Assembly: GCA_050012255.1 (NCBI GenBank) | Contig: JBEKHN010000001.1 | Span: 288,001 to 352,000, forward strand | Source of the DNA: Candidatus Bathyarchaeia archaeon | GTDB taxonomy: Archaea > Thermoproteota > Bathyarchaeia > Bathyarchaeales > Bathycorpusculaceae | Reading direction: 5' to 3' | DNA length: 64,000 bases | Shown here: piece after piece, positions 1 through 64,000 of the stretch | Layout of the letters: each line of letters begins with the position of its first letter | Position numbering within the stretch: the stretch's first letter is position 1 | Notes under the pieces: model-generated | Told to the model about the DNA's origin: nothing | Database searches by the model: none | The model's input: the letters and a program-made list of their open reading frames with translations, nothing else | Position numbers and translations under genes: made by a program

Positions 1-1244
1 TTGATGATCTGTTCATAAAGCCCCAGTGTTTTTTCAGCTATCTTGTCCCACGTGAACTCGTTCAGGACTCTGCGTCTGCCGTTTTTGCCCAGCCACTTTC
101 TTTTCTCATCGTTTTCCAAGACGCTGTTTATGCCCCAAGCTATGTCTGATGGGTTGCTTGGATCTATGTGATAACCGCACTGTTCTTCGCCGTAATACAC
201 GACTATCTCCCGCATACCGCTGATGCCAGCTGCACCGATGACAACTGGTCGGCCCATACTCATTGCCTCCAGAACGACTATTCCGAAGGGTTCATAGAAG
301 CTTGGGAAAACAGCGACATCGCAGGCTGCATAGTGAAGGATTCGTTCTTCCTCAGGTATGAATTCAAACCTGAGCTTCACGTAGTCACTCATTTTCGTGG
401 CCTTGACCAAATTCATTAGGTATTCTTGCAAGTCGCCTAGACCCACAATTACAAGCTTCGTCTTTGGATTTTTCTGCAGAACGTGGGGTAACGCCATGAT
501 AAGCTTGTCAACGCCTTTGACGCCACTGAGTCTGCCTATGAAAAGAATCATGTAGTCATCGTCTCTGATATCATACATCGCCCTGATTTTCTTGATCTGC
601 TCAGATGTAACTGTTGCTGGATCGTATTTCTTTGGGTCGACCCCGTTGTAAGCAACTTGGATCTTTTCTTTCTGGCAGCCTAAGCCTACCAGCTCATCCT
701 TCATCGCATAAGAAACTGTCACGACAAGGTCAGCCGCCCTGGTGGCGGCGAGTTCAATGTTGCTCACCGTAACCGAGCCCTTTCCAAGCGTTCTTCCTTT
801 CTCTGTTGAGTGAACGTGGAACGCAAAAGGCAATCCTGCCTCTTTCTTAACAGCCATTCCCCCTATAGCTGAAAGCCAGTCATGAGCAACTACGAGGTCG
901 TATTTGATACCTTCCTTTCTTATGAGTTCATTTACGAGTTTTGCAGCGCTCAGACAATTGTACACGAGCATTTTTGAGAACCACTGTATCCCACTACCCC
1001 ACTTCTTTATGTCTTCTGCAACTACGTCGGGCAACGAGTCAGAAATGTCAAGGTGCAGCGGCCGGTGGATTTCGATACCTCGCCAAATCTCACGCGTCGG
1101 TAGGCCATTTGCATCATCATTCATGGTGAAAACTGTAACGTCATTGTCCATGAGAACAAACTGGCGAGTTATTTCAGCCGAGTAGGTTCCCAAGCCACCG
1201 ACGATCGTTGGGGGATACTCGTAGACCAGAACAGCAAGCTTCAC
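1..1244 (-). CDS. Glycosyltransferase family 4 (glycogen synthase-like), runs off the left edge
   Basis: Manual translation from GTG at 1244: MKLAVLVYEYPPTIVGGLGTY...VVAHDWLS...FHVHSTE...LFIGRLSGVKGVD...PSFYEPFGIVVLEAMSMG (GT-B EX7E motif); open to position 1. Confidence 0.9.
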   Translation of the reverse strand, partial: MKLAVLVYEYPPTIVGGLGTYSAEITRQFVLMDNDVTVFTMNDDANGLPTREIWRGIEIHRPLHLDISDSLPDVVAEDIKKWGSGIQWFSKMLVYNCLSAAKLVNELIRKEGIKYDLVVAHDWLSAIGGMAVKKEAGLPFAFHVHSTEKGRTLGKGSVTVSNIELAATRAADLVVTVSYAMKDELVGLGCQKEKIQVAYNGVDPKKYDPATVTSEQIKKIRAMYDIRDDDYMILFIGRLSGVKGVDKLIMALPHVLQKNPKTKLVIVGLGDLQEYLMNLVKATKMSDYVKLRFEFIPEEERILHYAACDVAVFPSFYEPFGIVVLEAMSMGRPVVIGAAGISGMREIVVYYGEEQCGYHIDPSNPSDIAWGINSVLENDEKRKWLGKNGRRRVLNEFTWDKIAEKTLGLYEQII

Positions 1245-1316
1245 TGTTTCTCATCGTTGCCCGTTTCTTAATAGTCCCTTACTGATTATCACGCGCGCGT
1301 GTTTCGCAAGGTTTTC

Positions 1317-1604
1317 CTACTCTTTTGCGAGGGTTATTTCCATTGTTGAAACCATCCGTGCTCTGTTTTCGCCTTCTCTTGCTGGCATCTCCTCCGTTCC
1401 GATAGCGATTTTGCTCACTTTTAGGTCTTTTAGGAAGCGATTTCTGGTTATTTCAGCTACGTCAACAGCTGTAGTGATCGCTTGTCCTCTTGCTTTCAAA
1501 ACTACTTCCTTAGCATCGCCAGCCGATAGTCTTGTCATGACTGCCAGAACATAGTCCATTGGTGGTTTACTTCCAATGAAAACAATTGCCGATTTTTCCG
1601 ACAT
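1317..1604 (-). CDS. albA: DNA/RNA-binding protein Alba
   Basis: [15 protein letters not shown]...[25 protein letters not shown]...VSTMEITL is the Alba signature; GGAGTGA RBS upstream. Confidence 0.95.
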
Positions 1605-2616
1605 TTCAAATCACTCCTTTCATCATTAATTGTAACGTGCAACGTTGTTGTGTTCTTCCGGTCTCTCAACAACAGAACGCTGTTGCCCTTATACTACGCA
1701 TACTTCCTTATAAAGCGAAAAGACAACAGAGTAGCCTAAGGATATTTTCACAGCTCCCAAATCCTAGATTCCGGCCTTAGACGCAGCATTCACTTCGCAT
1801 TTAGGTGAAAGTTATAATCCTTGTTTGTTGTTACTATTTGATTCTAGGAAGGAAGATTTGTTTGAAACGATCGAGGAAAAAGCAGGCGAAAAGAGAACGA
1901 TTGTTGAAAAGAATGAAAAGTCGAGGGAAATGGAAACATGGAAAGAGTAACGTTAAGAAAGTAAGGAGACTTGAAGAAGCGCAGGCTCGTCTAGCCAATG
2001 CGTCTCCATAGGTGAAGGCGTCCGTAGCTTACGAAACATGCTTATTCTTTACTAGTTCCTTTCTCTTCGCTTGAACAAAGGAATTATGACATAGTCTGAA
2101 CGCCTAGTCCAGCGTTTTTCGTGATGTTTCTAAGGTCTATCTACGTAGAATAAGGCATTATAGCTATTGCTTTCTCAGCCTTCCTAATATTGGGTGGACA
2201 TCGCCATTGCGCCCTTCCTTCTATGAGGTTGACCCAGCAATTAAATGGCGCGCATACTTGTTCCTAAATTCCGTTCACGAGGGGTGCATGGCGTTTTCCG
2301 ATGGTCGATGGTCACTGTCACGGTTCAGCTGGGTGCTTGCGTGCTCACACCCTCCCCCCTCAGGGTATTCTACATGACCCAAATATGGTTGAAGAGCAAA
2401 ATGAGGAGCACAAGCCACTTCCCAAAAGAATTCAGGAACACGCTAGCGCGCGGAAGAAGCGCGAAGAAACTGAAGAGAACGCAAAAAAGCGACTTTTAGC
2501 CTCTCATCCTTATAAGCTGGGCTGATAATGTATATTGCAAGAAAGGCGTGCTAACTAACTTATCGCAACATCATTTGCCGTAGGACTAGCTTGCTTTTTC
2601 TGAAGGGTATTACAAC

Positions 2617-2916
2617 ATGTTAAATGTGGGGAAGGTATCTAACGGAAACCGCAGCAGATTACAGATCATAACGGAGATTCTGAGGCAGCTGCGAATACCG
2701 GGAGGAAAGGCGAACATCATGTCCCATTGTAACATGAGCACCGCACAATCAGGGCAATACTTGAATCTTATGACGTCAAGTAGTCTCATTCGGATGGGTG
2801 CTGATGCAGGAAAAGTGACGTACCAGAGAACAGAAGCTGGCCTAGAGTTTCTAGAATTATACAAGAAGATGGCTCTGCTACTTGATACTGGCATTTCTTC
2901 ACCTTTTCTAGTTTAG
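2617..2916 (+). CDS. Winged-helix transcriptional regulator (HTH_45-like)
   Basis: RSRLQIITEIL...KANIMSHCNMS...QYLNLM...YQRTEAGLEFLELY pattern. Confidence 0.8.
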   Translation: MLNVGKVSNGNRSRLQIITEILRQLRIPGGKANIMSHCNMSTAQSGQYLNLMTSSSLIRMGADAGKVTYQRTEAGLEFLELYKKMALLLDTGISSPFLV

Positions 2917-2944
2917 CCAAGACGGAGGAAATAATCAAGGAGAG

Positions 2945-3127
2945 GTGATGTTGTTGCTGAATATTAGGGATGTCAGGAAGTGCAGGAACTCTTTGGAGCT
3001 AAACGACTTCATCGAGAAGTACATTGCCGAGGGGAACTCGCAAAACGAGAGTGTCGACAGTACATACTGGAGTCTGTTCGAAGAATGGAAAAGGACTCTG
3101 AAGAAGAAGCCCACGAGCATGCTTTAA
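2945..3127 (+). CDS. Hypothetical small protein
   Basis: GAGGTG RBS-like sequence overlapping the start; the stop abuts a CGCGCGC motif. Confidence 0.35.
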   Translation: MMLLLNIRDVRKCRNSLELNDFIEKYIAEGNSQNESVDSTYWSLFEEWKRTLKKKPTSML

Positions 3128-3398
3128 CGCGCGCTTAATGAAGGGCAACTGCCTATTTTTAGGCGTCGATCTGCAAGCGCTTCTTACACTTGGCCGGGAT
3201 TCGAATGAAGAAGAGTGAAGAGAAAATCAGTAATTGGGCGTTCACCTCGCACGCATTGGGAATCACAGAGGAATGCTCGAAGAAAGCCTGAAGAAATTCA
3301 GGTCATTAGAGGATATATCCAATGAGCAGAGAAGGAAAGATGCAAGTCTACCCCCTCTACTTGTACCGATATGAGTAGCGGGCAGATATTGAAACGCA

Positions 3399-3626
3399 TT
3401 ATCCGAGCAGGACTTCCAATATCAATTTGTGACGCAAGACCTTAGCAAGGTCTGCTTGTTCTATAGCATCCTCCAAAGCATCAAGTTCTCTTTGCACAGA
3501 CTTTCTCATTTCTTCGCTAATTCTTTGATTGATCTCTTTCATTCGTTTCTGATAAAGTTCGTCCGCCTCTCCTCTAAGTCTCCAATAACGCTCCAGCAAA
3601 GATTCCTTTTTGGTTTGTTCCATCAT
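3399..3626 (-). CDS. Hypothetical helical/coiled-coil protein
   Basis: 75-aa ORF with an AGGTG RBS and a charged helical composition. Confidence 0.55.
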   Translation of the reverse strand: MMEQTKKESLLERYWRLRGEADELYQKRMKEINQRISEEMRKSVQRELDALEDAIEQADLAKVLRHKLILEVLLG

Positions 3627-4010
3627 TCACACCTTTCTCATCTGTTTTTGTTTGTTACTTGGGTTGCCTCAGTTCATTGATTGTATCAACAGGCATTAAT
3701 AGTTTAAGCACCCACGAGAAAAGAAGACAAGCGTCTTTGTTCTCAAGTGAGAAGAAGGCAGTTACATGGGTTACACAAGAGGAAAAACAAGAGAAGAAGA
3801 TCTTAAAAAACCTAAGCCTCAGAAAAAGAAGGAGAGAGAAGAGAAGCGGAAGAAGAAAAAACTTGCCCGGGTCGAAAGACAACAGTCCAGATAGGCTCGT
3901 CTAGAGCACAAGCAAGAGAAACTTTCTGTTCGCACAGCACGCGCACATGGCGTGAGTCTGTTTCTCACCCAGCGATTGTCTTCTTTTCAGCGCTCGTTTT
4001 CGCACATAAC

Positions 4011-4080
4011 GAGTTTACACAGGTTCTAGGCTATGCCATAAAGACTCACACAAGAGTTTACACATGCAAATGATTTATAT
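4011..4080 (+). promoter_or_regulatory. Putative promoter: direct repeat GAGTTTACACA (4011, 4054) followed by TATA box TTTATAT (4074)
   Basis: 11-bp repeat seen twice upstream of a TATA box about 40 bp before the ATG at 4118. Confidence 0.4.
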
Positions 4081-4117
4081 CCGACTTTCCTAAACTCTTT
4101 CCTCCGAGAGTGCAAAT

Positions 4118-4435
4118 ATGCCAATATTTTTGATAATTTCCAGGCATTCCGCAGAGAACTGTCCGCTGAACAATGAGAAAATGAAGAAAATGACGTTAGA
4201 ATTGCCAGCCAAATTGGGCGGACTGGAGAAGAAACATGGAGTGAAGAGGATTGGAGCATGGACTGTTGTTCCGGAACATCTGCTGATTTGGGTCTATGAA
4301 GCCCAAAGCTCAGACGCTCTGCAAAAATTCTCACTGGAACCAGAAATCGTTAAATGGATGGCTTGGAACACGAGCGAAATCAAACTAGCAATGAGTCTCG
4401 AAGAAAGCCTGAAATTACTAAAACAAGCCAAATGA
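4118..4435 (+). CDS. DUF3303/GYD-like small protein
   Basis: FLIISRHSAENCP...KKHGVKRIGAWTVVPEHLLIWVYEA; followed by a T-tract terminator. Confidence 0.7.
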   Translation: MPIFLIISRHSAENCPLNNEKMKKMTLELPAKLGGLEKKHGVKRIGAWTVVPEHLLIWVYEAQSSDALQKFSLEPEIVKWMAWNTSEIKLAMSLEESLKLLKQAK

Positions 4436-4493
4436 AATCCCAACTTTTTTTCTCTGATTTTGCACCGGTCATTCAGCCAGCGTACGCTCGTAA

Positions 4494-4775
4494 TTAATCT
4501 CTGTGTTCGTGGGATTCCTCTTCAGACTCTTCTTCATTTTCTTCTTCTTCCTCAGCAGCTTCTTCTCCCACGGCTCTTGCTTCTTCTTCAACTTTTCCTT
4601 CTGCAGGATAAGCCTCATCTAACCAAATCCTGAACTGTTCTTTGCTCTCAGGATCGGAAAAGGCCCACTCACACAGTTGACTGACGACGGCGTTGAGATC
4701 GATGTCATGATCGTCTGCCAAATTCTTCAGAAACTGTTCCCACTTTGCAGGCAAAGATACCGGAGGCCCAACCAT
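4494..4775 (-). CDS. Hypothetical protein with acidic C-terminal tail
   Basis: 93-aa ORF, GGTGA RBS-like sequence, TTTAAAT-like TATA upstream. Confidence 0.65.
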   Translation of the reverse strand: MVGPPVSLPAKWEQFLKNLADDHDIDLNAVVSQLCEWAFSDPESKEQFRIWLDEAYPAEGKVEEEARAVGEEAAEEEEENEEESEEESHEHRD

Positions 4776-4874
4776 CTTACTCTTTCACCATCACCTTTTA
4801 TGATTCAAGCCATATTTAAGCTTCAGACGTACTTGTTGCCCGAAACGTGCCAGCAATTAAGCACGCGCTTCAAG

Positions 4875-5505
4875 CTAGCGAGCGTTTTCGTAGAAAGAAT
4901 CAGGCATTGACCTTGACCATGCGTTCGGATTTTTGTAATTGACTGCTGGCGCCATATCTTCCGTCTGCTTTTCTTCTCCGGCAAAGATTTTTTTCATTTT
5001 TGACGAGTTCTCTGTGAGTCTCCTCATCTCTGATGATGGTTTCAAGAATGCCCTTTAGGTCTTCTAAGTCCACATTGTAGGTCTCGCGGATTTCTCTTGT
5101 CGTGTATTGAAGGGTCTTCAGCTGAATCAGAATATAATACTCTTCGCCAACAGTGCTCTCTAGGAGCATCAGCTTTTCAACCAACGATGACATGTGCTCT
5201 CTGGGTATTCTCTCCTTTCTGGAGATCTCTCCTGCAAGACGCTCAATTGCCGTCCAGGTTCCGCCAAAGAAGAGTTTCTTTTCGCAACCTCTGGGTTGCT
5301 TTTTTTGCTTAACTATGCTTTCGCTTATTCCTTTGAGGATTATGGAATGTTTCCGACTATCGAATGCTATGTGAAGCAGCAAGGAATTGATTAGCGGGAG
5401 ATTCACTTTGTCGGCAAGACTCTTGTAAAGTAGGTATGCCCTTTCTTCCAAAATGCTAGCGCAGCGCAGAAAGTCTGCAACGCTTTCCTGTTTGAGCTTT
5501 GTCAT
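4875..5505 (-). CDS. Ferritin-like/rubrerythrin-family protein, apparent frameshift near 5000
   Basis: E..AY..Y, DSRKH, EEYY and DEETH carboxylate motifs; the alternative frame continues KMKKIFAGEEKQTEDMAPAVNYKNPNAWSRSMPDSFYENAR* to 4875. Confidence 0.7.
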
Positions 5506-5598
5506 CCATAGACTCCCTTCTGACTAAGGTAATCGCAAAATGATAAACAATTTATGAATCCGAAATCTAGACGCACACTAAAGGAAAGAGACTGGATT

Positions 5599-5751
5599 CT
5601 ATCTTTGTTCTTTTACCAACAACAGTCTCTTCGCGATCTCTTTAGAGATCTTTTCGAGACCCTCAGCTAATTCTGCACGGGTAACCTCGTCTAGTGGATA
5701 CACTTTCCCATTCTTATCGATGAATGCAAGTTCCAACTTCCTTTTTTCCAC
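5599..5751 (-). CDS. 50-aa microprotein MEKRKLELAFIDKNGKVYPLDEVTRAELAEGLEKISKEIAKRLLLVKEQR
   Basis: Manual translation; strong RBS GGAGGTGA just upstream of the GTG; below the ORF-track cutoff. Confidence 0.6.
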   Translation of the reverse strand: MEKRKLELAFIDKNGKVYPLDEVTRAELAEGLEKISKEIAKRLLLVKEQR

Positions 5752-5840
5752 CGTTTCACCTCCTTCACACTCTATCATCTGCTACGGCGCGCGCTAACCT
5801 AAGAATGACAAGTTTCAATCCGCCACGTAGATCTAGTTTT

Positions 5841-6122
5841 TCAGTAGTTGCCGCGAGCGCGAGCGAGTTTGTATTTTCTATCTGACTCATCTGACTCTTG
5901 CTTGATCTTTCTATCTGACTCCTCGATCGCTCGATCGCGATCGAGCGACGCTTGCTTGATATAGTTGTGTTCGCTCAGGTAGGCCGTCACGATTGATCTG
6001 ACTATTTCTGCGTCTTTTGTTCCAAAGCCTTTCAACGACTGGATAATCTTCACTTGGTCTTCATCGAAGGTCACAAGAACCCGTTTACGCGAGCGTGCAC
6101 TTTGACTAATCACATTTGTCAT
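5841..6122 (-). CDS. CopG/ribbon-helix-helix regulator with repeat-derived C-terminal tail
   Basis: KRVLVTFDEDQVKIIQSLKGFGTKDAEIVRSIVTAYLSE is an archaeal RHH pattern. Confidence 0.7.
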   Translation of the reverse strand: MTNVISQSARSRKRVLVTFDEDQVKIIQSLKGFGTKDAEIVRSIVTAYLSEHNYIKQASLDRDRAIEESDRKIKQESDESDRKYKLARARGNY

Positions 6123-6127
6123 ATTCT

Positions 6128-6285
6128 TTAATCTTCATGCTCTGTCATATACTCTTTGAGAGCCCTGGCTGCTTCCTCGCTTACTTTCCGACTTGATCCG
6201 TGCTTCTGAACAACAAAGAGGAACATTGTTTCCAGGTGTCTTCGCCCATGTTTAGGCTGATCTCCTTTTTCGGCATGTCCGTCAT
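6128..6285 (-). pseudogene. RHH-type regulator with a 1-bp frameshift
   Basis: MTDMPKKEISLNMGEDTWKQ / FLFVVQKHGSSRKVSEEAARALKEYMTEHED* in two frames; 158 bp long. Confidence 0.55.
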
Positions 6286-6359
6286 GCTTACCGTCACACA
6301 TTTATAAGTTTGCTCTCAGTGCGCGAAAATCTTAAAAACAGGCAAACGGAGTTATCTGT

Positions 6360-6713
6360 ATGGTCAAACTAGTTCCTGTTGTCTGCCCACAATGTGGTGC
6401 TGACCTCCAGATTCCTGGTCATCTCAAGAAGGCATACTGCACCTATTGTGGGGCACAAATAGTATTTGAGAAGGAAGTGGAGAAGACCAGACTGTGTCCA
6501 GAATGCGGAGGTACAGGAAAATGCCTGCCTCGCGCGACATCTGGAAAAATGGTGCCCACATGTCACGGAACGGGTAGATGCGCCGCTTGTGAAGGAACTG
6601 GAAAAATAGGGAACTTGCCGTGTGACCTATGCAAAGGGAGCGGAAAATGTTCGAGCTGCGGCGGGACAGGAAAATGCTCAAAATGTGGAGGCTCTGGTCG
6701 AGTAGTATCTTGA
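6360..6713 (+). CDS. Cys-rich Zn-finger protein (zinc ribbon plus DnaJ-like CxxCxGxG repeats)
   Basis: CPQCG, CTYCG, then about six CxxCxG[TS]G repeats; TATA-like sequences upstream. Confidence 0.8.
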   Translation: MVKLVPVVCPQCGADLQIPGHLKKAYCTYCGAQIVFEKEVEKTRLCPECGGTGKCLPRATSGKMVPTCHGTGRCAACEGTGKIGNLPCDLCKGSGKCSSCGGTGKCSKCGGSGRVVS

Positions 6714-6847
6714 CGCCCCGAGCACGCGCCCCAACTAGCCGATTTCTTTAAGACTGCGCTTTCTCAAGAACTATTGTTTTGCATTAGTAGACTAATGTAG
6801 AACCTGTTAAATCCTTGGAAGATAGCCAATGTACGGAAGGCGAAATC

Positions 6848-7027
6848 ATGGGCGATCACCGATGCGAGAATTGCGGGAAGATGTTCTACACCCGGTATGT
6901 GCAATACATAGGCAAGTGCTTATGTCCAGAATGTAGGCGCAAATCGGGAGCAGCCAAAAAAGAAAAGGAATACGGAGAGGCAAAAGAATACTGGGAAGCG
7001 AGGAAAAAGGAAGTGCGGGACTTTTGA
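6848..7027 (+). CDS. Small Zn-finger protein
   Basis: HRCENCGK...CLCPECRR. Confidence 0.65.
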   Translation: MGDHRCENCGKMFYTRYVQYIGKCLCPECRRKSGAAKKEKEYGEAKEYWEARKKEVRDF

Positions 7028-7187
7028 TTGCTTCTTTTGGCACAGGAGGGAGGAACGCAAGGGTAGCTACGACTAGACTTTTCCGAGCAGTTTCTGTTGA
7101 TAATCTCTCCATTGAGTCTTAGCATAGTTGACTCATGTAGAATGACTTAAAAACGCGGAACAGATACTGATAATAGGGTTGTAAACT

Positions 7188-7373
7188 ATGGTTCGGTGCT
7201 CATGTGGAACAGATAACTTGGAGAAGAAATTCTGCACGGACTGTGGTAAGCAATTACTGTATGATTGCGGAAAATGCAAGAAACTTGTAGCTATAACGGA
7301 GAAATTCTGCGGAACATGCGGGACTGAGAACCCTCATTATGACGCTAAGGCATATAGCACACGGCCGCGCTAA
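7188..7373 (+). CDS. Double zinc ribbon microprotein
   Basis: CSCG...KFCTDCG...CGKC...KFCGTCG. Confidence 0.75.
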   Translation: MVRCSCGTDNLEKKFCTDCGKQLLYDCGKCKKLVAITEKFCGTCGTENPHYDAKAYSTRPR

Positions 7374-7607
7374 GCAGATTCTCTCTTTTTGCGTTATTGC
7401 CCCACCCAAGCAGCTTTTCTTGGTAGTCTCGCCATTGCGTTTTTACGTAAGGCCCTAGACTTTCTATATCGCTAGCCCCCACGAAGGTCAATCGATGTTG
7501 ACCCCCACTGCTAGATTAACTCAAGACATCGTGGCTATAGTATGTCTGCGTCCTGAAAGCGAAATTTCAACTGATTCGTTGCTTAATAACCTTAAAGGAA
7601 TCATGAC

Positions 7608-7866
7608 CTATCCAATCGAGACATTGGAACCGACAAAGTTGTTGCGGAAAAAGCTGTTGTTGAAGGACCCAATCCCCTCATACACTCTCCATAGTTCAAC
7701 ATCGAAGTGGAAGTTGCTGAGATAGTTCTTGTGTATAGTATTGTTGGAAGAATCATAGAACCCATTGCCGATACTATTATCCTCGATTGTGTTTCTTTCA
7801 ATCTTGTTGTTTGTGACTCCTGCGAGACGAAACCCAATAGTGTTATTTTGGTTTTCTGAAAAGCAT
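7608..7866 (-). pseudogene. Fragment of a NosD/parallel beta-helix surface protein
   Basis: Manual frame ENQNNTIGFRLAGVTNNKIERNTIEDNSIGNGFYDSSNNTIHKNY...NNSFFRNNF; no intact start. Confidence 0.55.
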
Positions 7867-8160
7867 CACATTATCGTCAATGAAAAAACCTTTCCATTTA
7901 ACGTCACACTTTTTGCGGGGAACCTTCAACCCTGCGATCGCGCCTTCTCCTGCAAAGAGACAAAAGCACCCTAATAACAGTAGCACGCGCGCAGTGACTA
8001 CGAGTGAAACATACGAGGTCAAACTGGCATTAAACATAAAAGAAATAACTAAAATGCTACGACAAACCAAATGGGCTTACATCTGGGCAAAAAACTCAAA
8101 ATCCCTCTTTTTCTCTTCATCGATGAGCATCAACATTTGTGATGGCGTGAATTGAGTAGC

Positions 8161-8207
8161 GTGTGTTTGGGGTAAAGTTTTATCCCAAAACCCAAACCCA
8201 AACACAC
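8161..8207. repeat. Inverted repeat GTGTGTTTGGG...CCCAAACACAC with internal CCCAAA(A) repeats
   Basis: 11-bp arms read directly from the sequence. Confidence 0.6.
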
Positions 8208-8331
8208 ACAAACTGAGACACAGACAGACACGTAGCATAGAAAAAAGTCAGTCTATGATTTTGCGGAAAAGCTATAGCTGAACCGCATAGTTCAAAAAGA
8301 TTTTAGGTAGGAAAGACTGTCAATTGAATGT

Positions 8332-9000
8332 ATGAGCGACAGATTTGCAGATGTTTGGGAAAGAAGAAAGAACGTCCAATTGAATGTAACGAAATATTGG
8401 GTTGACAATGATTGGACTAAGGGAAGAAATCAATATCTGACTTTTCATGTAAGGATTAGAGATGCGGGACTGATTGAGAAGATAGTTGAGATTCAGAGTT
8501 GGCTATCCACTATTTCTTGTGTTGCCCCATTCCCCAAAGATTATTTTCACATATCTGTAGCGGAGCTTGGATTCTTGGCAAAATCAGAAGAATATGAAGA
8601 CGATATTTTGGTTGAGAACTTGCAGAGAATAATCAATCAAGCGAAAGAAGTCTTACAACAATTCAGCAAATTTGATGTATTCCTTTCTAAACTCAACATT
8701 TTCCCAGATGTTGTTTTTGTGGAGGTTCATGATGGGAACAAAATTGAAGAGATACATAGAAGACTGCAGGCAATACCCGAGATAAGAAAGAGGAAATTTG
8801 ACCATCCAAGTTTTTTGCCTCACATCAGCATAATGCATTTTCAGAAGAAAGAAGATTTCACCAGACTAATCAGCTACCTAGAAAAGCTGAGGGATACAGA
8901 GTTTGGAAAAATGACTGTTAATTCCATAGAGCTAGTGAACGCTCATTTATTCAAGAAACATCCAAAACTCAAGACCATCCATACTTTTGAGTTAAAATAA
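8332..9000 (+). CDS. 2H phosphoesterase (2'-5' RNA ligase/LigT-like)
   Basis: Two HxS motifs (FHISV, PHISI) at typical spacing. Confidence 0.85.
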   Translation: MSDRFADVWERRKNVQLNVTKYWVDNDWTKGRNQYLTFHVRIRDAGLIEKIVEIQSWLSTISCVAPFPKDYFHISVAELGFLAKSEEYEDDILVENLQRIINQAKEVLQQFSKFDVFLSKLNIFPDVVFVEVHDGNKIEEIHRRLQAIPEIRKRKFDHPSFLPHISIMHFQKKEDFTRLISYLEKLRDTEFGKMTVNSIELVNAHLFKKHPKLKTIHTFELK

Positions 9001-9280
9001 CAGCTTAATTGGGGAGCCTCAAACTTGTTGGAAATATACGAAGAACTGGGTGTTGTAAAATACACAGAAAAAGCAAAGGGAACTGCTTCCGAGTAAATGG
9101 GAAAAAACTGTAGAATTATCCTCTGTCGGTCCTTTTAAACCAGTTTGACCTTTCTTTTCTCAGAAGAAAACGGTCATGTGAAGACGGACTTCGGGAGAAC
9201 TCCCACACTTCTTGTGGTTTCGTGCAAAAACTGATATACCTGAACCATATAGGGAGTGTGATCAAGAAGTGGCAGTAGAA

Positions 9281-10639
9281 ATGAGCGTCGAACAGTTTTT
9301 GGAGTCGGTGACGAATCCCCTCACTAGGAAGGAGTATCGTCATGGACTCAAGAAGTGGGTAGAATACTATGGCAAAACGGCTGAACAAACGCTGCAGGAG
9401 AGAAAAGACGACCTCACTCAGAGAGCTAACGAAAACCTGATTGACTACAAGAACAGGGCTGCAAGGTTTGAGAAGGAGATAGAGAAATTTCACGGATGGA
9501 TGCGAGAGCATGGCTCTGCAATCAACTCAGCGAGAACCCTGACTCTAGGAATAAGACAGCTTTTCTCATACTATCAGATGCCTGTCACTCTGAGGAACGG
9601 ATCCAAAGCAACCAAGACAGAGAAGACCACACGTAGCTTTCCTTTGGCAATCGAACACGACAGGAAAATGTTTGCAGTGGCAGACTTGAGAGAAAGAGTC
9701 ATCCTGAGTATGGCAACGGATCTAGGGCTAAGGATGGAAGACTTCATTTCTCTCAAGAAGGCTGATCTGCCTGACTTGTCTCAGGAAGCTCCAATCAGCT
9801 TTGACATCATGACAAGCAAAGAGAATGTTGTGGCACATGGCTTCCTGAGTGCTGAGTCTCTGGAATTGCTGAAGACCTACCTGCAAACAATGGAGCAAAA
9901 GGCAGAGAAGAAGACTCAAGAGAAGGGAGAGAAGTATGATAACCCCTTCCTTTTTGCTTCCAACGGAGAAAGCCATATCTCAGACGAAACGGTGAATCGG
10001 ATCCTGAAAGGTTTGGCAGAGAAAGCAAAGATACCTCTGAACGGCAAAGACCTGAGCTTTCATTGCTTCCGCAAAATGTTTTTGGCTGCCTCTGTTGACT
10101 CAGGAGCAGGGCTAGTGGCAGGGAAGATCATCTGTGGAAAGAGTGTCCCTCAGTCTGACGACACGTATCTAGGCACTGTGAATCTCAGGGAGAAGTTCAA
10201 GACCATAAAGAAGTTCCTGACCATCACCGAAACGACCAACAAGGAAGAGGTAAACAAGATTGAGGACTTGAAGGCTGCAGTGGTCAGGCTTCAAGAGCAG
10301 CTCTCGACACAGCAGGTCATAACACAGACAATCCAACAGCAGAACGACAAACTGAAGTCCTTGACCGTCTTGGCAGACTACCTTTCAAGTCTCGACAGCA
10401 CAGGAGAAATACAGACCTATTTCATGGACTTGGACTCTGCTAAAGGCCACATGAAAGGAGTCTACGTCGGAAAGGTGGAAGGACAGACCTCACAACTCGT
10501 TGACAAGGCCATACATATGACAGTCAAAAGGCACAAGAGAGAATATGACAAAGGCGAGACTGCTAAAGCAATTCGCTCCGTAGACTCTGCTTTAAAAGAG
10601 CATAGGAAAACTGCAAAGGCTTCCAAGGCAGAAGCCTGA
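9281..10639 (+). CDS. Tyrosine recombinase/integrase with C-terminal coiled coil
   Basis: GLRMEDF (R), TSKEN (K), FHCFRK (HxxR), ICGKSV...DTYL (Y); N-terminal core-binding helices. Confidence 0.9.
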   Translation: MSVEQFLESVTNPLTRKEYRHGLKKWVEYYGKTAEQTLQERKDDLTQRANENLIDYKNRAARFEKEIEKFHGWMREHGSAINSARTLTLGIRQLFSYYQMPVTLRNGSKATKTEKTTRSFPLAIEHDRKMFAVADLRERVILSMATDLGLRMEDFISLKKADLPDLSQEAPISFDIMTSKENVVAHGFLSAESLELLKTYLQTMEQKAEKKTQEKGEKYDNPFLFASNGESHISDETVNRILKGLAEKAKIPLNGKDLSFHCFRKMFLAASVDSGAGLVAGKIICGKSVPQSDDTYLGTVNLREKFKTIKKFLTITETTNKEEVNKIEDLKAAVVRLQEQLSTQQVITQTIQQQNDKLKSLTVLADYLSSLDSTGEIQTYFMDLDSAKGHMKGVYVGKVEGQTSQLVDKAIHMTVKRHKREYDKGETAKAIRSVDSALKEHRKTAKASKAEA

Positions 10640-10641
10640 AC

Positions 10642-10908
10642 CTATTTCCTTCTTTTTCTCTGTCGTCTGTCTATTTCCGACTGAGTGCCCAGAACCAAGT
10701 TCTTCCAACTGTTTCTGAAGATGTGGAGATTGGGTTTCTTGTCAAAAATAGCTGCTGCCACATCAATCTGTCTCTTTTGAATAGCCTCTCTCAACTTCCT
10801 TTGCTTTTCTCTCTGAAATTCACGATATTGCCGTTTGTATTCAGTCCCAAACCTTTTGTGATACTCTTTCAGGTATGCCTTCTGCTTTTCTTTATCTTTG
10901 AATGGCAT
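10642..10908 (-). CDS. Small basic hypothetical protein (MGE type)
   Basis: MPFKDKEKQKAYLKEYHKR N-terminus resembles small viral/plasmid basic proteins. Confidence 0.6.
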   Translation of the reverse strand: MPFKDKEKQKAYLKEYHKRFGTEYKRQYREFQREKQRKLREAIQKRQIDVAAAIFDKKPNLHIFRNSWKNLVLGTQSEIDRRQRKRRK

Positions 10909-11031
10909 GATCGATCACAATCGCATTCTTATTGAACAAGTATTTTACTCACTTAGTTTATCTGTCCAAAACCGTTATATATCTCTTATGCTTAAAGGTT
11001 TTTCTGTCTAAAACTTAAGGAGAAGGGTGTA

Positions 11032-11826
11032 GTGGCTGACAAACCTGAGCTGAAGGGTTATCAGGGATTTCAGGATACTCTCAAGGCCAAAGCCTATGAG
11101 TGGCTCAGGCAGCATCTCCACGAAAAACCCAGGGGAAAGATCGTCAAATTAGCATCATTTCTTGGCATAGACTACAAGGCAAACAAGCAATATCTTTGGC
11201 AGATCAGCAGTGACTTCAAAACTGATGTCAGAAATAGGCAAGGGCTAAAACCCCCAAATTGGCATAATTGGCTTGGCAGGATTAAGGCATTTGAGGGTTT
11301 GAGTAGAGAGGAAGCTGTTAAGAAGGATTGGGTTCAGACCAAAGCCAAGAATCATTATTTGTTGTTTGTCGATCCTAGAGGGCTTGGTAGGCTTGAGTGG
11401 CATATTGATGGCACTGTCAAGGTTTGGGTGAAGAAGCCTGTTTCCGATGCGAAGAAGCTGCAGCTTTTGGCTGATGCCTTCTTCAATACTTATCTGATCA
11501 CTGACATCAAGGTTTTCACTGAATGGGCTAAGACTCTGAGGCAGAAAGGTGAAGATTGTGCTGTCCATGTGGGCTTTGATGTGTCTTACTTCAAGATTGA
11601 CTTGTTCCAAGAGTCCAATGGCATCACGATTGTTGGTGGTGACAAGTCTCACAGAGATTGCATAGAGGCTAGGCTCCGAGTGCCTGAGTGGGCAGAGGAA
11701 TACAGAGAGAAAGCAGACTTCATCATTCAGGGCTACAAGACGATGATTGAGCAAATCAGCAAGCCCTTGCAGGACTTGTCAGCTCCCAAGCCTAAACTTG
11801 CACAGGACAGGGAGATGGTTGTTTGA
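11032..11826 (+). CDS. Uncharacterised MGE protein
   Basis: 264-aa ORF with upstream TATA-like and purine-rich RBS-like sequences; LGRLEW, SNGITI and GDKSH motifs. Confidence 0.75.
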   Translation: MADKPELKGYQGFQDTLKAKAYEWLRQHLHEKPRGKIVKLASFLGIDYKANKQYLWQISSDFKTDVRNRQGLKPPNWHNWLGRIKAFEGLSREEAVKKDWVQTKAKNHYLLFVDPRGLGRLEWHIDGTVKVWVKKPVSDAKKLQLLADAFFNTYLITDIKVFTEWAKTLRQKGEDCAVHVGFDVSYFKIDLFQESNGITIVGGDKSHRDCIEARLRVPEWAEEYREKADFIIQGYKTMIEQISKPLQDLSAPKPKLAQDREMVV

Positions 11827-11880
11827 TGGAGCAGACGACTGAGAGAAAGCGAGAGCCTGCTCAGGTGTCAAGCATTGAAG

Positions 11881-12012
11881 ATGGCTGATGTGATGCGAGA
11901 CGGAGAGAAGGAACTTGCTGAGTTGTTAGTTCCACAACCTGATAGGCTTCAGAAAGTAGATGAGGTTCTTAGGTGGATTGAGGAACAGGAGAAGAAGGAG
12001 AAGAGAAAGTGA
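11881..12012 (+). CDS. 43-aa hypothetical protein
   Basis: MADVMRDGEKELAELLVPQPDRLQKVDEVLRWIEEQEKKEKRK; GTGA overlap with the next ORF. Confidence 0.4.
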   Translation: MADVMRDGEKELAELLVPQPDRLQKVDEVLRWIEEQEKKEKRK

Positions 12013-12223
12013 CAGGGCTTCTTGACCCTTTTCGGAATTGGAGAAACAAAAGGAAATGGCATGAGTATGTTGATGAGGAAAGTCTCAGGATGCTTTTTGA
12101 ATATCAGTGCCTTATTATTCAACGGAAGATCCTGATGCCCGACCTACAGAAAGCCAGCATGTGTCTGAATGGACATTCTAGGATGATTTTGTATGTTCCT
12201 TGGAAGCATGGAAAGGATATGCT

Positions 12224-12499
12224 ATGACCATCAAGAGGCATGCCCACTTTTCTGAGAAATTCTCAATCAGCAATTGGGAGAAGGTAGGCAACCTGAAGGT
12301 TATGACGCTTCTATCTGTGTCATCAAGAGGCAACAGTCTGTGCATCATTGTTCCCAAAGACCTTGTGGACATTAACGGCATCATTTCAGGTGACAGGATC
12401 AGGGTTTGGTTCCTAGACCACTACCGTAAGAAGAGGGAAGACTCTTCTGAACCTAGCAGGACAGACGACAAAACAGGGTTCACTGAGGAAAGAGAGTGA
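12224..12499 (+). CDS. AbrB/MazE-like DNA-binding protein
   Basis: SVSSRGNSLCIIVPKDLVDINGIISGDRIRV swapped-hairpin motif. Confidence 0.7.
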   Translation: MTIKRHAHFSEKFSISNWEKVGNLKVMTLLSVSSRGNSLCIIVPKDLVDINGIISGDRIRVWFLDHYRKKREDSSEPSRTDDKTGFTEERE

Positions 12500-12675
12500 A
12501 GAGAAGTTACAGACTGCCTAGAGGAGATCTCTCAGAGGAACAGAGCTCATGAGCTGAGTCAAGAAGAGCGTCTTAGGCAGGTTGAGCAAGTGCTGAAGAA
12601 AATAGAAAGTCTGAGAGTTTTTGAAAGGGCAGAACCTAGCTGCTGCCATCATACTTTTTGACTTGCAGGAGTCAT

Positions 12676-13542
12676 TCACAACACATCTGCCAACGGTTGC
12701 AGGAGTGCGTCGGCGTAGTCTCTCCATGAAAGATGCGAGTAAACATCAATGTTGGAGCTGACCTTTTGACCGCGTGATTGCTCTTCATTCTTTATGCTCC
12801 ATCCTGTGAACGCACATACTTGAATGGGCTGAAACCGATAGTTCATTCTCAAGTGATCACATCTCCAATGCCTCAAAACGTGCGGATGAACCTTCTTGAT
12901 TTTCGGGTCAAGCTGCATGATGTCTGACAGGTTCTTGCGAACTACGATTTGGAAGTTTTCTTCACACATATCGAAGCTGAGCTTTGCCTTGCCGTTCTGC
13001 AGTTTGTTTTCGTTCCGCATCTTCTGCACCCATTTCGCAATATCGTAACTCCAAGGCTCTATTCTCGGATCCATAGGAATGCCCACGTCTTTTGTTGGCA
13101 CTCCAGTGTAGGTAATGGTCTGTGGAGCAGGGGAAGGGCTTGTCTGGGTCGTCTCACCTGCTTGAGCTACCTGACTGACAGGAGTTGGCTCTTCTTTCTC
13201 AATCCTCATTTTGGCAATGGCAGTTGTCACTATGAGAAGTTTCGTATCCTCTACCTTGCTGCCATCTGGGAATTCAATGTGTTTCTTCCAAGTCGCAAGC
13301 TCGTGTCGCATCATTGTTCCGTAGGGCTTGGAAAGTCCATGCTTGAGTTGATAGGGAGTTGTGCGAGTTAAGATTTCACAGGCTCTTGCTCCGAGAAGAT
13401 AGGCAAGTTTGCAGAGAACCTCGTCTCTCTGGGAAGTCCAATGGTGGTTGTCCATGTATTCTCTGAACAATCTGAAGTCAGGAGTATGGACTCTTTCTTT
13501 CTCTTTGAACACGACCTGTTGAATCGCACCCAAGTTTTCCAT
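12676..13542 (-). CDS. Divergent tyrosine recombinase (essentially catalytic domain only)
   Basis: LLGARACEIL (R), HPHVLRHWR (HxxR), FTGWS (W), DVYSHL (Y). Confidence 0.85.
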   Translation of the reverse strand: MENLGAIQQVVFKEKERVHTPDFRLFREYMDNHHWTSQRDEVLCKLAYLLGARACEILTRTTPYQLKHGLSKPYGTMMRHELATWKKHIEFPDGSKVEDTKLLIVTTAIAKMRIEKEEPTPVSQVAQAGETTQTSPSPAPQTITYTGVPTKDVGIPMDPRIEPWSYDIAKWVQKMRNENKLQNGKAKLSFDMCEENFQIVVRKNLSDIMQLDPKIKKVHPHVLRHWRCDHLRMNYRFQPIQVCAFTGWSIKNEEQSRGQKVSSNIDVYSHLSWRDYADALLQPLADVL

Positions 13543-13589
13543 GTTGAGTCGCCTACGCTCTATCTATTAGCCATTGGAGTGAAAAAGCT

Positions 13590-13617
13590 TTTTGCGATTT
13601 CCTACAAAGATCGCAAA
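13590..13617. promoter_or_regulatory. Inverted repeat TTTGCGAT...ATCGCAAA upstream of the recombinase (possible operator/binding site)
   Basis: 8-bp arms with a 12-bp spacer, about 50 bp upstream of the ATG at 13542. Confidence 0.45.
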
Positions 13618-14004
13618 GTCTATGGACAATAAAAGAGAGTCGCAAGAAAAGCTCCTCAGTTCTAGTTCGCTCTGAAAATTATGAACTAATAATCAATGCT
13701 TAGGAAATAGAAGGAATCTTCGAGCATTGGTTCAGTTCTCTGAAGAGTTCAGGCAGAGAGGCGAGTGCTAAGATAGTGTTGTGATTTTCATTCTTGGCCT
13801 GCAGTGTGTGAGGCAGTTAGCGTTGAGCTGTCAGTGAAAAGTAAGAACTTGTGGAGACGACACCGCAGATCTCAAAGAAGTCAGAAATCTTGTCGGCTGT
13901 CTGTGCAAAGTCATACTCGCTTGTTGCTAAGAGTCCTGAGTCATCTTGATACGAGACTGTGAATACAATGCTTCTGATGGCAGTGTCAGGCAACACGCGC
14001 GCGC

Positions 14005-14459
14005 TAGGCCAAGGATACTCCGGTAACATAACTGTAACAGCTGAAAACCTAGGCGGCTACACTGAAACCTTCAACATCACAGCATACGCCAACACAACCA
14101 TCATAGCATCAGAAAGCGTTACCTTACCAGCCGGCAACTCTACGACAGTCACGTTCGTTTGGAACAGTACTGGCTTTGCTTACGGCAATTACACCATAAG
14201 CGCTTATGCTCTGCCTGTACTAGGCGAGACAAACACGGCGAACAACAATTTCACAGGCGGCGTGGTGACAGTTACTTTTCCAGGCGACGTCAACGGCGAC
14301 GGCACTGTTGACATCTATGACGCCATACTGCTATCTGGCGCCTTCGGTTCCAGTCCAGGCAGTCCAAAGTGGAACCCCAACGCAGACCTAAACAACGACG
14401 GCATCGTAGACATCTACGACGCAATCATACTCGCAGGCAACTATGCAAGAACAGCCTAG
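14005..14459 (+). pseudogene. 5'-truncated CARDB + dockerin surface protein
   Basis: GQGYSGNITVTAENLGGYTETFNIT (CARDB) and GDVNGDGTVDIYDA...ADLNNDGIVDIYDA (dockerin); no signal peptide; begins at a GC palindrome. Confidence 0.8.
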
Positions 14460-14621
14460 TGTTTGCCCTTGACTTGTTCTATTCATTTATTTAGTAGCGC
14501 ACGCGGGCCAAAGTGGATTTCTTCAAAATTTAGGTATTTCACTAGTTTATGACGTTACAGAGGGGAAGTTGGCCTGGACAACAAGCGCGAGGAGCTAGGA
14601 CGCCGTTTAAGCCGGTTCTAT

Positions 14622-15162
14622 TTGCGTGACTGCGAGAGAAGTCGCAGTGTACTCCAGCCATCGATCTTGATTTTTATAATTGCATTTGCAGTTGTGGTCC
14701 TGCCTTCACATTCTATTGCAGAAGTGGACTGGTGGTCGACGTTTCATCATGATCCGTTACATACTGGCTATTCGACTTCGGCAGTTCCATCTACGAATAG
14801 AACCATTTGGAACTTCACGACTGGCAGCGTGCTGGAATCTTGTCCCGCAATCGTCGGCGACGAACTGTTTTTCGGTTCTGGCGACGGCAACTTCTACGCA
14901 TTAAACGCTTCAACCGATACTCAGATATGGAACTATGCGACAGGAGGCGTATTGTTTCCTCCCCAGCATTCTTCAATGATATGGTCTTCTTCGGTTCAGG
15001 AGATGCGAACGTCTATGCTTTAGACTGTTCAAGTGGAAGTCTTCTGTGGAACTATAGAACCGCACGCAGAGTTATCTCATCTCCAACGTTTTCCGACGGT
15101 GTTGTCTACGTCGGCTCCTATGACCATAATGTCTATGCTCTGAACGCTTCACGGGCGCGCGC
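14622..15162 (+). pseudogene. PQQ-like beta-propeller (BamB-like) surface protein, frameshifted and 3'-truncated
   Basis: Signal peptide, WWSTFHHDPLHTGYS, repeats SSPA..VFFGSGD.NVYAL; frameshift near 14947; ends at GCGCGCGC. Confidence 0.8.
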
Positions 15163-15291
15163 ATCTTTGAATATGGACCGTCGCTATTCGATGCATGAAT
15201 CTTAAATTCTCACTAGTCGCCCGTTTCCGACTATGCACCAGTTTAATGCATTAAACGCGGTGCGCGATAGTGTTTCGCGCGCGAGTGCAAT

Positions 15292-16557
15292 CTACAACGT
15301 AGTTGTGTGAACTCCATTGGAATGATCACGGGATTGATTCAGTGCTTCTTGTGTTAGGACTTCTTCGGGGTCCAGTTCCCATATGCGGATGATTCTTATT
15401 AGGTCGACTATTTTGCTGGCTTTGGTCCTTGGTTGTATGCTGAGGCCAGATGCTACGTAGATTCCTCGCAGGAAATCGACCCCTTTCATCTTGACGTCGT
15501 GGTAGACGCTCAAGGTGTGACCCATCATGTACTCGACGTAGTCGCGTTCTGTGCCCGTTGAGATCATTTGAGTTAGGAAGAATTTTCGGAGGCTGTGAGC
15601 CGTTAGATCGTATCTTTTGATTTTTGGGGTCCTAGTCAATACACCGGCTCTGACGTAGAGCGTGTTGACTATATCCTGAATTGTCGCCGCGTCTAAAGGT
15701 TTGATCCCACGATAACTGCTGATCAAAGGCGATTCGTCATCGAGACGCTCTCGTGGTCCTATTTTCCCGTTTTTCCGGGCGTCTAGGTAGGCTTTTAGGT
15801 ATTCTGAAGCCTCGCTGTTTAGAAAAGTGTCGTAACCATGGTGTTTACCCTTTGTTATTTCTGGTTCAACGTGAACGTGGATGGGAATTGTTCCTTTTTC
15901 TAGGTCTTGTTTAACGTGGCGATATTTGAGTTGAACTAGGGTTCCGTTTCGAAATCCGCCGACCGCCATCAGAGCGATTATGACCTTACCGCGGATGTCT
16001 GCTACCTTCAAGGTCTTCTGGAGTTCATCAGGTGTGGGTGCACGTTCCTCGTAAATGCTCCATTTGGATCTCCGACAGGGTTTATTGAATCTTACTCCGT
16101 TAAGTTGGAAGAAGAACTGTATCCCTTTTGCCATGTTGTAGACCGTGGCTGGGGCCATGCCTTTCTCTTCTTGCAGATTGTCGGCGAAGTCTGCGAGGAG
16201 ACGCTCCATTTGAATGACGACCTTAGGTATTGGAACTTGATCCTTTCCTTTGCAGTCGTTCAGAAGCTCATCGGGACTTTTTTGTAGCCATCTGCTGAAG
16301 CGATATATGTCATATATCTGATTGCGAAGCGTGTGCAGACTGCCTGTTCGGTGACGTAACAGATGTTTCGCGACCTCTATGGTTGTGGAGTTTTCGAAGG
16401 TGAATGGCGCCAACTTAGGATGCCATCTAATGAAGGTGTTTATAACATATTGGCGAAGTTTTCTGTCGGCTACACTTTCTGTTTCAGGGATCTCGAGGGT
16501 GAAAGGCTGTTTAAGTCTGCGTCCACTGGGGCCCCTGGTTATGGTAAGGGATTTCAT
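15292..16557 (-). CDS. Tyrosine recombinase (second of tandem pair)
   Basis: GFRNGTL, KGK, AHSLRKFF, MMGH, VYHD: complete R-K-H-R-H-Y set. Confidence 0.92.
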   Translation of the reverse strand: MKSLTITRGPSGRRLKQPFTLEIPETESVADRKLRQYVINTFIRWHPKLAPFTFENSTTIEVAKHLLRHRTGSLHTLRNQIYDIYRFSRWLQKSPDELLNDCKGKDQVPIPKVVIQMERLLADFADNLQEEKGMAPATVYNMAKGIQFFFQLNGVRFNKPCRRSKWSIYEERAPTPDELQKTLKVADIRGKVIIALMAVGGFRNGTLVQLKYRHVKQDLEKGTIPIHVHVEPEITKGKHHGYDTFLNSEASEYLKAYLDARKNGKIGPRERLDDESPLISSYRGIKPLDAATIQDIVNTLYVRAGVLTRTPKIKRYDLTAHSLRKFFLTQMISTGTERDYVEYMMGHTLSVYHDVKMKGVDFLRGIYVASGLSIQPRTKASKIVDLIRIIRIWELDPEEVLTQEALNQSRDHSNGVHTTTL

Positions 16558-17909
16558 TCATACGCACCCGTTGACTCTGGCAGAGAACCACTCCGCTGAT
16601 AATTTTGCGAAGCCTTTGATGAGATTAGAGTATCTCTATTATCGGCTTGCTCCTGCTTTGTAGTCGGAGTGATTTGCGTCAGGGCTTCACGGGTGAGGAT
16701 TTTCTGCGGGTTTAGCCCCCACGTTTGAAGTATTTCTTTCAAGGCATCGATTTTGTTCATTTTGATTCTCGGTCTTATGCGTATTCCGGATGTCGTGTAC
16801 ACGCCGCGTAGATATTCGACACCCTTCATCCTAACATCATGGTATCGATCTTTCACTGCGCGGCCCATCATGAAATCAATGCAGTCTGGATCAACTTCAA
16901 GCGAGGCCATTTGGGTTCGGAAAAACCTCCTGAAGCTGTGGGTTCTCAATTCATATCTTCTGCGCAAAGAATTCTTTTCTAGTAAGCCGGTTCTAACATA
17001 GAGATTGTGAATCATCTGGTGAACCGTCGTAACAGCCACCGTTTTAACTTGTTTGCAGCGGCACGTCCTGATCAAAGGTGATTCATCCCGTATTTGCTCT
17101 GGCGGAATTTTCTTTGTGCCTATTTTGCGAGCTTTAAAGTAGGCTCTAAGGCACTCTGATGCTTCATCGTTCAAGAAAGTGTCGTAACTGCGCCGTTTGC
17201 CCTTTATCAGTTCCGACTCGACGTGAATGTGAATTGGGATGATGTCTCGTTCAAGGTCATCCTTCACGTGTCGATACTGAAGTCTTAGAAGGGTGCCTAC
17301 GCGGAGGCCGCTGACTGCCAACGTTGTGATTATGACTCTTTCACGAAGGTCTGCCAAATCTAGAATCTTTATGAGCTCCTCGCGTGAAGGGGCTCGCTCA
17401 TTGTACAAATTCCAAACGCTCAACCCGTAGGGTAATCTAAGTCCTACGCCATTGATACGGAAGACGCTTGTGATGTTTTTCAAGCGACTCCTTATAGTGG
17501 TCGGCGATAGGTTCTTTGCTTGCAGTTGGTCAATGTATTCGTCAAGTGCGCTTGTCATCCTAGCTATTCCTTTTGGGTTGGCATCTCCATTCGACTTTCG
17601 GCACCTGCTCATAAGCTGGTCAGGCTCGGCCTTAATCCATCTGCAGAAACAATTGAAGTCGTCAACGTATTCGTAAAGAGTGAACTGGCTCCCTGTTCTG
17701 TTGAATAGCAGATGTCTCGCAACCTCCATTGTGGAGAAGTTCTTGAGAGTAAAAGGTATTAGAGGGGACCTTCTGCTCAACGATTCCCAAATGTACCGTA
17801 AGAGTTTCTTTTCTGCCCCATTCTGTCTTTCTGGGACTCTTAGCGTCAACGGTTTCTTGAACCTCCCGCCACGAACCCCTCTTTCTATGACTAAGGTTTT
17901 GTATTTCAT
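16554..17909 (-). CDS. Tyrosine recombinase (first of tandem pair)
   Basis: GLRVGTL, KGK, THSFRRFF, MMGR, RYHD; start chosen at MKYKTL by alignment to the partner; ATGA overlap. Confidence 0.9.
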   Translation of the reverse strand: MKYKTLVIERGVRGGRFKKPLTLRVPERQNGAEKKLLRYIWESLSRRSPLIPFTLKNFSTMEVARHLLFNRTGSQFTLYEYVDDFNCFCRWIKAEPDQLMSRCRKSNGDANPKGIARMTSALDEYIDQLQAKNLSPTTIRSRLKNITSVFRINGVGLRLPYGLSVWNLYNERAPSREELIKILDLADLRERVIITTLAVSGLRVGTLLRLQYRHVKDDLERDIIPIHIHVESELIKGKRRSYDTFLNDEASECLRAYFKARKIGTKKIPPEQIRDESPLIRTCRCKQVKTVAVTTVHQMIHNLYVRTGLLEKNSLRRRYELRTHSFRRFFRTQMASLEVDPDCIDFMMGRAVKDRYHDVRMKGVEYLRGVYTTSGIRIRPRIKMNKIDALKEILQTWGLNPQKILTREALTQITPTTKQEQADNRDTLISSKASQNYQRSGSLPESTGAYE

Positions 17910-18066
17910 TTCCACAATTCTCCGATTCTCAGAATCTTCGGACTTCAGATTTAAAAAACCATGGTTGGCGCCGAACATTAACATAACTCGAAAACAGCTA
18001 TTTCCTCCGACTTCCGAACACAAATTCAAATGCGCGCGCTAAGTTTGTTTAGAGGCTCCCCCTGAG

Positions 18067-18092
18067 TACGCGCGCGCTAAGAATTTTGTCAA
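18067..18092 (-). pseudogene. Stub of a DUF5615 PIN-like toxin (TTG ACA AAA TTC TTA GC = MTKFLA) cut at a GC palindrome
   Basis: TTG overlaps the DUF433 stop; DUF433 partners typically begin MKFLADEN. Confidence 0.5.
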
Positions 18093-18322
18093 GGAAGCGG
18101 GTAGACCTTCTCTTCTTTCAAGATTTCAGTTGCGTACTTCAAGACTACAGTTATGTCTTCTTTTTTGAGCTGCGGATAATTCTCCAGTATTGTTTCAGCT
18201 GTCCAGCCGTTGGCGAGAAGGTCCAAGATGAATTCAACGGATATTCTGGCGCCCTTTATTACTGGTTTTCCAGCTAGTACGTTTGGGTTCAGTGTTATTC
18301 TGTTTCTCCACTCGTCCATCAC
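18089..18322 (-). CDS. DUF433 antitoxin
   Basis: RITLNPNVLAGKPVIKGARISVEFILDLLANGWTAETILENYPQLKKEDI. Confidence 0.92.
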   Translation of the reverse strand: MMDEWRNRITLNPNVLAGKPVIKGARISVEFILDLLANGWTAETILENYPQLKKEDITVVLKYATEILKEEKVYPLP

Positions 18323-18478
18323 TTGATCACCGATGTACTGGTTAAGTGCAGAGGTTATATGTCTTCTTGATGTTCTTGGTATGCGTGTGCTCCAGCGCTC
18401 GCGGTTTTTGAAAAAAAAATATTTTTTTGTGTACGTTGAGGCCTAACTTAGATTCTCTTTGGATGGTGTTTCATGGGG

Positions 18479-18673
18479 TCATCTTGAGACGTTCGAATTC
18501 AGTCTTGTTTGCGAAGCCCTAGCGCGCTCTCTCCTTTTCAACCTTGAAACCCAACCCCCGAGAGCTTCTTCCGCAGCCTTGCTCAATGCTCCCTTTCCAT
18601 AGCTGAACCTCTTCATTGCGAGTTTCCTGAACCTGCGCTCAAGCTTTTGGCTAACGTGAACCCTCAAGGACAT
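18479..18673 (-). CDS. RHH antitoxin-like protein, probably 3'-truncated
   Basis: LRVHVSQKLERRFRKLAMKRFSYGKGALSKAAEEAL; frame passes through AGCGCGCTAG at 18519-18528. Confidence 0.6.
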   Translation of the reverse strand: MSLRVHVSQKLERRFRKLAMKRFSYGKGALSKAAEEALGGWVSRLKRRERARASQTRLNSNVSR

Positions 18674-18863
18674 GCTTGTTACCTAATTATCTTAGTGTCA
18701 AAACTCCACATATCCTTTTTCACCATGCTTTTATGCTTAGCCCATTCCAGTGTCCATGTGCATTCTTGTTCGACAGCTACACAATAAGATTTATTAAGAT
18801 ATCAGATATTCCCTCACTAGACATTCACAGACAAACCTAACTCTAAGCTTAGGAGAGCAACAC

Positions 18864-20828
18864 TTGAAAGGCCCCAATCGTCGCGGAAGATTCCTCTCAG
18901 TAATGAAGGCAAGCACCTTCTGGATTCTCACAGCTCTAGCCGCCCTGACTCTTGTCTCATCAGTGATCACGCGCAACGCCTACGGCGCATCGGCGGGGCT
19001 TGAGAACCTTCCAGGACCGTTTGTTTCTCCCAACGGAACTTTGAACTGCACGGTTGTTGTTGCTTCGAGTGTTGGGCATGGTCCTTGTGGCGGTGCGCAC
19101 ACGATGGACGTGATGGGCGCGATACTCGTAGGGGGCGAATTGGGCTTGAAAACCAACAACGGCAACGGCACATTGGAGGCAACAATGGACGACTACATTT
19201 CAACCTACAACTTCACTACTGCGACAGTTCAGCTTGGGGATCTTTCGTCAAATCTGATTGTGATCGGTGGCCCAGGTGTCAACCAGATAACGTGGTACTA
19301 CAACAACCTGAGGAACAGTAGCGGGGACAGAGTGTTACCTGTTTACTTCGGCAAGTTTCCCAACGGAACCGACTACATCTACGTAGTTGCTACTAACCAT
19401 TCCTACGCAATCGAACGCGACGGCCTGGGCAGGGTAGTAGCTGACTATGGTGTCATTTTGATGTTTCAGGACGGGAGTCGCTTTGTGCTTATCCTCGCCG
19501 GACTAGGCGGATCTGGCACCGCGGCTGCCTGCCAAATCATCTCGTCGTATGACAGTTGGAACCTTCACGGAGGCGCGGCGATCGTGAAGTACAGCGACAC
19601 GAACGGTGACGGATTGCTGGACACTCTTTCAGTCGTGGAAGAGACTTCTGGATCAATAAACTTGTATAATGTGGCTAACATCATGTCGTTCGGACTATTT
19701 TCGGCCGTGCTGCTGCCTAAATTGAAGGCTCTAGGGCGCAGGTTTCCATCCAAGCGTCGACTGTCGAGGCTTTTGATTGTGCTCTTCTTGTTGGCGGTAT
19801 CGCAGATCGCATTAATCGCTTTCTCAGATAGCTCGAGCCCTGATTTCTACACATTCAAGGAATTCTCACATCCATTCGTTTCCTCTGGTGGTTTGATGAA
19901 CTGCACCGCTGTTGTTGCTTCGAGTGTTGGGCATGGTCCTTGTGGCGGTGCGCACACGATGGACGTGATGGGCGCCATCATGGTCGGCGCTCGGTTCGGG
20001 ATGGATGCAACCGGAGGATCTTTGGCTTCAACTCTAGACGATTATATTTCATCCTACGATATCAACACGGGACAAATGAACTTCTCTTCTCTGACAAGCA
20101 ACCTCCTGGTCGTTGGCGGCCCAGGTGTCAACCAGATAACGTGGTACTACAACAACCTGAGGAACAGTAGCGGGGACAGAGTGTTACCTGTTTACTTCGG
20201 CAAGTTTCTTAACGGAACCGACTACATCTACGTGCCTTCAAGTGGTCACTACTACACGGTTGAGTATGACGCCTTAGGAAGAGTGAGTGCAGATTACGGA
20301 GTGGTAACCCTTTTTTACGACTCCACCCACGGCTGGTGGGTGCTGATTGCTGCAGGTCTAGGAGGAGCAGGGACCCTTGCGGCATCGAGTCTGCTGGCAA
20401 ACTATAGGAGTTGGAGCCTTTTTGGCCAGGCTGTTGTGGTCAAATATTCCGACACTAACGGAGACGGTTACCTGGACACCATAAGCCTTCCAGAGTTCGT
20501 GGGGGTTGGAAATAGTATAGACGTTTTCTGGGATTCTAATTGCCAAAACGCAGTTCAATCAATAGCGTGGGGAACTCTCACTCCAGGAGACACGAAGAGC
20601 GTGATAGTATATGTCAGGAATGAAGGGCAAGGAGGCACTGTTCTTGGCTTCAATCTCTCTGGCTGGACTCCGCTGACGGCTTCAAACTACCTGAGCATAG
20701 GATGGAACTATTCAGGAACCGTCGTCCAGTCTGGACAAATTGTGCCTGTCATGTTCACGTTGACAGTGAACTCGAGCGTTACAGGTGTTACTGACTTCGG
20801 AGTTAACATCACCATTAGTTCTGGTTGA
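18864..20828 (+). CDS. S-layer-like membrane protein with two duplicated extracellular domains
   Basis: Signal peptide; NLIVIGGPGVNQIT and ILAGLGGSGT motifs occur twice; two central hydrophobic segments. Confidence 0.75.
   Translation: MKGPNRRGRFLSVMKASTFWILTALAALTLVSSVITRNAYGASAGLENLPGPFVSPNGTLNCTVVVASSVGHGPCGGAHTMDVMGAILVGGELGLKTNNGNGTLEATMDDYISTYNFTTATVQLGDLSSNLIVIGGPGVNQITWYYNNLRNSSGDRVLPVYFGKFPNGTDYIYVVATNHSYAIERDGLGRVVADYGVILMFQDGSRFVLILAGLGGSGTAAACQIISSYDSWNLHGGAAIVKYSDTNGDGLLDTLSVVEETSGSINLYNVANIMSFGLFSAVLLPKLKALGRRFPSKRRLSRLLIVLFLLAVSQIALIAFSDSSSPDFYTFKEFSHPFVSSGGLMNCTAVVASSVGHGPCGGAHTMDVMGAIMVGARFGMDATGGSLASTLDDYISSYDINTGQMNFSSLTSNLLVVGGPGVNQITWYYNNLRNSSGDRVLPVYFGKFLNGTDYIYVPSSGHYYTVEYDALGRVSADYGVVTLFYDSTHGWWVLIAAGLGGAGTLAASSLLANYRSWSLFGQAVVVKYSDTNGDGYLDTISLPEFVGVGNSIDVFWDSNCQNAVQSIAWGTLTPGDTKSVIVYVRNEGQGGTVLGFNLSGWTPLTASNYLSIGWNYSGTVVQSGQIVPVMFTLTVNSSVTGVTDFGVNITISSG
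19055..20233 (+). repeat. Intragenic near-identical repeats: 19055-19120 = 19910-19975 (66 bp, exact); 19269-19384 ~ 20118-20233 (116 bp, 2 mismatches)
   Basis: Direct comparison of the sequence. Confidence 0.9.
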
Positions 20829-20919
20829 TACGCGTTAGAATTGGTATCATGATTCGTGATACATAATATTTAATACTCTTCTAGATGGAAAACGCTAGTG
20901 AACAGAGAGAACCTGCGGC

Positions 20920-22269
20920 TTGATTCACATGTTTCAACTGCGTCGATTGGCAATTAACATTCCAAAACGAGGCTATTTTGTGGCAGGATTGCTGCTTCGA
21001 CTGGTTCTAGCGCCCTTCCTGAGTCATCCATTTGATATGAGAGTCTTCATGGCGGTCGGTGTCGCCGTGTCTAGAGGGATGACTCCTTACGGTCAGTATG
21101 TCCTTCAAGACTTGTTCGCCGCAACGCCACATGTTCATCTCTATGGGACGTTTCAAGGCATAGGATACCCGCCACTTTGGGGTCTGATGAGCGGTGGCAT
21201 GTACATGCTGTCTTCAATCTTTGCTCCGAACAACCTGTATGCATACGTTCTTGCCCTGAAGCTTCCTGTAATAGTGGGAGAGTTGGCACTCGCCGTCTTA
21301 GTCTACAACATTCTGAAGACTCAGACCAACGACAAGATTGCCACGGCGGCCTTTCTCTTGTTCATCTTCTGCCCTTTCATAATGGTTGTGGGCACCGTTT
21401 GGGGCATGTTTGATGTCATTGCACTCGTTTTCGCTCTACTGTCTGCTTACGTTCTTCAACACGATTGGAAACTGTCTTCAGTTTTCTTGTCATTATCTTC
21501 TCTCCTCAAGCTCTTTCCCCTTGTCCTCGCCCCATTGTACTCCATTTTTCTCTACAAATCCACCAGGAGCCTGAAGCTTGCTGTCAGTTTCCTCGTATCC
21601 ACTGTTGCTATCACCGCTGTTTTCACACTTCTTCCGATGATCTTGTTCAATTGGCCAATTTCCAATATGTACAACGCTCTCACTTATCAATTAACGACAA
21701 CCAATCCTTCATATGACAACGCCGCCTCTTTTCCCTACGGGGCTGCGAGTCCGTTCAACGTTTTCACTCTTCTAAACAATCTGGCACGCAGCAGCATACA
21801 ACCGCTCGCGCTGTTGGTCTACATCTGGATCCCGGCATGCGTTGCGGTCTACATACTTCTTCTCCGTTCTCAGATGTCTGTTACGGTTAAGGAAGTGGGC
21901 GTAAGCACGGATTTTGCCATGATTGTGCAGTGGTCGCTGCTTCTTTTTCTAGCGTTGTTCACTACGCGGGCTTGGGTTTCTGAACAGAACCTCATCTTTC
22001 TTTTTGTCTTCTTCTCCCTAAGCGTTTTTCTACAGTATCGTAGGGAGTTGTACAAAGTACAACTGTTATGGGTGCTTCTGTTCATTTTTGTGCTGGTTCA
22101 TGTTGCCGCGATATCCTTCTTGTGGCTTCCGTTGCCTTGGACACTCAACGCAGCCAGCGCCTTCGCCGACGGCCCATTCGGATGGACTAGACTGCTTCTT
22201 ATGACTGTGTTAACCTTCAGTTGGCTTGCTCTGTGCTGGCACTACGTTGCCAAGAAATTGAGGTGGTAG
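20920..22269 (+). CDS. Multi-pass GT-C glycosyltransferase (GT87/PIG-M-like)
   Basis: HPFD, GYPPLW, LKLP, WGMFD and LLKLFP motifs; many TM helices. Confidence 0.75.
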   Translation: MIHMFQLRRLAINIPKRGYFVAGLLLRLVLAPFLSHPFDMRVFMAVGVAVSRGMTPYGQYVLQDLFAATPHVHLYGTFQGIGYPPLWGLMSGGMYMLSSIFAPNNLYAYVLALKLPVIVGELALAVLVYNILKTQTNDKIATAAFLLFIFCPFIMVVGTVWGMFDVIALVFALLSAYVLQHDWKLSSVFLSLSSLLKLFPLVLAPLYSIFLYKSTRSLKLAVSFLVSTVAITAVFTLLPMILFNWPISNMYNALTYQLTTTNPSYDNAASFPYGAASPFNVFTLLNNLARSSIQPLALLVYIWIPACVAVYILLLRSQMSVTVKEVGVSTDFAMIVQWSLLLFLALFTTRAWVSEQNLIFLFVFFSLSVFLQYRRELYKVQLLWVLLFIFVLVHVAAISFLWLPLPWTLNAASAFADGPFGWTRLLLMTVLTFSWLALCWHYVAKKLRW

Positions 22270-23426
22270 TGACGAGGGCCTTAACGCTTCTTTTGCATGA
22301 TGAGCGTTTCAGCGGATGGACGCCGAAAGACAAGCTTGTTCGCCAGCACTTTTCAACGCAGTATCTGCGCTTTTACAGGCAAAAAGGCGCAGACCCGATG
22401 CTATACACTTTTCACGAGCATGTCAAGTCTATTCAGGTTCACGAGCTGGATCGCGTAGGCTTGGTCAAGATTTTCCCTGTGAAGTTCCGCTTTCCGCCGT
22501 TTCTACGTTTCGGCAACGATCATAATCCAGAGTCTATAATGCGAGAAATGCTTCGTGACAAGCCAGATCTGGTGCACTTCCACCACTATTATCTGTTCTC
22601 GTTCCCTTACTTGGCCATATTTGTCAAGAAAAGGTTGAGACGACCTTTAATCGTACAACTTCACGGAGTCAACGACAATTGCACTCGAAAATGGTTCTAT
22701 CTACCATGTCTATTGGCGCTAAAGAACGCTGATAGGGTTCTCTACAGCTATGAGCCTGAGAAGCTCATCTACGAGAAGCTAGGGATTACGGATAAAGTTG
22801 TCAAGCTGCCTTTTCCAGGTGTTGATCCTGAAGTCTTCAAACCGCAGAAACGGTGCAGTTCGAATAGGTTACTTTATGTTGGAAGAATCCCAGATGCCGA
22901 AGCTGCTAGGGGTGAAAAGTCTCCATTTCTGCTAATTCGCATTTTTAAGAGACTGCTGCGACATGATAAGAATGTCTTGTTGGACATAGTAGGAGATGGC
23001 CCTGGTCTCTTTCGCAGTCGCGAGCTGGCCCAAAGTCTAGGGGTAGCTGACCGCATATCTTTCCACGGCTATGTTGATCACGATGATTTGCCCAAGTACT
23101 ATCATGCTTCAGCGTTGACTTTCTCTCCTATTCAGCTCTACGATGTCGATGGATGGATTGATGGTTCAATACAAGAGAGCCTTGCTTGTGGCACGCCAGT
23201 TGTAGCGCTAAGGGCATCAGCCAAAGCACGGCTGCGAGGAAAGTACGGGTTTCTGCTTTCGAACAACACAGAGAAAGCAGCCGAGGAACTTCACGGACTT
23301 TTGAAGGCTCCTGAAGAAATGAACCAAGTTGCGAGTGACGCGTCAAAGTTTGTGCGTGAAAACTGTTCCTGTGACCGAGTCGTCTCGGAATTAGATAGAG
23401 CGTTGGAGGGTGTGGTCAGAAATTGA
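22269..23426 (+). CDS. Glycosyltransferase family 4
   Basis: LLYVGRI, IVGDGP, ESLACGTPVV. Confidence 0.88.
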   Translation: MTRALTLLLHDERFSGWTPKDKLVRQHFSTQYLRFYRQKGADPMLYTFHEHVKSIQVHELDRVGLVKIFPVKFRFPPFLRFGNDHNPESIMREMLRDKPDLVHFHHYYLFSFPYLAIFVKKRLRRPLIVQLHGVNDNCTRKWFYLPCLLALKNADRVLYSYEPEKLIYEKLGITDKVVKLPFPGVDPEVFKPQKRCSSNRLLYVGRIPDAEAARGEKSPFLLIRIFKRLLRHDKNVLLDIVGDGPGLFRSRELAQSLGVADRISFHGYVDHDDLPKYYHASALTFSPIQLYDVDGWIDGSIQESLACGTPVVALRASAKARLRGKYGFLLSNNTEKAAEELHGLLKAPEEMNQVASDASKFVRENCSCDRVVSELDRALEGVVRN

Positions 23427-24343
23427 AGTTGAGCATAGCTGTTTGTGCTTATAACGAAGAAAAATCGATCGGGCCTTTGCTGCAGAACCTGATGGGTCAA
23501 AGAACCCCGGCTGAGGTTACTGATCGTGAAATCATAGTTGTAGCGTCAGGATGCACGGACAGAACTGTCGAAGTTGTCAAAGAACACATGAAGACTAATA
23601 CGAAGATTGTTCTCATTGAGGAGGAGAACAGGTTGGGAAAGGCGTCGGCGTTGAACAAGGCTTTTGAGGCTTCGTCCGGTGACTACATCGCCTTGGTTCC
23701 AGCAGATGTTATGCTTGCTGAGGGTGCCATGTTTAACCTGCTTGTTCCGTTCAGAGACAGCAGTGTGTCGGCGGTGAGCGGTCGTCCGATGCAGAATCCT
23801 TGGAAAGTGCCCAAGGGTTTTTCGGGCTACTTGGCCAAGATGACGTATAGGCTTTGGTCTAGGTTGATGAGGAGGCTAAATGATAGTGGTGAGATGGCTC
23901 ACTGCAGTGGCGAATTCATGGCTATAAGAAGCGGCGTCAAAACGGTCATCCCTGATGAATGTGCTGCCGACGATTCTTACATCGCCATCGCTGCCAAGAA
24001 AAAAGGTGTGATAAAGTTTGCTCCCAAAGCCGTCTGCTACAACCTTCTACCTTCGAACCTTGCGGATTACATAAACCAAAGAAGAAGATGGCTATACGGC
24101 CATTTTCAGACGAAGAAGATGACGGGCGAATATCCGACGGTGCTGGATACGATGGTCTTGTCAAAGCCCGGTGTCACTCTGCGAGTACTCGCTGAAGAGG
24201 TAGCTGAGCAGCCAAAGGACACGGGTTACTTAGCAACCGCCGTCATTGTCGAAGCGATCATATATCTGCTTTCCCTCTTAGACCGTCTGCTCTGTCGTCA
24301 ATGTGGCGTTTGGCCCGTAATCAGATCAACGAAGCCCGTTTAG
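23423..24343 (+). CDS. Glycosyltransferase family 2
   Basis: IAVCAYNEE, SGCTDRT, GKASALN, ADD, QRRRW. Confidence 0.9.
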   Translation: MKLSIAVCAYNEEKSIGPLLQNLMGQRTPAEVTDREIIVVASGCTDRTVEVVKEHMKTNTKIVLIEEENRLGKASALNKAFEASSGDYIALVPADVMLAEGAMFNLLVPFRDSSVSAVSGRPMQNPWKVPKGFSGYLAKMTYRLWSRLMRRLNDSGEMAHCSGEFMAIRSGVKTVIPDECAADDSYIAIAAKKKGVIKFAPKAVCYNLLPSNLADYINQRRRWLYGHFQTKKMTGEYPTVLDTMVLSKPGVTLRVLAEEVAEQPKDTGYLATAVIVEAIIYLLSLLDRLLCRQCGVWPVIRSTKPV

Positions 24344-24369
24344 ACTCGAAAGGTAATGGAGAGATCTGG

Positions 24370-25251
24370 ATGAGCAAAATCTGTGTGGTGATAGCCACAT
24401 ACAACGAGGCTGAAAACCTTCAGAGCCTGACTGCACAAATCGAGGAGGAACTGGGCAGCAGGAATTTCAGTCTCATAATTGTAGATGACAATAGTCCAGA
24501 CAAGACGGCGAGAGTCGCCGAAGAACAGAATCGCATTTATGGAAATGTCATCGTTAGAACTAGAGCGATAAAATGTGGCTTGGGATCCGCCATTCTAGAG
24601 GGGCTGAAGACAGCCCTTGATATGAAAGATGTCGAACAGGTAGTGACGCTAGACGGAGACTTATCCCACAATCCAAGGGAGATACCGAGATTGCTCCATG
24701 CCTCCCAAAAAAAGGGCTTGGTTCAAGGAAGCCGGTATGTTGAGCACGGAACGGTGATAGGCTGGGGCTTGAACAGAAGGCTGATCAGTTGCGGTGCAAA
24801 CTTAATCTGCAAATTGCTGTTGAGAACGTCGACCCAGGATTGCACCGGTAACTTCCGGGTCTATTCGCGGGAGTGTGCTGAGGCAATTGTGAATTCTACA
24901 GTAACCAAGGGTTTTGAATGGGTCGTTGAAGCCCTGCTGGTTGCCAAGAAGCATGGGTTTTTGGTCAGGGAGGTGCCCATCACGTTCGTGGGTCGTAGGG
25001 AGGGAAAGACAAAACTGAAAGCTTTGGAGATGCTGAGCTGGGCCATTTTCGCCACGAAAAGCTTGTTTTCCCTCAAACCTTTGAATCTAAACGCGTTGGC
25101 TCAGTCCAAGCATGCAATCCACAGGTCGTCAACCTTTACGGTAACTGCAGTTGCTCCTATCACTTCAGCTACGACATATACGCTTTCAAGAGCATCACCA
25201 GGCTTGAGTGACCAGGCCGAGTTGATGTGCTCAGTGAGATCCACTGAGTAG
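24370..25251 (+). CDS. Polyprenol-phosphate mannose synthase-like GT2
   Basis: VIATYNEAEN, VDDNSPDKT, LDGDLSHNP, GSRY, DCTGNFRVY. Confidence 0.88.
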   Translation: MSKICVVIATYNEAENLQSLTAQIEEELGSRNFSLIIVDDNSPDKTARVAEEQNRIYGNVIVRTRAIKCGLGSAILEGLKTALDMKDVEQVVTLDGDLSHNPREIPRLLHASQKKGLVQGSRYVEHGTVIGWGLNRRLISCGANLICKLLLRTSTQDCTGNFRVYSRECAEAIVNSTVTKGFEWVVEALLVAKKHGFLVREVPITFVGRREGKTKLKALEMLSWAIFATKSLFSLKPLNLNALAQSKHAIHRSSTFTVTAVAPITSATTYTLSRASPGLSDQAELMCSVRSTE

Positions 25252-25895
25252 TTCGTCCACTCGGCTAGATTCGCTTGACCCATTTTGTACTCGACTACGT
25301 CTCCGCCCTTGTAGACTATGTTGCTTCCAAACCTAGTGTTGCCGGATTGACACGCGAGTACCGTTGGGCTGTCCCAAAAATCCATTTCAGTGTACACGAC
25401 TGAACCGTTAGGCCGTTGGATTGCGCAGGCCAATGCGATCCGGAGCCATTCGAGACCCGACTCGCAATCGGCGGTGAGTACGTTGGCTCGGAAGCTCGCC
25501 GTAACCTGCAAGGGCTTTGACGTGTAAAGTGGAAGTTTCTCGTTTGATTTGAAGCTGGCTGTCCACCACGCACCGGTCGCAACGTGTCCCGCTTCGTTTG
25601 GGCCGGTTTTCAGGAATATCTCGGTCTCGTTATTGAAGGTGACTGTCCAGTTTGCGGTGTTCGTGAGCCCCGTCGAGTGGGTGTTCCAGTAGAGTCTGTT
25701 TTGTACTTCTGAAAGTGATACGTCTCCGTCGACGTTGATTATTCTGGCGGTGTCCACTGTTAAGGTTCGTTGCATGCGATTTCCCGTATCTGGGATTGGT
25801 TGGCTTGAAACCGAGCAGTTCACCAGTAGCAGAGCTGTCAACATTTCCAGAAGAATCACGATTGGGGTGTAATGCTTTCGCATTTTTCGTCCCAT
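25101..25895 (-). CDS. Hypothetical secreted protein (beta-sandwich-like)
   Basis: 264-aa ORF with an N-terminal hydrophobic signal. Confidence 0.65.
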   Translation of the reverse strand: MGRKMRKHYTPIVILLEMLTALLLVNCSVSSQPIPDTGNRMQRTLTVDTARIINVDGDVSLSEVQNRLYWNTHSTGLTNTANWTVTFNNETEIFLKTGPNEAGHVATGAWWTASFKSNEKLPLYTSKPLQVTASFRANVLTADCESGLEWLRIALACAIQRPNGSVVYTEMDFWDSPTVLACQSGNTRFGSNIVYKGGDVVEYKMGQANLAEWTNYSVDLTEHINSAWSLKPGDALESVYVVAEVIGATAVTVKVDDLWIACLD

Positions 25896-26351
25896 CAGTG
25901 TTTTTGCGTTGTACTGTACTCAGGTTGTACGGACATACAATATGTCCTAGGGCGAACCTATTCTACAACTAACAATGGTGAAAAGTGCCAATTAAACATT
26001 ATGTAAGCGTGTTGAACACATGTAGAGTTTAAACTCTTGGGAGGGTGCGCGGGCGAAATCACATCATAGATGGCCACTGCGCCGTGTCAGTCAAAGCTTA
26101 AGTCAGTGTTCAGCCTAGTGTTTTGTCTTGTACTGGCGTGTGCTTTATGCAATCGGCTTAGCGCGCGCGTACAGTCGCGTAGCGGATTGCGTAGAACAGC
26201 TGGAATATTGTTCTAGAACAGTCTACCGTATGTTTTATACTGTATCGTTTAAATATCGGAAGCCTGAAGACTAGTTGGGGTGGAGAAGAGAGAACGCGCT
26301 CATTGCGGTCTTGAGAATTCTTATCTGCTCCTAGTGAGGAGGGATTGACTA

Positions 26352-26738
26352 ATGGAAAGTGTGTTGAGCGAGGATGTGGTTTCGGAGGTTAGGAGTCAGT
26401 GGAAGCGGATGTGGAGGGAGCGGATTGATGATCGTGTTCGGGCGGAGGGTATCGCGCTTACGGATTATGATAAGTTGTTTGTTGAAAGGGGCACTGTGGT
26501 TTTGGCAACGAGGAGCTTTAAATTGCTGACCTTGCGCGAGATATTTGAGATGCACAAGGTTGAGAATATTGACCGCCTTGTTCAGCCGAGCCCGGAGGTG
26601 GGTGGATGGGGCAAGTTCGTACGGACTCATATCACAAGCGTCAAACTCGCACGTCAGAAAAGGGCTCAGTCGTTTGATTTGGACGAGAAGAAGCCGCAAC
26701 AGCTTAAGAAGGGCGGGCGCGGTTGGCTGCACATTTAG
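26352..26738 (+). CDS. Hypothetical protein
   Basis: 128-aa ORF with GAGGAGG RBS and upstream TATA-like boxes. Confidence 0.7.
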   Translation: MESVLSEDVVSEVRSQWKRMWRERIDDRVRAEGIALTDYDKLFVERGTVVLATRSFKLLTLREIFEMHKVENIDRLVQPSPEVGGWGKFVRTHITSVKLARQKRAQSFDLDEKKPQQLKKGGRGWLHI

Positions 26739-26820
26739 ATCAAGTGTTTGATTTTTAGCTTGTCGTGGTTCTAGGTTACGTTCTCTTGTTCAGCGTAAAC
26801 CTGATTTAGGAGAGAGGATT

Positions 26821-27177
26821 TTGGCCAAGTATAGACGCAGGTTCGACATCATAGCGGACATGGTTCGCGTTGCCAGCTCCGGTGCAAAGAAGACAAAGAT
26901 CATGTATTTTGCTAATCTAAGCTATCTTCTGTTGAACAGGTATTTGGACGATGCTTTGCACACGGGGCTCTTGCGTTTCAACGGAGAAAAGTATACGACG
27001 ACGAGAAAGGGCGGAGCTTTCTTGGAGCGGTACAATGATTTTCAAAGCAGATATTCTCGAGTGAACGCTGATTTGGAAGAATTGAAGTCCGAGGCTGAGA
27101 CGTTGGAGAGGATGTGTCGTTCGCGGCGCTTGAACAATAGGAACGCGAAGAAGAGTAGGTCTACGGCGCTGGTTTAG
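26821..27177 (+). CDS. Winged-helix regulator (HTH_45-like)
   Basis: RRRFDIIADM...KKTKIMYFANLSY..LNRYL...YTTTRKG. Confidence 0.85.
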   Translation: MAKYRRRFDIIADMVRVASSGAKKTKIMYFANLSYLLLNRYLDDALHTGLLRFNGEKYTTTRKGGAFLERYNDFQSRYSRVNADLEELKSEAETLERMCRSRRLNNRNAKKSRSTALV

Positions 27178-27351
27178 CTTGTTTACACCTTATGCTCGGA
27201 TTTTTTGCGGTGAGGGTCTTTGGCTCAATTTTGCGTAAAGTTTAAGTTAGGCTTCAGGCAAGGTAGAAGATTTTTATAGAACAAGATTCCTGATTGATTT
27301 AAATTGGTCGCAGTGAGGAGTATCCATAGAATTTGAGCAGCTGTAGCGGTA

Positions 27352-28065
27352 TTGGTGAATCAATTGTTAGGGGAAGGCCATCGAGGCGCTGTGCTAGCGA
27401 TTATTGCCGCTCTCAACGAGGAAGAGGGCATCGGGTTTACGATAGCGGAGCTGCGCCAGTATTTGGAAAATGTGCCTGTTCTTGTAGTTGATGGGCACAG
27501 TGTGGATCGTACTGTTGAGGTGGCCAAGAAGTTCGATGCTGAGGTTGTTTTTCAGGAAGGAAGGGGCAAGGGGAATGCTGTTGCCAAGGCGATTGAAGAA
27601 GTTGATTATGATCCGCGTTATGTTATTCTCACTGATGCAGACTTCACTTATCCTGCTGAGTATGTTCCGAAAATGTTGAGTGTTCTGGAAGAGAACTCGG
27701 ACGTGGGTATGGTGGCTGGAAACAGATTCAACTCACATTTTCACTTGAAAGGGATGAGGAACAGATTCTACGTTGGAAACAGGCTCTTGGCTTTCACGCA
27801 TAACCTTTTCAACGGAGTTGGCATGCGTGATCCCCTGACCGGGTTAAGAGTGCTTCGCTGGGAAGTTCTAAAGGGTTGGAAGCCTAAGTCCAAGGGTTTT
27901 GATGTTGAGGTTGAGTTGAACCATCTCGTCGAGAACAAGGGCTTCACAATCGCCGAGGTGCCGATTCATTATAGGGATCGGCTTGGCGAGAAAAAGTTGA
28001 AGCTTAGGCATGGGTTCACGATTTTCAATAGAATACTTGCTGAGAGCGTGCGCGAACGAGTCTAA
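27352..28065 (+). CDS. Glycosyltransferase family 2 (DPM1-like)
   Basis: AALNEEEGI, VDGHSVDRT, DADFTYP, GNRF, DPLTG. Confidence 0.9.
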   Translation: MVNQLLGEGHRGAVLAIIAALNEEEGIGFTIAELRQYLENVPVLVVDGHSVDRTVEVAKKFDAEVVFQEGRGKGNAVAKAIEEVDYDPRYVILTDADFTYPAEYVPKMLSVLEENSDVGMVAGNRFNSHFHLKGMRNRFYVGNRLLAFTHNLFNGVGMRDPLTGLRVLRWEVLKGWKPKSKGFDVEVELNHLVENKGFTIAEVPIHYRDRLGEKKLKLRHGFTIFNRILAESVRERV

Positions 28066-28268
28066 GAGACTCGAACTAAAAGAGCACGCGCGCCTAACCT
28101 CTTTGTCGTCCGGGACTTGATATAATGTGGCTATTTTTCGTTATCCTCGCAGAGGGTGCTAATTCTTGAACGGCCTGTCTGATCTGATGTTATGTTTCAA
28201 TTTGAGCCTTCAGCCATTCGAGAAGACTATTCCTTGCCATTCTTTGCCTTGGGCAATCATTTTTTCCT

Positions 28269-28457
28269 TTATTCTTCCAGAACCTTGGGATTCTCTGCGA
28301 CTATGACTGAGAAGATTGGAGCGGTTTTTTCTGGCGGTGGTTCCTTTCTTTGCAATGTGCTTTTGGAGCCCATGTAGACAAGGCTCCATCCGACTAGCCA
28401 GAAGAGCACTGCAGCGGGCAGGAGTAACAGAATGACCGCTTTGTTGCGAACGCGCAT
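28269..28457 (-). CDS. Small membrane protein
   Basis: MRVRNKAVILLLLPAAVLFWLVGWSLVYMGSK, single TM segment. Confidence 0.55.
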   Translation of the reverse strand: MRVRNKAVILLLLPAAVLFWLVGWSLVYMGSKSTLQRKEPPPEKTAPIFSVIVAENPKVLEE

Positions 28458-28971
28458 GTTTCTAGGCGGCCTCAACGTAATGCCTGGCCAGAACTTCGCG
28501 GAACGAGGAAATAAGCGTTATTGACACGTAAATATGTCATTGCTCATTGAGAACGGTTTGTTTTCGTTTTTGGGTGAAAGGTTGATGTCTGAAGCGAAAC
28601 ATTTGGAGCTTTGCACGAAGGTTGGAGTTGAGGTGGTTGGGCGCGACAAATATGAAAGAGAAAACGGAGGCAAAGGATCCAAGACCAAGAAGTCTCGTGT
28701 CTTTCTAAAATTCATTCTGAAGGTGTTGCAAGTTCGCTATGTGCAATTCCGTACCATACTGGCCACCCAATACTATTTTATAAGCAAGGCTAATCATTTT
28801 AGGGGACGAAGGTTTAGGAAGGAGAAGGAAGGAGAAGAGAAATGAGTTTGAGCAAAGTTTTTGAATTGGATCCTGCAAACATGGACGATTGCCCTAGAAG
28901 CGCGCGCTAAATGAGTCGCTGTGAAGGTTAGATTCAGAGTTTGAGAAGCTCAAATGTTGCTGGTGCACTGA

Positions 28972-29664
28972 ATGTATGGAGAAGGCTCTGTCGTAGCTAT
29001 TATTGCCGCTCTCAACGAAGAGGAGGGTATTGGACTTACGATAGCGGAGCTACGGCAACATTTGGGGGACCTGCGTGTTCTGGTTGTTGACGGCAGAAGC
29101 ATCGACCGGACTGTTGAGCTGGCCAAGAACTCGGATGCAACCGTGGTTTTTCAAGAAGATGTGGGAAAAGGTGACGCGATAGCTAGAGGGATTCGAGAAG
29201 TCGATTGTGATGTGGAATATGTGGTTCTTACGGACGCGGATTACACTTATCCCGCAGAATACATCCCAATGATGTTGAAGATCTTGGATGAGAACCGAAA
29301 CGTCGGCATGGTCTGCGGAAACAGGTTCAATTCGCATTTTCATCTACGTGCAATGAACAATAGCTTCTACGCTGGCAACAGAATGCTGGCCTTAGCGCAT
29401 AACCTGTTTAACGGTGTCAGCCTGCGTGATCCACTGACCGGGCTGAGGGTTGTACGCTGGGAGATTTTGAAGGATTGGAAGCCTAAGTCCAAGGGTTTTG
29501 ATGTTGAGGTTGAGTTGAACCATCTCGTCGAGAACAAGGGCTTTACAATCGCCGAGGTGCCGATTCATTATAGGGATCGGCTTGGCGAGAAAAAGTTGAA
29601 GCTTAGGCATGGGTTCAGAATTTTCAATAGAATACTCGCTGAGAGCGTCCGCGAACGAGTCTAA
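28972..29664 (+). CDS. Glycosyltransferase family 2 (paralog of 27352..28065)
   Basis: Same motifs: AALNEEEGI, DADYTYP, DPLTG. Confidence 0.9.
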   Translation: MYGEGSVVAIIAALNEEEGIGLTIAELRQHLGDLRVLVVDGRSIDRTVELAKNSDATVVFQEDVGKGDAIARGIREVDCDVEYVVLTDADYTYPAEYIPMMLKILDENRNVGMVCGNRFNSHFHLRAMNNSFYAGNRMLALAHNLFNGVSLRDPLTGLRVVRWEILKDWKPKSKGFDVEVELNHLVENKGFTIAEVPIHYRDRLGEKKLKLRHGFRIFNRILAESVRERV

Positions 29665-29733
29665 GAGACTCGAACTGTAAGATTAGCTCCAGCGCGCGTT
29701 GCCTAACTTCGTCGTTGTAGGAGACTCGATCCA

Positions 29734-30498
29734 ATGCGGTTATTCTTTGTCATCCTTGCAAGAGACTCTGCGGATGTCAAAAGCAAGATCGAAGAAATGG
29801 AAAGATTACACTATCCATATGTCATAGTCTGCGGCGAAAAGGCAGGTTTAGCCAACGTTGTTTACAGACCACCGCGGGGAAAGTATGATGCCATCAACTT
29901 TGGAATGAGTTTCATTCCTCCTGAGACGGATGTTGTTGCTTTCAATGACGTGGACGCTGAAATTCACAATCTTGCGCCAGCCCTTGACTTACTTCGAGAT
30001 TCCAGTGTTTCCATGGTTTTTGCTAGGGTTGACGTCGAGCGAGGACCGCAGCTGTCGTTTTATTCCCTTCTAGATTCTGTGAGGGATAAAATTCCAGTTG
30101 CGGCGAGCGGAGAATTGATGCTGATTAGATACCAAGCGCTGAAGAGTATATTGCCTCTGAAAGGGTGCAAGGCTGAGGACTCTTACATTATGTTCAGAAT
30201 CTTGGAGAAAGGCGGAAGAGCAGTGTTCTGTAAAGAGTGCTACGTGACGACTCGTCGAACCTCTCATCCCGAAGAAGAGGAGCGATACAAACGCAGAACT
30301 GTTGGCGGCATATACCAGGCTCTTTCATTGGCGAGGCCTCCTGCCATTGTGAGGTTTTTTTACACGCTTTTGCCGTTTCTCTCGCCGTGGATGCTTGTTT
30401 GGGGAAAGAAGGGGTACTACTGGACGAAGGGTATACTGCTGGGTTACGTGGATTATATGAGGGGAGACAAGACGGCGTCCTGGCGTCCAACGTATTGA
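29734..30498 (+). CDS. GT-A fold glycosyltransferase
   Basis: GKYDAIN, FNDVD (DxD), SGEL, AEDS. Confidence 0.75.
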   Translation: MRLFFVILARDSADVKSKIEEMERLHYPYVIVCGEKAGLANVVYRPPRGKYDAINFGMSFIPPETDVVAFNDVDAEIHNLAPALDLLRDSSVSMVFARVDVERGPQLSFYSLLDSVRDKIPVAASGELMLIRYQALKSILPLKGCKAEDSYIMFRILEKGGRAVFCKECYVTTRRTSHPEEEERYKRRTVGGIYQALSLARPPAIVRFFYTLLPFLSPWMLVWGKKGYYWTKGILLGYVDYMRGDKTASWRPTY

Positions 30499-30588
30499 TA
30501 ACGTCAACGATTCCAGCAGAGATCAGCCCGCGCTACTACACTTAAGCTGGTTGCGTATGTTCATGTGGTGAATGGAGACATAATAGTG

Positions 30589-31647
30589 ATGTACAATCTT
30601 GCTTTCATCGGTTTTGGAAACGTGGGGCAGGGATTAGCTCGCACACTGGTCGACAAGAAAGCCCTCCTTAAGGCTGAACATGGGTTCGAATTCAAAACGG
30701 TCGCCGTGTCAGACATAAGAATGGGGTCGATTCTTGATGAGGATGGGGTTGACCTCGAAAGGCTCCTGCAACTTGCCAAACAAACTGGCATGATCAAGAG
30801 TTACAGAGATGGGCAGAGAGACATATCAGGCATGGAGATCGTGGAGAAAAAGGTCGCCGACATAATCATCGAAGTGACCTGGACAAATCTGGAGACTGGG
30901 GAACCAGGTCTAACTCACATCAGAAAGGCTCTTGCCGCTGGCATGCACGTGGTCACAACGAACAAGGGGCCGATAGCCTTGGCCTATCGGGAACTGGAAC
31001 AGTTGGCGAAGGACCATGATGTTTTCTTGAGGTTTGAAGGAACCGTCTTGACTGGCACGCCTACGATCAATCTTGTTTCTGAAGGCTTGGCCGGGGCTCA
31101 CGTCAAGTCTATCAGAGGAATCCTCAACGGAACGACGAACTATGTGCTGACACAGATGGAGACGGGGATGTCGTATGAGAAGGCACTGGAGAAGGCACAG
31201 AAACTTGGCTACGCAGAAGCTGACCCAACGATGGATGTGGACGCATGGGACCCAGCAGCCAAGATCACGATTCTTTCTAATGTCGCGATGAACGCTGACA
31301 TGAAAGTTGGGGATGTAGAAAGGACCGGGATAAGAGGCGTGACTGTCGAAGAAATCAAGTCAGCGCAAAAACAGGGCAAAAGATTAAAACTCATAGCCAA
31401 AGCATGGCGACAAGGTGACAACGTATGCGCCAAAGTCGCGCCGGAGAGTGTCCCCTCAACCAATGCCCTTGCCAGAGTTGAAGGAGTGCTGAACGCCGTA
31501 ACGTTTGAGACCGACGTGTTGAAGGATGTCACGGTGATTGGACCTGGAGCGGGGGGACCAGAGGCCGGATATGCCCTGCTGAACGACATGCTTGCTATCA
31601 ACAGATACCTCAGTCGAGCGAAATACAGCGGCAAGGATGAGAAGTGA
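30589..31647 (+). CDS. hom: Homoserine dehydrogenase
   Basis: IGFGNVG, HVVTTNKGP, FEGTV, GILNGTTNYVL, GYAEADPTMDVDAWD, GPGAG. Confidence 0.95.
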   Translation: MYNLAFIGFGNVGQGLARTLVDKKALLKAEHGFEFKTVAVSDIRMGSILDEDGVDLERLLQLAKQTGMIKSYRDGQRDISGMEIVEKKVADIIIEVTWTNLETGEPGLTHIRKALAAGMHVVTTNKGPIALAYRELEQLAKDHDVFLRFEGTVLTGTPTINLVSEGLAGAHVKSIRGILNGTTNYVLTQMETGMSYEKALEKAQKLGYAEADPTMDVDAWDPAAKITILSNVAMNADMKVGDVERTGIRGVTVEEIKSAQKQGKRLKLIAKAWRQGDNVCAKVAPESVPSTNALARVEGVLNAVTFETDVLKDVTVIGPGAGGPEAGYALLNDMLAINRYLSRAKYSGKDEK

Positions 31648-31696
31648 AATAGACAAGGAAAATTCCGGGAAGACACTACTGTTGAAAGAGACTGGC

Positions 31697-33028
31697 ATGC
31701 AGAAGGATTTCCTGGTGACGCACGCTCAAGATTCAGATAACATAGCTGACGTCGTGCAGAACGGTCTCTGCACCGGCTGTGGCACCTGTGTAGGGGTTTG
31801 CCCGGAAGCCGCTGTCACGATGCACGTTTCAGGCGCCTTGTTGCTGCCCAAAGTCAGAGAGGACGCGTGCACGCATTGCCGTCTTTGCCTTCAGTGTTGT
31901 GCTGGCTATTCTTTAGACTTTGACGAGTTGAACGCCGAGATCTTTGGAAAGAGGCCAGAGGACCGCCTCATAGGTAACTTCTTGGGATGTTATGTTGGGC
32001 ATTCAACCGACGATGGATTGCGGCTTGACGGTTCTTCTGGAGGAGTAGCGACGCAACTGCTACTCTATGCCCAGGAAACGGGCGTGATCAACGGCGCGCT
32101 AGTTGTGGGAATGAGGAAAGACGAGCCATTAGTCCCCGAGCCTTTTATCGCGAGAACAAGGGAAGAGATGGTTTCCGCTTCAAAGTCGAAATACTGTCCA
32201 GTTGCAACGAATACTGCCGTGAACAAGATACTATCGGAAGATGGCAAGTTTGCCGTCGTTGGGTTGCCCTGTCACATCCATGGGATTAGAAAAGCTGAAA
32301 GAGTCTCAAAGAGTGTGAGGGAAAAAATAGTCTTGCACGTTGGCCTTTTTTGCGGGCACACGGTGAATTTCGCGGGAACAGAGCTTCTTCTCAACAAGCT
32401 TCGGATTGGGAAGAACGATGTCGCACGGATTGAATACAGAGGTTGTGGACACCCCAGTTTCATGTCAATCCAGTTGAAGAACGGCCGAACCGTGAAGTTT
32501 CGTTTCAATAGAGGCTGGAACGCGTATTGGAATGTTTTCTCCAGTTTCCTCTTCACTCCCTTGCGCTGCATGACCTGTCCGGATCAATTCAACGAACTGT
32601 CCGACGTTTCTTTAGGGGATGCCTGGCTTCCGGAGCTTGGACACGGTAGATTGGCCGAATCAGCAATAATCACGAGAACACCTGTTGCTGAGGAGATGAT
32701 TTCTTCAATGAGGAAGAGTGGCGTGTTGTCCGTTAGACCCGTCCCCCCGGAGAAGATCAGGCAGTCACAGTCTTTCAGCTTGAACTTCAAGAAAGAACAG
32801 TTTTCTGCTCGAGCTTCCGTCTTCAGAGTGTTGGGACATCCGACACCTTGGCTCGTTCCTGAAGCCCCGGATTCAAGGCTGATGGCGTTTGTTGGGGCAT
32901 TCTTTTCCTACCTCAGCTTCCGTGTCTCTTCAAGTAAGCGTTTGAGTTCAGTGTTGCTTTATGTCCCGTTGCCACTGTTCAGAGTCTACTTTGGCGTGTT
33001 TAAGAGCATCTATCTCTTGTCAAGTTAG
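31697..33028 (+). CDS. FrhB/FdhB-like (F420 hydrogenase beta subunit family) protein with 2x[4Fe-4S] ferredoxin domain
   Basis: CTGCGTCVGVCP, CTHCRLCLQCC, SSGG, SKY, VGLPCHI, GLFC, RCMTCPD, DVSLGDAW. Confidence 0.9.
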   Translation: MQKDFLVTHAQDSDNIADVVQNGLCTGCGTCVGVCPEAAVTMHVSGALLLPKVREDACTHCRLCLQCCAGYSLDFDELNAEIFGKRPEDRLIGNFLGCYVGHSTDDGLRLDGSSGGVATQLLLYAQETGVINGALVVGMRKDEPLVPEPFIARTREEMVSASKSKYCPVATNTAVNKILSEDGKFAVVGLPCHIHGIRKAERVSKSVREKIVLHVGLFCGHTVNFAGTELLLNKLRIGKNDVARIEYRGCGHPSFMSIQLKNGRTVKFRFNRGWNAYWNVFSSFLFTPLRCMTCPDQFNELSDVSLGDAWLPELGHGRLAESAIITRTPVAEEMISSMRKSGVLSVRPVPPEKIRQSQSFSLNFKKEQFSARASVFRVLGHPTPWLVPEAPDSRLMAFVGAFFSYLSFRVSSSKRLSSVLLYVPLPLFRVYFGVFKSIYLLSS

Positions 33029-33037
33029 GGGGTCTCG

Positions 33038-34429
33038 TTGAGCTTGTGTTCTCTTAAAGTGCACATAATCCATGTTGGAAACATGGCAAACAAGGGAACA
33101 CAGGCTTTGCTTAAGAGCGACATGTCCGTGATAGGTGATGTTTTCAAAGGCAACGTTACGTTTTCTGTTTCCACCACAGACGTTGAAGGTGTAAGACGGT
33201 TAATTGCGCCCTACAACTCTGTGATGCCTACGACGATCGACATACCTTACGAGAGGGCAGACTTCTACGTGAGGAGATTTGGCTTGGAGAGAAATAGCCT
33301 CAGGTACAAAGTCTTCGCCTTTGCCAGTTTGCTCTACATGTTTGCTCAGGCATGCCTCTCAATTTTCTCGGTTTTTCTTGCGAAGGCGAAGTTGAAACCA
33401 GTCTATCGAGGCGAGATTCTGGAACATGTTAAGGCCTGTGACCTGGTTGTGTCTTGCAGTGACGAAAACTTCAAAGAAAGCGCATCCATGCTCCCACTGA
33501 ATGTCTATTGGATCCCAACGTGGTGGTCTTTGCTAGTTTCGAGAACCTGGGAAATTCTGCTCGCGAAATCGATGCGGAAACCCGTAGTTGTGTTTCCCAA
33601 CTCAATTGGGCCTTTTCGGACACGTATGGGGCGCATGCTATCAAGAACTGCGCTCGACAACTGTGATTTTATTCTCGTAAGGGATCCTATCTCATACGGA
33701 GCAGTCAAAACCTTGGGTGTAAGATCGCCTGTGATCTTGACGTCTGACACAACTCTTCTTTTCAATTCAACCCATAAATCGTCGACAGACAATTGCACCA
33801 GTGGGCTTTCTGATTTGAATGGAATAGTGGGCGTTTCTCCTGGAATATACAGTCACAGCCTTCCTGAAAAGAGGGTTCATGAGTATATTGAAGCTCACGC
33901 AAAGGCGTTGGACGGGGCAATCGAGCAGTATGGTTTTTCGGTTGTTTTTCTTCCCCATTACGTGAGTGGTTTTTCTCTCGATGATTTAGAGGTGTGTAAG
34001 CTCATACTCGGTAAGATGAAGAACGTGGAAAGGGCTAGGATAATCAACTGCAATACCGTTGAAGAGTATTCTTCTTTGATAGGGCAGATGGACATGATCA
34101 TATCTTCGAAAATGCATCCTGCTGTTCTGGCAGCTTCTTCGTTTGTGCCGTCGGTGTGCGTTGCTTACGATTACAAACAGACTGGTTTTTTTGTGAGCCT
34201 GGGGTTGGGCGATTGTGTCGTTCCTCTGAATGAGTTTTCATGTAAGCAGCTTTCCACAAAGATTGACTATGTTTGGACCAGGAGAAGTGAGATTAGGGGC
34301 CTGCTGAAGAAACGTGTTCCGGATCTTCAGAAGCAAATCAGAGAGTCCATCACGCAGGCCGTTGGGCCCTTCATCGAACTTTGCGTTCGAGGAAAACAAG
34401 ATACCAATAGTGATTTAACGGGGCGATGA
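33038..34429 (+). CDS. Polysaccharide pyruvyl transferase family (WcaK-like)
   Basis: NKGTQAL, NSIGPF, VRDPIS, SSKMHPAV, YDYK. Confidence 0.88.
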   Translation: MSLCSLKVHIIHVGNMANKGTQALLKSDMSVIGDVFKGNVTFSVSTTDVEGVRRLIAPYNSVMPTTIDIPYERADFYVRRFGLERNSLRYKVFAFASLLYMFAQACLSIFSVFLAKAKLKPVYRGEILEHVKACDLVVSCSDENFKESASMLPLNVYWIPTWWSLLVSRTWEILLAKSMRKPVVVFPNSIGPFRTRMGRMLSRTALDNCDFILVRDPISYGAVKTLGVRSPVILTSDTTLLFNSTHKSSTDNCTSGLSDLNGIVGVSPGIYSHSLPEKRVHEYIEAHAKALDGAIEQYGFSVVFLPHYVSGFSLDDLEVCKLILGKMKNVERARIINCNTVEEYSSLIGQMDMIISSKMHPAVLAASSFVPSVCVAYDYKQTGFFVSLGLGDCVVPLNEFSCKQLSTKIDYVWTRRSEIRGLLKKRVPDLQKQIRESITQAVGPFIELCVRGKQDTNSDLTGR

Positions 34430-34460
34430 TTATTATGAAGAACAATGAGAGGCACAATTT

Positions 34461-35783
34461 TTGGTTAATTATTTGAGAGCGTACTATTACTTTCGCATTT
34501 TGCTTGGGCGACTGTACTGGCCCAGGGAGAGATTAAGAAAATATCAGAATGCGAAGCTCAAGGAAACATTGGGATACGCTTATGAAAACGTGCCATTTTA
34601 TCGCAGAAAATTCAGAGAGGCGGGACTCAAACCGAACGACCTGAAAAATGTTGAAGACTTGGAAAGATTTCCCGTCACGACAAAGGACGAAATAAGGAAA
34701 AACTTCTGTGAAACAGTTTCTGGAGAATACAGCGCCCTGAGGCTTAAGATGCGCAGGACCAGCGGCTCGACGGGGCAGCCGTTGTTCTTTTACATAAGTG
34801 GGGTCGAAGATGAGTTCAGAAAGGCTAGACATCTAAGGGCGAACACGGTTTGCGGTCAGGGGCTGAGAGACAGGTATGTCACGATCACGCATCCGCTTTA
34901 TTTTAGCCAAACCACGCGTCTCCAGCGTCTACTGGGTTTCTATGCGGCCCTTCCCGTGTCAGTTTTTGATGATGTGGACAAGCAGATTTCGGTCATAAAG
35001 AATCTCAGGCCAGATATTTTGGATGGGTATGCGAGCAGTCTGCTGTTGTTGGCTCATCGCATCGACGACAAAGGTGTTGATGCCATAAAGCCTAGGTTTT
35101 TGATAAGCGGTGCCGACCTGATTGACTTGCAGTCGAGAAGATACGTCGAAAAAGTTTTCAACGTGCCATTCTACGACCAGTACGCGTGTGCTGAGCTTGA
35201 GAGACTCGCTTGGGAATGCGAGGAACGGGCAGGTTACCATATCGATGCAGACTCGTTGATAATGGAGTTTGTTGATGAACGCGGGAACCATGTTGCACCA
35301 GGCGAAACGGGGGAGATAGTTTGCACCAGCCTATTCAACCGTGCTATGCCGTTTATCAGGTACAAGATAGGCGACATCGGAAAGTCTTCAGAAGAGGAGA
35401 CGTGTCCTTGCGGAAGAACTTTCCCCTTGATGAAGTTGCTGGAGGGAAGAAAGGACGCGACGGTCTTCTTGCCCGATGGGAGGGCGTTGTCCTCGTTCGC
35501 GCTGATCGCGGCAATGTACCAGTTGAGCTTCTACAAGGATATTGATCAGTTTAGGGTTGTCCAAAAGAAAGAGAACCTTCTGAGTTTCATGATCAAAACA
35601 AAAGAGAATGTTCTCAGCAAAAAAGAGGCAGAGAAGGAACTGGTTGGGCTTTTCAACCGGGCACTAAGCCTCGAGGAGGATGAAGTTGAGTTTCAAGTGG
35701 ATTTTGTCGACGACATCCCCTTGGACAAGAGCGGCAAGTTCAGCGTGGTTATTTCGGAGTTGAGCCAGACCTCTAACTGTTGA
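34461..35783 (+). CDS. Phenylacetate-CoA ligase/CapK-like adenylate-forming enzyme
   Basis: VPFYR, RTSGSTGQP, YDQYACAE, MPFIRYKIGD, EGRKD, DKSGK. Confidence 0.9.
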   Translation: MVNYLRAYYYFRILLGRLYWPRERLRKYQNAKLKETLGYAYENVPFYRRKFREAGLKPNDLKNVEDLERFPVTTKDEIRKNFCETVSGEYSALRLKMRRTSGSTGQPLFFYISGVEDEFRKARHLRANTVCGQGLRDRYVTITHPLYFSQTTRLQRLLGFYAALPVSVFDDVDKQISVIKNLRPDILDGYASSLLLLAHRIDDKGVDAIKPRFLISGADLIDLQSRRYVEKVFNVPFYDQYACAELERLAWECEERAGYHIDADSLIMEFVDERGNHVAPGETGEIVCTSLFNRAMPFIRYKIGDIGKSSEEETCPCGRTFPLMKLLEGRKDATVFLPDGRALSSFALIAAMYQLSFYKDIDQFRVVQKKENLLSFMIKTKENVLSKKEAEKELVGLFNRALSLEEDEVEFQVDFVDDIPLDKSGKFSVVISELSQTSNC

Positions 35784-35794
35784 AGTGAGACTCG

Positions 35795-37108
35795 TTGACC
35801 AACTATTTCAGGGCTTCGTACTACTTGTACTCTTTGATGCGACGTGCCTACTGGCCAGAAGAAAGACTGCTGCAACATCAAAACAGACAGGTCAGAAGCG
35901 TCGTGAAGTACGCTTACGACAACGTCCCATTTTACCATAGAAGGCTGAAGGAAGCAGGTGTCGACCCGAGCGAAATCAGAACTGCTGACGATCTGAACAA
36001 GTTGCCCATCCTTGCCAAGGACGACGTGAGGAAGAACCTTGAACAGATGATTTCAAAGGAATTCGACGTTGCGAGGTTGAAGAGGCTTCGGACGAGTGGT
36101 TCGACAGGCAAGCCCCTGCACTTCTACATAACCTGGTCGGAGGACGAGTTCAGAAAAGCGAAACACCTCAGGGCCAACATGAGCTGCGGGCAGAAGCCCT
36201 GGGACAAGTGGGTTCTAATAACCTCACCCTTGCACTTTGGCGAAATCAAGAGCCTGCAGAGGCTGCTTGGCATTTTCGTTCCGACTCCGGTGCTCGTGTT
36301 CTATGATGTTGGCACGCAAGTTTCCCTTGTCGAGCAGATGCGACCAGACGTGCTTGACGGCTACTCCAGCTCTCTTCTCCTGCTCGCTAAAGAAGTGAAG
36401 AGGAGGGGAACGCACATGGTTAAGCCGAGGCTCATCATCGGCGGCGCCGAATTCATCGGTGATTCTTCAAGGCGGTTTATTGAGGAAGCGTTTGACGTGC
36501 CGTTTTATGACCAGTACGCTTGTGAGGAAATGGAGAGAGTCGCCTGGCAATGCAAAGAGAGACATGGGTATCACGTTGACGCCGATTCCATGATCTTGCA
36601 GTTTGTCAATGATGGCGAAGAGGTTTCTCCCGGCGAAAGTGGCGAGATAGTCTGCACCAGCCTGTTCAACTACGCGATGCCGTTCATCCGGTACGCGGTA
36701 GGCGACGTTGGGGTGCCCTCTGATGAGAAGTGTCCTTGTGGCAGGTCACTTCCTCTGATGAAAGTGGTTGAAGGACGAAAAGACTCGTTCCTCGTGCTTG
36801 CCGATGGCCAGGTCATGTCTCCCTTCGCTTTTGACGCGGCCATGTGTCTGTTCAAGTTCCACGATGACATCGACGAATATCGTGTGATACAGAGAAAAGC
36901 CGATGTTTTCGAGTTTCTGATCAAGATGGGCCGTGAAGGCCCGGATGAGAGAACCGTGGAGGAAGAGTTGCTGACGCATCTGAAGAAGACGTTGAATATG
37001 AGCCCCGAAAAAGCCTCGTTTAGAATCAGATTCGTCGACAGCATCCCCCTGGACAAGAGTGGGAAGCTGAGGAAGGTCGTTTCAGAGCTCGGTCAAACTC
37101 TTGAATAG
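35795..37108 (+). CDS. Phenylacetate-CoA ligase/CapK-like enzyme (tandem paralog)
   Basis: RTSGSTGKP, YDQYACEE, MPFIRYAVGD, EGRKD. Confidence 0.9.
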   Translation: MTNYFRASYYLYSLMRRAYWPEERLLQHQNRQVRSVVKYAYDNVPFYHRRLKEAGVDPSEIRTADDLNKLPILAKDDVRKNLEQMISKEFDVARLKRLRTSGSTGKPLHFYITWSEDEFRKAKHLRANMSCGQKPWDKWVLITSPLHFGEIKSLQRLLGIFVPTPVLVFYDVGTQVSLVEQMRPDVLDGYSSSLLLLAKEVKRRGTHMVKPRLIIGGAEFIGDSSRRFIEEAFDVPFYDQYACEEMERVAWQCKERHGYHVDADSMILQFVNDGEEVSPGESGEIVCTSLFNYAMPFIRYAVGDVGVPSDEKCPCGRSLPLMKVVEGRKDSFLVLADGQVMSPFAFDAAMCLFKFHDDIDEYRVIQRKADVFEFLIKMGREGPDERTVEEELLTHLKKTLNMSPEKASFRIRFVDSIPLDKSGKLRKVVSELGQTLE

Positions 37109-37232
37109 CTAACGTCTTTCGAAGGTGCAAGTGGCCCTTGTTCAGAGCTCAAACCCGAATACAGAATAATTATCACAGATAAACAAAACCTAAATGTCGA
37201 TGCGGAATGGAAGTTTTGGAGACTTAGGCTGA

Positions 37233-38621
37233 ATGTCTGACGGTGAGTTTGAGGGTCTGCATTTTCCTGAGGCGCCGAAGATCGTCGTGAAGCCTCCTGG
37301 CCCAAAATCGAGAGAGATGCTTCAGAGGCAAAGTCTTGTCGAAACTGCTGCGGTTTCGTATCCGAAGGCCCTGCCGATGGCCCTTGAAGAAGGCAGAGGG
37401 GCAACTCTGAAGGATGTTGACGGCAACGTTTACATTGATTTCTTGGCAGGGGCTGGAACCGTTAACGTGGGTCACTGCAACCCCGAGGTTGTGCGGGCAG
37501 CGAAGCAGCAGATGGAGATGTTGACACACTGCCTCGATTTTCCCACGCCCGTCAGAATGGAACTCACGAGGGAACTGTTTCCGCTGCTTCCGGGGAAGCT
37601 GAAGAGCGATGCGAAGATCTTCATAGTGGCGCCCACGGGGGCAGATGCTGTTGAGACAGCCGTGAAATTGGCCAAGTTCAATACGCGTCGTGTCGGCCTG
37701 GTTTCGTTTGAAGGTGCCTATCACGGAATGACGGCGGGTTCACTGGCGCTGACAGCGGACACCGAGTTCAAGAAGGATTACATGCCGATGATGCCAGAGG
37801 TGCATTTTGTTCCTTACGCGTACTGTTACCGCTGCGCCTTCGGGAAAGAATACCCCGATTGCGACCTCGAATGTGCAAGATACGTGCGACACGTGCTGGA
37901 AGATCCGAATTCAGGTGTCGTTGACCCTGCTGCCATAATTGTAGAGGCGGTTCAGGGGGAGGGCGGGTCGATTCCCCCGCCTGAAGGGTTCATGGCGGAG
38001 ATCAGAAGGATATGCGCAGACCATTCCGTACCGCTTATAGTTGACGAGATTCAGGCGGGCATGTGTAGAACCGGCAGAGTTTGGGCGTGCGAGCATTCTG
38101 GAATAACTCCTGACATCATGACGATCTCAAAGGGAATCGGAGGAGGGCTTCCGCTGGCAATGGTCGCGTTTGACAAGAACCTTGACACGTGGAAGAAGGG
38201 GGCGCATGTGGGCACGTTCAGGGGCAACGTGGTCGCCTTGGCCGCCGCAGTCGCAACAGTGAGGTTTGTGAAGGAGCACAAGCTTTGGGAACACGCTGCC
38301 AGCTTGGGCAAAGAAGTTTTTCTACCAAGACTGGACGAGTTGAAAGAGGAGACTGAACACATCGGGGACGTCCGAGGGAAGGGGTTGATGGTGGGCGTTG
38401 AGTTTGTCAAAGATAGGAAGAGCAAGAAGCCGTGGCCTGAAATAGCGGGGGAAGTTCGAAAGACGTGTTATGAGATGGGGTTGATAACCGAGGTTGGAGG
38501 ACACTACCAGAACGTCATCAGGTTTATACCCCCGTTGGTTATTACGAAGAAGTTGGCCGAAACTGGATTAGAGATTTTTGCGGAAGCAACAAAGAGGGTT
38601 GAATCGTCTAAGTCTAGGTGA
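37233..38621 (+). CDS. Class III PLP aminotransferase, diaminobutyrate--2-oxoglutarate (Dat/EctB)-like or GabT-like
   Basis: PTGADAVETAVKLAK, GAYHGMT, VQGEGG, DEIQAGMCRTG, SKGIGGGLP, GAHVGTFRGN. Confidence 0.88.
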   Translation: MSDGEFEGLHFPEAPKIVVKPPGPKSREMLQRQSLVETAAVSYPKALPMALEEGRGATLKDVDGNVYIDFLAGAGTVNVGHCNPEVVRAAKQQMEMLTHCLDFPTPVRMELTRELFPLLPGKLKSDAKIFIVAPTGADAVETAVKLAKFNTRRVGLVSFEGAYHGMTAGSLALTADTEFKKDYMPMMPEVHFVPYAYCYRCAFGKEYPDCDLECARYVRHVLEDPNSGVVDPAAIIVEAVQGEGGSIPPPEGFMAEIRRICADHSVPLIVDEIQAGMCRTGRVWACEHSGITPDIMTISKGIGGGLPLAMVAFDKNLDTWKKGAHVGTFRGNVVALAAAVATVRFVKEHKLWEHAASLGKEVFLPRLDELKEETEHIGDVRGKGLMVGVEFVKDRKSKKPWPEIAGEVRKTCYEMGLITEVGGHYQNVIRFIPPLVITKKLAETGLEIFAEATKRVESSKSR

Positions 38622-38668
38622 GTCTGAACGCGCGTGCCGCTTGTAGGCAATGAAGATGCTTGTTGACT

Positions 38669-41158
38669 TTACCAACTGACTTGAATTGTGCTTTTGGCCC
38701 CGTAGACCGTTAACGTGCCGCTGTTGTAGGTCCAGCCAGCGCCTTCACTTTTTGCTGTTCCATCAACGAGGACGAGTAAGGGCTTAACCCTGCCTCCGAG
38801 GTCGAACGTTGACGTGCAGTTCACTTGTGGGGCCAGGTTTGATGTGTCGATTTTCAATGTGAGAGCGGTTCCGTTCCAACTGAAGCTTCTGATGTCACCT
38901 TGAGTTACGGTGACGAAGTTGTCGCTTCGCAGCCTGTCGAAGTGGCTGAACAGTCCAAGAATGGTTGCAACATAATGATCCGTGGCCCACAAGATTTGGC
39001 GCGCGCCGTATGATTCGCTCCAGGTAAGCGGTTCTATGAGATAACTGCTTGCGTTGACCAGGTAGCCAGCGCCGATGTGAGCCTCACTGTCATACCCGCT
39101 TCCGCTTATTGCCACGATTTTTCCGATGTCAACGTTGTTTCCCCCGTCGGTGAAGTATCCCCACTCCTTCAAGGCCTCAAAATCATCCTTGGTATAATAG
39201 CAGTTTTGTTGTGAAGCCAGTTGCAGGTTGGTTGGCAACGTCCAACTGTAGTAGTATCCGTTGGGATACCAAATGCCTCCCTCATGAAGATTTACGTAGA
39301 CAACGGGTGAGTAGTTGCCCCAGAGCCAGCGCAGGGCCCAAGCCTCCGGTTCGGTCGTGTTTGTGTTCCCTGGTGGGAACTGGCGATTGAGATCCACACC
39401 GTTGGCGTTGTAGCGAACATTGTTAACGTAGCCGTCTGGGTTCACGATCGGGGTAACGATCACGCTTACCTCGCTCAAGCGGTCTTTCCAATAACCGCCT
39501 GCCACGAAGTTGTCTTGTATGACTTCAAGCAGTCTGAGCAGGGACGGTGCCGAGTTTTTCTCGTTGCCGTGGATACAGCCGTCAACCATGATGTATGTGG
39601 AGCCGTTGCCGAATCGGGTTGCGTTTATATCTCTTCCTAAGACTGATTTGCCGATTCTGATCAGTGAAGCGTTCATGCCGGGCGGCGCGTTGGCAACCCA
39701 GCTGCTGAGCCGGCTCATGACTTCGTCGTACGTGAATTCCTGGATACCGTCTGCAAACCAGCGTGCGTATGTTCCGGTCGGAAAGTCTTGCACCATTTTT
39801 ATTGGTGCAAATACGTGCCAGATTCCAGCCCACTCGGTTGTCGGTGTCGTTGCGTCAAGGTCCATCACGTAGAATCCGTTTTGGGGCTGCATACTGTTCG
39901 TGTGGAAATAGGCGATTCTACTTGCGTCGTAGCGGGCAATCACAGTTACGTTGGCAAGAGCTGACAATCCAGAAGCAAGAACGGTTGTCAACTGGCCAAC
40001 ATTGCCCGTCACATTATACATTTCAACTTGGTCTCCGCTGCGGAAGTTTCCGAAATCAGTAACGTACGTGACCAGGCTGGTTGAGACGATCTGGGTGCTG
40101 CCGCTTAGGCTTGGATAAAGCGTGTTGCAGAAGTCGTACATGTGCGCAATGACGATGCGCGTCTGAGCGAACTGCATGATGGCGGTGGCGTTGTAAGCGT
40201 TTGCATGTTTTGTGAAAACGACCAAGCCATCAAAGCGGTCTACGTCTTCGAAACGCGTGACGTCTGATGGTGAAATCGCCCTGAAGCTTATGCTCTGGTT
40301 GCCAAAAAGCCAATAGAAGTTTCTAATAGCTGGGTCTTCGTTAACCGAGCCTATCACCCCGAACGTGTATCGTAGCTGGCCAACGTACTTGGTGCTCATC
40401 ACGGCGCAGTCACTGAGAACCTCAACGTAATGTTGTACGTTTGCTGTGTAGGTCAAACCCACGCGAACGCGACTGACACCTGCACCGTAAAGTGTGGTGT
40501 CGACGTTGGTGATTGCCAGCTGCCGGACCCCGTTGATCCAGGCGATGTATTCTCCCAGCGTGCTGTGTACTCTGATGTAAAATTCGACGCAGTACCACTT
40601 CCCCTCGACTGGATAGATGTTGTCTGTGCTTGCAGAAACGCTTGAACTGCCGTTGAGGCCCACGATGTTGAATCTGTCAACACCATCAGAGCGATAGATG
40701 CGGAAGGTGCATTGAAGCTGGCCGCCAACTTCAAAACCGATCAACCCGAACCTGTCATCAGTGTCGTTAAGCGGCAGCCCATTAGCAATGTAGAAGTAGC
40801 TTCTCGCGTGGACTTCGCTAACTGCAGGCGATATACTTTGATAAACGGTAGCATATTTAGCGCCAGAAGACAAGGCGTCTGTCTGGAAACGCGCAGCGTA
40901 GACACCTTGATAAGGCGTTGTCGACACGACCGTGGCGTTGTCGCCCGTAGTTGTGTAGACGCCGCTCCAAGCCCCGAAGCCGCCGCTTTCAAATTCGTCT
41001 TGAAAGAGAACTTGAGCTGCTGGCGGATTATAAATCGAGCCGCTGGAAGGTATGAGGAAAGTATTCTGTAGGCTGAGACTCGCTCCAATGAGGGAAACGA
41101 CTAGGAGAATGACTAGGAAAGCGATTACTCCTTTGTCTCTTGAAAAACGAAGCCTCAA
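38669..41158 (-). CDS. Secreted M14 zinc carboxypeptidase with N-terminal lectin/lyase-like domain
   Basis: CIHGNE, NPDG, RYNANGVDLNRQF, EPE, VNLHE; N-terminal TM/signal; LFQDEFESG...WYCVEFY domain. Confidence 0.85.
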   Translation of the reverse strand: MRLRFSRDKGVIAFLVILLVVSLIGASLSLQNTFLIPSSGSIYNPPAAQVLFQDEFESGGFGAWSGVYTTTGDNATVVSTTPYQGVYAARFQTDALSSGAKYATVYQSISPAVSEVHARSYFYIANGLPLNDTDDRFGLIGFEVGGQLQCTFRIYRSDGVDRFNIVGLNGSSSVSASTDNIYPVEGKWYCVEFYIRVHSTLGEYIAWINGVRQLAITNVDTTLYGAGVSRVRVGLTYTANVQHYVEVLSDCAVMSTKYVGQLRYTFGVIGSVNEDPAIRNFYWLFGNQSISFRAISPSDVTRFEDVDRFDGLVVFTKHANAYNATAIMQFAQTRIVIAHMYDFCNTLYPSLSGSTQIVSTSLVTYVTDFGNFRSGDQVEMYNVTGNVGQLTTVLASGLSALANVTVIARYDASRIAYFHTNSMQPQNGFYVMDLDATTPTTEWAGIWHVFAPIKMVQDFPTGTYARWFADGIQEFTYDEVMSRLSSWVANAPPGMNASLIRIGKSVLGRDINATRFGNGSTYIMVDGCIHGNEKNSAPSLLRLLEVIQDNFVAGGYWKDRLSEVSVIVTPIVNPDGYVNNVRYNANGVDLNRQFPPGNTNTTEPEAWALRWLWGNYSPVVYVNLHEGGIWYPNGYYYSWTLPTNLQLASQQNCYYTKDDFEALKEWGYFTDGGNNVDIGKIVAISGSGYDSEAHIGAGYLVNASSYLIEPLTWSESYGARQILWATDHYVATILGLFSHFDRLRSDNFVTVTQGDIRSFSWNGTALTLKIDTSNLAPQVNCTSTFDLGGRVKPLLVLVDGTAKSEGAGWTYNSGTLTVYGAKSTIQVSW

Positions 41159-41339
41159 GCGATCACCTGGTCATACTGCATTGTGTTTGTCGATGTTTTT
41201 ATGAGTCGCGGTATATGCTATATTGCTAATTAATAAACGATTCTGCGTTAGTGTTCAACACACATACACAAAATCGGCAACAAGCATGTGGTAGAGTGTC
41301 CACTGGACGTTCAGTGTCGAAATGCTCGGTTTGGTCGCT

Positions 41340-42422
41340 ATGAAGATCCTGCAGGTTTGTCCCGACACGTATTCCGAATTGGGCGGAGTCACCGTTCACG
41401 TGAGAAACATAGCCGAAAGGCTCGCCAGAAGACATGACGTGACAGTCTTTGCCGTGGCAAATCATGAGCTTCCAAGGTTTGAGGTGAAAAATGGCGTAAG
41501 AGTGGAGCGGTTTAGATGTTACGCGCCGAGCAACGCTTACTTTTTCTCTTGGGAGATTCCTCTGGAGATGCGCAGAGTCCAGTTCGACGTCGTTCATGGG
41601 CACGGATACCATGCCTTCCCACTTCACTATTCGGCTCTAGCAAAACGCGGCAAGTTTGTTGCAACGCCACATTTCCATGGCGCAGGGCACACGCCGCTCA
41701 GAGACTGTCTGATTAGACTGTTCAAGCCCTTCGGCGCAAGAACCCTTGAAAGGGCTGAAAAGATAATTGCGGTGTCCGAGTTTGAGAAGGCACTGCTGCA
41801 TAGGCAGTTCAAAATCGACGATGACAAGGTTTTGGTGATACCTAACGGGGTTGATCACGGAGAGTTTTCGAATCTGCAGAAAAGGGAACCAGAAGCTAAA
41901 TCCATCTTGTACGTCGGCTTCCTAACGGCATTCAAGGGCCCTCAATACCTGGTGGAGGTTCTGCCACGCTTGGCGGAAGACGTGGTCTTGGAGATTGTTG
42001 GGAGAGGGCCGCTTAGGCCTTTCCTAGAGAAACGTGCGCGCGAGCTGAGAGTTTATGACAGAGTCAGGTTCTATGAGAACTTATCGAGACACGAGCTTTT
42101 GGAAAGGTTTGCTGAGGCAAGCGTGTTTGCAATGTTGTCTACGTTTGAAGCATACTCCATTGTTGTGGCTGAGGCCTTGACTGCTGGAACACCCTGTGTA
42201 GTTGCTAACACTTCTGCTCTAAGCGAGTGGGTCGACAACGAAACGTGTTTTGGAGTCGACTATCCCATAGACCTGAATCAATTGGCGAAACAGGTCAATC
42301 GCGTCCTTGAAAATGGAGTGGATACCACAGCGATGAGGAAGTGGATTGGCACTAAGATACTGGACTGGAACGATGTCGTAGGCCGACTGGAAAACGTCTA
42401 TGAAAGAATAGCTGAGGAGTAG
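41340..42422 (+). CDS. Glycosyltransferase family 4
   Basis: GGVTVHV, VIPNGVD, EAYSIVVAEAL. Confidence 0.92.
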   Translation: MKILQVCPDTYSELGGVTVHVRNIAERLARRHDVTVFAVANHELPRFEVKNGVRVERFRCYAPSNAYFFSWEIPLEMRRVQFDVVHGHGYHAFPLHYSALAKRGKFVATPHFHGAGHTPLRDCLIRLFKPFGARTLERAEKIIAVSEFEKALLHRQFKIDDDKVLVIPNGVDHGEFSNLQKREPEAKSILYVGFLTAFKGPQYLVEVLPRLAEDVVLEIVGRGPLRPFLEKRARELRVYDRVRFYENLSRHELLERFAEASVFAMLSTFEAYSIVVAEALTAGTPCVVANTSALSEWVDNETCFGVDYPIDLNQLAKQVNRVLENGVDTTAMRKWIGTKILDWNDVVGRLENVYERIAEE

Positions 42423-42426
42423 ATTT

Positions 42427-43647
42427 TTGAACATTCTGTTCCTAAGTGAATTCTTTTATCCTCACGGAGGCGGCGCTGAATTCGCCACCTATTTGTACGC
42501 CAAACTCTTGAGCAAATCAGGGTTCAACGTTGTCGTTGTCACGAACCGATTTGCAGGAGAAAAAGAAAGCTCAAAACGCGGGAATCTAACAATACATAGA
42601 CTGCCTCTTTTTAAGAGCGGCAGTGGAGTCAAATACCCAATCCTGACTAGGATTGATGTTCTGTTTTCTAATTATATGAGGAAACTGTTGAAATGGGCAT
42701 CTCTCGTTTATATTCCGAAGTCATGGTACTCTATGATACCTCTGGCGAAAGTTTACAGAAAACCTGTCATTGTTCATGTTCATGATTACAGCCCGATTTG
42801 TCCCCTGGCAATACTTTACAGTTCATCGAATCGTACAGTATGCCAAAACAGGAAAGCATGTTCTGCCCGATGCATTTATCAGTTTGAAATGGACAAAAAA
42901 AGCAGCTTCAAAGATTCTGCTTTGTCTTTGTCGCTCAATTTGTTCGCTAGGTTGCCGATTCAGAAATTCGTTGAACAAGCTGAGGCTATCGTATGCGTTT
43001 CAAAGGCACAACAAAAGATCTTGACTGAAAGCATGCCGCTAATAAGTCACAAGACACACGTGGTCTATAATCCAATGCCGAACATTTCACCAGTGGAGGT
43101 TGACGGAGACGATTTTGGATACCTGGGCGGATTCAGTCTGCTGAAGGGTTTTAATGTGCTGTGCAAGTCTTTATCCTTGGTCAATACTCATTCGTTCAAG
43201 GTTCACGTAACAGGAACTTCGATAACGCGCGAGATTGGGAGTGAACGTGCCAGACTGGAGTTCTTCAACCGGCTTGGCATCGTTCTTCACGAAAGGATGA
43301 AACATTCTGGTCAGGAGAATTTCTACAGACAGATCAAAGGAGTGATATTCCCGTCAATAGTTCCAGAACCCTTGCCCTACGTCACCGCTGAGGCTATCCT
43401 GAGGGGAAGATTGTTGATTGCCTCAAGGACAGGCGGAATTCCGGAGCAGGTCAAAGGCTGCAAAGGAGCGTTCCTGTTCGAGGCGGGCAACTACAACGAG
43501 TTGGCTGAAATTCTCGGTTATGCCAAGAACCTGGACAGAAACACGGTCTTGGAGTTAGGCTACCATGACAGAGACGTTTTTCGCAGAACGTTCAACAACG
43601 AAAAAACGCTCGCCGATTTCGAGAAGATAATTAGCAGTTTGACATGA
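42427..43647 (+). CDS. Glycosyltransferase family 4
   Basis: GGGAE, HVHDYSPICP, KGF, PEPLPYVTAEA, GGIPE. Confidence 0.88.
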   Translation: MNILFLSEFFYPHGGGAEFATYLYAKLLSKSGFNVVVVTNRFAGEKESSKRGNLTIHRLPLFKSGSGVKYPILTRIDVLFSNYMRKLLKWASLVYIPKSWYSMIPLAKVYRKPVIVHVHDYSPICPLAILYSSSNRTVCQNRKACSARCIYQFEMDKKSSFKDSALSLSLNLFARLPIQKFVEQAEAIVCVSKAQQKILTESMPLISHKTHVVYNPMPNISPVEVDGDDFGYLGGFSLLKGFNVLCKSLSLVNTHSFKVHVTGTSITREIGSERARLEFFNRLGIVLHERMKHSGQENFYRQIKGVIFPSIVPEPLPYVTAEAILRGRLLIASRTGGIPEQVKGCKGAFLFEAGNYNELAEILGYAKNLDRNTVLELGYHDRDVFRRTFNNEKTLADFEKIISSLT

Positions 43648-43717
43648 AGACAGCACATTTGAGCGCGTGCTATTCATTCGATACGCACACTAGCCTTATA
43701 TTGCAGAACTAGGCAGG

Positions 43718-43972
43718 ATGTTCAGCATGAAAAAGGTTTTTGGCAAGAATATTCTAGTAGCAAAAGTTGTTGGCGAGGTGCTGTTCTTGTATGGATTTCT
43801 TGGTTGGGGCTTCGGAGTGCTAGTGGCATTGGTTCGTCCGCAATGGTTGCAATGGAGTCTGTCTCATCTGACACCGTGGCTAAGGCTGGACACCTTCACG
43901 ATTGTGTCTTTCATCGTTAGCGCCGTCGGATTTTTCATGTGGAGTTTTACCAAAGAATTAAGGTCGAGTTAG
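43718..43972 (+). CDS. Small two-TM membrane protein
   Basis: 84-aa ORF with two hydrophobic segments; TATA-like TTATAT upstream. Confidence 0.7.
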   Translation: MFSMKKVFGKNILVAKVVGEVLFLYGFLGWGFGVLVALVRPQWLQWSLSHLTPWLRLDTFTIVSFIVSAVGFFMWSFTKELRSS

Positions 43973-44174
43973 CGCGAGTTTTCACTTCAATTGTCTCAAA
44001 ATCGGTCTTAATCGAGGCTCAAAGCTTGAAACGCCTTGAGGCGTCTTGCCAAAGGGCTCACAAGTTAGTCTTGAGGTGTCTTGAAAGCATGTCCTTTTTG
44101 TGCTTCAAGGGGATCGATACTCGTCCAACGGTTTGTGTGGTGAATGTCCACTTAGGAAAGCAAACGGTGTTGAA

Positions 44175-44897
44175 ATGAAGGTCTATAGAATTCCGACCTT
44201 AATTCACTTTTTCGGACCTGATGGTTCAGGCAAGTCTACTCACGTTGACATATTGCTGAATCTGCTGAAGGAGCAAGAACCGCGAGTTAAGAAAATCTGG
44301 CTTCGATCTCCTCACACAGTAGCTTTCTTGCTATGGCGTTTGTTTATCAAAGTGGGTTTTTACCGCGTTGTCTCAAACCCGTTTGGTGACCCTGTCAGAC
44401 TCCCAGCGGTCAATCGAAAAGGATCGCTTCGAACTCTCTGGGCCTTAGTCGAATTCTTCAGCGTCTTGCCCTTGATCGCGCGCATTCGTTTTTTGATGTT
44501 GAGAGGCTATAAATGCATTGCCGAGAGATACGTTCTCGACACGATTGTAACGGTTGCGTACTTCATAGGAGACATGAACTTCTTGACTAGCAGAATTTCG
44601 AGCCTGCTCTTTCGTTTCATCCCCCCTGACACCTTGTTCATCTTTCTAGATTCGGATTATGGAACAGTGTTCAGAAGGCGCGCACACTTGCGTGGTAAGA
44701 AGAGGTTACGCCGGAACGATGGAAACTACGGTAGTCTTCCCAGAGCTGCTGTTGAACCACAAGAATTCATCAACTTCCAGAGAAACGCCTACAAGATACT
44801 GTCAAAATCGTTCCATGCGACAGAGATCGATACGTCTTCACGTACAATAAAAGAAACATCCAACGAGATACAGAAACTACTGGAAAGTCAGGCATGA
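44175..44897 (+). CDS. Thymidylate kinase-like P-loop protein
   Basis: GPDGSGKST, AERYVLD. Confidence 0.8.
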   Translation: MKVYRIPTLIHFFGPDGSGKSTHVDILLNLLKEQEPRVKKIWLRSPHTVAFLLWRLFIKVGFYRVVSNPFGDPVRLPAVNRKGSLRTLWALVEFFSVLPLIARIRFLMLRGYKCIAERYVLDTIVTVAYFIGDMNFLTSRISSLLFRFIPPDTLFIFLDSDYGTVFRRRAHLRGKKRLRRNDGNYGSLPRAAVEPQEFINFQRNAYKILSKSFHATEIDTSSRTIKETSNEIQKLLESQA

Positions 44898-44988
44898 AGT
44901 CTCTGGTGAAATGAGTGGCGAGCGCAAAATCCACGTGATTTAGAGATCGCGCATGTAGTGCAATGTGAACCTTCCGCTCGCCTTGTTT

Positions 44989-46011
44989 CTAGTAGGTTTC
45001 CCGAAATGCGTGGTCCACAAGTTTTCTAAAAAAATCATTTGCAAATTTAGCATCAAACATGTTAGACAATTGTTTTGCCAAGCTCCTTCTTGTTTCGTTT
45101 TGTTTCATCATTTCTATTAGGGATTTGCCGATTGTGATGGGGTGGTACTTGTGTGGCGTCTCAAATTCCTCTCTCTGGAGTCTTGCAGCTTCAAAATCCT
45201 CTTCGCCAATTGTGTCAAGAATCTTCTTGAGAGTATCAGGGACAGTTGCATGCGCGGTACAGTGCAAAAAGGCGGTAATAGCCGCGTGCGTCTTGGTTGC
45301 ATGTTTGATGTTGCATTTCTCCGCTGTTCGGACAAAATTTTCCACGTCGATCTGTTTCAGATAATAGATGAATGTGTAGTATTCTGCGAGCGTGTACATT
45401 TGTTCTTTTACTATTGAGTGAGCGATTATGCATATTAAGTCAGCTTCGGGTTTTAAGGTTTTTACAGGTCTGTTGTTCGTCAATTTTTTCTCTATAATGG
45501 AGTCTATGAGCTTACGTTTGTCTATGTAGGTTATTGAGCTTACAGCAATTTGATCATACAAGTCAATTCCTATGCCGTTGTCTCGATCCCATATTGTTGT
45601 TGACATTGGTCCTTGCACCACTAAACTGTATCCTGCTTCTTGCATCGTCTCCACAGCCTTTGCGTATCCTGCGAAAACGATCACGTCTATGTCAACTGTT
45701 GTGGATCTGTAAGGTCTAATGGTCTTGAAGACCGCGTGCTCAATGTGCGTCTCCGATAAGATGCGTGAGACCCTGGAAATTGAGTTATCTATTCTCAAGC
45801 GTTTGATGTTTTCGCTTTCATGGATGGAGGAAAAAGTGCTCACACGGTTTCGCGGGTTCATCGTTTGCAGCCTGTCCAGATAGTAAAAAAGCATCCTGTT
45901 TTTTTCCGAGAGCTGATAAAGTCTTATCAATTCCATCTTGGTAAATGTCCTGACCGTTGGCGACGCAAATGGAGACCCTAGTAGTTGCAGAAGCTCGACC
46001 GTTGAGTTCAT
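44989..46011 (-). CDS. Nucleotidyltransferase family protein (NTP_transf_5-like)
   Basis: VFKTIRPYRSTTVDIDVIV, IDLY, AHSIVKE. Confidence 0.75.
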   Translation of the reverse strand: MNSTVELLQLLGSPFASPTVRTFTKMELIRLYQLSEKNRMLFYYLDRLQTMNPRNRVSTFSSIHESENIKRLRIDNSISRVSRILSETHIEHAVFKTIRPYRSTTVDIDVIVFAGYAKAVETMQEAGYSLVVQGPMSTTIWDRDNGIGIDLYDQIAVSSITYIDKRKLIDSIIEKKLTNNRPVKTLKPEADLICIIAHSIVKEQMYTLAEYYTFIYYLKQIDVENFVRTAEKCNIKHATKTHAAITAFLHCTAHATVPDTLKKILDTIGEEDFEAARLQREEFETPHKYHPITIGKSLIEMMKQNETRRSLAKQLSNMFDAKFANDFFRKLVDHAFRETY

Positions 46012-46123
46012 TTATCTCATCTTTGATTATCCACCTGTTGGTACAATCAAGTATTAGTATTATGCTCTCGAGCGCGCCACTCGAAGAGCCATAACCATAT
46101 ACTTTATACAAAACGTTTATGAA

Positions 46124-46669
46124 ATGGTCGAGGAAGGGAGTCTGATGAAATATTCCGTCAAGTTTCTTATCAGGCTGTGTGTTTTGTGGGCGACAGTATT
46201 CATTGCCCTTGATTTGGGAATTATCCGGGTCCCTTCAGTTGTTGCAAGCGATAACACTTCTTTGAAGGTTGGTGAAGCTGATGATGCCTTGCAGAGGGCT
46301 TTTATGGCTGTTTCGGAAGCTGAGAATGCCGGGGCGAACGTTTCCAGTCTGTTGGTTCAGCTAGAAGAAGCAGGTCAAATCTTGGTAGAAGCCAAATTGG
46401 CTTACAACAACGCTAATTTCAATGAAGCTACTGGTGCAGCTGACGAGTGTTCCGTATTAGCGAGTAGCGTCATAAATCAGGCTTCAACTCTGGAAAGTTC
46501 AGCTTTGATCAGTACTCGTGTCCTGTTGTGGCAAATGATTGCATTCGCTGCAGTTGGAGGATTCGTCTTCGCAATAGTCTTGTTGATGATTTGGGTTAGA
46601 TTCAGGAAGCACTACGTAAAGAACTTGAACAGCAAGAAGCCAAGGGTTGAGTTCGATGCTGAAGCTTAA
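46124..46669 (+). CDS. Membrane-anchored helical protein
   Basis: Signal peptide, AFMAVSEAENAGANVSSL, C-terminal TM. Confidence 0.75.
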   Translation: MVEEGSLMKYSVKFLIRLCVLWATVFIALDLGIIRVPSVVASDNTSLKVGEADDALQRAFMAVSEAENAGANVSSLLVQLEEAGQILVEAKLAYNNANFNEATGAADECSVLASSVINQASTLESSALISTRVLLWQMIAFAAVGGFVFAIVLLMIWVRFRKHYVKNLNSKKPRVEFDAEA

Positions 46670-47264
46670 ACACTACAAAGCGATCTTTGCGATCACGGGC
46701 TTGGTCGGCATCCTTTTGTTTGCTTCTCCAACGTTGAGTCTTGTGTTACACCTTCCTGGCGGAGAGAAGTTCTCTGAACTCTGGATTTTGGGACCTACGC
46801 ACGTGGCCGGAGATGTTCCTTTCAACGTTAGAGCTAATGAAACATACACGATTTATCTGGGCGTTGGCAATTACATGGAATCTTCAGCCTACTATATTGT
46901 TGAGGTGAAGTTTAGAAATCAAACTGACCCTTTTCCGGATCCGTTGAGCAAGACGCCAAACACTCTTAATCCCATCTTTGAGTATCGCGTTTTCCTAGGC
47001 GACAACGATGTCTGGGAGAGAGAAATTGCGTTTTCCTTCGAAAATGTTTCATTCAAGAACAATACGAGCACAATCTCCAGCATAGTCATAGATGGACACG
47101 CATTACACGTTGACAAAGATGTTGCGTGGGATCAGACCAACAATGGCTTTAATTACGAATTGTTCTTTGAACTGTGGCTATACAATGCTCCGGCATCGAG
47201 TTTTCAATACAATGATAGAGTAGTAGGACTGCAGTTCAACATGACTGACAATAAGACGCTTTAG
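46656..47264 (+). CDS. DUF1616-like membrane protein
   Basis: EKFSELWILGP...PFNV...IYLGVGN...LFFELWLYN. Confidence 0.75.
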   Translation: MLKLKHYKAIFAITGLVGILLFASPTLSLVLHLPGGEKFSELWILGPTHVAGDVPFNVRANETYTIYLGVGNYMESSAYYIVEVKFRNQTDPFPDPLSKTPNTLNPIFEYRVFLGDNDVWEREIAFSFENVSFKNNTSTISSIVIDGHALHVDKDVAWDQTNNGFNYELFFELWLYNAPASSFQYNDRVVGLQFNMTDNKTL

Positions 47265-47285
47265 GCGAGGGGGTGTTATGGGAAG

Positions 47286-49016
47286 ATGGACAAGTCAAAT
47301 GACGATCGACGGTCACGAAAGGTACAGTTGTTAGTAGTTGCGTTTTTTGTGTTCTTGGTTCTCCTAGTTGTCCAGGTTTTTCTGAGCACGAAGGACAGTA
47401 CTGACTCTTGGATCTTGGAGGGTCTTGTTCCGTACTTTATTCTGGTTACTCTAACCTATAGTGCAATTGTGTCCTATTCTTCAAACATGAAACTAATAGC
47501 TTTGATTAGTGGTTTTTATCTTGTTGCATTGAACGTTATACCAACTCTAAAATACGTTTTTGTCTATGGTTATCATGATCCGTTGGATCATTTTGGTTCT
47601 ATCCAACAAACGATAGCAGCAGGGCATATGTCCGAGGTAGGTGTTTACAGTGAGCAATATGGAGCTGCGCCCGGGCTGCATCTCCTAGTATCGGAATTGT
47701 CAATGGTGACTGGTTCGAATGCGCTTTTTGCCTTCAAATTATTCCTGGTGGTTTCTCCTTTCATTTTACCACTTGTCGTCTATCTTGTAATGAAGAGGTT
47801 GGACGCGCCCAACGGGCTTGTAAAGGCGGCTCTGTTTGCTAGCGTGATAACCGCACCAGTAACGTACATTTATACAGGCACAACTTCCGTCTATCCTCTT
47901 TATGAGATGTTCATTTGCTTTTGCTTGCTCTTCTTCTCCTTCGGACCACGTTCGCGTTCAGAATTTGTTACTGCGTTTGTGATAGGGGTAGGAATAGTGG
48001 TGTCGCATGATTCAACTTCCTTCTTTTTGTTGGTGATCGTGTCCTCGACTATGTTATTTATCATATTGGCGAGAAGAATCGGGATTTTTAAGAGAATTCC
48101 AAATCTGTCGATTCTCTTTGCTATGAGCTTTGGGACTCTCGTACTTGCGCATTTCACTTTTACTTCCAGCACTGGTAATCTCACAAGACTTTTGTCTCTG
48201 ATGGATCAGATGATTGTGAGGACACTGTTTGGGCACCAATTGGCGGCTGTCAGCTATTATCAAGGTTTTTTCAGTCTAGGTTTAATTGACAGGATAAAAA
48301 TTTTCTTGATTACTTACGGAAATGTTGCTATCCTACTCTTACTTGTTGCTGCGGCTCCTTTTGCGTTGTACAAACTTCGTAGAGCGAATGTGAAACTGCG
48401 CGGATTCTACTATAACATGATCTTTCCAGCCTTGCTGGCTTTCTTGTCATTTGCTCTGTATCTTTTTGTTAGCGGCGCTCCAGATAGAGGATTGATTTAT
48501 TTTGCTGCCTTTGCACCATTCCTTGCTGGATTAACAATATACTACCTATTTTTCTCAAGGAGATATCGCTTCGATAATCTGGTCGTGACAATCGTCGTTT
48601 TCTCTTTGATCTGCGCATGCGTTCTATCTACATTCCCTGTTCAGCCCTTGATGCCAACCGTTTCTACAACACAGGGGAGTTATTATGCTTATGACTTGAG
48701 ACAAGTCAACACCGTATATGATCGATCGCTAGTTCTGTTTGTGAGCGCACATAACTCAAGCCTAAGTATATGGACAGACGATATTCTGAGGGATCTAACA
48801 CTCGCCTTAACGAACTCAGATTTTCAGTCTTTACTTACCTCGAACCCAGAGAAAGCTGCATTGTTGCTTCTTTCAGTATCCCATGCCATTCCATCAGGCA
48901 GAAATGCGTTTAGCAATGAGCAATACATCCAGAACGCCTCGCTACAGGATGATATCCTATATTCGAATGGTCTTTCATTTGCGATGTTGAACACGAGCAA
49001 CACTGCATTCCCATAG
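47286..49016 (+). CDS. Multi-pass membrane protein (GT-C/polymerase-like)
   Basis: More than 10 TM helices; YHDPLDH, PGLH and SHDST motifs. Confidence 0.7.
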   Translation: MDKSNDDRRSRKVQLLVVAFFVFLVLLVVQVFLSTKDSTDSWILEGLVPYFILVTLTYSAIVSYSSNMKLIALISGFYLVALNVIPTLKYVFVYGYHDPLDHFGSIQQTIAAGHMSEVGVYSEQYGAAPGLHLLVSELSMVTGSNALFAFKLFLVVSPFILPLVVYLVMKRLDAPNGLVKAALFASVITAPVTYIYTGTTSVYPLYEMFICFCLLFFSFGPRSRSEFVTAFVIGVGIVVSHDSTSFFLLVIVSSTMLFIILARRIGIFKRIPNLSILFAMSFGTLVLAHFTFTSSTGNLTRLLSLMDQMIVRTLFGHQLAAVSYYQGFFSLGLIDRIKIFLITYGNVAILLLLVAAAPFALYKLRRANVKLRGFYYNMIFPALLAFLSFALYLFVSGAPDRGLIYFAAFAPFLAGLTIYYLFFSRRYRFDNLVVTIVVFSLICACVLSTFPVQPLMPTVSTTQGSYYAYDLRQVNTVYDRSLVLFVSAHNSSLSIWTDDILRDLTLALTNSDFQSLLTSNPEKAALLLLSVSHAIPSGRNAFSNEQYIQNASLQDDILYSNGLSFAMLNTSNTAFP

Positions 49017-49370
49017 ATTTTGAGATGGTTAACTAGCGCGTTTGAATTCTAGTTCAGACATGGTATAACGCTTGCATGAAGAATTCAGAAAAAATAATAA
49101 TGTTTCATTGGTGAACGCGTCGATCCGTTAAACGACGTCCTCAAAATGCTCGCCCGCTCAGCAGTAAAGGATTTGACAGAGGTGATACATTTCTGATATA
49201 ACAAGAGGTTTTTGTGCTCATGCGCGCGGGCAGATTAAATAATTGTTTTTAATGGGAGAGCCCGGTCTCCTCTTATTGGTTAGAATGAAGCGCGCGCGAC
49301 CGACATCCCGATGACGGAATTACTATTACTTAATTTCACCCCCTTTTAAAGAGCGCGATATCCATTCAGC

Positions 49371-49540
49371 GACCTTAGAACCCTTAGAAACACACCTTAA
49401 ACAACATTTAGGGTCTCTAACGCGTTTAAGCGGGTTTTTTAAGGCGTTTAACGCAAATCCAAGGTCGGTCAACATACATTTCCTAAGGCGTTTAACGCAA
49501 ATCCAACACCGAACTCAAGGACCTTAAAAACCTTAAATCC
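49371..49540. repeat. Non-coding repeat cluster: TAAGGCGTTTAACGCAAATCCAA x2 (49440, 49484) flanked by GACCTTA..CCTTA units
   Basis: Read directly from the sequence. Confidence 0.8.
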
Positions 49541-49812
49541 AGGCCCTAATCATGCCGTAACAGAAAAAGGCTTGCACACCCGATAGCAGCTATCGGATGA
49601 GCATGGTTCAAAGTCTAGCGGTCGGGCATGGGCCGCACGGCTTAACCAATCCTGGTAGTTTTGTGTAGCCTCTGATCTAATCCTGTCAAACCGCTCTTTT
49701 GTGGTCCACGTCATGCGTGTCGGAAAGCGCGCGCGCTAAAATGTGCGTGGGGTTATCCAAATAGCTTTTATTATAGTCTCTGCGTTGTACCCTAGTGTTA
49801 CGCATACAAAGA

Positions 49813-50002
49813 ATGATTGTTTCGGTGATAATACCCACGTACAAGAGAGTTACTGAAACGAAAAATCTTTTAGACATGATACAACGGCAAGACATGGCAC
49901 CCTATGAGATCCTCGTAGTTGATGACACGCCGTCCAGACAAATTGAAACCTTGTGCCATGACTGTAAAGAAGGACTAGCAAACAAAGGTTGCGAACTGGT
50001 AG
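49813..50002 (+). pseudogene. GT2 5' fragment truncated at TAGCGCGCGCTA
   Basis: MIVSVIIPTYKR...EILVVDDT...; similarity stops at 50000. Confidence 0.8.
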
Positions 50003-50132
50003 CGCGCGCTAAACCTCAAATTCTCGTAACGCGCAGACAAGTTTTTCTTGAAGAAGCTTACAATCTAATCCAAGGTGCTTGCAGGTCCGTCTTGGAAACA
50101 TTCACGATATACCGACAGAGGTTGTTATGCTT

Positions 50133-51317
50133 ATGCGCATCTTCTTTCTAGGTGATGCAGAACCTAGACTCGTGCTCGGAAGCGCGGCTGCGCTTGCGAT
50201 GAAGGGCCATGATGTCTTCCATGTAAGCCCATCAAAGAATCTGTTTCCAAGTTTCGCTGAGAAAATCCAAGTTGAAGTTTATGAAGGATTGCGCGTTCCA
50301 ATAAACCGGATAGATATACCTGTTATCGGAGAGAAGAATCTTGCTGGTAGAGAAATCAGTCCGCAAGGCGTTTCTGCCTCTGTATTAACGTTGTTGAAAG
50401 AGGTTTCTCCAGATGTGATTGTATCGTATCCAGAAAGCTGGATGCTGGCTCGTTCGCTGAGCAAGAAGCTGTATATTCCGTTGGTTCTCTACTTAGTCGG
50501 CATCAGAGCACTATATCTATTTACCTACCTGCAGTTTTTTCACAAGTATTCCGACATATTGCGTGCCCCATTTTCTTGCACTTATAATGTGGCTCTCTCT
50601 GAACTATCAGATTTCACGATTGCACCAAAAAAAACCGTAAAGTTCCTCAGATATTTTGGGATTCGAAGAGTTGCTGCGCTTCGCCCTCTTTTTGCGCGCG
50701 TCAATTTCTCGTCAGAACGCGTACGCAGAGGGACTAACATCGAGCTGCCTGAGTCTTATGTACTAAGCATTGCCACAGTCAGTAGAGACAGGAACCCTGA
50801 GATAGACCTAGGCGTTTTTCGGATTGTTATGGCTATTGCACGCAAAACACCAGATGTTTTCTTCGTGGTTGTTGGCACATCGATTAGCGATTTAACGAAT
50901 CTGGGCAAAGCTTCTGCCCTGCCAGGTAATGTGCGGCTTGTGGGAAAGATATTCGACGATGATTTGCTTGCTGTTATGTACAGGAAAGCCAAGTGTGTTC
51001 TGTGTCCGATAGTGTACCCAGGGCTGTCCACTAGAGTTGATGAAGCTCTTTTCTACAAAAGACCCATTGTAATGACCAAGACGACTGCTGACTCATATGG
51101 TGCGCTTGTGGATCACGAAAATTGCATTGTCGAGCAGGATTTTGGCAAGTGGCCTGCAAAGGTGCTCCAAGTAATGGACGATAGTGAATTGAGAAAAAAA
51201 CTCGAAGTGGGTGCGGAAAGATACTACGCCGAAGTATGTTCACCGAAACGGCACGCGCTGATATTGGAACAAATACTTAACTACGTGGTTGAGTACGCAC
51301 AAGCACGAAAAAATTGA
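50133..51317 (+). CDS. GT-B (family 4-like) glycosyltransferase
   Basis: KGHDV, FVVVG, YRKAKCVLCP, TRVDEALFYKRPIV. Confidence 0.8.
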   Translation: MRIFFLGDAEPRLVLGSAAALAMKGHDVFHVSPSKNLFPSFAEKIQVEVYEGLRVPINRIDIPVIGEKNLAGREISPQGVSASVLTLLKEVSPDVIVSYPESWMLARSLSKKLYIPLVLYLVGIRALYLFTYLQFFHKYSDILRAPFSCTYNVALSELSDFTIAPKKTVKFLRYFGIRRVAALRPLFARVNFSSERVRRGTNIELPESYVLSIATVSRDRNPEIDLGVFRIVMAIARKTPDVFFVVVGTSISDLTNLGKASALPGNVRLVGKIFDDDLLAVMYRKAKCVLCPIVYPGLSTRVDEALFYKRPIVMTKTTADSYGALVDHENCIVEQDFGKWPAKVLQVMDDSELRKKLEVGAERYYAEVCSPKRHALILEQILNYVVEYAQARKN

Positions 51318-51613
51318 ACGGAAAATCAGAAAAAGGAAGAATCGGCACACCCCACGCTTCAGTAGTGATTGTGGAACACGCTAAGAAACTACTTCAACTG
51401 TTCTGATTCTAGTGCAATATGGAGAAACCATAATCCTTAACTGTTTCTTCATGAGATTCAGGAAGGAAGGAATCTTAATTGAACCAGGAGGTCATTTACT
51501 GTTTATTGCTGAAGGTGATCGCGCGTGTCATTGCTGAATGACTGCGACATTGTTGCTCGGGCGCGCGCTCCGGGCTCGAAAAAAGAGCCTTCTTGGTTGC
51601 AGGAGAGATCTAC

Positions 51614-52597
51614 ATGACGAAGTTCAAAAGCATTCTGGTCTGTGGGGGGGCGGGTTTTTACGGAAGCAGCATAGTGGACGTGCTGGTTAAAGCCGGGGCT
51701 GAAAAAGTCATTGTCGTGGACAATCTGTTTCTTGGAAATCTGGAGAACCTCCAATGGGCGCAACGTAATGGCAATTTAATCGTGTATAGGGAAGACGCGC
51801 GCTACATCTCCGTCTTGGAAAGCATAATTGAAAAAGAGAAGCCTGAGGCTGTAATCAACTGCGCTGTCAAATGCCTACCGTACGGCTTTGTCGACCCAGA
51901 GGGTGCGTTTACTGCGGGAGTTGATATTGCGGTAAATCTCTGCAATTTGTTACGCAAGAAAAAGTTTGTGAGACTGGCGCAAGTTTCTTCATCAGAATCC
52001 TATGGCTCAGCAGAATACGTGCCTATGGACGAGAAACACCCTTTTCATCCTGAGACTTCCTATGCTGCTGGAAAAGCCGCTGCTGATCTCATTGTTCTGT
52101 CCTATCGAAATATGTACAACTGCGAGGCTACGGTCATAAGACCTTTCAACATGTATGGTCCGAGGCAAAACATGGCTGCATACGCTGCTGTTATCCCTGT
52201 GACGATTCGAAGATTGCTTACTTCAGAGAAGCCCGTGTTAGAAGGAGATGGCGAGCAAACTCGGGACTTTACTTATGTAGAGGATGCCGCTGAAGGGGCG
52301 CTGGCATTGCTGGAGTGTGATGCTGCGTTGGGCAAAGTTGTGAACTTGGGAACAGGAAAAGAGACGAAAATCAAAGACCTCATTGCCATGATTTGCGAAC
52401 ATTTCGGCTATCCCTTCGAGCAAATTAAACGTGCACCAACAAGACCAGCCGATGTAAGAAGATTGTGTGCGGGAATAGAACTGGCGAAAGAACTGATTGG
52501 CTGGAAACCGAAAACCGACTTCAAAGCAGGCATCGAGAAGACATCCAAATGGTTCAGCGAAACGATGAGAATAACAAGCAGAATGACTTACTACTAA
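51614..52597 (+). CDS. NAD-dependent nucleotide-sugar epimerase/dehydratase
   Basis: CGGAGFYGS, SSSESYG, YAAGK, RPFNMYGP, GDGEQTRDFTYV. Confidence 0.93.
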   Translation: MTKFKSILVCGGAGFYGSSIVDVLVKAGAEKVIVVDNLFLGNLENLQWAQRNGNLIVYREDARYISVLESIIEKEKPEAVINCAVKCLPYGFVDPEGAFTAGVDIAVNLCNLLRKKKFVRLAQVSSSESYGSAEYVPMDEKHPFHPETSYAAGKAAADLIVLSYRNMYNCEATVIRPFNMYGPRQNMAAYAAVIPVTIRRLLTSEKPVLEGDGEQTRDFTYVEDAAEGALALLECDAALGKVVNLGTGKETKIKDLIAMICEHFGYPFEQIKRAPTRPADVRRLCAGIELAKELIGWKPKTDFKAGIEKTSKWFSETMRITSRMTYY

Positions 52598-52712
52598 CTA
52601 TTTCAGTGACTGAGACGCCCCGGTAGCGCGCGCTAAAAAGCGCTAGGCATATTAGTCCTCAAAACGAAACACAACTGTGCAGATCATGCTACCTTCGGAG
52701 TTCTAGGAATCC

Positions 52713-53609
52713 TTGGAGAAAAAAATGTTAGAAAATGTTGATGTTCGTTTGTTGCCTTATTCGTGGATTGGCGTCGACAGAAACGTATTAGTAGATAAAG
52801 CAATTGCTGACATGAAGCATTTAAAATTGGTTTCAAATGAGAGGGTAACTCTTTTCTATAATGATTTAGAGTGGGATACAAAATTCTTTAGAGCAAAGGC
52901 GGGTGAGATTCCCTTCGTCATGCCAAAGGCGGATGCAACAATACATGACAGAGTAGAGATCCTAAGAAAACTCGTTAAAAGGACAGAGTACGAGTTCACT
53001 ACTCTCAGAGTCAATGCCCATGATCTGGCAACTGCACAAGCTGCGGAGCATTTGGGCTACTTTATCGCTGACATTCACACAAGCTACTTCTTTGATAAGC
53101 GCAAGCAAAGTTGCGAACCACTTCCCAACCAATACCAAGCCACAAGCCACGTTTACAAGTGTCCCTATTCTGCCAAGAGCCTTATAGCACTTGCCCAATC
53201 AGTTTTCTCCACCAATTTTGCCCATCGATTCCACAATGATCCACACATACCCAAAGAAAAAGCCGACGAATTATACGTGTTGTTGACCAAGCATTGCCTA
53301 GAAAAGCATAGCTCCGTAATAGTTGTTGAGCATGATGGTAATCCAGTTGGATTTTTGACTCTGCAAGAACACGCTGAAAACATTGACGGTGTAACAATTG
53401 GCAAATTCGGAATGGCAGGGGTCGCTCCAGAAGCTCGGGGAAAACAAATCTATCAGAACATGATTCTACAAGGTCTTCATCTCATTCAAGACGACATTGT
53501 TGAAACCACGAATACGGGCATAGTGAATCCAGTTCAACGAGCATGGATGAACCTGAAGTTTAAACCAGCATATGTGAAACTTACACTGCACAAATGGAGA
53601 GTCAAATGA
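52713..53609 (+). CDS. GNAT acyltransferase, WecD/RffC-like
   Basis: LEWDTKFF, HRFHNDPHI, GVAPEARGKQI. Confidence 0.8.
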   Translation: MEKKMLENVDVRLLPYSWIGVDRNVLVDKAIADMKHLKLVSNERVTLFYNDLEWDTKFFRAKAGEIPFVMPKADATIHDRVEILRKLVKRTEYEFTTLRVNAHDLATAQAAEHLGYFIADIHTSYFFDKRKQSCEPLPNQYQATSHVYKCPYSAKSLIALAQSVFSTNFAHRFHNDPHIPKEKADELYVLLTKHCLEKHSSVIVVEHDGNPVGFLTLQEHAENIDGVTIGKFGMAGVAPEARGKQIYQNMILQGLHLIQDDIVETTNTGIVNPVQRAWMNLKFKPAYVKLTLHKWRVK

Positions 53610-53704
53610 AAATGAGAAAGCAAAGCGACGAAAGAAAGAACGCAGTGAAGAGGAACCTATGAACCATTGCACTTCGCTTTGAAGGAGAGTGAAACGAAAC
53701 GCAA

Positions 53705-54445
53705 TTGAAGGACAAGGTTTGCTTGGTAACGGGAAGCAGTAGAGGCATTGGAAAAGCAATTGCTTTGGCACTTGCCCATGAAGGCGCAAAACTAGCAATC
53801 ACCTACCATACTCAAAAATCTGACGCGATGGAAACCATGAACGAAATTGCCAGTGTAATTCATTCTAAGCATATCACTATTAGGGCGGATGTTTCAAAAG
53901 AGGAACAAGTCAATAGAATGATTCAGGAAACAGAAAAGACTTTTGGAACCATAGACATCCTAATCAACAATGCAGGCATACATAGAGACAGCATGTCCTG
54001 GAAAATGGATAAGAAAATCTGGAAAGAAGTATTGGCCACCAATCTCATGGGCCCTTTTCTCTGCACAAAACATGTGCTGCCGATAATGAGGGAGAAGGGT
54101 TGGGGCAGAATCATAAACATATCCTCAGTAATTGGAGAAACAGGATTGATAGGAGCAAGCAACTATGCTGCGTCAAAGTCTGGTCTTGTAGGCTTCACCA
54201 AATCCGTCGCCAAAGAAGTTGCAGACAAACACATCACGGTTAACTGTGTTGCCTATGGCTACATGAATGCGGGCATGAACCTTCAGCTTGCAGAAGAAAA
54301 CAGACAGAAAGTCTTACAGAATATTCCTTTGAAACGATTTGGGACATTAGAAGAAGCGACAGGCCCAGTTCTGTTTCTATGCACTGACGCAGCCTCGTAT
54401 ATAACAGGGCAGACGATTCATGTAAACGGCGGATATTACCTCTGA
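53705..54445 (+). CDS. FabG/PhaB-like short-chain dehydrogenase
   Basis: TGSSRGIG, NNAGI, NISS, YAASK, YITGQTIHVNGG. Confidence 0.9.
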   Translation: MKDKVCLVTGSSRGIGKAIALALAHEGAKLAITYHTQKSDAMETMNEIASVIHSKHITIRADVSKEEQVNRMIQETEKTFGTIDILINNAGIHRDSMSWKMDKKIWKEVLATNLMGPFLCTKHVLPIMREKGWGRIINISSVIGETGLIGASNYAASKSGLVGFTKSVAKEVADKHITVNCVAYGYMNAGMNLQLAEENRQKVLQNIPLKRFGTLEEATGPVLFLCTDAASYITGQTIHVNGGYYL

Positions 54446-54473
54446 TACAAGCGATTAAAAGCGCGCTCTGGCT

Positions 54474-54870
54474 ATTGACAGATTTCATGCGGACACAGAC
54501 CTTTCGGAGAAACTTTCTGACGAGGTATATACTGAATGGCTGAAGAATAGTCTAACCGGGAAATTGGCAGACTACGTTGTGGTCCCAAGAGTTGACGGCA
54601 AAGCCGCCGAGTTCTTGACTTTGAAGCAACATGCTGACAAAGTTGGAGATACTGATATTGGTTAACTGGTCCTAGCGGCGGTCGATACATCAATCCGCGG
54701 CAAGGGTATTTACGCCAACATGATATCGCTTGGGCTGAGAGTTTTGAAGTGGGAAGCAGAAATTGTGGAGACAGGCACTCAAGTCACAAACTACGCTGTC
54801 CAAAAAGCTTGGGTTCAGGTCTTAAACAAGTGACAACGACACACGTATTTCATAAATGGTTAACTAGTCG
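54474..54870 (+). pseudogene. Second WecD-like GNAT, 5'-truncated, with an internal stop and a frameshift
   Basis: IDRFHADTDLSEKLSDEVYTEWLKNS...*LVLAAVDTSIRGKGIY...TGTQVTNYAVQKAW.../...HVFHKW. Confidence 0.75.
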
Positions 54871-54928
54871 AAGAGATTATTCCTTGAAAGATCAATCTTG
54901 ACTGCTTGGACGATGAGGAAGAAGAGAC

Positions 54929-54980
54929 TTGAAGCTTGAGCATGGCGGAGTCTTGGTAACGGGCGGCGCTGGCTTCCTAG
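54929..54980 (+). pseudogene. Stub of an NAD-dependent epimerase (LKLEHGGVLVTGGAGFL) ending at TAGCGCGCGCTA
   Basis: Rossmann motif VLVTGGAGFL cut before its final Gly. Confidence 0.75.
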
Positions 54981-55265
54981 CGCGCGCTACGCTATCAACA
55001 ACTCTGGCGTAGCCGTTACCAGAGGGGTGGGAGGGATCCAACGAATTGGTCTGCATACTATCTTCAAGCGCGAAGAGATGTCGAACAGCGTTGCCGTTCA
55101 ATCAAGATAGTATATATACTATTTTGAGCGCGCGCGCTAAGTTTTTGCAGCTTGCCTTCCAATCCGAGTTCGCTTCTTCGTATAGAATCAGAGTAGAGAA
55201 TTGGCGTTGCGCGTGGGAAAACTGGGACACAGATCTCTGGAAAACAAAGGAATTGGAGGGCACGA

Positions 55266-56378
55266 ATGAAGAATAAGAAACTGAAGCTTATTGAACCCGT
55301 TATCGGTAAGGAGGAAATCAGAAGAGTCAGCAAAGTCCTCTGCTCAGGTTGGCTAACCGAAGGACGGCAAACAGAAGAGTTTGAAGAACAAGTGAGGAAG
55401 TACATTGGAGTAGACTACGCGATTGCCACTACTTCCTGTACAACCGCTATTGAACTGGCCTTGAGAGCCTTAGGGATAGGTCCAGGTGACGAAGTCATAA
55501 TTCCTGACTTCACGCATCCAGCCACAGGAAACATGGTTAAGTGGGTAGGAGCTACGCCTGTACTTGTCGATGTGGACCTGTTCACGTACAACATCGTGCC
55601 CGAAGAAATAGAAAAAGCAGTGACTAGGAAAACAAGATGCATAATTCCTGTTTCTTGGGGGGGAAACCCGTTAGACTTTGAGCCACTGAATGAAATCAAA
55701 CTTAAGCACGAACTGTTAATAGTGGAAGACGCGGCGTGCAGCTTGGGTGCTGAATCCAGAGGAAAGAAAACAGGAACCATGGCAGACATTACATGCCTGA
55801 GCTTCCACCCTAGAAAAATAATAACAACGGGAGAAGGAGGAATGGCAGTGACAGATAACCCTGTCTATGCGAAACGAATACATGATCTCAAGAAGTTCGG
55901 TATGACTACTGGAAAAAAAGGAATCAGATTTACAGGCAATGGAACCAACTACAAGCTGAGCGACGTTTTGGCAGCCATTGGAATAGCTCAGATGCAAAAG
56001 ATAAACAGAATCATAGATAGACGAATTGAGCTTGCCCACACATACGACAACCTACTTTCAAAGGTTGACTCGATCAGGCCTCCACAGAAAAATGAGAACG
56101 TGAAGCACACGTATCAATCCTATGCAGTCTACATCGAAAAGGAAGGAACAAGAGACAAAGTCATCAAAGACCTTCAAAAAGAGAACATTGAAACACAAAT
56201 AGGAACGTATGCTTTGCACATGCAGCCTAGCTATGAACATGTAAAGAAAATCGGGAAATTGACAAGAGCGAAGAAATTATACAAGAACTTATTGACACTA
56301 CCCATGTGTCATTCGATGACGAAGAGAGATCAAGAACGAGTTGTCGCGAAAGTCGAGTCCTCGATGAACGAGTATTAG
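55266..56378 (+). CDS. DegT/DnrJ/EryC1/StrS sugar aminotransferase
   Basis: TSCTTAIELAL, GPGDEVI, EDAACSLG, SFHPRKIITTGEGG, LPM. Confidence 0.95.
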   Translation: MKNKKLKLIEPVIGKEEIRRVSKVLCSGWLTEGRQTEEFEEQVRKYIGVDYAIATTSCTTAIELALRALGIGPGDEVIIPDFTHPATGNMVKWVGATPVLVDVDLFTYNIVPEEIEKAVTRKTRCIIPVSWGGNPLDFEPLNEIKLKHELLIVEDAACSLGAESRGKKTGTMADITCLSFHPRKIITTGEGGMAVTDNPVYAKRIHDLKKFGMTTGKKGIRFTGNGTNYKLSDVLAAIGIAQMQKINRIIDRRIELAHTYDNLLSKVDSIRPPQKNENVKHTYQSYAVYIEKEGTRDKVIKDLQKENIETQIGTYALHMQPSYEHVKKIGKLTRAKKLYKNLLTLPMCHSMTKRDQERVVAKVESSMNEY

Positions 56379-56474
56379 GCAAGACTCGTCTTCTCACTCA
56401 ACTCGCGACATAGCACGCGCTTCAACTAGCTGACAGATTTCCTTTCCCGAACCAGCAACTTTCGCAAATACTCA

Positions 56475-56933
56475 TCATCTTTGAAATCTACTAGTTTGGA
56501 CGAGTGTGTTCTTAGTGTTCCTGTTTCCGGGCACCTGCATACATGCCAAACACAGTTCACTCTGCGAGGCCAAACAATCATTTTGCAAAGACAGGGCATG
56601 ACACTCAAGTTGCTTCATAGACAAATCATGCTTCACACCTTCCAACCTGCTTTTAACGTCTTTGCGTAGTCTTCTCTGCTCTTCAAGCTGGCGTTCAAGC
56701 CGGCCAATTTCATTCTTCGCTTGATGCAACTCCCTATATAGTAGCGCCTGTCCGTCGTGCAGCTCACGCACCCTCTTGATCACGAATAGACTCAGCAACG
56801 CATCATTGAACGGTAAGACGGAGCCACATGAACTAGCATCGTTCGTATTCACTATGCTTTGAAGCTCGATGAGATCCTCAGGCGCAACTTCTCTTGAAGG
56901 CTTCTTATCGTCTCCCACACTTCCGGAGAGCAT
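56475..56933 (-). CDS. Coiled-coil hypothetical protein (possibly the frameshifted C-terminus of 56852..57421)
   Basis: Heptad-rich ELHQAKNEIGRLERQLEEQ; overlaps the upstream ORF. Confidence 0.45.
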   Translation of the reverse strand: MLSGSVGDDKKPSREVAPEDLIELQSIVNTNDASSCGSVLPFNDALLSLFVIKRVRELHDGQALLYRELHQAKNEIGRLERQLEEQRRLRKDVKSRLEGVKHDLSMKQLECHALSLQNDCLASQSELCLACMQVPGNRNTKNTLVQTSRFQR

Positions 56934-57421
56934 TCACGTAACAGTCTTTCCGACGCGAAAGATGATATGATTCTCTCTTTGTTCATCCACAGAAAACCCT
57001 TTCGTAGCCTCTCCCTCCCTTCAAACCCTTTGCCTTGGATTTCGGTGGAACAGGAGGCAACAGAATAGAGAAGATCAGCGTCGGTCCGCGCGTCCTGCAC
57101 AACCCGCTTAACATCTACTACGCCCACGGTAGGATTCGATTTCACGCGCCCGTAGTAGTACATAAGCCGCCTTTTTCCCCTGTCCAAAACCCAATAAACA
57201 TAGCCGCGCACCCTGCCCCGCTTATACTCACGCCTGTCAACAAGCCCTTGCCGCCTACACTTCAAAAGAACCATCGAAACATTCTCCCCGGAAACCCCAC
57301 GCAGCCCAGCAGCAACATCACTGCTAGTTGCTGTTCCCAACCTAAAGACGCTTTCAAGAACCCGTCTTTTCAAATCACAACGAACAAACATCACCATTTT
57401 CCTTCTCAACGGTTCCTTCAC
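56852..57421 (-). CDS. Winged-helix DNA-binding protein
   Basis: ATSSDVAAGL..VSGENVSMVLLKCRRQGLVDR...YVYWVLDRG. Confidence 0.6.
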   Translation of the reverse strand: MKEPLRRKMVMFVRCDLKRRVLESVFRLGTATSSDVAAGLRGVSGENVSMVLLKCRRQGLVDRREYKRGRVRGYVYWVLDRGKRRLMYYYGRVKSNPTVGVVDVKRVVQDARTDADLLYSVASCSTEIQGKGFEGRERLRKGFLWMNKERIISSFASERLLRECSPEVWETIRSLQEKLRLRISSSFKA

Positions 57422-57616
57422 CCAGTCTTAGGACACACGCACTTTTAGAGTTGACGACTAAACACTAGCACGTAAACACCTGCCAACACCGGTCAACCCT
57501 CTCTACATAGTAGAGACACACGAAAAAAGCCAAGCGCGTTGAGACAAACCGCACGCGCAAACGAATTTAGGAACAGGCATGTGCGCTATCAAGAAGGGAT
57601 TTGAGCGGCCTCTAGT

Positions 57617-58666
57617 GTGGGAACTGAAATGAACAAGGGAAAGATCATCAAACTTGGCATTCCAGTCTTGAGCCTTTGTTCAAGAGCAGATGATTCATTT
57701 CTCGTTGTTTCCAAAGGGAAAAAAAGCAATGAACTAGATATTTCTGTTCTCAATTCTTCTGGGATTAGAACTCAAGAATTCGCGACCTTGACAGGTTCAA
57801 GAAGTTTTCTCATAAACACGATAAAGGGAAAACTGTATGTAGGTGTCGATAACAAGCTCATATTGAATGATCATGGCACATGGAAAACGGTGATAAAGAG
57901 CAAAAACAAATCAAATTTCTTTTGGCACATGTGCGCTTCTGACGAAGGCACAATGTATGCTCAAGAATATGGTGAACATCCATGCAATATCTACATGTCA
58001 GAAGATGGCGAACAATGGAAACACCTCGGCACAGCAAAAGGCATAGACAAAAGAGCGAGGCACTTTCACAGTATTGCCTACGACCAATACCGAAGAATGT
58101 TACTGGCAACGCTCGGAGATGGTAATTACATCAGGATAGCCTCTCTCAGGGATAGTGATTGTAATTGGAGACCCTTCTACAGGGGCGCATGGCAAGTTGT
58201 TTCAATCACCGTTCTGAAGAGCCTAGTAGTTTTCGGTATGGATAGCGCCATTGCCCCTGGTGGTTTAGTCTTATGGCATCCGGAAAACTCTCGAATTGAA
58301 GTCTTACATCTACAATGGAGAGATAAGAGGGTCAAGTACATGCAAATGGCTGACTTGAAGCTTCTAAAAAACGGGATTTGGGTAGCTGCTTTGGGAAGCC
58401 CTCAAGCCATAATTGCCTCATGTGATCTTAGAAATTGGGTTCCTATGTACGTAAAAAGCTTTGACGCTGGTTTCAATCATTCAATTGGCATAAGCGAAGG
58501 AAAAAACACTGTTGCCTTCACGACTGGCAACAGTGTCATAGTCCTCAAGAAGGATTATCTGTCAACATATGTGACAAGACACAAACCTGTGATCCGTGAA
58601 CATATGGCATTATTTACCAAGCTTAAGGGCATTGGATACGACATCAAATGCGCGCTTTCTCGATAG
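57617..58666 (+). CDS. Hypothetical beta-propeller (BNR/sialidase-like) protein
   Basis: YMSEDGEQW Asp-box-like motif, RHFHSIAYD...TLGD. Confidence 0.7.
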   Translation: MGTEMNKGKIIKLGIPVLSLCSRADDSFLVVSKGKKSNELDISVLNSSGIRTQEFATLTGSRSFLINTIKGKLYVGVDNKLILNDHGTWKTVIKSKNKSNFFWHMCASDEGTMYAQEYGEHPCNIYMSEDGEQWKHLGTAKGIDKRARHFHSIAYDQYRRMLLATLGDGNYIRIASLRDSDCNWRPFYRGAWQVVSITVLKSLVVFGMDSAIAPGGLVLWHPENSRIEVLHLQWRDKRVKYMQMADLKLLKNGIWVAALGSPQAIIASCDLRNWVPMYVKSFDAGFNHSIGISEGKNTVAFTTGNSVIVLKKDYLSTYVTRHKPVIREHMALFTKLKGIGYDIKCALSR

Positions 58667-58891
58667 AGTGCACGGCTAGAGCAAGATTAGACTGATCATT
58701 CCCGGAGCAAATGAGAACGTTACAGGAATTCTTGAAGCAGGAAAGCTGGTTGAAGAAAAGATTGGATCGTTTGCCAGGTTATAGCGCGTGCTACTTGGAG
58801 TGGACAGCCGCGCGTACTGAATGAATGTTCTATAAACGTATTTATCTTTGTTTGTGGAAGACCTATGTGTTAAAATGAGGAGATAAGATAG

Positions 58892-61800
58892 TTGAGAATA
58901 TCCCGACTTCATAGACGAAAGTCTAAAGGTATGCTGATCATGTGGATTTTGGCAGCAATGGTCATAGTGCCACTCTCTATACTCGTGCAGCCCACCGCTG
59001 CGGAGAATTGGTGGAATCCAGGATGGAACTACAGAGAAACTGTTGTGGTGAACCATACTCAGGTAAACGCAACATTGCTGAGTTTTCCAGTTCTCATTGA
59101 CGTTGTAGATGCTAATCTTGTGAACAAGACTCAGGCCAGTGGCAATGACATTGTTTTCGTTGGTAGCGACAATGGTACGTTCAACCATGAGATTGAGTTT
59201 TACGATGGCACTGTTGGGCATCTTGTTGCGTGGGTTAGAGTCCCCCAGCTTTCTTCCACTCAAGACACGACATTCTACATGTACTATGGTAATCCTTCTG
59301 CTCAGAATCAGCAGAATCCAAACGGTGTCTGGGACGCCAACTTCACCATGGTTCAACATCTCGACGAGACAGGAGTGAGTCGCTTTGATTCTACAACTAA
59401 TAAAAATAATGGGACAGCTTATGGTGTGAGTAAGGGTTTGGGGAAGATTGATGGGGCTGACGTTTTTAATGGAGTAAACAGTTACCTCAGAGTGGCTGAC
59501 GCTCCGAGTTTGGATCCTTCGTCGACCATTATGGTTGAGTTGTGGATGAATCTTTCGTCGACGAATGATTACATCAACCTCATTAGCAAAGGCAGTTATG
59601 ACCAGTTTTACTTGAGGCTGGGTTCAGGATATGGAAGTAATTCCTCCGGAAATGCCTACTGGTCCGTTAAGTTCAGCGATGGCAACGTGTCAGTCATTGA
59701 GGGAAATGTTGGCTGGGCTTGGAACATGTGGCATTACGTGGTCGCCACCTTAGATACGAACGCTCAGGTTATGCGAATATATGTTGATGGTGTCTTGAAG
59801 CTAAGTGGCACTTTTGCTTCAGGAAAAAGCATCGCTGCCACGTCGAATCCTATTCTCATAAGCAACCCAAGTTCAAGGCAGATCAAGGGAATCATAGAGG
59901 AAATTCGCGTCTCAAATGCAGCTCGCTCGAATGCTTATATTCAGACTAGCTACATGAACCAGAAGAGTCCATCAACATTCTGCGCAGTGGGATTTCCAGA
60001 AACAAACCCGATCCCACCTGCCAACATTTTGATATATGATGCAAACCCAGCAAATGAAACCACAGGCACCTATACAAACCCAACTCTATCCATTCGAGCA
60101 GTCGACCTCAACGGAGGTACCATGAACATTACCTTTGTGGAAAGAGTGTCTGGCAATTGGATAGACATAGGGGACTACATTGGAAAGGATGGCGTGTACT
60201 CTACGATTTCAGAGAATGTGACAAGTCTTGGCAGTACGTATTACTGGGGCGTCTACGTTACGGATGGCACGAATTCCACAAGCAACTATTACTCTTTCAC
60301 GACCACCACGAAAATACTTACACAAAAATGGTTTGTGAATAGCGCTTGGAGCGGAGTTTCCGGCGCACTCATAGCTGACGTCAATGGAGATGGCACGCAA
60401 GAGGTTATCCAAGCTGGACAAGGTGGAGTGGTGGCTCTGAACGGTACCAACGGAAATGTTGTCTGGAATGTTTCTGACAGTGGTATAGGCGACCATTGTC
60501 AACCCGCGATCGCCAACCTAGACGGCGATGGAGACCTTGAAACAGTCGTTCCCCTTCAATCTCCGGCGGGGGTACTCGTTTTGTATGGCAATGGTAGCAC
60601 GTATTGGAGAAGAACCGATCTGGGCGGGGACATGTTTTCCGGGCCTGTAGTCTTCGACATTGATGGGAGTGGTCATCCAACAATCTTTGCAGCTTCTACA
60701 GATGCTTTAAGTGGCCTAGGCCTAAATGGCACTGGAAGGATTACCGCGCTGAGCTATAATGGAACCATATTGCGTCAAACCTTTGCTTGGCGTCCCTGCA
60801 GCGGAGGCCTGTCCATTGCAGATGTGGATGGAACTGGTCGATTTACGCTTTTCATGGGCGACAGATACATGTACCTAAACAGCTCTGAATATGGGGACAA
60901 CGACTATGGAAAAGGAGTCTCTGCATATTGGGCCACGAATTTGACGTTGCGATGGTACAGGCCGGAAATCTTCTGCAGCAGTCAAAAACCTATACTGGCC
61001 GACGTCAACAATGATGGAAAACTTGAAGTTGTAATAGGCGATATGAACGGTGGGGCCTGGGTGCTGAATGCAACAGATGGAAGCACAATAAACGCGATTC
61101 CAGGCGTTCCTTACGTTTTACCCACCCACTATCAACCTTCAGTCTACGACATAGACGGTGACGGGCACCTTGAAATGCTGATGGCTGACCCGCACGATAC
61201 TGCCTCGAGCGACCTCGTTGTCTTGGACTTGGTTACATGGAAGGTGAAAGCAAGCATTTACATAGGGAAGAACTTCTATGGCCCTCAACTCGCCGACGTA
61301 GATGGCGACGGTCACATGGAAATTATCGCGTGCAACTACGGCAGCATTCTCATCATCGATAGAACGTACCGCGTGATAGACGGCATAGTTGGGCTTTCGG
61401 GAGGAGTCATTTCCCAAGGTACACCAGAAAACATAGATGGATTAGCAGGACTCACAGGAACACTAAACTATGCGGTCGTGCAGGACATAGACGGCGACGG
61501 CTACAACGAGGTAGTCGTCACATCCCAAAGCGGCACCGTGTACGCATTTGATACCCCCGCACGCACACCATATCCAAGACCCAGAACTGAAGTTCAATTC
61601 TATAGCGAATATAGACGTGGGGCAGCAGAATACGTGCAGCCTCAAACTACGCAGTCACCAGTTATCTCCTCTCTATACCCGCTGAATTCCGCAACAGCAG
61701 TACCCGTCTCAACATCCCAACTGAGTTTTACTCTAACAGACTATCAACGCAACTTGATGAACTATACCGTTACGACTTACCCAAACATAGGATCTAGTAA

Positions 61801-64000
61801 TGTGCAAAATGCGGGAAACGGGAGATGCTATCTGAACGTAAGCAATCTGCAGTATTCAACGATGTACGCGTGGACTGTAAACGCAACAGATGGGCTGCAT
61901 CAGACAAACGCAGCCTATGTGTTCACAACAGAAGACTTGCCAGCACAGGTACCATGGTGGAACCAAGCATGGCCATATCGCAAGGCAATAACGATCGACC
62001 ACAACAAGGTCGCCGCAGACCTTGCAAGCGTACCAATACTCGTGGACACAACGGACAGCGATTTGATTGGAAAGACACAACCTGACGGCAAAGACATCGT
62101 CTTCACGGATGTCAATGGTACCAAACTCAATCATGAAATCGAGTCTTACGACAACAATACTGGGCATCTTGTTGCATGGGTGAACATACCTAATGTTTCC
62201 TCCACGGCAGACACGAAACTCTACATGTATTACGGCAACACTAGTGCCTCCAACCAACAGAACCCTGCCGCTGTTTGGGATTCTAACTTCATGATGGTTC
62301 AGCATTTGAAAGAAAAAGGTCAAAATCGGTTTGATTCCACCGCTAACGCCAACAACGGAACATTCTACGGCGGGATCGCCAAAGGCGTCAGGATTGACGG
62401 CGCTGACACATTTGCCAACGCTACCAATTACATCGTCGTGCCTGACAGTCCAAGCTTGAACCCTTCATCAGCCATCACTATCGAACTGTGGATGAACCTA
62501 TCCTCAACAGGCAATTACATCAATATTGTTAACAAAGGCAACTACGCACAGTATTACCTGAGGCTGGGCCCTCAGGCAGGATATGCCTACTGGTACGTTA
62601 AGTTCAGCGATGGCACGGCGAAATCCATCGAGGGCAATATCGGCTGGGTATTTGGCGCTTGGCACTACCTAGTGGCTACGTTGGATACTCAGGCACAAAC
62701 CATGACAGTTTACCTTGATGGCGTCCAAGAACTTACCGGCACCTTTGGTTCAGGAAAAACCATAGTGGCAACTAGCAACTCCATCATGATAAGTGACCTT
62801 GGTCAAAGACCTATAACTGGCGTTATCGACGAAGTCCGCATCTCAAACGTCGTTCGGTCAGCTGCATGGATACAGACAAGCTTCAACAACGAAAAAGGCC
62901 AATCAACATTTCTCACAATAGGAAGCGAAGAGCTCATTCCTCAAGCCCCACAAGTTTTCTCGCCAACACCTTCCTACAAGGCAACTAACGTGTTGCCCTC
63001 TCTGTCACAGCTCAGCTTCAACCTGACAGACTATCAGGGCAGCCTGATGAACTACACTGTCGCAAGCTATCCGGACATAACTAGCGGTCTCGTCAGCGGG
63101 CTGAATGTTAGCAGCGGCATGTACACCGTCAACGTTAGCGGCCTGCAATACTTCACAACCTACACGTGGACAGTCAACGTGACCGACGGAGTACACTGGA
63201 CGAATATGACATTCTCATTTTCAACACTCCCAAGTGTACCACCAACTCAAGCTACACCGCTGCTGGTTCAAAGCGGAACAGGAGACCTAACATGCTACAA
63301 CCAGACAACCTACGACCCCTACAGTAACGTAACAAACATCTATAACTGGTACAGAAACGGTACTTCCCTTACAAACCTGCTGCTTCCATTCGACACAAAC
63401 AGCTCAACGACAGCTACGGACTACTCAGGATACAACAACAACGGCCAGATAATTGGAGGAGTGAGCTGGGTCAGCAACGGAAAAGTCGGCGGAGCCTACA
63501 ATTTCAACAGAGGATTTATCCAAATTCCAGGCACGAGCACACTGGACGGCGGAGGTCAATGGTCAGAAATCACAGTGGAGGAATGGATATACCTCACAGC
63601 ATACGAGAACGAAACAAGAACCATAGCGAGAATACCCAGCTACGAAATAGGCATAAGCGGCAACACAATCTACGCTGGGATATGGGTGGTTACTGGCAGC
63701 CCGATGCTGAGCGGCTACCATAGAGTTACCTACAACCAAACACTCCAGACAAACACGTGGTACCATGTGGCCTTCACATACAAGAGCGGTGCTAGCCTGA
63801 CGCTTTACATAAACGGGATTCCAGTAGGCAATCAGACAGTATCAGGCAACATCCAACCAAGTGGCTCCAACCCTTTGTACATAGGCTGGTTCGACTACTT
63901 CAAAGGCAAGATCGACGAAGTTGCAATCTATCCAAGATGCCTAACGCCGCAGCAGATCAACCAAACCTACCTCGACACCAATAATGGCCTGAGCAACAGC
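58892..64000 (+). CDS. Giant secreted surface protein: DUF2341+LamG x2, FG-GAP/VCBS propeller, further LamG; runs off the right edge
   Basis: Signal peptide, WWNPGWNYR...FPVLI...HEIE...YMYYGN (twice), DVNGDG/DIDGDG repeats, WYHVAFTY...GKIDEVAIY; open frame to 64000. Confidence 0.9.
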   Translation, partial: MRISRLHRRKSKGMLIMWILAAMVIVPLSILVQPTAAENWWNPGWNYRETVVVNHTQVNATLLSFPVLIDVVDANLVNKTQASGNDIVFVGSDNGTFNHEIEFYDGTVGHLVAWVRVPQLSSTQDTTFYMYYGNPSAQNQQNPNGVWDANFTMVQHLDETGVSRFDSTTNKNNGTAYGVSKGLGKIDGADVFNGVNSYLRVADAPSLDPSSTIMVELWMNLSSTNDYINLISKGSYDQFYLRLGSGYGSNSSGNAYWSVKFSDGNVSVIEGNVGWAWNMWHYVVATLDTNAQVMRIYVDGVLKLSGTFASGKSIAATSNPILISNPSSRQIKGIIEEIRVSNAARSNAYIQTSYMNQKSPSTFCAVGFPETNPIPPANILIYDANPANETTGTYTNPTLSIRAVDLNGGTMNITFVERVSGNWIDIGDYIGKDGVYSTISENVTSLGSTYYWGVYVTDGTNSTSNYYSFTTTTKILTQKWFVNSAWSGVSGALIADVNGDGTQEVIQAGQGGVVALNGTNGNVVWNVSDSGIGDHCQPAIANLDGDGDLETVVPLQSPAGVLVLYGNGSTYWRRTDLGGDMFSGPVVFDIDGSGHPTIFAASTDALSGLGLNGTGRITALSYNGTILRQTFAWRPCSGGLSIADVDGTGRFTLFMGDRYMYLNSSEYGDNDYGKGVSAYWATNLTLRWYRPEIFCSSQKPILADVNNDGKLEVVIGDMNGGAWVLNATDGSTINAIPGVPYVLPTHYQPSVYDIDGDGHLEMLMADPHDTASSDLVVLDLVTWKVKASIYIGKNFYGPQLADVDGDGHMEIIACNYGSILIIDRTYRVIDGIVGLSGGVISQGTPENIDGLAGLTGTLNYAVVQDIDGDGYNEVVVTSQSGTVYAFDTPARTPYPRPRTEVQFYSEYRRGAAEYVQPQTTQSPVISSLYPLNSATAVPVSTSQLSFTLTDYQRNLMNYTVTTYPNIGSSNVQNAGNGRCYLNVSNLQYSTMYAWTVNATDGLHQTNAAYVFTTEDLPAQVPWWNQAWPYRKAITIDHNKVAADLASVPILVDTTDSDLIGKTQPDGKDIVFTDVNGTKLNHEIESYDNNTGHLVAWVNIPNVSSTADTKLYMYYGNTSASNQQNPAAVWDSNFMMVQHLKEKGQNRFDSTANANNGTFYGGIAKGVRIDGADTFANATNYIVVPDSPSLNPSSAITIELWMNLSSTGNYINIVNKGNYAQYYLRLGPQAGYAYWYVKFSDGTAKSIEGNIGWVFGAWHYLVATLDTQAQTMTVYLDGVQELTGTFGSGKTIVATSNSIMISDLGQRPITGVIDEVRISNVVRSAAWIQTSFNNEKGQSTFLTIGSEELIPQAPQVFSPTPSYKATNVLPSLSQLSFNLTDYQGSLMNYTVASYPDITSGLVSGLNVSSGMYTVNVSGLQYFTTYTWTVNVTDGVHWTNMTFSFSTLPSVPPTQATPLLVQSGTGDLTCYNQTTYDPYSNVTNIYNWYRNGTSLTNLLLPFDTNSSTTATDYSGYNNNGQIIGGVSWVSNGKVGGAYNFNRGFIQIPGTSTLDGGGQWSEITVEEWIYLTAYENETRTIARIPSYEIGISGNTIYAGIWVVTGSPMLSGYHRVTYNQTLQTNTWYHVAFTYKSGASLTLYINGIPVGNQTVSGNIQPSGSNPLYIGWFDYFKGKIDEVAIYPRCLTPQQINQTYLDTNNGLSNS

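Follow-up and report, generated by a model that had tools for sequence, protein, structure and literature searches.

An alternating-GC run dispersed in a Bathyarchaeia genus forms the ends and the empty insertion sites of a DDE transposon family and marks points of gene change

Short runs of alternating G and C, followed here from a 64,000-nucleotide stretch of a Candidatus Bathyarchaeia archaeon (the window) into its genome and those of its relatives, form the extreme ends of all copies of a DDE transposon family, MITEs and cargo derivatives included, and a solo run of 8-10 bases is the unoccupied form of the insertion site. These runs mark where related species gained, lost or truncated genes. 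The reading that we judge probable is that the run is the palindromic joint of this genus-specific family, acting both as its landing site and as the leftover at gene-change points. Below, G000 is the source genome and G001 the nearest genome, which is complete (2.35 Mb) and belongs to a 95%-identical species.

The window contains 40 alternating-GC runs of at least 6 bases, 17 of which have at least 8 (Table 1). For the octamer GCGCGCGC there are 17 matches, compared with an expectation of 0.51 from 100 dinucleotide shuffles (largest value 4), and the exact 12-mer TAGCGCGCGCTA has three copies where 0.01 are expected. Throughout G000 GCGCGCGC is the most over-represented octamer, with 434 sites or about 14 times expectation, and run-length counts, after falling from 7,854 at length 4 through 1,735 and 517 to 171 at length 7, rise again at lengths 8-10 (201, 123 and 63) before collapsing to a total of 6 at 11 and above. 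Just 2 of the 17 window runs of 8 or more bases fall inside crude ORFs, which make up 82% of the window; one is in an M14 peptidase ORF and the other in the over-extended start of the dockerin-fragment ORF. Genome-wide, crude ORFs hold 135 of the 434 GCGCGCGC sites (31%) and cover 84% of the DNA, a depletion not shared by seven other GC-rich octamers used as controls (71-94% of sites in crude ORFs). The initial annotation, which had described about 30 exact or degenerate copies of TA(GC)3-5TA, almost all of them intergenic, is thus partly confirmed: the motif is real, far above chance and coding-depleted. Its TA frame is less regular than described, TA being present on at least one side of 16 of the 40 runs and on both sides of 5, and the n=3 form, TAGCGCGCTA, has no match in the window. 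The general flanking pattern is A...T (68% A, 60% T), with TA at about a quarter of runs, and no conserved sequence was found outside the run beyond 1-2 bases.

Elements of the family have the layout (T)A-GCGCGC-inverted repeat...inverted repeat-GCGCGC-T(A). Autonomous members are about 1.1 kb long and encode a transposase of 331-348 aa with the Pfam domains DUF772 and DDE_Tnp_1 (IS1182/IS5-like), MITEs measure 130-300 bp, and passenger genes are carried by larger elements that share these ends. In G000, 107 runs of 6 or more bases adjoin an inverted-repeat core and about 31 MITEs have GC-run ends, both flanks being TA in about 12 of the 31 by our reading; autonomous copies with GC-run ends occur in G000 (degraded, on contig C24), G001, G003, G006 and G009. 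The MITE in the window can be aligned with 10 other copies in G000 and is present also at the orthologous site of G001; an 84-aa ORF lying over it (2245-2499) has no Pfam match. Of the 76 contig ends of G000, 11 are no more than 300 nt from an inverted-repeat core (1.26 expected), which suggests that multi-copy elements remain unassembled. The best NCBIfam match of the transposase is the IS1182 model (166 bits, cut-off 270), IS5_4 scores 121 bits (cut-off 140), and no NCBIfam family cut-off is reached. A related IS from another family (G029, 47% identity) has GTGC...GCAC, an inverted and not a direct repeat, in place of the inner GCGC, which may belong either to the target or to the element.

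Every one of the other 10 genus genomes contains the motif (7-114 copies), and 27 of the 30 genomes searched from other genera of the family hold 0-1 copies, the other three being higher (listed as 9, 5 and 9; 9 in G024 and 5 in G019). Six of the 11 genus genomes yielded the transposase, with three matches in the complete G001, versus 3 of the 30 others; the five genus genomes in which it was not found are 63-93% complete and each still have 7-56 motif copies.

Occupied and empty sites are distinguished by run length. Runs adjoining inverted repeats in G000 are 6 bases long in 88 of 107 cases, and solo runs peak at 8 (194), followed by 9 (122) and 10 (62). Pairs of occupied and empty sites take the form 6+6 versus 8 and 6+5 versus 7, a gain of four bases from which two pairs depart (8+6 versus 8 and 9+6 versus 9, +6 each), while the asymmetric occupied combinations 8+4, 7+7, 8+6 and 6+7 fit insertion at a GCGC inside an 8-, 9- or 10-base run. 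Solo runs are kept between species and reused for insertion, an 8-base run becoming 6+6, and the direction of change is polarised by outgroups at two loci. At C3:43049 a MITE is present in G000 alone, G001 and G010 having GCGCGCGC framed by TA on both sides and G007 a decayed 8-mer; at C2:86879 G000 and G007 have a solo run and G001 a 1.77-kb cargo element. Within the window, the orthologous G001 site of the run at 5787 has an identical run with flanks 96.5-97% identical. The initial annotation also offered an excision footprint that duplicates TA as an alternative, which comes near to the present reading since a transposon is involved, but TA is irregular and the outgroup solo runs predate the insertions. 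Cut-and-paste elements such as Tc1/mariner, the P element and hAT leave short palindromic remnants of the two element tips, which are not normally conserved, re-usable targets; the runs described here are, in contrast, conserved and reused, and have no regular TA duplication.

Comparison between species shows that the motif marks places of DNA joining, as had been proposed. Between the 95%-identical species, a run in one or other genome lies no more than 3 nt from 60 of 314 homology-block ends (21 for G000 runs, 44 for G001 runs); random intergenic positions in the two genomes give means of 3.3 (maximum 8) and 4.0 (maximum 9), respectively. Of 51 large indels, 16 show a run of at least 7 bases at the short-allele joint, and for 12 of these 16 the long allele is runless at both boundaries. 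Gene stubs are left by lineage-specific deletions whose joints contain a run: G001 is without C5:91746-92038 and C5:96966-98436, the joints being (GC)5 and A(GC)4T, and G007 retains the first segment whole and the second in part. The possibility that these junctions are assembly artefacts is contradicted by the recurrence of the same sites in independent assemblies of four species, with which contigs from other studies agree. Population contigs from the sequencing runs of four other studies cover the stretch examined and reveal a length variant (+GC) at one solo run; neither excision nor insertion was seen in these data, in which contigs are short and none bridges an empty MITE site.

The gene cuts that had been claimed at seven sites in the window fared unevenly. 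Three are upheld by partial Pfam matches that start or end at a run. At the dockerin site the CARDB match begins at residue 16 of ORF 13959-14459, directly after the run, and DNA homology to G001 paralogues begins at 14007; the PQQ match, over profile positions 49-126 of 329, stops at residue 120 (about nt 15166); and the GT2 match, over positions 1-62 of 168, stops at residue 73 (nt 50013). Two others are weak, namely the GNAT pseudogene (Acetyltransf_1, E 0.034, 14.9 bits, below cut-off, with one TAA read as X) and the epimerase stub, a 9-residue Rossmann-motif match in which 7 residues are identical to the N-terminus of the epimerase encoded at 51593-52597. The supposed toxin stub (18067) and RHH gene (18520) have no Pfam match, and no gene fragment was confirmed at the run at 18069, where the neighbouring minus-strand gene matches the whole DUF433 profile (1-56 of 56). 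Homology to a paralogous stretch of G001 starts 1 nt past the run at 1292. Only positions 1-7032 of the window have a counterpart in the 1.2 Mb of G001 that was compared, and a search of five whole genus genomes, the nearest among them, with positions 44000-58000 gave short or weak matches only.

Table 1. Alternating-GC runs and associated features in the window
Feature	Position	Strand	Context
Solo run CGCGCGCG	1292..1299		Between GT4 glycosyltransferase gene and Alba gene
MITE, family A, 205 bp; GCGCGC, ATACTTGTTCCTAAAT ... inverted ..., GCGCGCG	2248..2452	+	
Solo run GCGCGCGC, then TA	5787..5794		Intergenic
Solo run	13996..14004		5' limit of CARDB + dockerin gene fragment (14005-14459)
Solo run	15155..15162		3' limit of PQQ/beta-propeller fragment (14807-15205)
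Solo run	15276..15283		9 nt past stop of integrase gene 15292-16557(-)
Solo run GCGCGCGC, then TA	18032..18039		3 nt upstream of integrase gene 16554-18029(-)
Solo run CGCGCGCGC, TA on both sides	18069..18077		Adjoins DUF433 gene (18092-18442, minus strand)
Solo run GCGCGCGCG, TA on both sides	26161..26169		Intergenic
Solo run	28900..28907		Between two GT2 genes
Run	38999..39006		Within 829-aa M14 peptidase ORF (38669-41158, minus strand)
Solo run	49290..49298		In 780-bp gene-free stretch 49017-49794
Solo 10-base run, then TA	49727..49736		In gene-free stretch 49017-49794
Exact TAGCGCGCGCTA	50000..50011		End of N-terminal GT2 fragment (49795-50013)
Solo run	51561..51568		Upstream of epimerase/dehydratase gene 51593-52597
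Exact TAGCGCGCGCTA	52624..52635		Between epimerase gene 51593-52597 and next gene
GNAT-like pseudogene, one in-frame TAA	54459..54830	+	Begins at 6-base run 54461-54466
Exact TAGCGCGCGCTA	54978..54989		After ~20-residue stub with VLVTGGAGF
Solo 10-base run, then TA	55128..55137		Upstream of DegT aminotransferase gene

A transposon-based mechanism that could generate this pattern has three steps. The transposase would recognise the GC palindrome as its target, as the IS1182-family element IS1272 does with other palindromes; loss of the element, or insertion at a break followed by loss, would leave the joined GC ends, and it is at this step that a new solo run may arise where none stood; and selection would purge the 8-10-bp insertions from genes. 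Such selection may explain why runs gather in spacers, around accessory genes and at pseudogene edges.

It could be argued that the runs are made independently of the transposon by break repair, either at a fragile site that is palindromic or prone to form Z-DNA or through addition of GC by a polymerase or end joining, and that the transposon has adapted to land there. The runless long alleles, together with one site at which the difference is a pure +8 insertion without duplication, could not be created by a transposon that only duplicates GCGC. Solo runs of 8 or more bases (384) also outnumber the 107 element ends, at two loci they are older than the insertions, and the +GC variant indicates that the length of one solo run varies between strains. 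Filler, however, is not expected to show a fixed 8-base core with A...T flanks, and the uniform sequence of the run is that of the outermost bases of the transposon copies. Moreover, other deletions that arose independently around the same part of C5 have joints of an ordinary kind: G007 shows GTCGAC microhomology there and G010 a 22-nt filler. The (GC)n filler named as an alternative in the initial annotation may nevertheless account for joints that arise de novo. We regard repair without the transposon as improbable.

The interpretation put forward in the initial annotation was an integron-like system in which the palindrome is a core site and tyrosine recombinases swap cassettes, sometimes at weak secondary sites. 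Run-bounded segments do behave as cassettes: the slot at C1:139381-141566 is empty in G001 and G010 and holds 2.18 kb in G000, a Vps4-like ATPase gene has been copied with runs at both joints, and two tandem tyrosine-integrase genes in the window are bracketed by the runs at 15276 and 18032. Integron cassette arrays likewise have genes bracketed by a short repeated site and slots that are empty or filled according to strain. The run-bounded elements, however, have DDE-type terminal inverted repeats, the autonomous copies encode a DUF772 + DDE_Tnp_1 transposase and not a recombinase, and there are no conserved arms for recombinase binding beyond the 1-2 bases outside the run. Secondary-site exchange predicts half-runs but the joints have whole runs, and the 8 versus 6+6 and 7 versus 6+5 pairs fit transposon insertion into a palindrome. 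The attC sites of integrons are imperfect palindromes, 57-141 bp long, at which a tyrosine integrase carries out recombination, and none of this anatomy is present in the run-bounded elements. Four tyrosine recombinases had been counted in the window; the Pfam scan of 62 window ORFs found three with Phage_integrase matches. The interpretation is thus supported in part, as regards DNA joining, and its recombinase system is very unlikely.

Equally hard to sustain is a functional intergenic signal under selection, for instance a terminator, a domain boundary, or a site for a regulator or nucleoid protein. The runs are palindromes between genes, some orthologous sites keep them across species that are 90-95% identical, and they are slightly denser in convergent (0.93/kb) than in tandem (0.72/kb) or divergent (0.64/kb) spacers. 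Against this, runs occupy all three spacer types, show no preference for any distance to stops or starts, tend to lie in long spacers that contain gene debris (median 326 bp), decay freely between species, and as 8-base palindromes lack the loop of a hairpin.

We give almost no credence to an iterated palindrome like cyanobacterial HIP1 (GCGATCGC), upheld by biased repair tied to a GCGC-type DNA methyltransferase: the run is likewise a GC-rich 8-base palindrome and its lineage's most over-represented word, differs between species by same-length substitution at 18 of 31 differing tight sites, and shares G000 with two C5-methyltransferase genes, but HIP1 is described as frequent inside genes and is not known as an indel, whereas the run is strongly coding-depleted, comes and goes as an indel, stands at deletion joints and is tied to transposon ends, and the methyltransferase domain (PF00145) was found in only two of the 11 genus genomes, the complete G001, richest in motif copies, not being one of them.

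The known systems closest to the transposon family are palindrome-targeting elements of the IS1182 family such as IS1272, which inserts into palindromes without target duplication, mostly between genes, its targets being stem-loops of unrelated sequence, 21-85 bp long, that are removed on insertion (PMC5678879). Shared with IS1272 are a DDE transposon, palindromic and mostly intergenic targets, the lack of a conventional target duplication and a link to deletions (PMC5678879). The present family differs from IS1272 in that the target is a uniform, loopless GC run of 8-10 bases whose halves stay at both element ends, empty target copies number in the hundreds and the host is an archaeon; its transposase is also shorter and scores below the cut-off of the IS1182 model. 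IS5-family elements make a 4-bp duplication of a palindromic tetranucleotide (YTAR for IS5). The DUF772 + DDE_Tnp_1 architecture, the similar size of about 1.1 kb, the MITE derivatives and the 8 to 6+6 arithmetic, which is what duplicating the 4-bp palindrome GCGC would give, all resemble that family. The target here, however, is a longer palindrome of 8-12 bases, a gain of six bases and not four is seen in two pairs, the empty targets constitute a dispersed repeat, and the IS5_4 score is below its cut-off. Some IS, such as IS1397, target REP/BIME repeats, and here too a dispersed intergenic palindromic repeat provides a safe landing site. REPs are imperfect hairpins of about 35 bp spread by a Y1 (HUH) transposase (REP/RAYT systems), in contrast to the present repeat, which is 8-10 bases long and without flanking conservation.

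The GC run is best explained as the palindromic target, and the joint, of a genus-specific family of DDE transposons together with its MITEs and cargo-carrying derivatives. The window contains 40 runs of alternating GC of at least six bases, and 17 of at least eight; GCGCGCGC is matched 17 times compared with 0.51 expected from 100 dinucleotide-preserving shuffles (largest value 4), the 12-mer TAGCGCGCGCTA is present in three full copies where 0.01 would be expected, and the shorter form TAGCGCGCTA has no match within the window. Across the host genome (G000; 2.35 Mb in 38 contigs, with the window at C1:288001-352000) run counts fall from 7854 at four bases through 1735 at five and 517 at six to 171 at seven, rise to 201 at eight, with 123 at nine and 63 at ten, and then collapse to six at 11 or more. 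GCGCGCGC is the top over-represented octamer of this genome, its 434 sites representing 13.9 times the order-3 Markov expectation. In the 10 other genomes of the genus AGCGCGCGCT is present in 7-114 copies each, and among 30 searched genomes of other genera 27 contain it once or not at all and two have nine and five copies. Flanking bias is limited to the first outside base (T in 46%, mirrored as A) and, weakly, the second, indicating that the motif does not form the core of any longer repeat; the idea that each run lies within an extended repeat (REP or MITE) was thus rejected, conservation ending at +1/+2. Simple microsatellite slippage is hard to reconcile with the excess at 8-10 and the drop from 11, yet one solo run (a run with no element attached), the 8-run at C1:287115-287122 of G000 (L016 15115-15122), has an extra GC in contigs from three other metagenome runs. 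The counterpart of this site in the same-genus genome G001 is GCGCACACGC, and the length of the run is polymorphic. The population data consisted of short Logan contigs from four runs; none of these contigs spanned an empty MITE site, and they yielded no excision joint.

In the self-comparison of the host genome, 55 of the 2226 ends of dispersed repeats (at least 150 bp) have a long run, that is one of eight or more bases, no more than 5 nt away, compared with 7.9 by chance (largest value 15). Whole families of ~200-bp repeats have a run at each end, and on alignment these repeats display the structure (T)A/GCGCGC/WWGCNTGTYCCTAAAT ... inverted ... /GCGCGC/T(A). They are MITEs (~31 copies of 164-298 bp in G000): short, present in many copies and without a transposase, they carry the inverted repeats (IRs) of autonomous ISs, have the same ends as the G006 and G009 ISs, and vary in occupancy, the copy at C3:43049 being present in G000 and not in G001, G007 or G010. 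Runs that adjoin an IR have a length of six in 88 of 107 cases, and the 384 solo runs peak at eight. TA as a regular target duplication was rejected, since, by our own reading, TA is found on both flanks of only ~12 of the 31 MITEs; the members of one 99%-identical pair are flanked by AA..TG and GA..TA, respectively.

Autonomous copies and the other features are collected in the table. The transposase of the intact G003 copy matches PF01609 (1.5e-29) and PF05598 (2e-13), and DDE_Tnp_1 and DUF772 are likewise present in the G006 and degraded G000 copies. Terminal IRs match at 17 of 18 bases in the two intact copies and at 16 of 18 in the G001 copy. The transposase scores 166.4 bits against the NCBIfam IS1182 model (cut-off 270) and 121.4 bits against IS5_4 (cut-off 140); it is related to both IS1182 and IS5, is assignable to neither and reaches no curated NCBIfam family. 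It was found in 6 of the 11 genomes of the genus and in 3 of 30 others. The 1.77-kb element of G001 is a passenger-carrying derivative. Of the 76 contig ends in G000, 11 lie within 300 nt of an IR core (1.26 expected); the contigs of this metagenome-assembled genome break at these elements, which explains some of the assembly breaks and suggests that further copies were left out of the assembly, the true number being above that assembled.

Features of the element family, the window and the G001 deletions (G000, host genome; other G numbers, same-genus genomes; C, contig; L, alternative locus coordinates)
Feature	Location	Strand	Description
MITE	window 2248-2452		one of ~31 copies
Autonomous copy, degraded	G000 C24:15246-16185		DUF772 + DDE_Tnp_1
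Autonomous copy	G001		two overlapping frames
Autonomous copy, intact	G003		1125 bp, 331-aa transposase
Autonomous copy, intact	G006		1113 bp, 348-aa transposase
Autonomous copy	G009		at contig end
Cargo element, 1.77 kb	G001:C1:1558994-1560758 (L021:12230-13994)		MITE-type IRs, 284-aa MEDS-domain/winged-helix regulator, no transposase
Contig ends near IR core	G000 C3, C7, C8, C9, C15, C16, C20, C24, C25, C28, C34		
CARDB/dockerin fragment	window, after run 13996-14004		partial Pfam match starts at run
PQQ propeller fragment	window, ends at run 15155-15162		partial Pfam match
GT2 fragment	window, ends at run 50000-50011		Pfam profile positions 1-62 of 168
DUF433 gene	window 18092-18442	minus	whole-profile match; in spacer initially called toxin stub/RHH debris
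Tyrosine-integrase gene	window 15292-16557	minus	solo run 9 nt from its end
Tyrosine-integrase gene	window 16554-18029	minus	solo run 3 nt from its end
Deletion 1	C5:91746-92038		291 bp, most of small membrane-protein gene; kept in G007, 10-run instead in G001
Deletion 2	C5:96966-98436		1469 bp; A(GC)4T instead in G001; 95-residue stub of 295-aa gene

Occupied and empty forms of the same site were compared between G000 and its relatives G001 (~95% identity, 1.2 Mb compared), G007 (~92%) and G010 (~90%). At C3:43049 the host carries TA/GCGCGC/MITE/GCGCGC/TA, the empty form is TA/GCGCGCGC/TA in G001 and G010, and G007 retains a decayed 8-mer; the solo run predates the MITE, which entered the run and converted 8 into 6+6. 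At C2:86879 G000 and G007 have a solo 8-run and G001 carries the 1.77-kb cargo element (8 to 8+6), another pair reads 6+5 versus 7, and 2.18 kb of the host at C1:139381-141566, made up of a methyltransferase-like gene, a second solo run and an unknown gene, with a MITE at the edge, corresponds to a solo or decayed 9-mer in G001 and G010. The difference between occupied and empty forms is +4 in two pairs and +6 in two. Target duplications are 4 bp in the IS5 group and absent in IS1272, which has palindromic targets. It should be emphasized that, as GCGC is its own reverse complement, direct and inverted repeats, and likewise a 4-bp target duplication and an element tip, are indistinguishable here; a related IS in another family has GTGC...GCAC where GCGC lies, which argues for the element tip. 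The asymmetric IS ends, 8+4 in G001 and 7+7 in G003, fit insertion at GCGC within runs of differing length. The aligned alleles show elements inserted into pre-existing runs, and three comparisons suggest that an element may also be lost and leave a run behind: a MITE with 99 nt of flank in G000 is represented by a 9-run in G001, an IR remnant in G001 by an 8-run in G000, and two occupied/empty pairs fall outside the +4 rule.

Among 52 tightly aligned solo sites of G000 and G001, 21 are identical, 18 differ by same-length substitutions only, and there is one pure +8 insertion and one of +6. No exact 4-base difference, as expected if solo 8-runs arose by GCGC duplication at AGCGCT, was found among these 52 orthologous comparisons, and this +4 route is not supported. 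An apparent '+12 with GGAA duplication' insertion at C1:286695 is actually a deletion in G001, because a decayed run persists there in G007.

The initial annotation proposed to check whether breakpoints between relatives end at the motif, and about one-fifth of them do. The 161 homology blocks shared by G000 and G001 (736 kb) have 314 ends, of which 21 in G000, 44 in G001 and 60 in either genome lie within 3 nt of a long run, compared with 3.3 (maximum 8) and 4.0 (maximum 9) in random intergenic controls. Among 120 collinear gaps between the two genomes, 51 are clean large indels; in 16 of these the short allele has a run of seven or more bases at its joint, and by our own reading decayed runs mark the joints of ~7 more. 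In 12 of the 16 run-bearing indels neither boundary of the long allele bears a run. Two polarised G001 deletions on C5 (table) are of exactly the kind described when genes were first proposed to be cut at the motif. In the stretch lost in the second, G007 and G010 have their own, different deletions with ordinary joints. Over C5:96686-98436 (L081 17686-19436) all three relatives show overlapping losses from the same two-gene stretch, with right ends at most 40 nt apart and joints that lie between GTCGAC repeats in G007, at a 22-nt filler in G010 and at A(GC)4T in G001. The idea that the large deletions replaced distant IRs in the manner of IS1272 was not supported: apart from two elements with known IRs, the long-allele boundaries have no IRs above chance (rank 0.1 or better in 3 of 16). 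Several run-less large indels between G000 and G001 have 9-nt or 17-nt joint overlaps, or 10-25-bp IRs at their ends, and the genus probably also harbours other active mobile elements whose target duplications differ. Separately, a Vps4-like gene (MIT + AAA ATPase) has two 81%-identical copies in G000; that at C33:7400-8707, together with its flanks (63 nt upstream, 50 nt downstream), has GCGCGCGC on both sides, and that at C18:25208-26501 lacks a run.

The appearance of a whole run at a formerly run-less joint is not explained by simple GCGC duplication. In the accessible part of one preprint (10.1101/2024.06.02.596822), IS elements are described as able to insert at breaks with large deletions and without duplication. 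A new run could arise in this way if an IS inserted at a break alongside a large deletion, without duplication, and the element interior were lost afterwards, such that the joined GC ends would stay as a solo run. The main rival for these de novo joints is that they are repair filler, made independently of any transposon. A more radical proposal, to which we attach a low probability, casts the 8-base GC palindrome as a portable joint, written by the transposase or a coupled repair activity whenever DNA is removed or swapped, the whole constituting a genus-wide, transposon-derived system of cassette exchange and gene deletion. If true, runs would be made de novo at deletion joints and serve as reusable docking sites over millions of years, surface-glycan and other accessory genes would be shuffled, and the mode of genome remodelling would be one undescribed for archaea. 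The origin of whole runs at run-less deletion joints could reveal a new outcome of repair or transposition.

With respect to the motif as a whole, it could be argued that its over-representation reflects methylation and repair, as in an origin like that of HIP1, the cyanobacterial iterated palindrome. HIP1, however, is common in coding as well as non-coding DNA, whereas crude ORFs cover 84% of G000 and contain 31% of its GCGCGCGC sites (71-94% for seven other GC-rich octamers). In addition, the motif behaves as an indel, and the C5-methyltransferase domain PF00145 was found in 2 of the 11 genomes of the genus, the complete G001 not among them, making such an origin unlikely. The C5-cytosine methyltransferase genes of G000 are at C7:4931-5887 and C6:37304-38281, and most searched members of the genus lack them. 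In the window, crude ORFs hold 2 of the 17 long runs while covering 82% of the sequence, in keeping with the initial description of the motif as almost all intergenic. Integron-like systems possess an extended imperfect-palindrome site with recombinase arms, and a dedicated tyrosine integrase beside the attachment site. The early proposal that the runs serve such a recombinase fails on this defining anatomy, since flank conservation ends 1-2 bases outside the run, and no attI-like arrangement was seen beside the window integrases. REP/RAYT systems combine a ~35-bp imperfect hairpin with a Y1 transposase, in contrast with a GC run of 8-10 bases that has no loop and no flank conservation. A regulatory signal, whether promoter or terminator, does not fit the positional data, as all spacer types are occupied (0.72, 0.93 and 0.64 motifs per kb in tandem, convergent and divergent spacers; ~0.07 in ORFs) and in G000 the runs lie at no preferred distance from stop or start codons.

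On a Pfam scan of 62 ORFs, the window proved to hold an island of surface-glycan and S-layer genes that includes three Phage_integrase genes. Seven genes had been claimed to be cut at runs, and three of these cuts, in the dockerin, PQQ and GT2 fragments, are backed by partial domain matches with one limit at the run (table). The GNAT match is weak (E 0.034 once one TAA is read as X), the epimerase stub is a 9-residue Rossmann match, and the toxin stub and RHH cuts have no Pfam match, nor does the 67-aa ORF at 18482-18682 (minus strand). For annotation, gene stubs adjoining runs are likely to be pseudogene remnants, and MITEs contain spurious ORFs. The two tandem integrase genes are bracketed by solo runs (15276-18039), and a paralogue of part of this stretch (~16289-17927), 74% identical, lies at the end of contig C6. 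No counterpart of most of the window (7033-64000), which includes integrases, an S-layer-like protein, ~15 glycosyltransferase or sugar-modifying genes and a 1700-aa FG-GAP/LamG protein, was found in the 1.2 Mb compared from the nearest species, and the glycan island at 44000-58000 gave only short or weak matches in five genus genomes; the region resembles a surface-glycan island of variable content.

Among published elements the closest in behaviour is IS1272, of the IS1182 family, which, in the accessible text of PMC5678879, inserts into palindromic targets without duplication; the same text cites a review on palindrome targeting in this family. The elements described here differ in that the target is a uniform GC run of 8-10 bases, persists as half-sites at both element ends, exists in hundreds of empty copies and, in an archaeal genus, marks one fifth of interspecies breakpoints. 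To our knowledge, palindrome-targeting transposition of the IS1182 type is otherwise known from staphylococci, and our literature search found no description of the motif, or of MITEs or ISs in this archaeal group. A transposon with a uniform 8-base palindrome as its target represents an extreme of target choice. One short word stands at about one-fifth of homology breakpoints and one-third of large indels between two close species, and the GC run provides a marker, readable from sequence, of where genes were gained, lost or truncated in an archaeal lineage that has not been cultured. Further over-represented octamers in G000 are GTATATGC/GCATATAC (112 counts compared with 26 expected), CCCTAGGG and GGGGGAGG, the last of which belongs to MITE family A, and the most depleted dinucleotide is TA (0.60).

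Follow-up and report, generated by a model that had tools for sequence, protein, structure and literature searches.

The 64,000-nucleotide stretch of a Bathyarchaeia genome analysed here (the window) carries two adjacent genes for tyrosine recombinases with copies of a GC palindrome on either side, which raises the questions of whether the two genes are a mobile unit, whether their products work together and whether they are the enzymes behind the palindrome. A first-pass annotation of this DNA had described two overlapping paralogous recombinases, one with an MMGH and the other with an MMGR motif, and we find both features as described: the reading frames share an ATGA, and the proteins, here called recombinases A and B, share 46% identity across 411 aa (E 2e-127). 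The features of the locus are as follows.

14622-15205, plus strand: flanking PQQ-like beta-propeller gene, frameshifted and truncated (full-length relatives are ~1100 aa)
15155-15176, no strand: (GC)4 tract and adjoining bases, reading inward GCGCGCGCATCTTTGAAT; an imperfect inverted repeat of 18020-18039, at a z of only 2.8
15275-15284, no strand: palindrome TCGCGCGCGA, alignable with locus L041 and degenerate there (TTCGCGTATGA)
15292-16557, minus strand: recombinase B, the downstream paralog, 421 aa, MMGH; PF00589 at 50.8 bits
16554-16557, minus strand: ATGA in which the stop codon of A overlaps the start codon of B (tcat on the plus strand)
16554-17909, minus strand: recombinase A, the upstream paralog, 451 aa, MMGR; PF00589 at 29.8 bits, PF16795 at 28.9 bits
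17910-17977, minus strand: conserved operon leader, with TATA-like TTTTTTAAA at 17950-17958 and a GGAG ribosome-binding site at 17920-23
18020-18039, no strand: (GC)4 tract and adjoining bases, the outer left segment end, reading inward GCGCGCGCATTTGAAT
18069-18077, no strand: (CG)4C, the second tract on the upstream side, ~10 bp beyond the stop codon of the DUF433 gene
18089-18322, minus strand: flanking DUF433 gene, 77 aa, directly upstream of the pair on the same strand

The length of 451 aa for A takes as start the ATG that gives MKYKTL, the mechanical reading frame extending to 18029. The C-terminal tail of A is rich in Pro, Ser and Gln and overlaps the start of B. The leader with its TATA-like element is probably the promoter of an A-B operon; among copies of the pair, DNA similarity begins 48-134 bp upstream of the A start.

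Both proteins belong to the tyrosine recombinase superfamily (PF00589), scoring above its cut-off of 27.1 bits. The signature of B is fully canonical (R203, K236, H321-x-x-R324, H347 and Y352). That of A comprises R203, K236/K238, H324-x-x-R327 and Y356, with R350 replacing the family His in MMGR and one additional residue ahead of the Tyr (KDRYHD). In B numbering, R203, K236, R324 and Y352 are invariant among 84 sequences. The AF2 model of B (pLDDT 89.5) predicts an N-terminal beta-hairpin and helix, a core-binding (CB) domain, a catalytic (CAT) domain and extra C-terminal helices, and thus the CB plus CAT fold; Foldseek matched it to XerA, lambda Int, IntI, Tn1549 Int and Cre with E values of 5e-9 to 1e-4. 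The proteins do not qualify as integron integrases: in fold, IntI (2a3v) is matched no better than other recombinases are, the NCBIfam matches at E <= 0.01 include no IntI model, and no repeat array lies beside the pair. The family as a whole consists of Bathyarchaeia/Thermoproteota integrases of 420-500 aa with a beta-hairpin N-domain, core-binding and catalytic domains and C-terminal helices. An N-terminal extension shared by A and B (K.L.I.RG..G.R.K.P.TL) had been called unusual, and a C-terminal WGL.P..LT.EAL block had been noted in both. Both blocks are indeed present in A and B, but they also occur in single-gene relatives and are therefore traits of the family rather than of the pair.

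The relation between the two genes was resolved in a 67-row tree, in which the 14 A-type rows form one clade (support 100) and the 18 B-type rows another (support 99). The two are sister clades (support 100), both lie among the single-gene relatives, and their inner groupings match. A and B are thus paralogs, and the topology points to one old tandem duplication within the Bathyarchaeia integrase family. The two genes also stay together. An A-type gene lies upstream of the B-type gene in 19/19 metagenome loci having at least 300 bp of upstream DNA, a set that is partly non-independent (L038 is the window DNA, L048 is nearly the same as L049, and L042 matches L044 at 99%). The genes abut directly in 17 of these loci; one has an IS200/IS605 element between them and one has both genes frameshifted. 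The B-type loci of a viral collection likewise come with A (3/3). Among intact abutting pairs (n=14) we find a 4-bp overlap in 9 and a 2-nt spacer in 5. Across all loci there are two recombinase genes per unit and never three; the compared loci have no conserved third gene beside the pair, and no cargo genes are common to all pair lineages.

The altered active site of A suggests an alternative division of roles, in which B is the working integrase and A a catalytically weakened regulator, architectural factor or directionality factor. The His is replaced by Arg in 29/35 readable A-type sequences, with the one-residue insertion before the Tyr, whereas it is kept in 39/39 readable B sequences and 126/126 readable single-gene relatives. 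A is also the more divergent of the two when the second pair of the window's genome is compared with its counterpart in a genus-mate, G007 (74% aa identity for A against 89-93% for B). However, A retains Arg-I, Lys, HxxR and the Tyr nucleophile, and its dN/dS (0.154-0.352) is no higher than that of B (0.159-0.325; 28 pairs each). Moreover, the MMGR change cannot be taken to define A, since 6/35 A-type proteins keep the His. We regard such a division of roles as very unlikely; by these ratios purifying selection acts on both genes.

In the relatives of the window's genome (G000), the family is patchy. Matches occur in 15 of 41 genomes, and pairs in 3 of the 11 genomes of the genus, namely G000, G007 and G004, the last with a degraded copy. 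G000 itself holds at least two pairs and two single-gene paralogs; its second pair is split over the end of contig C6 and the start of C7, and a further A 5' end lies at C32. The G004 copy (84% nt identity) and the G007 copy (75%) are set in DNA unrelated to that around the window's pair, and from copy to copy similarity extends no further than about -134 and +37 relative to the operon. The comparison shows a pair that is co-inherited at unrelated loci, multi-copy in G000 and decaying in the relatives. No tRNA target was found in the window or adjacent to any pair; in L042 and L044 a tRNA-like 3' half lies downstream of B, but it is not a repeat of the tRNA-Gly gene 4 kb off. In contigs of public sequencing runs, one of which may be the source sample, the pair is covered to the same depth as its flanks, and neither joints nor an excised or circular form of the pair were seen. 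Metagenome contigs of 2.4-2.8 kb had been considered as circular or collapsed units; this was rejected because they begin inside gene A.

Such a distribution bears on a housekeeping role. The pair might be a domesticated two-subunit system for Xer-like dimer resolution, or a switch by which the host inverts or shuffles neighbouring genes for surface proteins. XerA is the best match in both NCBIfam and the PDB, no gene of G000 reaches the XerA cut-off, and in the window, L047, L048 and G004 the pair has large secreted beta-propeller/dockerin genes on its flanks. The XerA scores themselves, however, are 68.6 bits for B and 45 for A against a cut-off of 220 (NF040815), within the genus pairs were found only in the three genomes named above, the pair is multi-copy and pseudogenised, its flanks are not conserved, and no significant inverted repeats surround its neighbouring genes. 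Taken together, we find a housekeeping or switch function very improbable.

The clearest view of the ends of the unit comes from one close relative, locus L126. Here a 161-bp direct repeat (87% identity, z = 97) flanks the pair at a spacing of 3106 bp, and the pair is the sole content of the 3.1-kb segment between the repeats. The repeat corresponds to the 3' end of an ABC-ATPase/GNAT gene, copy 1 being the end of that gene, and the occupied gene retains its open reading frame with an end supplied by the element. The same gene is found without the pair in G001 and in G007 (C6), where divergence from the occupied sequence sets in exactly at the gene's stop region. G001 matches L126 on the left side only and is therefore not a two-sided empty site. 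At the second pair of G000 and in G007, the left repeat copy is present and the right one absent, with no second copy further out. Thus for L126 there is a repeat together with one-sided empty sites (G001 and G007:C6), a pattern that fits a two-gene integrative element as far as sequence comparison can tell; the window's copy and 12 other loci show no such combination, flanking direct repeats being detected in 1/14 loci tested and no other locus exceeding z = 2.8.

For the window's copy, the only att-like repeats are the (GC)4 tracts with their weak inverted repeat. Positions 1-18743 of the window are mosaic in all genus-mates, synteny with G007 covering only 18743-26020, so no empty site can be defined. 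We describe this copy, at approximately 15155-18039, as a diverged member of the family within a mosaic, non-syntenic island, whose ends are not provable.

The proposal of the first-pass annotation that the two genes form a mobile unit is strengthened by the unrelated loci, the multi-copy decay, the L126 repeat and the pair-free target gene in G001. Our preferred reading, which we consider somewhat more probable than all others combined, is that the coupled tandem duplicates make up a compact integrative element, ~2.7-3.1 kb long, or else form the autonomous core of such an element. In a different explanation, the pair is the edge integrase module of larger islands (defence, plasmid or provirus) that insert beside a conserved gene, L126 being a stripped remnant. 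Three pair-bearing contigs are classed as viral in IMG/VR. In the lineage of the second pair, the left flank is conserved in G001, G007 and L126, whereas L126, G000:C7 and G007 each have different DNA beyond B; genes in this downstream DNA encode a type II restriction enzyme, C5-methylases, Vsr, an HhH-GPD glycosylase and a Dam-like methylase. Viral filing and restriction-modification neighbours together mean that the pair could be such an edge module. In addition, two further integrase-like genes share an 18.7-kb mosaic stretch with the window's pair. Against this, capsid, terminase and replication hallmark genes are absent from the 25 flanking ORFs scanned, G000 and G007 have no outer repeat copy, close copies share only the ~2.7-kb operon, and the L126 repeats enclose the pair alone. 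We judge the island explanation unlikely, though it deserves serious consideration.

Under the preferred reading of a compact integrative element, the following mechanism can be proposed. The translationally coupled operon with its own promoter would yield A and B in fixed proportion, and the two proteins would form a mixed tetramer at an asymmetric core site, with a canonical active site from B and a diverged one from A, where most members have Arg in place of His. They would then recombine a site borne by the element with a chromosomal site, which in the lineage of the second pair would be the 3' end of the ABC-ATPase/GNAT gene. As the element bears a look-alike of that gene end, integration would leave the ~160-bp direct repeat. 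Heteromeric action is plausible in view of co-occurrence, coupling, purifying selection and congruent trees; the position of the crossover and present-day activity are presumed. A structure prediction for the complex of A with B scored 0.09 (mark 0.32) and is counted neither for nor against.

How does such a unit relate to known systems? Paired or triple DNA-moving tyrosine recombinases are known from bacteria (Xer, Tn554, RIT, GInt and SE elements), and Tn554 requires both TnpA and TnpB. Phage integrases that target tRNA genes and dusA-associated integrases use the 3' end of their target gene and carry a surrogate gene end. The direct repeat of a host gene end in L126, with the occupied reading frame kept, resembles the latter group, but L126 has two recombinases, no cargo and an ABC-ATPase/GNAT target. 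Like XerC/XerD, A and B are two paralogous tyrosine recombinases kept together, of the same fold class and with a proposed division of labour on an asymmetric site. Xer, however, is a near-universal single-copy housekeeping system (PMC8138268), whereas the A-B pair is patchy, decaying, multi-copy and present at variable loci; its genes are adjacent and overlapping, and its proteins have an extra N-terminal domain and C-terminal helices. Archaeal XerA (PDB 5HXY, 4A8E) is the best match in sequence and fold, and B shares its canonical R..K..HxxR..H..Y, but A and B are 130-170 aa longer and paired rather than single.

RIT and Tn554 subgroups use adjacent tyrosine-recombinase genes as their transposition module (PMC8138268), and in this and in being mobile the A-B pair is like them. 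The comparison, made by gene content, also reveals differences: those elements come from bacteria, and RIT consists of three neighbouring recombinase genes (ritA, ritB, ritC) while Tn554 has a third gene, tnpC, whereas A and B are each other's closest relatives and occur as two per unit at all loci. The SSV- and pNOB8-type integrases are likewise archaeal and belong to mobile elements, and A touches their model PF16795 (28.9 bits, cut-off 27) over a span of just 41 residues. These enzymes carry KxxR or YxxR (PMC8371274), whereas the A-B family has HxxR and its genes stay unsplit on integration; the SSV-type combination of R..KxxR..Y with an attP inside the integrase gene was not found. The portions consulted of that 2021 review of archaeal tyrosine recombinases describe no archaeal recombinase pair (PMC8371274), and most literature searches turned up none. 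If our reading is right, a 3-kb element with nothing but two co-evolving recombinases would offer a very small, tractable model for the origin of heteromeric recombinases from a homomeric ancestor, and it would inform both the effect of a His-to-Arg change at the active site and how Bathyarchaeia genomes are rearranged. We know of no genetic tools for Bathyarchaeia.

The palindromes lie where they had been reported, with TCGCGCGCGA 7 bp past the B stop codon and GCGCGCGC at 18032-18039, 122 bp upstream of the A start. On the far side the tract proper is at 15155-15162, and similarity of the beta-propeller pseudogene to its homologues ends at 15152, at the tract; similarity of the window to the L041 and L042 copies begins immediately after 18032-18039. 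Within the window GCGCGCGC occurs 17 times against 0.51 expected. In the genome as a whole, the 130 bp before the start contain a tract in ~12% of genes and the 130 bp after the stop in 13%, and since the motif is thus intergenic genome-wide, the bracketing of one operon is only mildly unusual. It is also not conserved: the nearest tracts to the second pair of G000 lie 9457 bp upstream and 226 bp downstream, and neither single-gene paralog has one nearby.

The pair had been put forward as the prime candidate for the motif system, that is, as the recombinase for which the tracts are crossover sites moving the pair, cassettes and small repeats. Tracts at breakpoints near pairs agree with this: those at 18032-18039 and 15155-15162, the GCGCGC and (GC)5 that bound a 3.9-kb indel between L048 and L050, and the (GC)5 at which the ABC-GNAT fragment at C32 begins. 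So does the frequency of tracts within 130 bp of the A start (5/13 pair loci) or of the B stop (6/13), compared with the genome background. However, 5/13 pair loci, all on metagenome contigs, have no tract in the DNA fetched, up to 13 kb. The suggestion that the pair occupies variable loci with motif-defined ends holds for the variable loci and fails for the ends of L126, the only copy in which they are definable, these being a gene-end repeat unrelated to the motif. A correlation of the pair with motif density is contradicted by the genus-mates G001, G009 and G008, which lack the pair and hold 464, 359 and 254 copies of GCGCGCGC, whereas relatives carrying family members have 14 (G012), 7 (G016), 6 (G032) and 1 (G040). 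Moreover, an IS5-like DDE transposon and the small non-autonomous repeats derived from it (MITEs) have GCGCGC as their termini. The distribution largely refutes the pair as enzyme of the palindromes, which we hold to be very improbable indeed, and a causal link between the two is not supported. A combined reading is doubtful but less remote, namely a minimal autonomous archaeal mobile element consisting solely of a heteromeric recombinase pair, with a gene-end target in one lineage, which in (GC)n-rich genomes would use, or be moved via, palindromes shared with the IS5-like/MITE family as genus-wide breakpoints.

Several rearrangement breakpoints do coincide precisely with (GC)n tracts. With the most obvious suspect removed, the question of the palindrome is redirected to other processes, including the IS5-like element with GCGCGC termini. 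A further integrase gene of the window, at 9212-10639, was considered as the motif enzyme and rejected, being found in 5 of 41 genomes and absent from G001, G007 and G008. Solo tracts were also considered as scars, flanked by TA, that the IS5-like element or its MITEs had left behind; TA is present on both sides in 34/1007, which would explain a minority at best. Tracts next to an IS5-like or MITE-type inverted repeat number 73 of 1080.

The two tyrosine recombinase paralogs of the window, A (upstream) and B (downstream), form an operon in the following arrangement.

16554-17909, minus strand: recombinase A, 451 aa, counted from the ATG giving MKYKTL
15292-16557, minus strand: recombinase B, a 421-aa ORF abutting A
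15275-15284: palindrome TCGCGCGCGA, 7 bp beyond the B stop
18032-18039: palindrome GCGCGCGC, 122 bp 5' of the A start
15155-15162 and 18069-18077: further (GC)n tracts

The ATGA at 16554-16557 is common to the A stop and the B start. Aligned over 411 aa, A and B show 46% identity (E 2e-127), and each passes the Pfam profile PF00589. B carries MMGH and A carries MMGR, 8-9 residues before the presumed nucleophile tyrosine (YHDV). The first-pass annotation had described the ATGA-coupled genes, the MMGH/MMGR difference and the positions of the palindromes correctly. It had also called the shared N-terminal and C-terminal (WGL.P..LT.EAL) blocks unusual; both blocks are present but not unusual, since all single-gene members of the family have them.

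A large protein collection contains 271 relatives of B at E <= 1e-3 and 436 of A at E <= 1e-60, named 'integrase' or 'XerD' where a name is given. Archaeal XerA is the nearest curated family (B scores 68.6 bits and A 45 bits; the cut-off is 220) and XerA 5HXY the nearest solved structure. SSV-type integrases have KxxR and pNOB8-type YxxR, as PMC8371274 defines them, whereas the A/B family carries HxxR and is therefore neither SSV-type nor pNOB8-type. An AF2 model of B (pLDDT 89.5, pTM 0.77) predicts an N-terminal beta-hairpin (residues 2-23) and helix (29-43), then a helical core-binding domain, a catalytic domain and additional helices (379-416) beyond the Tyr helix. The N-terminal domain of the family would bind arm-type sites. 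We surveyed the MMGR/MMGH position in 217 collected family proteins, comprising 36 A-type, 43 B-type and 138 singles (integrase genes occurring without an A or B partner). Arginine is found in 29 A-type proteins (histidine in six, one unreadable), and histidine in 39 B-type proteins (four unreadable) and 126 singles (12 unreadable). Every readable A-type protein also has one additional residue and the string KDRYHD. Since A retains Arg-I, Lys, HxxR and Tyr, it is diverged yet not visibly dead.

G000, the genome of the window, holds a second pair, divided over two contig ends, and other family genes.

C6:107833-109185: A' of the second pair, 70% aa identity to A
C6 from 109185: N-terminus of B'
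C7:3-836: C-terminus of B', 76% to B
Start of C32: an additional A 5' end
C6:4514-5746 and C8:36956-38125: two singles, each 43-48% identical to A and to B

B' starts on the final base of A', at 109185. An A-type gene lies upstream in 19 of 19 B-type metagenome loci having at least 300 bp of upstream DNA; these loci were fetched with B, seven B-type rows cut by contig ends are excluded, and the 19 are partly non-independent (L038 is DNA of the window, L048 nearly matches L049, and L042 is 99% like L044). Direct abutment is seen in 17 of the 19, and the junction of all 14 intact abutting pairs is either a 4-bp overlap (n=9) or a 2-nt spacer (n=5). Among the variants, L047 has an IS200/IS605 element (TnpA and TnpB) inserted exactly between A and B (4534-5948), L053 (2146-7239) has both genes frameshifted and 2.5 kb inserted, and L054 (1717-3117) has a single chimeric gene with an A-like N-terminus and a B-like C-terminus. 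Family members at <=56% identity are single genes. In a quick IQ-TREE analysis of 67 rows (16 of 83 removed as duplicates or below 380 aa; the careful search is unfinished), 14 A-type rows form one clade (SH-aLRT 100) and 18 B-type rows another (SH-aLRT 99); the two are sisters (support 100) inside the singles, and their sub-groupings match. Ortholog dN/dS ranges from 0.154 to 0.352 in A and from 0.159 to 0.325 in B (28 pairs each). To judge from these sequence comparisons, A and B represent one duplication, retained as a unit.

An identical 25-mer lies 125-170 bp past the stop of each G000 single, in the same orientation (C6:4346-4370 and C8:38250-38274, its only copies in the genome), and may be a common attachment site.

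Nucleotide similarity among 17 loci is limited to the region from about 48-134 bp before the A start through 0-37 bp after the B stop, and includes a conserved putative operon leader with a TATA-like TTTTTAAAT and a GGAGG ribosome-binding site. In the genus-mates G004 (84% nt identity, internal stop codons) and G007 (75%), the DNA on either side of the copy bears no relation to that of the window. In the IMG/VR contig L126, whose pair is 96.5% and 94.8% identical to the second pair of G000, the pair is bracketed by a direct repeat of 161 bp (copies 87% identical and 3106 bp apart from start to start; z = 97 against shuffles, every other locus among the 14 tested being <=2.8) with nothing but the two recombinase genes between. 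Copy 1 forms the 3' terminus of an ABC-ATPase/GNAT gene (486 aa); copy 2, 158 bp beyond the B stop, is joined to the beginning of a small ORF and has its own stop codon at the end. A core of 36 bp is identical in the two copies. In G000:C6, G000:C32 and G007:C7, A likewise has this gene end on its 5' side. Pair-free copies of the gene occur in G007:C6 and in the genus-mate G001, where the ortholog has 86.6% nt identity over 2.1 kb and a conserved upstream neighbour. Occupied and unoccupied sites diverge at ...TTCTGGCAAAAAGAA(G/A)AG, in the stop region, and at occupied sites the reading frame continues a few codons into element DNA. L126 would thus present the classic picture of an integrase element entering a gene end and providing a surrogate end.

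The variable flanks in G004 and G007 and the pair standing alone between repeats in L126 favour the first-pass suggestion of a two-gene mobile unit, and we consider the pair probably an integrative unit of two genes whose products would act heteromerically. It would then be a variant of paired recombinase elements, described so far in bacteria in the literature drawn on (PMC8371274, PMC8138268, PMC10848311; see also GInt, PMC5385486; SE, PMC10214605; archaeal integrons, 10.1101/2022.02.06.479319); these proteins may be included in the supplementary tables of PMC8371274. The alternative that the pair is an edge module of larger islands appears less likely, though it gains from three observations: the right flank of G001 has no match to that of L126, the right repeat is missing from the second pair of G000 and from G007, and the DNA right of the pair differs among L126, G000 and G007, bearing restriction-modification and repair genes.

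The presumed target gene (L126 5032-6492) codes for a fusion of an ABC-type ATPase with a GNAT acetyltransferase and has weak PADLOC matches to mads, Lamassu and Septu ATPases. Genes adjoining the pair encode a complete type II restriction enzyme, an HTH-domain C5-methylase, Vsr, an HhH-GPD glycosylase and a Dam-like methylase (L126 9721-13636; G000:C7:1754-9552; L125 7336-14089). By its predicted gene content, the neighbourhood is a defence-island setting.

For the window copy no empty site is definable, because the window left of 18743 is mosaic throughout the genus and synteny with the closest relative, G007, is confined to 18743-26020. Between 2.6 and 18.7 kb the window resembles a mosaic island made up of mobile DNA. 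Two more integrase-like genes are found no further than 6 kb from the pair, and other genes lie 5' of it.

9212-10639, plus strand: 475-aa PF00589 protein, in 5 of 41 relatives
12676-13542, minus strand: 288-aa ORF, weak XerC-like C-terminal match, HPHVLRHW/YSHL motifs
18089-18322, minus strand: DUF433 gene directly 5' of the pair, with a copy of 92% nt identity elsewhere, at an unrelated locus, in G001
18479-18673, minus strand: 64-aa basic ORF, likewise directly 5' of the pair
18864-20828, plus strand: 654-aa S-layer-like protein in the G007-syntenic part, with two internally repeated halves (79-92% nt identity, spaced 849-855 bp)

The DUF433 gene and the basic ORF may be a toxin-antitoxin-like remnant. 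In L042/L044 the pair is followed, some 80-135 bp beyond the B stop (L044 5200-5255), by what resembles the 3' half of a tRNA, including a GGTTCAAATCC T-loop motif; it gave no ARAGORN tRNA call and is no repeat of the tRNA-Gly gene 4 kb off.

The first-pass annotation had also proposed the pair as prime candidate for the palindrome system. There are 434 copies of GCGCGCGC in the 2.35-Mb G000 genome, 349 (80%) of them in the ~19% of DNA outside long ORFs (crude ORF map). (GC)>=3 tracts occur in 102/433 divergent, 96/362 convergent and 175/869 tandem intergenic regions (20-26%). The motif is a genus trait: among 41 related genomes, all 10 genus-mates have 29-464 copies, and outside the genus only G024 (227), G030 (53), G019 (30), G039 (19) and G012 (14) exceed 10. 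Genomes outside the genus with family members have 1-14 copies. In G001, a single-contig genome of 97% completeness with 464 copies, the only match is a 28%-identical integrase, and G009 (359) and G008 (254) have no match at E <= 1e-10. There is no tract anywhere in the fetched DNA of five pair loci (L041, L042, L051, L052, L057), nor near the second pair or the two singles of G000. Pair presence across genomes thus does not track motif density, and the proposal is not supported: motif-rich genomes lack the pair, the outcome that the first-pass annotation had itself named as a refutation. Counting against rejection of a link, tracts are nearer pair ends than average gene ends, lying within 130 bp upstream at 5/13 loci and downstream at 6/13 against 12% and 13% for all genes, the 13 loci being not independent.

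Breakpoints coincide exactly with tracts in four cases: at both ends of a 3.9-kb indel (L048 versus L050), where the truncated gene fragment at C32 begins, at the onset of window-L041 similarity, and at a beta-propeller pseudogene that loses homologue similarity at 15152 (tract at 15155). These coincidences point to (GC)n tracts as hot spots of rearrangement in the genus, whatever the enzyme. The window tracts at 15155 and 18039 carry a weak inverted repeat, GCGCGCGCAT(CT)TTGAAT. (GC)3-5 palindromes are enriched within 25 bp after stop codons, and palindromes come and go as small replacements in DNA that is homologous otherwise (L126 9296-9306 versus G000:C7 ~900).

A ~204-bp MITE-like repeat (window 2248-2452; 28 BLAST matches in G000, many copies in G001 and G007) has GCGCGC at both ends, within inverted repeats GCGCGC-ATGCTTGTTCCTAAATTC. 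In another related genome, G003, the same ends border an IS of 1.09 kb whose DDE transposase has 341 aa, and G001 holds additional degraded IS copies.

L142 (G003:C204) 945-2037: IS5-like element of 1.09 kb, autonomous partner of the MITE-like family
G000:C24:15252-16329: degraded homologue of the G003 IS, matching PF01609 and PF05598

Only 73/1080 tracts adjoin MITE/IS-type ends and 34/1007 solo tracts have TA on both sides, so the IS accounts for a minority of tracts. The MITE-like family has size classes of ~135, 155, 175 and 280 bp, with 118 terminal-repeat matches in G000, and many contigs of the G000 assembly terminate in MITE-like or IS copies.
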